21,817 nucleotides of DNA, taken from a candidate division WOR-3 bacterium (GTDB lineage: Bacteria > Hydrothermota > Hydrothermia > LBFQ01). The notes under the pieces were generated by a model. That model was not told the DNA's origin and did not search any database. It was given only the letters and a program-made list of their open reading frames with translations. Of the stretch, positions 1 through 21,817 are shown one piece after another (positions within the stretch are counted from its first letter, which is position 1; each line of letters begins with the position of its first letter). Position numbers and translations under genes: made by a program. The stretch is taken from NCBI GenBank assembly GCA_027050205.1, contig JALUCS010000001.1, positions 1-21,817 on the forward strand. Direction: 5' to 3'.

Positions 1-162
1 CTCCCGGAGCATCCCCTCCGCCCTCCTCAAGGCCTCCTCCACCCCCCGGACCCTGCTACCCGGATAGAAGCTGTCGGGGGTCAGGTTGAGGATGCCCATT
101 ACGAGGGTGTCGCTGACGTCAAGGGTGCGGCCCCTAACCCTCCAGAGGCTTCTTCTCCCCAC
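1..162 (-). CDS. folP: Dihydropteroate synthase, N-terminal part (runs off window start)
   Basis: Not in ORF track. Manual translation from GTG at 162 gives MGRRSLWRVRGRTLDVSDTLVMGILNLTPDSFYPGSRVRGVEEALRRAEGMLRE, containing the DHPS signature MGILNxTPDSF. SD AGGAGGTG just upstream (167-174). Confidence 0.9.
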   Translation of the reverse strand, partial: MGRRSLWRVRGRTLDVSDTLVMGILNLTPDSFYPGSRVRGVEEALRRAEGMLRE

Positions 163-559
163 GCTTCACCTCCTTTCCGTTGAGGACAATTACGTACTTC
201 ACCTTCGTCACCCGCGATATCATAGCCGTGGCGGAGCAGTACCTGTTCAGGGAAAGGCCCACCGCCCTCTCCAACGCCCTCTGCGGCACCTCTCCCCTTA
301 CGTCGTAGGTGATGGTTATCTCCGTGTATATCCTCGGATGCTCCTCCCTCCTCACCCCCTCCACCACGACCTCCATGTCGTAGGTGAAGCGCATCTTGTT
401 GAGGATGCTCTGGACGTCCATCGCCGTGCATCCGCCGACGGATACCAACATCAGCTCCATCGGGGCGAGGGCGTTCTTGCCTATCCGGACGCTCCCGGAG
501 GGTATCTCAACCGAAAAGTCCTCCCCCGTTAAACGGAAGACCGCCTTTCTCGTGTCCAT
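134..559 (-). CDS. OsmC family protein (YhfA-like)
   Basis: PMELMLVSVGGCTAMDV and LNRYCSAT: two conserved Cys motifs of the OsmC/Ohr family; 141 aa. Confidence 0.88.
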   Translation of the reverse strand: MDTRKAVFRLTGEDFSVEIPSGSVRIGKNALAPMELMLVSVGGCTAMDVQSILNKMRFTYDMEVVVEGVRREEHPRIYTEITITYDVRGEVPQRALERAVGLSLNRYCSATAMISRVTKVKYVIVLNGKEVKRGEKKPLEG

Positions 560-571
560 AGTGCGGCTATT

Positions 572-1249
572 CTAAAAACGAACGATCCTCATCCGCCTCT
601 TTATGGGTCTCTGGGAGAGGACGGCCAGCATAACCACGCCAAACCACATAACGGAGGGGTCGGAAGGTTCGTAGTTCCCGTAGGCCCAAAGTACGAACCA
701 AACCTCCGTAACGGCTATTATCCCAAAGGCGAGGGTCCGTAGGATCCAGGCCCTGTCGGTTATGGCTGACCTTAGGCTCGCGATGACGTTGACGAAGGCG
801 AAGAGGACGTAGAAGATATTGAAGAAAGAGGCCAGAGGTGTCCGGTTAAAGACAGGCAGCAGGAAGGCCAAAATCATAGAAACCACGGCCACGAGTATGG
901 ACAGGACTATAACCGTAGAGAGCATAAAGACGGATCCGGCCTCCCACAGGGCCATTATGTTCCCTGCGAAGAGCATAAGATAAAAGCCCATATAGAAGAC
1001 ATCACCTAAATACGGAAAATACGGGAGTGTGGGGAGTAGGTTCAACCCCTGATGGACAGCCAGAAATGCGAACCCCACCGCCCAGACCTTCTCAAACCTC
1101 CTCCCAATTATGAACGTAATTAGGGCTGCGAGCAGGTTTATGGCGAGGCCACCGGCATACGTATAATTGATGAACTTCTCCCTCAAAAACGGGGAGACGG
1201 CAGACAGCCCTATCATAGAAAAGACCAGCAGAAGTTTGAGAAGCTCCAC
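572..1249 (-). CDS. Hypothetical polytopic membrane protein (~7 TM)
   Basis: 225 aa with successive hydrophobic segments, co-oriented with the OsmC gene; GTG start. Confidence 0.7.
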   Translation of the reverse strand: MELLKLLLVFSMIGLSAVSPFLREKFINYTYAGGLAINLLAALITFIIGRRFEKVWAVGFAFLAVHQGLNLLPTLPYFPYLGDVFYMGFYLMLFAGNIMALWEAGSVFMLSTVIVLSILVAVVSMILAFLLPVFNRTPLASFFNIFYVLFAFVNVIASLRSAITDRAWILRTLAFGIIAVTEVWFVLWAYGNYEPSDPSVMWFGVVMLAVLSQRPIKRRMRIVRF

Positions 1250-1285
1250 CCGTGGCCGTTATTATAGCCTTGATAAGGGGGAGGG

Positions 1286-1612
1286 ATGGGTACCGTACCC
1301 ACAAAGTCTAACCCCGAAGACTTACAGCCTTATAATCCCAACGTGAATCCGGAAGTTGAGAAACTCATAAACCGTATTGAGAATCCCGACCTTCGCATTA
1401 TCGCCCAGATCTTACTCACTATAGGAAAGGACATCGCCGAGATGAAGGCTGACATCGCCGAGATAAAAGCCGACATCGCCGATATAAAAACATACATCGC
1501 CGAGATAAAGGGGGTGATGAGAAGTGACCTGTGGCACAAGGTAAGCCCGGAGGATGAAAATAGAGGTGATGACGAAGATAGGGGAGGCGTCCCCGTTGAT
1601 AGGTTGGATTAG
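1286..1612 (+). CDS. Small coiled-coil heptad-repeat protein (possibly degenerate at the C-terminus)
   Basis: DIAEMKA-DIAEIKA-DIADIKT-YIAEIKG heptads; GGAGG SD before the ATG. Confidence 0.55.
   Translation: MGTVPTKSNPEDLQPYNPNVNPEVEKLINRIENPDLRIIAQILLTIGKDIAEMKADIAEIKADIADIKTYIAEIKGVMRSDLWHKVSPEDENRGDDEDRGGVPVDRLD
1430..1513 (+). repeat. 4 x 21-bp imperfect in-frame tandem repeat
   Basis: gacatcgccgagatgaaggct / gacatcgccgagataaaagcc / gacatcgccgatataaaaaca / tacatcgccgagataaagggg. Confidence 0.92.
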
Positions 1613-1758
1613 GGGGACGGGGTGATTCGGTCTGCGAGGGAAGTTTCCCGGACGGTTGAGTTTCCAATTTCCATAAAGGTATAGACGGGCCTTTCTCTCC
1701 ATCTACGCAATAATATAGGTCGTTTTGTGCGAATTAATGGAAGTTTTTGATAAACGAC

Positions 1759-2063
1759 ATTACGCCGATGAGGTGGGGATAGGGAATTACGCCCATAAAA
1801 GGATAGCCTCCCTTCTACCCGACATCACTCCGACCGCAGCCCCCCTCCTTGGGGATGGAAGTACGAGGAGCAGTTGACGGAAATCAAGGTTGCGGGGGAT
1901 GTATCACCTCATCCTCCAAATACCACAAAGATAATGCCGGCGACCCCTTAAAAGTGGGCATCCGCCGGATACCTGATAAACTATCAATTTTTGCAGGATT
2001 TCAATTATTACCTCACAAAAATAGCGAAATTTTGAGGGGATATTACGCCAACGGGGTGAGGAT
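1759..2063 (+). repeat. Pair of imperfect 22-bp direct repeats in an AT-richer intergenic island
   Basis: attacgccgatgaggtggggat (1759-1780) vs attacgccaacggggtgaggat (2042-2063), 18/22 identical; both preceded by a gaa..ttttga tract. Confidence 0.55.
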
Positions 2064-2235
2064 CGTTCCGCAGCCTTATCAAACGTAGAAGTAAAAATTT
2101 TAAAAACGGAGAATAGAATCCCAGACAACGGGTTGGCCGGTTCAATACCCGGTTTTTGAATATGAGCATGCGACTAGGTCATCGGCATAACAGCCCGGAT
2201 GCGACGACGCCTTATGTGGGGACAGGTTTCCCCCT

Positions 2236-2241
2236 TACAAT
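2236..2241 (+). promoter_or_regulatory. -10 box TACAAT 6 nt before the GTG start (leaderless-type promoter)
   Basis: ttacaatccccccGTG, no SD; same arrangement recurs at many starts in the window. Confidence 0.6.
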
Positions 2242-2247
2242 CCCCCC

Positions 2248-2625
2248 GTGCTTCGCGTCCTGTGGGTGGGTTTGATAGTGCTGTTGCTCGGTTTAACCGT
2301 CATCCCCTACGTCGTACCTAAGGGTGGGAAGGGAAAGCGTAGTATCACGGACGAGAGGTTGGACGTCATCGTCCTAAACGGGACCAAGAGGAACCGTCTC
2401 GCCTACAGCGTCACCTGGTACCTCCGAAAGAAGGGTATAGACGTCCTCTACTACGGGAACGCCGACACCATATACGCCCAGACCCTGATAATAGACCGGA
2501 GGGACAGCATCTCCCTGTCCAACGCCAAAAAGGTCGCCCGCTACATCAAGGGTAAGCTCCTCTACCTCCCCGACACCGACAACCTTGCGTCGGTCTACGT
2601 AATACTCGGCTTAGACTACAGATGA
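2248..2625 (+). CDS. LytR C-terminal domain (LytR_C) protein with N-terminal membrane anchor
   Basis: VIVLNGTKRNRLA...LRKKGIDVLYYGNAD...VYVILGLDY matches the LytR_C pattern. Confidence 0.82.
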   Translation: MLRVLWVGLIVLLLGLTVIPYVVPKGGKGKRSITDERLDVIVLNGTKRNRLAYSVTWYLRKKGIDVLYYGNADTIYAQTLIIDRRDSISLSNAKKVARYIKGKLLYLPDTDNLASVYVILGLDYR

Positions 2626-4343
2626 TCCTCCTCCTCTCCTACACCTACGTCTTGGACGTAAAGGTGGTGGGGGCGAAGTTCTTCAAACCGTCCTTCATCA
2701 AGAAAGTCTTCGGGTACAGTCGGCCCTTCCTCGGCTTTGGCAAGTATATGCGGTACTCTCCGGCTCTCCTACGACACAGGGCCTTGCAGCTGGAACAGAT
2801 ATACAGGGACAGTGGCTTCTTTGACGTAAAGGTCAGGGTTAGGGACAGTACGGTAGGACGGAACCGGATAGTGATAGTTGAGGTTGAGGAGGGTCCGAGG
2901 TACGTCATACGCCGGGTAATAGCCCCTTCACCCTTCCTCCGCAGTATGAGGTTGAAGTTGCCTAGGCCCTACTCCGAGGCCTTCGTGTCTTACTTGGAGC
3001 TGGCCCTAACGGAATGGTACCAAGATAGGGGTTTTCCCTTCGCCGAAGTTAGCAGGGAACTGTACGCCGAGGATACCCTCTTGGATATAACCCTAAAGGT
3101 AGACTCCGGGCCGAGGGTCGCGATAAGGGGTGTGGCCTTCAAGGGTGCCAACGGAAAGGCCCTGACGACGCGGCGTAAGATCTTCTACCGGGAGGTGGTC
3201 GTGAAGCCCGGTGAGTGCTTCTCCATCTCCAAGATAAGGGAGAGCCTCTCCCGCCTCTACCGGACCCTACTCTTCACCAGCATAAGGTGGAAGTTGGAGG
3301 GTATGAGGAAAGCCCCCAAAGGAAGCTGTGGGGACTCCTCGGCCGTCCTCGTCTTCTACGTCAGGGAAGGAAGGCCGAAGATACTGGACCTCACCGTCGG
3401 TCTCCAGAGCGAGACGGACAGGCCCGTCCTCCTCAATGCCGAAACCTCCTTCCAGCACCTCAACCTCTTCAACAACCTCCAGCGGATCCAGCTCTCCGTC
3501 TCCACCCTCCTTGACCTGATGGAGCAACAGGTTCCTCGCTTCTCCTTCAACGTCATCTATCAGGAGCCTTACTTTCTGGATATGTACCTGCGGGCCAACT
3601 TCAGGGTGAAGGGGACGTACGACTCCGATAGATCTATGGAGCAACTCGGTTTCTACGGTGAGATAGTCAAACCCTACGTGTTAAACAGGGTGGAGGTAGC
3701 CTTCGGACCCTCCGTTGAGTTCCGCCGTACCTTCACGGATGGGGGGGAGAGCTACAGGCTCTTCAAGGTGTTTGAGAGGACGCACATAGACACGAGGGAC
3801 GACCTCTTTGACCCCTCCTGGGGGTCCGTGATAAACCTATACGCCGAGGAGGCCGGCTTGGGGTACGTAGGCGACTACGACTTCCTCAAGGGAACAGCAG
3901 AGGTCTCCGTATATCAGAAGTTCTTCCTTACGGAGTGGAAGTGGGCCGCCCGCGTAAAGGTGGGCAGAGTGGGCGCGGTCCTCCGCTCGGACACTCTACC
4001 CTTCTACGACCTCTTCACCCTCGGTGGGGAGGGTCAGGTGAGGGGGTACGACCGTTTCTCCATCGGCAGGGAGGTGAAGGACTGCAACGGACCCGTATGC
4101 CACGTAGGGACTTCCCTCGTCGTATTCAACTACGAGATAAGGCGGAGGATATGGAGGGAGATAGGGGGGGTGATCTTCTTTGACTTCGGATACCTCTCCA
4201 AGGATTACGGTTATTCGGCGGGACTCGGCCTCCGGTACTTCACCCCCATAGGTCCCATAAGGCTAGACTGGGGCCTGCGCCTAAAGGACAGGTCCCCCAC
4301 CGACCGGGGGAAGGTCTACTTGGGCATAGGGCATATGTTCTAG
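2622..4343 (+). CDS. Omp85 (BamA/TamA) family outer membrane protein
   Basis: POTRA-like segments (YRDSGFFDVKV, VEEGPRY, YQDRGFPFAEV), LGGEGQVRGY loop-6 motif, GLGLRYFTPIGPIRLDWG, terminal Phe. ATGA overlap with the upstream stop. Confidence 0.92.
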   Translation: MILLLSYTYVLDVKVVGAKFFKPSFIKKVFGYSRPFLGFGKYMRYSPALLRHRALQLEQIYRDSGFFDVKVRVRDSTVGRNRIVIVEVEEGPRYVIRRVIAPSPFLRSMRLKLPRPYSEAFVSYLELALTEWYQDRGFPFAEVSRELYAEDTLLDITLKVDSGPRVAIRGVAFKGANGKALTTRRKIFYREVVVKPGECFSISKIRESLSRLYRTLLFTSIRWKLEGMRKAPKGSCGDSSAVLVFYVREGRPKILDLTVGLQSETDRPVLLNAETSFQHLNLFNNLQRIQLSVSTLLDLMEQQVPRFSFNVIYQEPYFLDMYLRANFRVKGTYDSDRSMEQLGFYGEIVKPYVLNRVEVAFGPSVEFRRTFTDGGESYRLFKVFERTHIDTRDDLFDPSWGSVINLYAEEAGLGYVGDYDFLKGTAEVSVYQKFFLTEWKWAARVKVGRVGAVLRSDTLPFYDLFTLGGEGQVRGYDRFSIGREVKDCNGPVCHVGTSLVVFNYEIRRRIWREIGGVIFFDFGYLSKDYGYSAGLGLRYFTPIGPIRLDWGLRLKDRSPTDRGKVYLGIGHMF

Positions 4344-5233
4344 CCGAGGACCTTTTCAAAGGCGGAGCGAAGGGCGTAGGCGTTCAGGGGTTTCCGAACG
4401 TAGGCAAAGCGGGCAGGTTTGATGTCCTCCGTACCTACGAGGACTGTACGGGAGGCGAAGGGACCGAACAGGGAGTTCGCCCAGAGGAAGCCCTTGCCGT
4501 TGAGATCGGCGACGTAGAGGTCCATCCCCGGCTGCGGGTCCCCTCCCTCCACGAACTCCGGCGAGTATCCCATCCCCTTCAGGACTACCTCCACCGTCCT
4601 CTTAACCTCCTCGTCGTCGGCGAGGACATAGACCTTTACGGGCTTGGCCTCCTTCTCCTTCCTCTTTCCCTCCCTCTCAACGGCTAGGACGCCTTCGGCG
4701 ACGAGGCGGGAGACGAAGTAATCCACGGTGCTGCTTCGCAGCGACAGGCTCCTCTTCAGGTCGCCGAGGGTAGTACCCTTGACGAGTTCCCCCATAGACA
4801 GCAGTAGGAAGGCGGCGTCCAAGTTGTCCTTAACGCCCTTGGCCCTCTCCGGTATCAGCCTAAGGAAGTCCCCGTCGGTTAAACCCGTCCTCCTGTGGTT
4901 TATCTCGTCCCGTAGGGAGGAAACCCAGAGCATGAGCTGGTTGGCGTCAAAGCCGAGTATCTCCGGGATCTCAACGTTCTCCCCGTCAAGGTTCTCCATA
5001 AAGAAGGTTCCGTCCCGGCACTCCATTACCCCCATCAGGGTGTCCAAGACCTCAAGGATGTTTTCCAAGATCTCGCCGTTGCGCACTACGGAGACGACCC
5101 TGCCGTCCTGGAAGTAGAGCATAACCGTACCCATAGAAGGGCACTCCACCTCTATTACCCCCCTCCTGAAGGTCGCCGTGCTTATTAGGAGGGGGATGTC
5201 AAGGTCCCTTACGTCCCCCTGTACGGCCATCAC
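4340..5233 (-). CDS. DUF4388/PATAN domain protein with probable HTH and compact C-terminal receiver domain (PatA-like)
   Basis: N-term VQGDVRDLDIPLLI...GVIEV...LYFQDGRVV...DGTFF; C-term VYVLADDEE...DLYVAD...VLVGT...YVRKP. Confidence 0.7.
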   Translation of the reverse strand: MMAVQGDVRDLDIPLLISTATFRRGVIEVECPSMGTVMLYFQDGRVVSVVRNGEILENILEVLDTLMGVMECRDGTFFMENLDGENVEIPEILGFDANQLMLWVSSLRDEINHRRTGLTDGDFLRLIPERAKGVKDNLDAAFLLLSMGELVKGTTLGDLKRSLSLRSSTVDYFVSRLVAEGVLAVEREGKRKEKEAKPVKVYVLADDEEVKRTVEVVLKGMGYSPEFVEGGDPQPGMDLYVADLNGKGFLWANSLFGPFASRTVLVGTEDIKPARFAYVRKPLNAYALRSAFEKVLG

Positions 5234-6366
5234 CTCCTCCTTTTCTTCGTAAAGAGTACCGTATGGATCATCTGGTTAGCGTGGAAGTTCATTATCCTCC
5301 CGTTCACCGTCAGGCTCCCTTGCTCCCCGTAGGTGGCCGCCCCTACGAATGGGGCGCCCCGTACCATCCTCCTGTATATATCCGCTATCTCGTTCAACCT
5401 CCCCTTTATTGGGGCTATGCACCCGGCGCAGTATATCAGGATACCCCCCAAGACCTGTAGGTACTCGTCAAGGCTCTTCCGGACCGTTACGGCCGTCCGG
5501 GATACGAGGAAGCTGTCCGTCGCCGTGGCGTGATATATGGTCTCCCCCTCGTTTATGTGGGAGAGTACGAGGACGGCCTTCTCCCTCGGCAGCACCTCAA
5601 AGACGTGCGAGACGACTATGTCCTCCCCGAACTTACGGGCTATGGGGTTCAGGCCGGCTATCTCAAAGGGTATTATGCCCCCGCGCTTTACGACGTCGGA
5701 TATGTCAAAACCCCTCTCCTTCAGCCAGGAGGCATACACCTCAACGGCCGGCTTACCGTCTATCTCGTATACCACCGTCCCCCCCGTCTCCGGATGGAAC
5801 ACCTTGGTCACCTTACCGTGCCTCCTGGTGAGCATATACCCGGCGTGGAAGGTTGAGAGGATGGGGTTCTTGGACTTGAAGGCCACCACAACCACACCGG
5901 AGTTGGTCTTCCTACCGTTGGTGAAGGTCCACCAATCGCCGGAGAAGTCGTTGTCGGCCGCAGTGCCGCCGAATATCCTGACCTTGGATCTGAAGGCGTC
6001 GTCTAAGGTCCTCACCACCGCCTCCTCAAGGCCGAGGGTGGGGAATATCATAAGTAGGCTGGGGATCTCCATCTCCTTCTTTATGGCAGACGCTATCTCC
6101 CTCACAGGCTCAACGATGGTCCTAACGTTGCCCTCGGCGAAGTATGCCTTTGCCTCTACCCCATCGCCCTCCTCGGCGACGAGCAGGTACGTACCCTTCA
6201 CATAGCCCTCCGATGTGAAGACACCACCGTGGGAGGTTATACCGAAGACGGTGAAGGGGAGGGATACGAGCCTATCAACTTCGGAGGAATCGCTGGTAAA
6301 AGCCAGCGCCCATCGGACCCTGGCCCTATCAATTTCATCCAACCTCTTTAGGGGGATTGAGAGCAT
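5230..6366 (-). CDS. FIST N/C domain sensory protein (NosP-like)
   Basis: IFGGTAAD, VYEIDGKPAVEVY, LIYCAGC, GAATYGEQ and FHANQM are FIST motifs. Start reassigned from 6537 to the ATG at 6366, which avoids overlap with the divergent gene and follows a TATAAT. Confidence 0.88.
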   Translation of the reverse strand: MLSIPLKRLDEIDRARVRWALAFTSDSSEVDRLVSLPFTVFGITSHGGVFTSEGYVKGTYLLVAEEGDGVEAKAYFAEGNVRTIVEPVREIASAIKKEMEIPSLLMIFPTLGLEEAVVRTLDDAFRSKVRIFGGTAADNDFSGDWWTFTNGRKTNSGVVVVAFKSKNPILSTFHAGYMLTRRHGKVTKVFHPETGGTVVYEIDGKPAVEVYASWLKERGFDISDVVKRGGIIPFEIAGLNPIARKFGEDIVVSHVFEVLPREKAVLVLSHINEGETIYHATATDSFLVSRTAVTVRKSLDEYLQVLGGILIYCAGCIAPIKGRLNEIADIYRRMVRGAPFVGAATYGEQGSLTVNGRIMNFHANQMIHTVLFTKKRRR

Positions 6367-6423
6367 ACGCCTTCTATTATAACGCCGGAAAATCCAACGG
6401 TGTCCAACGGTAAAATAGTCTCC
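6367..6423. promoter_or_regulatory. Compact divergent promoter with back-to-back -10 boxes and a tandem TCCAACGG repeat
   Basis: TATAAT on minus (6376-6381), TAAAAT on plus (6411-6416), tccaacgg at 6393-6400 and 6403-6410. Confidence 0.6.
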
Positions 6424-7293
6424 ATGCTTTCGCTCCTTTCCGGCCTGCCCGTTTTCGTCTCCCCCGACGACTTTGGCAAGGTTAGGCCCAAGGTGGTCAT
6501 AGACGTGAGGGATCCGCAGGAGTACGCCGAGGCCCACATACCGGGGGCCGTTAGTTTCCCGGTGGATGCCTTCCTACGGGCGGTGGATAGCGTACCCTTC
6601 CATATGCCTGGATTTGACACCCTCGTGGATAAGATAGCCTCCTTGGGAGTGAGGCAGGGGGAGAGCGTCCTGATATACTCCTCGGCCAGACTGACCTTCC
6701 ACTACCTGAACGCCGCCGCCCTCTATATGGTACTCAAGTACCTCGGCTTTAAGAAGGTCTACGTCCTCAACGGTGGGTTTGAGGCGTGGGAGGAGGCGGG
6801 AAAGCCCACGAGCAACCGCCGGGGACTCCGGGGAAGGATACGCCTCAAGGCCCGGGCCGACAGCACCTTCATAATCACCATTAACGACCTCCTTGACAGT
6901 ACAGGGAACGTCCGTAAGGACGTACACCTCGTGGATGTGAGGCTCCCGGCCTACTACTTCGGCGTAATAGCCCCTCCCTTCTACACCCGCAGGGGACACG
7001 TACCGGGGGCCACCTCCCTGCCCTTCAACTTCTTCTTCAAGACGGTCAGGGGAAAGAAGGGTACGTACTACGTCTTGGCAGATACCGCCCTCATAGACAG
7101 TATCCTAAAGCCCAACCTCTCCCCCATCAAGCTTAACGTCTTCTACGGCAACACGCCGAGGGAAGCCGCCTTCTTCCTCCTGCTTTTGGACTACGTAGGG
7201 TACCCCAGGGAGAGGTACAGGCTCTACCTGAACGGCTTTCCGGAGTGGAGCCGCAGGGAGGAGCTACCCGTGGTAAGGTACAGGTGGGAGTGA
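6424..7293 (+). CDS. Tandem-domain rhodanese/sulfurtransferase-like protein lacking the catalytic Cys
   Basis: IDVR..EY...HIPGA, VLNGGFEAW, LVDVR...GHVPGA, LYLNGFPEWS. Start reassigned to ATG 6424 (TAAAAT 7 nt upstream). Confidence 0.85.
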   Translation: MLSLLSGLPVFVSPDDFGKVRPKVVIDVRDPQEYAEAHIPGAVSFPVDAFLRAVDSVPFHMPGFDTLVDKIASLGVRQGESVLIYSSARLTFHYLNAAALYMVLKYLGFKKVYVLNGGFEAWEEAGKPTSNRRGLRGRIRLKARADSTFIITINDLLDSTGNVRKDVHLVDVRLPAYYFGVIAPPFYTRRGHVPGATSLPFNFFFKTVRGKKGTYYVLADTALIDSILKPNLSPIKLNVFYGNTPREAAFFLLLLDYVGYPRERYRLYLNGFPEWSRREELPVVRYRWE

Positions 7294-7298
7294 GAATT

Positions 7299-8084
7299 AT
7301 GAAGAGGATGACCGTAAAGAAACTGGCGGAGCTTAAGGGGAAACGCCCCATAGCAGCCATAACGGCCTACGATTACACCTCCGCCCTCCTCGCCGACGCC
7401 GCCGGTTTTGACCTCGTCCTCGTAGGGGATTCCGCCGCGATGGTGATACACGGGTACGAAAGTACCCTACCCATAGGGATGGAGGAGATGCTGATGCACA
7501 CGAGGGTGGTGGCCCGCACAGTAAAGAGGGCCTTGGTGGTGGCCGACATGCCCTTTATGAGCTATCAGCCCTCACAGGAGGAGGCGATACGGAACGCCGG
7601 GAAGTTCATGAAGCTCGGAGCCTCCGCCGTCAAGGTGGAAGGGGGCAGGGAGGTGGCGGAGTTGGTCGCCCGTCTCGTATCCTACGGCATCCCCGTTATG
7701 GGCCACATAGGTATGAACCCCCAGAAGTTCAACGTCTACGGTGGATTCAAACTCCAAGGTAGGGACAAGGAGGAACTCCTGAAGGACGCCCTCGCCCTAC
7801 AGGATGCCGGGGCCTTCGCCGTAGTCTTGGAGAAGGTCCCCACCGAGAGCGCCCGGTACGTCACGGAGAGGATAAGGATACCGACGATAGGTATAGGGGC
7901 CGGACCCCACACGGACGGACAGATACTGGTTTTCCACGACGTCCTCGGCCTCATCCCCGGAATGGAGTTCAAGTTCGTGAGGAGGTACTTAAACGGCTTC
8001 TCCATCCTTAAGGAGGCCCTTGAGAGGTTCAAAGAGGACGTCCTGAACGGCCGCTTCCCCTCCCCCGAGGAGAGCTACGAATGA
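7299..8084 (+). CDS. panB: 3-methyl-2-oxobutanoate hydroxymethyltransferase
   Basis: ITAYDY, LVGDSAAM, VADMPFMSY, AVKVEGG, PVMGHIG, IGIGAGPHTDGQILV. Start at ATG 7299 after GGAG. Confidence 0.97.
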   Translation: MKRMTVKKLAELKGKRPIAAITAYDYTSALLADAAGFDLVLVGDSAAMVIHGYESTLPIGMEEMLMHTRVVARTVKRALVVADMPFMSYQPSQEEAIRNAGKFMKLGASAVKVEGGREVAELVARLVSYGIPVMGHIGMNPQKFNVYGGFKLQGRDKEELLKDALALQDAGAFAVVLEKVPTESARYVTERIRIPTIGIGAGPHTDGQILVFHDVLGLIPGMEFKFVRRYLNGFSILKEALERFKEDVLNGRFPSPEESYE

Positions 8085-8527
8085 GACTCCTCTACAGGCT
8101 CCTGGCCACCGGTCTGTTCGTCGGCTACGTTCCCTTGGCACCCGCCACCTTCGGTAGCCTGTGGGCAATACCCCTCGTCCTCCTCACCGGCACCTATGGC
8201 ATAGACTACTGGATAACGGCGGCTGCCCTCGTCGTAGTGGGGGTAGTGGCGGCGGATAGGGTGGCGGAGGAGGTGGGAGAGAGGGACCCGTCGGAGGTGG
8301 TTATAGACGAGATAGCCGCCCTGTACCTCGCCTACGCCACCTTCCCCATAAAGTGGAAGGTCCTCCTCCTCGGATTCCTCCTCTTCCGTATCTACGATGT
8401 GCTTAAACCCTTCCCCGCCCGGAGGCTTGAGTCCCTACCCGGAGGCCTTGGGATAGTGGCGGACGACCTCGTAGCAGGGGCCTACACGTGGATAACGGTC
8501 AAGGTACTTTTGAGGTTCCTGGTGTAG
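8081..8527 (+). CDS. pgpA: Phosphatidylglycerophosphatase A
   Basis: GYVPLAPATFGSL, DPSEVVIDE, LFRIYDVLKPFP, GGLGIVADDLVAG. Confidence 0.93.
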   Translation: MRLLYRLLATGLFVGYVPLAPATFGSLWAIPLVLLTGTYGIDYWITAAALVVVGVVAADRVAEEVGERDPSEVVIDEIAALYLAYATFPIKWKVLLLGFLLFRIYDVLKPFPARRLESLPGGLGIVADDLVAGAYTWITVKVLLRFLV

Positions 8528-8531
8528 AGCC

Positions 8532-9848
8532 TCACTTCACCTCCCGGAACTCCCCCCTTATCATAGGGTTCCCGCTCTGCATCCTGGCGTACTTCTCAAC
8601 GTCCACTTTGGGCTTAACCCTTGGGGGAACCCGCAGAGAGAAGGGCCTCATGGCCGGCCTCTTGTCCTCTATGGACTTTGGTATCAGGGAGGGAAGGACC
8701 TTCTCCGAGAGGTCCATTATCTGGACGAGGGGGCTGCGGATGAGGACCATCAGGGCCGGGACCCTCGTGGATACGACGGAGAAGAGCTTCACCGGGCGGA
8801 AGGAAACGTCCCCCACACCGTCCCTGTTCAGGTCGTACCCCTTATAGGTACTCCAGTAGTTCCCGCTGATGTCGTTGAAGCTGGAGAAGTTGTTCGTGGT
8901 GAGGTCAAAGGTGTTCCCGATGATGTTGTTGTGGGTTATGACGTTGTCCGTGGAGTTGGCCCACAGGCGGATGGCTATGCCGTTCTCCTCTAAGATGTTG
9001 TCATATATTTTGTTCCTCACGGAACCCTCAAGGTAGAAGCCGTAGGTGTTGCGGTATAGGTAGTTCCCGTAAAGTTCGCTATCGTATATCTCCTTGAGGA
9101 GGAAGCCGAAGGTCGCCCCTCCCCAGTGATGCTCAAACCGGTTGTACCGCACTACCATATGTTTGGAGTACATGACGGCCGCCCCCACACCGTTATCCAC
9201 GAAGGTGTTGTACTCAAAGGTGTCCCTCTCCGAGAACATGAAGTGCATCGCATAACGCACGTTTTTGGTTGAGTAGTTGTGGCGAAACATGGAGTTGGTG
9301 ACGAACTCAAGGTATATCCCGTCCCTGTGGCCCTGAAGGTGGTTGTTCTCCACCAACATACTATCGCAGTTCCACATATGGATGGCGTTCCCGGTGGTCG
9401 TCTCCACCTTCGCGAACCCCACGACGACGTTGTCCCTTACCACCCCCCTCTTGGACTTCTCGTAGTATATCGCCCAGAAGTTGTCCCAGAATTCGCTGTC
9501 CTCCACCCTGCAGCCGTCGCACCGTGTTATCTTGACGGCCGCGATGTCCCTGTTCATACTCCACCCGCTGTTCTTGAAGACGAAACCCCTGATAAGTACG
9601 CTGTCGGCATCAACTACGTGAAACATCTGGTACTTGTACTCGCCGTCAATTACGGGTTTCCCGATTCCTATGAGGGATATGCGGCTCTTATTGATTACGA
9701 TCTCACCTTCACGGTAGGTTCCAGATTTTACGAAGATGGTATCCCCAGGTTCCGCATCCTCCAGAGCTGACTTTATGCTCTTGTAAGTGCAACCCCCATC
9801 GCAGACGCTGACGCTTGTAGCAAACAGGAATAAAGCGGGCACAGACAT
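8532..9848 (-). CDS. nosD: Nitrous oxide reductase maturation protein NosD
   Basis: Parallel beta-helix repeats, GNAIHMW, GHRDGIYLEF, RYAMHFMFS, AAVMYS, GNYWSTYKGYDLNRDGVGD; nos context. Confidence 0.95.
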   Translation of the reverse strand: MSVPALFLFATSVSVCDGGCTYKSIKSALEDAEPGDTIFVKSGTYREGEIVINKSRISLIGIGKPVIDGEYKYQMFHVVDADSVLIRGFVFKNSGWSMNRDIAAVKITRCDGCRVEDSEFWDNFWAIYYEKSKRGVVRDNVVVGFAKVETTTGNAIHMWNCDSMLVENNHLQGHRDGIYLEFVTNSMFRHNYSTKNVRYAMHFMFSERDTFEYNTFVDNGVGAAVMYSKHMVVRYNRFEHHWGGATFGFLLKEIYDSELYGNYLYRNTYGFYLEGSVRNKIYDNILEENGIAIRLWANSTDNVITHNNIIGNTFDLTTNNFSSFNDISGNYWSTYKGYDLNRDGVGDVSFRPVKLFSVVSTRVPALMVLIRSPLVQIMDLSEKVLPSLIPKSIEDKRPAMRPFSLRVPPRVKPKVDVEKYARMQSGNPMIRGEFREVK

Positions 9849-9854
9849 GGTGCA

Positions 9855-10358
9855 TCATTTCATCTGCATCTGGTGGTCGTGTCCCCCCTGCATGGGCATG
9901 GGGTTCTGCTTCCGTACCTGATCCATCACCTGCGCCCAGTTGAGGACCTCGCCCCCGTTCTCCTTTATAAAGGCCTCGGCATCCTCTACGCTCTCAAAGG
10001 CAGCCACGTCGGAGGCCATAGGGCTGTGGATCTTGTCGCTCTGGACGTATATGGCCCTCGTGGCGTCTATGAGCTTACCGGGGTGGGCGTAGTCTACGAC
10101 CAGGAAGAAGGCCACGTCCTTTTCGGTCAGGTTGGGGTCGTTCCAGAAGTGGTTTATCATACAGGCAACGTCGTCGTACTTGTAGACCCGTCCCTTCTTG
10201 GTGACCAGCTCCGCCCCGAAGCGTTTGTCGGTTATGGTCATCTTGCACCAGTAGCAGGCGTCCTTCCCGAACTCTATGGGGACGGGCTTGGGCTTCGGCT
10301 TACAGCCGGTGGTAAGGACGGCGACACCGAGGATAAGGAGCAGGGCGAGCCTCCTCAT
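9855..10358 (-). CDS. nosL: Copper chaperone lipoprotein NosL
   Basis: Lipobox TTGC, DACYWCKMTI, YKYDDVACM, HSPMAS. ATG 10358 has SD AAGGAG; alternative GTG at 10367. Confidence 0.93.
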   Translation of the reverse strand: MRRLALLLILGVAVLTTGCKPKPKPVPIEFGKDACYWCKMTITDKRFGAELVTKKGRVYKYDDVACMINHFWNDPNLTEKDVAFFLVVDYAHPGKLIDATRAIYVQSDKIHSPMASDVAAFESVEDAEAFIKENGGEVLNWAQVMDQVRKQNPMPMQGGHDHQMQMK

Positions 10359-10363
10359 AACCT

Positions 10364-10927
10364 TCACTCCTTTACGTACAGCCAGTCAAGGATGATAACC
10401 AAGAAGACGAGGACACCGGCGATTATGGCGAACCAGCCGCCTATGTCGGGCATGGACCACACGGTGAAGTTCAGGAGGACCTTCTTACCGATGAGGGGAG
10501 GGGTGAAGGGGTCTATCCTCAGGGCGGCGTTGGGGTCCAGGTCGTGTCCGTAGTGATACAGCCACTTGTAGAAGTCGGCCATGGCTATGATGCCGAAGGC
10601 GGCGTAGAGGATGAACCAGGACCAGATGAGCTTGCGGTTGTACCATACAGCGAGGATGATGGCGGTTATGGCGAAGAACCAGAAGACGATGGGCAGGATG
10701 GTGAATTCGGGTATGTGCTTGGGGAGGGGGTGCATCCCAACGTAGTGGTTGAGGTCGTCTATGATCTTCTTCTGCTGGGGGTCTCCCCAACCGTGGGTGA
10801 GGATGATCAGACGCAGGCCCTCCGGGTACTGGGGGGCTATCAGGTCTATGTACCACAGCCGTACGAAGTTGACGGCTGCGAGGAGCAGACCCGATACGAA
10901 CAGGAGGATGCGGTTAAGCGTTTTCAT
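10364..10927 (-). CDS. nosB: NosB-like membrane protein of clade II nos clusters
   Basis: LWYIDLIAPQYPEGL, LNHYVGM, WLYHYGHDLDPNA, PPLIGKKVLLNF; immediately downstream of nosZ. Confidence 0.85.
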   Translation of the reverse strand: MKTLNRILLFVSGLLLAAVNFVRLWYIDLIAPQYPEGLRLIILTHGWGDPQQKKIIDDLNHYVGMHPLPKHIPEFTILPIVFWFFAITAIILAVWYNRKLIWSWFILYAAFGIIAMADFYKWLYHYGHDLDPNAALRIDPFTPPLIGKKVLLNFTVWSMPDIGGWFAIIAGVLVFLVIILDWLYVKE

Positions 10928-10977
10928 GGCTTATCTCCTTCCTAATATTTTCCCCGACAATATCTGTCAGGATTCCT

Positions 10978-11005
10978 AAAAAAGCGGGGGGGCTTCCGCC
11001 CCCCC
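10978..11005 (-). terminator. Rho-independent terminator between nosZ and nosB
   Basis: Minus strand GGGGGGGC-GGAA-GCCCCCCC followed by GCTTTTTT, 14 nt after the nosZ stop. Confidence 0.85.
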
Positions 11006-11019
11006 TTACCTCTGTCGCG

Positions 11020-13020
11020 TTACAGGTCTTTGTCAAGGCCCCACTTGAGAGGCACGTTGGAGCCTTTAGGCGAGACGCGCACGTACCCCTGCATCTCCTG
11101 GTGCAGGGCGGAACAGAAGTCTGTGCAGTAGTACGGATAGACGCCGGGCTCCTTGGGTACCCACCTGATGGTGAGGGTCTGACCGGGCATTATGAGCATG
11201 TTGGGCTCGGGCGCACCGAAGATGGCGAAGCCGTGCGGGATGTCCCAATCCTGCTCTATGTTCGTGACGTGGAAGTAGACGGTGTCGCCCACCTTTATAC
11301 CCTCAATGTTGTCGGGGTTGAAGTGGGACCTGATGGCCGTCATGTAGACGTGGACGACGTTGCCCTTGCGCTCAACGCGGGTCTCGTTCTCGCTCTTGAC
11401 GGCGTAGGGGTGCTGGTTCTCCTCAAGCTTGTAAATCTTGACCACCTTGTCCTTTATGAGGTCGGCGGGGAGAGCCTGGGCGTAGTGAGGCTCACCTATG
11501 GTGGCGAAGTCAAGGAGCATCTCCATCTTCTCACCCGTTATGTCTATGAGCTGGGCGGACTGGTTGAGCTCCGGACCGACGGGCAGGTACCTGTCCTTGG
11601 TTATCTTGTTGAGTGCCACCACGTACTTGCCGAAGGGCTTACGGGAGTCTCCACCGGGTATCATGAGGTGTCCAACGGAGTAGTAGACGGGTATACGGTC
11701 CACGACCTCACACTTCTCTATGTCGGTCTTGATGATCTCGGAGGAGATGAAGCAGGAGGTATAGACGAAGCCCTTGCCGTCAAACTCGTTGTGCAGGGGA
11801 CCTATGCAGGCCTTGGGTACCAGACAGTGGTTCACGGCCTCAAACTTCAGGACCGGGATACCGTCTATGACCTTCTCAACCTCGTTGTTCTCTATGGCCT
11901 TCATCATCTTGGAGAAGGAGTGGATGGGCAGGTCGGCGGAGAGCTTACCACCGGCTATGATGTACTCACCCGTGGGGTCTACGTCCACGCCGTGCGGGGA
12001 CTTGGGCGTAGGCAGGTAGTAGGCCACACCCTCACACTCGGTGGGGAGTATGACCTTGACCTTGTCCCCGACCTTGGAGAAGGCCATGTGCTTCTTGTCG
12101 TCGTAGTAGTTGTGGTAGTACTTGGCGGGGAACTCGTGATACTTACCCTCCTGCAGGCACTGCTCGGCCTTCTTCCAGTTGACGGCGAGGATGTAGTCCT
12201 TGTCGTGCTGGGAGGCGTTCTTCTCAAGCAGGGTGTGGGCCTGCTCGGTGTTGTAGGAGGTGAAGAAGCACCAGCCGTGGCTGGGCCCCTTACCGCAGTG
12301 GCCGAGGTCGTAGTCGTAGCCGGGAACGAGGAGCTGGAAGGCTATGTCCATCTTGTCCTCACCCTCGTAGTTAGGGTCGTTGTTCACCTTGATGAAGGTG
12401 ATGGTTCCCTTGAACTCCTTGGCGTAGTCCTTAATGGGTACGTCCTTGAACTTACCGGTCTGGATGTCTATGGGTACGGAGAAACGGGTACCGGCCGTGA
12501 CGTACTCGGTGTTCATGGTTATGAAGGTGGAGGGGTGGTTACCGGCGCTGTTGGGTATCTCTATGATCTCACGGGTCTCCATTGTGGCCAGATCTATACG
12601 GGCGACACGGGGGGTGTTGTTGGCGTTGATGAAGATCCAGCGGCCGTCCACCTCACCGTTCGTCTGGGAGAGCTCGGGGTGGTGGGTATCGTCCCAAGGT
12701 ATGAAGCCGTGGGACGTCATGAGCATAGCCTTGGTCTCCTCGGTGTAGCCGTAGCCGTTGCGAGGGAATACGGAGAAGACGGGAATTATCTTGAGGAGCC
12801 TACCGGAGGGGAGACCGTAGACCATCAGCTGGCCGTTGAACCCTCCGGAGAAGAAGGCGTAGAACTCATCGTACTCACCCGGTGCCACGTATACCTTCTC
12901 CGCGGCCGAAGAGGCACCGGTCTTTGCCGCGCCCTTCTCCTTGGGCGGACACCCCATAAAGAGGGCGCCCACGCCTATCGCTCCTATCACTCCTGCGAGA
13001 ATCAGGGTACGCCTGTTCAT
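11020..13020 (-). CDS. nosZ: Nitrous oxide reductase, clade II (Sec-type), no C-terminal heme c domain
   Basis: FFSGGFNGQ, CuZ His motifs (WDDTHH, AGNH, KSPHG, GPLH, VGH, GEPH), CuA motif YCTDFCSALHQEM; SD AAGGAGGT. Confidence 0.98.
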   Translation of the reverse strand: MNRRTLILAGVIGAIGVGALFMGCPPKEKGAAKTGASSAAEKVYVAPGEYDEFYAFFSGGFNGQLMVYGLPSGRLLKIIPVFSVFPRNGYGYTEETKAMLMTSHGFIPWDDTHHPELSQTNGEVDGRWIFINANNTPRVARIDLATMETREIIEIPNSAGNHPSTFITMNTEYVTAGTRFSVPIDIQTGKFKDVPIKDYAKEFKGTITFIKVNNDPNYEGEDKMDIAFQLLVPGYDYDLGHCGKGPSHGWCFFTSYNTEQAHTLLEKNASQHDKDYILAVNWKKAEQCLQEGKYHEFPAKYYHNYYDDKKHMAFSKVGDKVKVILPTECEGVAYYLPTPKSPHGVDVDPTGEYIIAGGKLSADLPIHSFSKMMKAIENNEVEKVIDGIPVLKFEAVNHCLVPKACIGPLHNEFDGKGFVYTSCFISSEIIKTDIEKCEVVDRIPVYYSVGHLMIPGGDSRKPFGKYVVALNKITKDRYLPVGPELNQSAQLIDITGEKMEMLLDFATIGEPHYAQALPADLIKDKVVKIYKLEENQHPYAVKSENETRVERKGNVVHVYMTAIRSHFNPDNIEGIKVGDTVYFHVTNIEQDWDIPHGFAIFGAPEPNMLIMPGQTLTIRWVPKEPGVYPYYCTDFCSALHQEMQGYVRVSPKGSNVPLKWGLDKDL

Positions 13021-13032
13021 AAATACCTCCTT

Positions 13033-13545
13033 TTAGTTCTTCTTTTCCTTTGCAGCCTTCCTCAAGAACTCAAGTATGGCCCTCGCCTCGTCCTTGCTCA
13101 CGTTCTGGTTGGTCATGGGTACGCCGTACTCCTCAAGGAGCTTCTGGGCCACCGGGTCCTTGAGGATCATCTCATCCGGGTTCATTATCATGTTCATTAT
13201 CCACTCCGGGGGCCTCTGGTCGGTTACACCACGAAGGGGAGGGCCGACCTTCTTCTTGTCCAGCTCGTGGCAGGCGGTACAGCCCTTCTTGTCAAACAGC
13301 TCCTGCCCCTTCTTGGCCAGGGCCTCGTCTATGGTCTCGGGGAGGTTCAGAGGCTCCTGTATGGGACCGACCCCGAACTCGCTGACCTGCTCGCTCTGGG
13401 CGGTGGCCTGCGTTTGCTCAACCGTGGCCGTCTGCTGGGCCTTCTGCTCCGTGGTGTTGCTTGAACTTTCGGACTTCTTCCCCCCACCGCACCCTACGAC
13501 GAGGAGGATGGGCAGGAGATACATCGGAAGACGCTTCATAACCAT
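13033..13545 (-). CDS. Monoheme cytochrome c lipoprotein, probable NosZ electron donor
   Basis: Lipobox VVGC, low-complexity linker, CTACH heme motif, VGPPL, EWIMNMIMNP, distal Met (VPMTNQ). Confidence 0.92.
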   Translation of the reverse strand: MVMKRLPMYLLPILLVVGCGGGKKSESSSNTTEQKAQQTATVEQTQATAQSEQVSEFGVGPIQEPLNLPETIDEALAKKGQELFDKKGCTACHELDKKKVGPPLRGVTDQRPPEWIMNMIMNPDEMILKDPVAQKLLEEYGVPMTNQNVSKDEARAILEFLRKAAKEKKN

Positions 13546-13751
13546 AGGACGGTATTATACGACGGTATCAATTCCTTGTGGGGGTACGATGATGCAAAAG
13601 GTTTTTCAGGTTTTCCATAAAAAACTGCCATCCGGCGGACAGGCAAGGTGCATATACATAAGTTTTTACACTTAAATGACACATAAACACTGTACGAACG
13701 CCGTTTTGCATAACCTCTTAGTATAAGGACGCGTCCTTAAAATCACGGGCT
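13546..13751. promoter_or_regulatory. Divergent nos promoter region with two -10 boxes and a perfect 16-bp palindrome
   Basis: TATAAT minus strand 13554-13559; TAAAAT plus strand 13738-13743; TAAGGACGCGTCCTTA at 13724-13739. Confidence 0.6.
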
Positions 13752-14207
13752 ATGTTGAAGAGAGTTCTCGGTGTGTTGCTCCTGGGAGCGGTGGTAGTGG
13801 CGGTCTCCGGTTGCAACAGGGGTAAGGAGGAGACGACCTCTATGAACAGAGGGATCACCCTCCCTACGAAGGACAGGGGTCCGTATCCGGAGGAGAAAAT
13901 AACAGTTCCCCGCTACCCCGGAGCCGTTGTTGAGAACTACGAGGAGGTCTTCGCCCCCGGAGGCAAGGACGTGTCCTTCGTCCGGGTCTACCTGAACACC
14001 AAGGACCCGTACGAGAAGGTGCGGGATTTCTACAAGAAGGCCTTCAGGGACAGGTACGGCGAGCCTACGGAGGAAGGGGAAGAGAGAGGTATATACCACG
14101 TTATGAAGGCGAAGGGGAAGGGGTACGCCCCCTACTTCCAGATAGAGGTCACGGACCTCGGAGACTACCGCAGGGTTGTTATAACCCGCGCCGACGAGAA
14201 CAAGTAG
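13752..14207 (+). CDS. Hypothetical lipoprotein
   Basis: MLKR + hydrophobic stretch + VSGC lipobox; VPRYPGA...TKDPYEKVRDFYK pattern. Confidence 0.8.
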   Translation: MLKRVLGVLLLGAVVVAVSGCNRGKEETTSMNRGITLPTKDRGPYPEEKITVPRYPGAVVENYEEVFAPGGKDVSFVRVYLNTKDPYEKVRDFYKKAFRDRYGEPTEEGEERGIYHVMKAKGKGYAPYFQIEVTDLGDYRRVVITRADENK

Positions 14208-14230
14208 GCCCACCGTAGAATAGGCGGAAG

Positions 14231-14956
14231 TTGGAGAGCATAGTCGTAGAGGACCTGCACAAGCGGTTTGGAAAGAATTACGTACTCAAGGGCATAAACC
14301 TGAAGGTCAGGAGCGGTGAGATAACGGCCATCCTCGGTCCCAACGCCTCCGGTAAGACCACCCTCATCAAGTGCATCCTCGGTCTCGTCATCCCCAACAG
14401 GGGGAAGATAACCGTAATGGGGGAGGATGCGCGGAAAGGGGTGGAGTACCGCCGGTTCATAGGCTACATGCCCCAGATAGCCCGCTTCCCCGAAAACCTG
14501 ACCGTCTCCGAACTCCTGAATCTGGTCAAGGACATCCGCTCCCAACCGGCGGACGAGGGGAGGTACCTGGACCTCTTCGGCCTCCACAAGTTCTTGAATA
14601 CGCCCCTTGGCGTCCTCTCCGGTGGCACCCGGCAGAAGGTGAACGCCACCCTGGCCTTTATGTTTGACAACTCCATATACATCTTGGACGAGCCGACGGT
14701 GGGGTTTGACCCGCTGGCCAGCACAAACTTTAAGGACGAGCTTCTCCGCCTGAAGGGGAAGGGTAAGAGCATCGTCTTCACCTCCCACATAATGAGCGAG
14801 GTTGAGGAGCTGGCGGACCGCGTCGTCTTCCTCCTCGGCGGCGTGATACACTTTGACGGAACCCCCTCCCAGTTCAAGGAGCAGACGGGGGAGAGTACGC
14901 TTGAGAGGGCCATAGCCAGACTCATGAAGGAGGCGGGAGTTGAGAACGGCGTTTAA
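14231..14956 (+). CDS. nosF: ABC transporter ATP-binding protein NosF
   Basis: Walker A GPNASGKT, IGYMPQIARFPENLTV, LSGGTRQKV, ILDEPT, TSH; next to nosY. Confidence 0.9.
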   Translation: MESIVVEDLHKRFGKNYVLKGINLKVRSGEITAILGPNASGKTTLIKCILGLVIPNRGKITVMGEDARKGVEYRRFIGYMPQIARFPENLTVSELLNLVKDIRSQPADEGRYLDLFGLHKFLNTPLGVLSGGTRQKVNATLAFMFDNSIYILDEPTVGFDPLASTNFKDELLRLKGKGKSIVFTSHIMSEVEELADRVVFLLGGVIHFDGTPSQFKEQTGESTLERAIARLMKEAGVENGV

Positions 14957-15719
14957 GCTCTTCAAGTACGAGGCATACAACACCGTAAGGAGCCGATTCA
15001 TCATCGGATACTTCCTCTTCTTCCTCCTGCTCACCTCCGCCCTCTCCTACTTCAGCAGCGACGTCTCCAAGGTGATAGTTAGCCTCCTCAACCTTGTGAT
15101 CCTCTTCGTCCCCCTCATATCTCTGGTCTTCTCCTCCCTCTTCTTCTACGGGACGAGGGAGTTTACGGAGCTTATGCTCGTGCAACCCGTAGGCAGGGGT
15201 ACGGTCTTCCTGAGTAAGGTGGCGGGCATCTCCGTCCCCCTAGCCCTCGCCGTTGGGGTAGGTATAGGCCTGCCCCTCTTCTTGTTCGGCGCTCCCGTTG
15301 TCCACGTCATCCTCCTCACCCTCTCGGCCATGTACCTGACCCTCATCTTCTCCGCCATAGCCCTGATGTTCTCCGTGATGTACGACGACCGGGTGAAGGG
15401 GTTGGCCCTCGGCCTGGGCTTCTGGATATACGCCAGCATAATCTACGACGCCCTCATCCTATACATCGGGATGACCTTCTACGACTACCCGATTGAGGGC
15501 CTCATAATCCTCCTCTCCGTCCTCAACCCCGTAGACCTCGCCCGGATACTGATAGTGATGAACCTGGATATAGCCGCCCTGATGGGATACACGGGGGCGC
15601 TCTTTACGAAGTTCGTCTCCTCCCTCAAGGGCTACGTCGTAATAATCACCAGCCTGACCCTCTGGATAGCCATCCCCGTACTGGTGGGGACCCTGCTGTT
15701 CAGGAGGAAGGACTTCTAA
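14940..15719 (+). CDS. nosY: ABC transporter permease NosY
   Basis: REFTELMLVQP, DYPIE, LNPVDLARILI..LDIAALMGYTGALF, terminal RRKDF. Confidence 0.9.
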   Translation: MRTAFKLFKYEAYNTVRSRFIIGYFLFFLLLTSALSYFSSDVSKVIVSLLNLVILFVPLISLVFSSLFFYGTREFTELMLVQPVGRGTVFLSKVAGISVPLALAVGVGIGLPLFLFGAPVVHVILLTLSAMYLTLIFSAIALMFSVMYDDRVKGLALGLGFWIYASIIYDALILYIGMTFYDYPIEGLIILLSVLNPVDLARILIVMNLDIAALMGYTGALFTKFVSSLKGYVVIITSLTLWIAIPVLVGTLLFRRKDF

Positions 15720-15745
15720 CCTAAAACCGCCCGTAAAATTCCCTT

Positions 15746-16342
15746 ATGCTCTGGTTGGTCTCTTTTATGGACGTCTCCTTCGGGGCTGGTTTGCGGGTTC
15801 CCCTTGAGGACTACGCGCACTACGCCGGGTACGGCATGAGCGGGAACGTGGACTTCAGGTACTTCTTCACGGAGAGGTTCGGCATCGGTATAGCAGCAGG
15901 CGGCGCCTACCACTTCCAGAGGAGGTTCGCCGACTCCATAGGGGGGATATGGGCCAAACAAACGACGCAGGTGACGGCTTTCCCCGTATCCCTGAACGTG
16001 GTTATGAGCTTCTACCTCGCCGAAGGGGTGGACCTCCTCGTCTCCCTCGGAGGCGGTGGGAACTACGCCCTCTACAACTACGAGCGGAGGGTGGGGATAT
16101 ACGACAGTACGGCCAGGAAGTGGGACGTACGGGAGGACAAAGGCTCGTACAAGGTGGGGGGCTACATCGTGAACTTTGAGTCGGCTGTGAGAATGACGGA
16201 CTTTGACGTATTTCTGGGGGTGCATCTGATGCAGACGGAACTTAACAGGGTGGATATGCTGACGGGTAAGGGGATGGTGGAGAAGGCTTCTTACCCCGTC
16301 CTCTACGTCGGTGTGAGGCACTTCATCCTCTTCGGCATATGA
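15746..16342 (+). CDS. Probable small outer membrane beta-barrel protein
   Basis: Alternating aromatic/Gly beta strands (VDFRYFFTERFGIGIAAG, FPVSLNV, LGGGGNY, VLYVGVRHF); 198 aa; coupled to the lptD-like gene. Confidence 0.62.
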   Translation: MLWLVSFMDVSFGAGLRVPLEDYAHYAGYGMSGNVDFRYFFTERFGIGIAAGGAYHFQRRFADSIGGIWAKQTTQVTAFPVSLNVVMSFYLAEGVDLLVSLGGGGNYALYNYERRVGIYDSTARKWDVREDKGSYKVGGYIVNFESAVRMTDFDVFLGVHLMQTELNRVDMLTGKGMVEKASYPVLYVGVRHFILFGI

Positions 16343-18441
16343 TACCCCTTCTCCTCGCGGAGGTAGTGTTCCGGGGAGGCTACCTTGAGTACTTCCCGGA
16401 CAGCGGTCTCGTACTCCTCTACGACAGTGCCTACGTTAAAACCTCCGAGGGGACGGAGCTGTGGGCGGACACCGTAAAGTACTGGAGGTGGGCGAACGTC
16501 GTTGAGGCCTCCGGGGGCTTCGTCCTAAAGACCACCGAGACGAAGATAACGGGGCGGTACCTCAAGTACAACCTTGACAGGCAGACGGGTATAGCCACCC
16601 GGAGCCGCACCTTCGTAGAGAAGGGCTGGATAGTGGGGGATACGGTCTATAAGGTGTCCGAAAACTCCATATTCACCTACAACGGGTACTTCACCACGTG
16701 CGAACTCCCCAGACCCCACTACCGTTTCGTCTCCCGCACAATGAGGGTGGTCAAGGGAGACCTCGCCGTCGTCAGGCCGCTTATCTTATACATACGGGAC
16801 ATCCCCGTCCTCTACGCCCCCTTCTGGTTCATGCCGGCGGGCAAGGAGAGGTCTTCGGGCTTCCTCCCCCCCTCCATCGGGAACAGCACGCGGGACGGCC
16901 TATACATCCGGAACCTCGCCTTTTACTTCGCTATAAACAACTTTCAGGACATAACCCTCTTCGCCGACATCATCCAAAAGCGTGGGGTGAGGTTCGGTGC
17001 GGATTACCGCTACAACGTCTATAAGACCCTGAAGGGTGGTTTTACGGGGACGTACGCCTACGACCTCGCCGAAGGGGGGAACGTCAGGAGGTGGAGCCTC
17101 AAGGGGGATCACAGCCAGGGCCTCTTCGGTTTTGACCTGACCGCCCACGCCGACTTCGTCTCCGACTCTCGCTACTTTCAGGACTACGCCGAGGTGCCGG
17201 ATCAGTGGGTCCAGAGCGAGTTGGTGTCCTACCTGACCCTGCGGCGCACCTTCGCCTTCGGCCTCCTCTCCACCAACCTATACAACCGCTACGACCCCGT
17301 CAGGAACATCACCCGCAGGACCCTCCCGGAGGTATCCCTGACCCTCCTCCCCATCACCCGGTTCGGCCTCTCCCTATCCAACTCCTTCAACCTCCGGAGG
17401 GAGGTGATAGACTCGGTGGGAAACAGGAGGGAGAGCCGGGAGATGACGACCTCCCACTCCTTAAACACCACCTACACCCTCTTCCACTTCACCCTATCCC
17501 CCAACCTATACCTCAACACCCGCGCCAGGGATACAGTGGGCGGCGGGGTACTCTTCGGAAAGAAGTACGGCTTTTCCCTACCCCTCTCAACCACCCTCTA
17601 CGGGATATCCCTCTTCGGCCTCGGTCCGGCCGAGAAGTTCCGCCACATAATGAAGCCCACATTAGCTTACTACTACGAGAACGCCCCCGACAGCCTCTTC
17701 GGTGCCTACGGCGAGAGGAAGGGCCTGACCTTCTCCCTTGACAACACCCACGAGGCCCGCATAAGACGGGATACGGTGAAGGAGGTCAAGACCCTCCTCC
17801 AGTGGAGCCTCTCTACCAGCTACGTCTTCTCCGACAGTCTCTCTGGACGCCCCTTTACCGAGCATCTGACCCCTCCCACCTTTATGGCAAGGACCTCACC
17901 TGCCCGGTGGATGAGCATAACGGCCTACGGCACCTACGACCACCTAAAGGGGAGGCTCTCCTCCGGACAGGTCATCCTCAACCTCGGCCGCTTCAACCTG
18001 AACGAGCTACTCAAGGGGAAGGTGGGGGTGAGGGACACCGCGGACACCCTCAAGGGGGACACGACGGCGAAGGACACCACCCTTAAGGAGGAGGATCTCC
18101 TTGAGGCCAACAAGCCTAAACCCTCCCCCTGGACCTTCGGCCTATCCTACTCCTACTCCCTGACGGCCTACGGCCAGCCCCCTCTAAGTACGGTGCGCTT
18201 TGGCATATCCGGAAGCCCCACCCCCTACTGGTTCATAGACTACTCCTTTACCTACGACCTGACCAACCGGAGGTATCTGGATCAGAGCCTTAGCGTGGCG
18301 AGGGACCTGCACTGCTGGAAACTTGAGGCCCGCTGGTCGTGGTTCGGCGGGTACTCCACCTACGACGTGCGGATATTCGTCAAGGCCATACCGGAGATAG
18401 CCATAAAGCGTGGCGTTCTGGACATCTTCCTGCCGAAGTAG
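16339..18441 (+). CDS. lptD: Putative LPS assembly protein LptD
   Basis: OstA-like N-terminus, FTTCELPRPHY, RSSGFLPPSIG, long beta-barrel, RDLHCWK near the C-terminus. Confidence 0.85.
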   Translation: MIPLLLAEVVFRGGYLEYFPDSGLVLLYDSAYVKTSEGTELWADTVKYWRWANVVEASGGFVLKTTETKITGRYLKYNLDRQTGIATRSRTFVEKGWIVGDTVYKVSENSIFTYNGYFTTCELPRPHYRFVSRTMRVVKGDLAVVRPLILYIRDIPVLYAPFWFMPAGKERSSGFLPPSIGNSTRDGLYIRNLAFYFAINNFQDITLFADIIQKRGVRFGADYRYNVYKTLKGGFTGTYAYDLAEGGNVRRWSLKGDHSQGLFGFDLTAHADFVSDSRYFQDYAEVPDQWVQSELVSYLTLRRTFAFGLLSTNLYNRYDPVRNITRRTLPEVSLTLLPITRFGLSLSNSFNLRREVIDSVGNRRESREMTTSHSLNTTYTLFHFTLSPNLYLNTRARDTVGGGVLFGKKYGFSLPLSTTLYGISLFGLGPAEKFRHIMKPTLAYYYENAPDSLFGAYGERKGLTFSLDNTHEARIRRDTVKEVKTLLQWSLSTSYVFSDSLSGRPFTEHLTPPTFMARTSPARWMSITAYGTYDHLKGRLSSGQVILNLGRFNLNELLKGKVGVRDTADTLKGDTTAKDTTLKEEDLLEANKPKPSPWTFGLSYSYSLTAYGQPPLSTVRFGISGSPTPYWFIDYSFTYDLTNRRYLDQSLSVARDLHCWKLEARWSWFGGYSTYDVRIFVKAIPEIAIKRGVLDIFLPK

Positions 18442-18479
18442 GCGCCGGATCCATCCATCGCTTGAGGTTGCACGACGCC

Positions 18480-18932
18480 CTTCCAAAAACCGTAAGTCTG
18501 ACTTTAGAAAATTGAAACTCGCTCTTTAGGAAACCGCAAATTATGCTTTAAGATTCTTGAAATACGAATTACGGAATCAGGGCGATAAAACCACCGTACG
18601 GTGGAAGATTTTACCAAACAAGGGCCGAGATGTCAGTCTCAACGGGAATCGGAGTTCGCAGTTGCATCAGACAGGGATACGAAGCCCGTCCAGAAACTGT
18701 AAATCGCACTTCAAAGAATTGAAACCTGCACTTCAATAAGATGCAAGTTGTACTTTAGGATTTTTGTACTCCCATCAACAGATTCTGAAAGGTAGGGGTA
18801 TGTTTCACCTTCAAAACTATCATCCCATCCGGCGAACGGTCGTTCCTTTCAAAATCTTGAATTCCGTTTCAGGAAATATGAGGTCTTATTTGGAAAAACC
18901 GTAAATGCAACCTTAAGATTCTGGAACCCACA
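18480..18932 (+). repeat. Three blocks of four degenerate 22-bp units
   Basis: Blocks 18480-18567, 18687-18774 and 18845-18932; units such as ctttagaaaattgaaactcgct / cttcaaagaattgaaacctgca and ctttaagattcttgaaatacga / ccttaagattctggaacccaca. Confidence 0.6.
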
Positions 18933-19218
18933 GGACAGAATTGCAATTCCCTCCCATCGGAGGTTGGCACCACCCTATCCACCGAATGTCTGGTGTTGTA
19001 TTCAGCCCATCTTCGGAACCGGCTTTTGGGAAGTGCGACTTGGTAGAAGTCGGCATCACAGTTCAGATTTTGGGACCTACGATACCAAATCTCGCGCCAA
19101 CGCTCACGAGGAATGTATCGCTCTATCCTCCAAATACCTTCAGGTACCCAGTGGGCCAAAGATAGGATAGCGGGCTTTTGGAGGACCTTGGGTCCTATGA
19201 GGGCCTTAGAATATCCGT

Positions 19219-19878
19219 ATGTACAGGCTACTGCCCCTAATCCTCATCCTCACGGCCTGTGGAGGAGCCGGTGAAAGGAACTCGGCCGATAGCCACACAA
19301 CTACCCCCCAAAAGTCCGCAGAAACGCCTAAGGGGTCCGTTTCTACCCCCTCGGCGCCCGTAGGACCTGGGGAGGAGGAGAGGGTACCGGAACCACCGCA
19401 GGAAGTCGCAATGAGGGTCCTGAAGGCGATAAAGTTCGGTAAGGTGAAGGTCCTCGCCTCTTTGATCTCACCGGACGGTGTCCTCCTCTCCCCGGACGTT
19501 CATGTGGATGAGGGGGACATCAAGCTCAAGCCGGAGGAGTTCTTGAAAGCGTGGGAGGAGGATAGGAAGTTCGTCTGGGGCTACGAGGCTGGCTCCGGAA
19601 GACCCATAGAGATGGGTATAAGGGAGTTCTTCAAGAGGTACATCTACGATAGGGATTACCTCAACGCCCCGAAGGTGGCCACCAACAGGAGGCTCGGCAG
19701 GGGGAACACCAAGGACAACGTAAAGGAGGCCTACCCTGACGCTACCTTCGTTGAGTTTCACTTCCCCGGTACCGAGAAAAACGGAGGGATGGACTGGAGC
19801 AGCCTCCGGGTGGTTATGCGGAGGTACGGGGGGGAGTGGAAGGTGGTAGCCCTGATGCACGACGGTTGGACGCCTTAG
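19219..19878 (+). CDS. Hypothetical lipoprotein
   Basis: Lipobox LTAC, Pro/Ser/Thr linker, globular domain ending FVEFHFPG...GMDWSSLRVV...WKVVALMHDGWTP. Confidence 0.8.
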   Translation: MYRLLPLILILTACGGAGERNSADSHTTTPQKSAETPKGSVSTPSAPVGPGEEERVPEPPQEVAMRVLKAIKFGKVKVLASLISPDGVLLSPDVHVDEGDIKLKPEEFLKAWEEDRKFVWGYEAGSGRPIEMGIREFFKRYIYDRDYLNAPKVATNRRLGRGNTKDNVKEAYPDATFVEFHFPGTEKNGGMDWSSLRVVMRRYGGEWKVVALMHDGWTP

Positions 19879-19900
19879 TGCGACTTTACAATAGCCGACC

Positions 19901-21172
19901 GTGTTTTCTGCGCTCGTATCCGTCCTCGCCGTCCTCTTTGGCTTCAGCCTCCTGATAGTTTGGCACGAGTTAGGCCATCTCCTCGCGGCCCTCTCCATCG
20001 GGTTGGAGGTTGAGGTCTTCTCCATAGGGTTCGGACAGAGGCTGTGGGGCTTCCGGTTCAGGGGGATAGACTTCCGGATCTCCGCCATACCCTTCGGTGG
20101 GTACGTGCGGTTCGCCGACGAGGGAGGGGGTGGGATACCGAGGGAGTTCTTCAATCGCCCTCTATGGCAGAGGATCTGGGTCGTCCTCGCCGGCCCCCTC
20201 TTCTCCTTCATACTCGGCCCTATGCTCATAGCCCTCGCCCTCGCCGTCAGTGGCAACGTCGCCGTAATGACGACCCGGATATGGAGGTCCTACGTACCGG
20301 AGTTTATGGACAGGGACTCCGTCCTAACCCTCAACGGGGAGTTCCTCAAGAGCGGTGAGAGGTTCTTGAACCTCGTATCGGAGGAGGGAAAGAAGAGGAT
20401 ACGTCTCATTAGGGAGGGGAAGGTTCTGAACCTGACGGTCGGTAGGGCCGTACCCGTCGACAGCCTCGTTATGAGGATCCCTCCCATAGTCGGTGAGGTG
20501 AAGAGGGGTTATCCGGCGTACGATGCCGGCGTTAAGGTGGGCGATACGATAGTGGCCGTTGATACGGTGGAGGTAGGGACGTGGCAGGACCTGGTGAATT
20601 ACGTACAGGACAAGGGGGATGGGGATACCGTCCTCCTAACCGTTCGCCGTAAGGGGAAGGTTCTCACCTTAAAGGTGGGGGTAAAGGAGGAGGGGGGCGT
20701 AGGGAGGATAGGTATAGTGGTGGCCTATCGGACTTATCCGATGACGCCCCTTGAGATCCTAAAGGAGACGGGGCGGCTAACCGTAAAGTTCTCCGTCCTC
20801 CTCGCCGACGCCGTAAAGCGGATGGTCAGGCGACAGGTAAAGGTGGAGGAAGCCATCGGGGGACCCATAACCATAGGGGCGGCTATGGCCACCACCGCCC
20901 AGGAGGGCATAGACCGGTACCTCCTCCTCCTGGCTGTCATCACCCTACAGTTGGCAGTCATAAACCTCCTGCCCATACCCGGACTTGACGGCGGCCACAT
21001 CCTGTTCTTCTTGGTGGATGAGGCATACTACAGGGTTAAGAAGCGGAGGATACCGGAGAGGGCGCACCTGTGGATAGTGGCCATTGGGGTGGGCATCCTT
21101 ATGCTCCTCGCCGCCCTGATCTTGGGGTTGGACATCCTAAAACTCCTGACGGGGAGGCTCCTACCTCGCTGA
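19901..21172 (+). CDS. rseP: RIP zinc metalloprotease RseP (M50) with PDZ domain
   Basis: HELGH, FSIGFG, IPFGGYV, LAGP, PDZ (PAYDAGVKVGDTIVAVD), GGPITI, NLLPIPGLDGGH. Confidence 0.95.
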   Translation: MFSALVSVLAVLFGFSLLIVWHELGHLLAALSIGLEVEVFSIGFGQRLWGFRFRGIDFRISAIPFGGYVRFADEGGGGIPREFFNRPLWQRIWVVLAGPLFSFILGPMLIALALAVSGNVAVMTTRIWRSYVPEFMDRDSVLTLNGEFLKSGERFLNLVSEEGKKRIRLIREGKVLNLTVGRAVPVDSLVMRIPPIVGEVKRGYPAYDAGVKVGDTIVAVDTVEVGTWQDLVNYVQDKGDGDTVLLTVRRKGKVLTLKVGVKEEGGVGRIGIVVAYRTYPMTPLEILKETGRLTVKFSVLLADAVKRMVRRQVKVEEAIGGPITIGAAMATTAQEGIDRYLLLLAVITLQLAVINLLPIPGLDGGHILFFLVDEAYYRVKKRRIPERAHLWIVAIGVGILMLLAALILGLDILKLLTGRLLPR

Positions 21173-21338
21173 TTATACCCCCAAGCCGTGAGCATTTTCG
21201 GAACCGGCCTACGATTTCTCCACACCATCACGAGTTAGGATGATGGCTAAAAGGGGTGAAGAGGGTAATGTTGAAAATAATTGAAAATTTTGCAGATAAA
21301 TTGTCAAAATTTATATTTTATGAAATTGAAATGGGACG

Positions 21339-21365
21339 ATCGCCCGCTATTATATAGCGGGCGAT
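21339..21365. promoter_or_regulatory. Perfect 12-bp inverted repeat abutting a start codon
   Basis: ATCGCCCGCTAT-tat-ATAGCGGGCGAT immediately followed by ATG 21366; AT-rich tract upstream. Confidence 0.6.
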
Positions 21366-21722
21366 ATGAGGATCAGGATAGCGCTTTCTGTCCTTGTTCT
21401 CGCGCTTGTCGGCTGGGCGGGTTGTAGGAACCTGCCGACTTCTCCCGAGGCTAAGGACGTCCTCAACACCCTCTCCGTTTCCCCGGACAGTACTCCGCAT
21501 CTCCAGAGCGGGTACATCTACTGGATCAACGTTGCCTGGGGATTCGTAGAGAGGTATAGGAACTGGAGGTGCGGGGTTGAATCCTGGTTCCCTTTCCGGT
21601 ACAGGTACCGTTACAGGTACTGGCTGACGATAAGAACGGAAGATTACCAGTTCGACTGGTATCATGTTATCAAAAACTGGTTTATAGATGTATGCTTTGT
21701 CCAAAAAGTGAGGGGGTGGTAG
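21366..21722 (+). CDS. Hypothetical W/Y/R-rich lipoprotein, probably truncated by IS insertion
   Basis: MRIR + hydrophobic stretch + WAGC lipobox; the last ~9 codons run through the putative IS end. Confidence 0.6.
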   Translation: MRIRIALSVLVLALVGWAGCRNLPTSPEAKDVLNTLSVSPDSTPHLQSGYIYWINVAWGFVERYRNWRCGVESWFPFRYRYRYRYWLTIRTEDYQFDWYHVIKNWFIDVCFVQKVRGW

Positions 21723-21817
21723 TGGTCGGGGATAGAATAGAGGGATATGAAGGAGAAGAAGGAGAAGAAGAGGGACTGGAAGAAGTACAACGAGCAGTTG
21801 GTAAGGAGGGGAGAAAT
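21693..21817 (+). mobile_element. Left end of an IS5-family (IS903-like) insertion sequence
   Basis: tGCTTTGTccaaaaag resembles IS903-type ends (GGCTTTGTTG..., from memory) and lies 54 bp before the transposase start. Confidence 0.6.
21747..21817 (+). CDS. IS5-family transposase N-terminus (runs off window end)
   Basis: Not in ORF track. MKEKKEKKRDWKKYNEQLVRRGE matches the W..YN..L..RG start motif of IS903-like transposases. Confidence 0.8.
   Translation, partial: MKEKKEKKRDWKKYNEQLVRRGE

Follow-up and report, generated by a model that had tools for sequence, protein, structure and literature searches.

The window, which is the whole stretch of 21,817 nucleotides analysed here, carries five genes whose products begin with only a few uncharged hydrophobic residues ahead of the apparent mature domain, next to six lipoprotein genes. 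We asked whether these short leaders are genuine, how widely they occur in this WOR-3 bacterium and whether they denote an undescribed export system, as a preliminary description had proposed. The features concerned are listed in Table 1.

Table 1. Predicted export leaders, promoter-like boxes and lipoprotein signals in the window.
Feature	Position	Strand	Remarks
Omp85 leader MILLLS, predicted	2622..2639	+	6 residues; gene 2622-4343, TamA-sized, Omp85-family
-10-like box TAAAAT	6411..6416	+	7 nt before rhodanese ATG; by sequence
Rhodanese leader MLSLLSG, predicted	6424..6444	+	7 residues; tandem rhodanese gene 6424-7293
NosD leader MSVPALFLFA, predicted	9819..9848	-	10 residues; gene 8532-9848
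NosL lipoprotein signal	10302..10358	-	ordinary, Cys19
NosZ (Sec-type, clade II) lipoprotein signal	12949..13020	-	ordinary, Cys24; TIGR04246 above cut-off
Cytochrome c lipoprotein signal	13489..13539	-	ordinary, Cys17
Lipoprotein signal, protein without Pfam match	13752..13814	+	ordinary, Cys21
-10-like box TAAAAT	15734..15739	+	6 nt before barrel ATG; by sequence
Barrel leader MLWLVS, predicted	15746..15763	+	6 residues; small outer-membrane beta-barrel gene 15746-16342
LptD leader MIPLLLA, predicted	16339..16359	+	7 residues; gene 16339-18441; LptD_2
Lipoprotein signal, protein without Pfam match	19219..19260	+	ordinary but short, Cys14
Lipoprotein signal, protein without Pfam match	21366..21425	+	ordinary, Cys20

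All five N-termini were located at the positions first assigned to them, and the ATGA overlaps at the Omp85 and LptD starts, the two TAAAAT boxes and the 6-nt gap between nosL and nosD were as described. It had also been stated that the Omp85, LptD, barrel and NosD genes have no in-frame ATG, GTG or TTG upstream and that the rhodanese alone has a GTG at 6400, and both statements hold; an in-frame stop lies 3 codons upstream of the barrel start and 2 codons upstream of that of NosD. The five leaders, 6-10 residues long and uncharged, are kept in close relatives. The Omp85 start and leader type were the same in 10/10 full-length family relatives, 3 of which have a stop immediately 5' of the ATG; the Pfam POTRA match begins at residue 9, and the putative cleavage site was deduced from the sequence. 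The LptD leader had 6-7 residues in 11/11 family relatives. The barrel protein resembled outer-membrane beta-barrel clusters of the Atlas at 0.97, its single Pfam match being below cut-off; the same leader was found in 6/6 congeners, all with the -10-like box kept 7 nt upstream, and no barrel gene was found beside lptD in 5 sister-genus genomes. A sigma-70 scan demanding a -35 returned 0 sites for the barrel box. For the rhodanese, which is putatively exported and had no homolog beyond its close group at E<=1e-25, the leader was uncharged and hydrophobic in 5/5 congeners, with TAAAAT or TAGAAT 6-7 nt 5' of the start in each. The boxes predict that the barrel and rhodanese transcripts are likely leaderless. 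The identity of NosD is given by TIGR04247, above cut-off, and the protein has 14 residues ahead of the aligned anchor while 114 homologs from other groups have a median of 26.

The occurrence of such leaders elsewhere in the genome was determined on a set of proteins with a T9SS tail (n=106), chosen without regard to their N-termini. Under the first-ATG rule a short uncharged leader was present in 70/106 of these proteins versus 4/136 motif-picked controls, and 2 of the 4 controls are themselves exported proteins; no K or R occurred in 70/106 leaders. A classifier allowing three start codons called 72 short, 26 canonical and 8 without a leader, about 7 of the canonical calls being short by eye, so that roughly 20 proteins (about a fifth) have canonical signals. 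The short-leader set includes BamA, Skp, SurA-like, TolC-like, LolA-like and DsbA-like proteins. Residues 2-6 of the short-class leaders (n=194) are 66-91% L/I/V/F/M/W, partly by construction of the class, and a hydrophobic core is present that is merely 5-8 residues long. Short leaders are thus real throughout the genome of this WOR-3 bacterium, and the class of WOR-3 that carries them is likely Hydrothermia. The census bears out the proposal of a lineage-wide, ultra-short, non-canonical leader from which lipoproteins are exempt; its extension to all non-lipoprotein exported proteins was too strong, given the canonical fraction. A literature search found no paper describing leaders as short as these. 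The proteomic survey of non-AxA signal peptides in PMC3509430 likewise reports lineage-specific motifs, e.g. LxS in Spirochaetes, and it excluded leaders of the present kind because 15-35 residues and early basic residues were required.

The lipoprotein signals of the window are normal, as first described, each combining K/R, a hydrophobic segment and a lipobox whose Cys falls between residues 14 and 24, and genome-wide K/R falls within the first 6 residues in 79/84 lipoprotein signals. No lipobox Cys was found at the end of the five short leaders, as Sec/SPase II processing would demand. Lgt and LspA require a membrane-anchored helix, which is likely why the lipoproteins retain a basic, longer signal.

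Analysis of the 194 short leaders revealed a Gln within residues 6-11 in 53 (9% expected, p 7e-14), and the cleavage motif was resolvable only in these. The residue before the Gln is A/S in 37/53 (background 13%), while position -3 is Leu in 31/53 and L/I/V in 39/53. Leaders ending in [ASGT]-Gln (n=42) are 6-9 residues long, 29 having exactly 7. The canonical signals of this genome, too, frequently finish L-x-[AG]-Gln, and the rule for SPase I given in PMC3509430 permits Leu at -3. In pairs of paralogs with canonical and short leaders the alignment begins near the same mature start. It had been suggested to locate mature starts by homolog alignment; canonical BamA and NosD homologs do place the mature start at the end of the stub. 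The Gln is absent from the other 141 leaders, and the cleavage site is ambiguous because many Gln-less leaders pass straight into hydrophobic mature residues. From these patterns it is likely that the usual signal peptidase removes the stubs. Bacteroidetes and Ignavibacterium are known to carry Gln behind their SPase I sites (PMC5837995). The present case shares with the Bacteroidetes Q-rule the enrichment of Gln immediately after the predicted site and a host with many T9SS-tail proteins. It differs in that more than 60% of P. gingivalis leaders have the Gln (PMC5837995) whereas only a minority do here, that the PF05096 glutaminyl cyclase was not found in this genome (93.5% complete; two M28 hits are present), and that the leaders are one third of the usual length.

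With canonical Sec/SPase I signals the short leaders share a Leu-rich stretch at the N-terminus of periplasmic, outer-membrane and T9SS-tail proteins, the hydrophobic core, and the small -1 and aliphatic -3 residues, together with LepB and SecY in this genome and SecA in its relatives. In contrast, they lack the charged n-region, their h- and c-regions are fused in one stretch, and they fall below a length of about 15 residues: 6-10 residues (mode 7 at Gln-marked sites), while signals of other bacteria have 16-30 residues, and in E. coli the median is 22 and the minimum 15-16 (PMC5963308), far above 6-7. A helix of 6-7 residues is too short to cross the membrane.

The preliminary description had further proposed altered recognition by the export machinery. 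This stood in part, for the SRP and SecY. The SRP54 (Ffh/FtsY) domain was found in 0/57 class genomes versus 156/169 other WOR-3, and no ffh was found beside rpsP in genome G000; RF00169 was found in 0/57 class genomes with a model that also missed the Bacteroides control. For visibly altered recognition by SecA or LepB no support was obtained. One LepB, SecY, YidC and TatC were present, and LepB, one per genome in most relatives, aligns pairwise to that of E. coli without oddity around the catalytic Ser and Lys. SecA is absent from this assembly, likely an assembly gap, since 39/40 relatives have it. No SecA column convincingly split 29 short-leader from 14 long-leader genomes in a comparison that included one wrong-frame row (G030); the best columns either show the E. 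coli residue in the short group or are highly variable. SecG, SecD and trigger factor gave no hits in motif scans with crude patterns, from which no absence follows. Rather than an undescribed system, the leaders appear to represent a modified form of the Sec/SPase I pathway.

SecY has two class-specific residues, new here: position 195 (E. coli Ile195) is S/T in 31/31 class genomes and I/V in 79/79 scored outgroup SecYs, and position 405 (E. coli Ser405) is R in 31/31 class genomes, 0/28 other WOR-3 and 0/78 outgroups, class-wide counts that amount to about one event because kin share traits. The outgroup contig scan returned no WOR-3 records and served as outgroup only. Aligned without gaps to PDB SecY chains, the SecY of this genome has Ser at Ile195, and its pore-ring isoleucines 82, 86, 191, 278 and 408 are intact. 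In E. coli, the I195S allele has been published as superactive, with +2.16 log2 translocation (normal proOmpA signal, two replicates, p 0.085; PMC13537251), so that the natural Ser stands at a translocation-raising site. In the same study the gain was only +0.6 to +0.7 for I195T and I195C, and superactive mutants were concentrated in TM10. The likeness to prlA and superactive SecY therefore consists of this Ser and of a charged residue inside the TM10 G402-I408 hotspot; the differences are that those are laboratory mutants, that I195S was measured with a normal signal and that S405 lies outside that library. Mutations of the prl type allow passage of defective or absent signals (PMC5963308). 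The change at SecY 195, which in E. coli increases export, may help such minimal signals work. Across families, however, the SecY changes follow the leaders poorly: three families (f33-f35) have short BamA leaders yet Ile195 and Ser405, four (f15, f17, f23 and f24) have Cys195 with long BamA leaders, and Arg405 is absent in every out-of-class short-leader family. An acid at SecY 197 was dropped as a special feature, being carried by outgroups too; a contact between Asp197 and Arg405 would be a guess.

On the sequence evidence it is reasonably probable that most soluble and outer-membrane exported proteins carry Met and 5-9 uncharged hydrophobic residues as a shrunken signal, read by SPase I on the Sec route. 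The signal peptide would have shrunk to little beyond the portion read by the peptidase. SecA likely carries preproteins to SecY without SRP, recognising them largely via their mature domains; the stub, without a charged n-region, would slide in the lateral gate until the LepB site is reached, and LepB likely cuts after L-x-[A/S/G]. In the weakest step, SecY, with Ser in place of Ile195 and Arg in place of Ser405, would proofread signals less strictly, which we consider possible though on balance somewhat doubtful. More tentative still is the wider proposal of a naturally prl-like Hydrothermia Sec, combining the absence of SRP, a SecY with I195S/T and with Arg405 beneath the pore ring, seven-residue SPase I-binding signals and mature-domain targeting, where the long basic signal would mainly mark lipidation or anchoring.

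Were the starts miscalled, upstream non-ATG starts or frameshifts would yield ordinary signals. The GTG at 6400 would supply the rhodanese with a Lys-bearing n-region, and at least 8 upstream codons are open in 111/194 short-class genes. Yet that GTG is not conserved among the congeners, one of which has a stop 3 codons upstream and another an upstream TTG; an in-frame stop lies within 7 codons in the remaining 83/194 genes, and the frame upstream is hydrophobic in only 2 of the 111. A -10 box or SD precedes 60/70 first-ATG short T9SS-tail genes versus 24/567 internal ATGs. The first-ATG rule was relied on since the start picker rewarded -10 boxes and SD sites, which makes its figure of 170/194 "anchored" starts circular. 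Boxes 6-9 nt 5' of the ATG would leave no transcript further upstream, and the start is conserved among species with differing upstream frames; given these boxes and the upstream stops, a longer hidden signal is very unlikely, and miscalling is scarcely credible. Alternatively the stub may not be an SPase I substrate, but pass SecY with the chain and then be retained, or trimmed afterwards by a peptidase of the periplasm, export being driven by the mature domain as in prl mutants. The shortness of the stub, the many leaders lacking Gln, and the mature-domain targeting and signal-less export described in PMC5963308 would agree with this; the A/S before Gln and Leu at -3, as in the canonical signals of this genome, and the coincidence of the stub end with the predicted cut site of canonical homologs argue against it, and we regard it as rather unlikely.

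That short leaders follow from SRP loss, long hydrophobic signals being unneeded or untolerated without Ffh, would fit the SRP54, RF00169 (with its missed control) and rpsP results in the class. Across the phylum, by eye, the BamA leader is nevertheless short and uncharged in 17/29 SRP-positive out-of-class genomes and canonical in 11/11 out-of-class genomes without a two-hit SRP54 result, in one of which 3/13 T9SS-tail leaders are uncharged; genome G000, moreover, retains long signals on lipoproteins and part of the cargo. SRP loss was rejected as the cause on these BamA leaders, and is quite improbable. Another, unrecognised translocase or leader peptidase would account for leaders that break two of three textbook rules and for the coexistence of short and canonical signals in one genome, which fits two routes. 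It is improbable, given the single LepB of most relatives and the cleavage pattern shared by short and canonical leaders, which are exchanged between paralogs.

The lineage appears to export BamA, Skp, LptD and most secreted cargo on about 7 uncharged residues, without SRP in the class, whereas the minimum Sec signal and the role of the n-region have so far been probed mostly in E. coli mutants. Prediction rules needing at least 15 residues and a basic start would overlook much of the secretome of the group. The short/canonical paralog pairs and the two SecY residues make the proposal directly testable, since a cell-free SecYEG assay exists (PMC13537251) and a Hydrothermia strain, sy37, has been cultured (PMC12285271; class assignment per PMC12542636).

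As for the Tat route, no Arg or twin-arginine motif was found in the five window leaders. Two short ORFs begin with RRxFL-type motifs.

Re-reading of the window sequence bore out the preliminary description of five short leaders, their coordinates and start contexts, and the ordinary signals of all six lipoproteins. As it had also stated, no upstream in-frame ATG, GTG or TTG exists for Omp85, LptD, the barrel protein or NosD, and rhodanese has an upstream in-frame GTG. In-frame stops lie 3 codons 5' of the barrel start and 2 codons 5' of the NosD start. The Omp85/POTRA family match begins at residue 9, the identities of LptD, NosD and rhodanese were confirmed by family matches, and the barrel protein showed likeness to outer-membrane beta-barrel clusters.

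Positions of the features discussed, in the window unless a locus is named
Feature	Position	Strand	Observation
Omp85	2622		short leader
Rhodanese	6424		short leader; upstream GTG at 6400
NosD	9848	minus	short leader
Barrel protein	15746		short leader
LptD	16339		short leader
NosZ, cytochrome c, NosL			lipoproteins, ordinary signals
Three further proteins	13752, 19219, 21366		lipoproteins, ordinary signals
nos cluster	8532-15719		clade II nitrous-oxide reductase: lipoprotein-type Sec NosZ, cytochrome c, membrane protein, NosL, NosD; ABC ATPase and permease on opposite strand, likely NosF/NosY
ORF, 108 residues	1286-1612		seven-residue repeat, coiled-coil-like; no Pfam match
Lower-GC stretch, ~600 nt	directly after 1286-1612 ORF		no called gene
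Stretch of ~780 nt	18442-19218		no called gene; GC ~47%; between lptD and lipoprotein at 19219
YajC, membrane protein	locus L129, 6829-7149	minus	short leader, then Gln-Gln

The same 6-7-residue leader was found in all ten full-length Omp85 family relatives (an eleventh, a split gene, was left out of the count), none with an upstream start and three with a stop immediately 5' of the ATG. A leader of 6-7 residues was likewise present in 11/11 LptD relatives, two of which have an upstream TTG opening into charged sequence. The barrel leader is kept in 6/6 congeners, each with TAAAAT 7 nt 5' of the start; no barrel gene was found beside lptD in the five sister-genus genomes examined. The rhodanese leader is kept in 5/5 congeners, among which the GTG is not conserved, one having a stop 3 codons upstream and one an upstream TTG. 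Five close NosD homologs carry a 10-residue leader, and a sixth is truncated. Alignment to homologs, which the preliminary description had proposed, placed 14 residues before the anchor in NosD versus a median of 26 in 114 homologs of other groups, 101 of which have K/R within the first 8 residues; in BamA proteins with short leaders, the stub directly abuts the point where the mature part begins in long-signal relatives, with Gln-Val or a similar pair.

The short leaders are real, conserved and genome-wide. Gene calls made for this analysis on the assembly under study (G000; 2.05 Mb, 135 contigs, 93.5% complete) gave 1765 genes of at least 80 residues, of which 194 matched a strict pattern of a short uncharged hydrophobic start without a later membrane helix, including BamA, Skp, YajC and SurA-like, TolC-like, LolA-like and DsbA-like proteins. 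An independent set comprised 106 proteins with a T9SS C-terminal domain, with a profile made from their C-termini; taking the first in-frame ATG and nothing else as start, 70 of the 106 were short versus 4 of 136 motif-picked controls, and a -10 box or SD site preceded 60 of these 70 starts versus 24 of 567 internal ATGs. Canonical signals were nevertheless seen in about 20 of the 106 by eye (26 by automatic call), so the claim that all non-lipoprotein exported proteins carry such leaders was wrong. Among lipoprotein-pattern genes, 79/84 encode K/R somewhere within residues 1-6. TAnAAT stands 5-10 nt 5' of the start in ~750 of the 1765 called genes, a count inflated by the start picker but in agreement with the first-ATG test, which suggests that leaderless mRNAs are very frequent in G000. 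The leader of YajC suggests that, in a cell lacking SRP, short leaders are used by N-out membrane proteins too.

Gln occurs at residues 6-11, most commonly at position 8, in 53/194 short leaders versus 9% expected; the preceding residue is Ala or Ser in 37 of the 53 (background 13%), and Leu stands at -3 in 31. Where the leader ends in Ala, Ser, Gly or Thr before Gln, 29 of 42 are 7 residues long. In paralog pairs of which one member has a canonical and the other a short leader, the two sequences become alignable at roughly the same mature start. These signs of cleavage are indirect: the Gln marker is missing from 141/194 leaders, and a PF05096 cyclase was looked for in G000 and not found. In the available text of the sources, Gln following SPase I sites is known in Bacteroidetes and Ignavibacterium (PMC5837995), and the SPase I rule quoted in PMC3509430 permits Leu at -3.

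From these sequence features we consider it fairly probable that the stub represents a Sec/SPase I signal reduced to its minimum, passing from SecA to SecY without SRP and cut at LepB. SPase I binds about seven residues in extended form. SecA would carry the preprotein to SecY, SRP not being involved; the uncharged stub would shift in the lateral gate until L-x-A/S meets LepB, which would cut it, and SecY changes may loosen proofreading, the weakest step of the proposal. That the stub instead travels through uncut is unlikely: 141/194 leaders lack the Gln marker, as such a reading would have it, but canonical signals of the same genome often have a matching end before Gln. Handling by a different translocase or peptidase is improbable. 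Miscalled starts are the least credible explanation of all, since an upstream stop lies within 7 codons in 83/194 short-leader genes and only 2 of the remaining 111 have a hydrophobic upstream frame.

The short leaders might also result from SRP loss, as the SRP54 domain is missing from 57/57 genomes of the class (likely Hydrothermia) and present in 156/169 other WOR-3 (a small SRP RNA model matched 0/57 class genomes, and missed the Bacteroides control too). BamA leaders, scored by eye, are 7-14 residues long in 21/21 sampled class genomes, 18 without K/R. However, in SRP-positive genomes outside the class they are short and uncharged in 17/29 (canonical in 10, unclear in 2), and they are canonical in 11/11 out-of-class genomes without two SRP54 hits; SRP loss was therefore rejected as the explanation, and we hold it very improbable. 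Ffh/FtsY is apparently missing in families f37-f42, f16 and f24 (genomes G214-G228, G058 and G099), which keep canonical signals; in five genomes one weaker hit to the SRP54 domain was seen. Uncharged T9SS-tail leaders (~10-15 residues), counted in chosen regions with fragments left out, made up 7/14 in another genome of the class and 3/13, 2/14, 3/14 and 0/10 in four further genomes. Because BamA and T9SS-tail counts vary between groups, leader shortening is a gradient over WOR-3, strongest in the order of G000.

The inferred changes in export machinery were upheld for the missing SRP54 and for SecY, and not for LepB, which occurs in one copy and shows nothing unusual near the catalytic residues. 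Comparison with E. coli SecY chains from the PDB showed that G000 has Ser in place of Ile195, Asp in place of Ala197 and Arg in place of Ser405, the pore-ring isoleucines 82, 86, 191, 278 and 408 being intact. At position 195, all 31 class sequences have Ser (17) or Thr (14), the 28 other WOR-3 have Cys/Ala/Val (16) or Ile (12), and 79/79 scored outgroup sequences have Ile/Val, while Arg405 occurs in 31/31, 0/28 and 0/78, respectively; the outgroup is mostly FCB-related and chosen by similarity to the query, and since the class forms a single clade on a quick SecY tree, its counts are worth about one event. Arg405 is also present in 42/45 close database homologs; in two, P0176 and P0185, Met replaces it, with Thr195 and Asp197 kept. 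Relatives at 54-59% identity are labelled candidate division WOR-3 and Candidatus Hydrothermota; closer NosD and BamA relatives bear the NCBI label 'Thermotogae bacterium', presumably an old name for the EM3 group. SecY state matches leader length only in part: three families have short BamA leaders despite Ile195 and Ser405, and four have long ones despite Cys195. In the accessible part of PMC13537251, superactive translocons arise at Ile195, Gly402, Gly403 and Ile408; with a normal signal and two replicates, I195S scored +2.16 log2; I195T scored +0.63 and I195C +0.70, and S405 is absent from the tested positions.

YidC, TatC and peptide deformylase are present in G000, as are Fmt, LspA and MAP by motif. 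SecA was not found there, not even as a fragment; this is likely an assembly gap, because 39/40 relatives and 6/6 congeners have it. Contig ends break three congener copies, and congener secA adjoins arrays of multi-copy paralogous genes (loci L113 and L115; contigs C97, C104 and C122 of G000), which may lie behind the breaks. Class SecA (L093-L122, L309) mostly lacks the C-terminal zinc-binding motif, kept in 1/17 correctly read rows, and a Lys/Arg-rich tail often closes the protein.

The stub would function as a Sec/SPase I signal does, yet it lacks two hallmarks of that type, the length and the basic n-region; E. coli signal peptides have a median of 22 and a minimum of 15-16 residues (PMC5963308, in the part available). 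Judged from sequence, the leader is probably a new variant of this signal, with candidate translocon changes. No description was found in the literature on WOR-3 signal peptides, n-regions and shortest signals, mostly non-subscription papers; the word 'signal' occurs 0 times in the main text, as far as available, of the WOR-3 papers PMC12285271 and PMC12542636, and the design of the proteomic survey in PMC3509430, as excerpted, ruled out leaders of this type. Outside the group, the closest NosD with a named source is that of Persephonella (49%), which has a canonical signal, so the NosD leader may have shrunk after acquisition of the gene.
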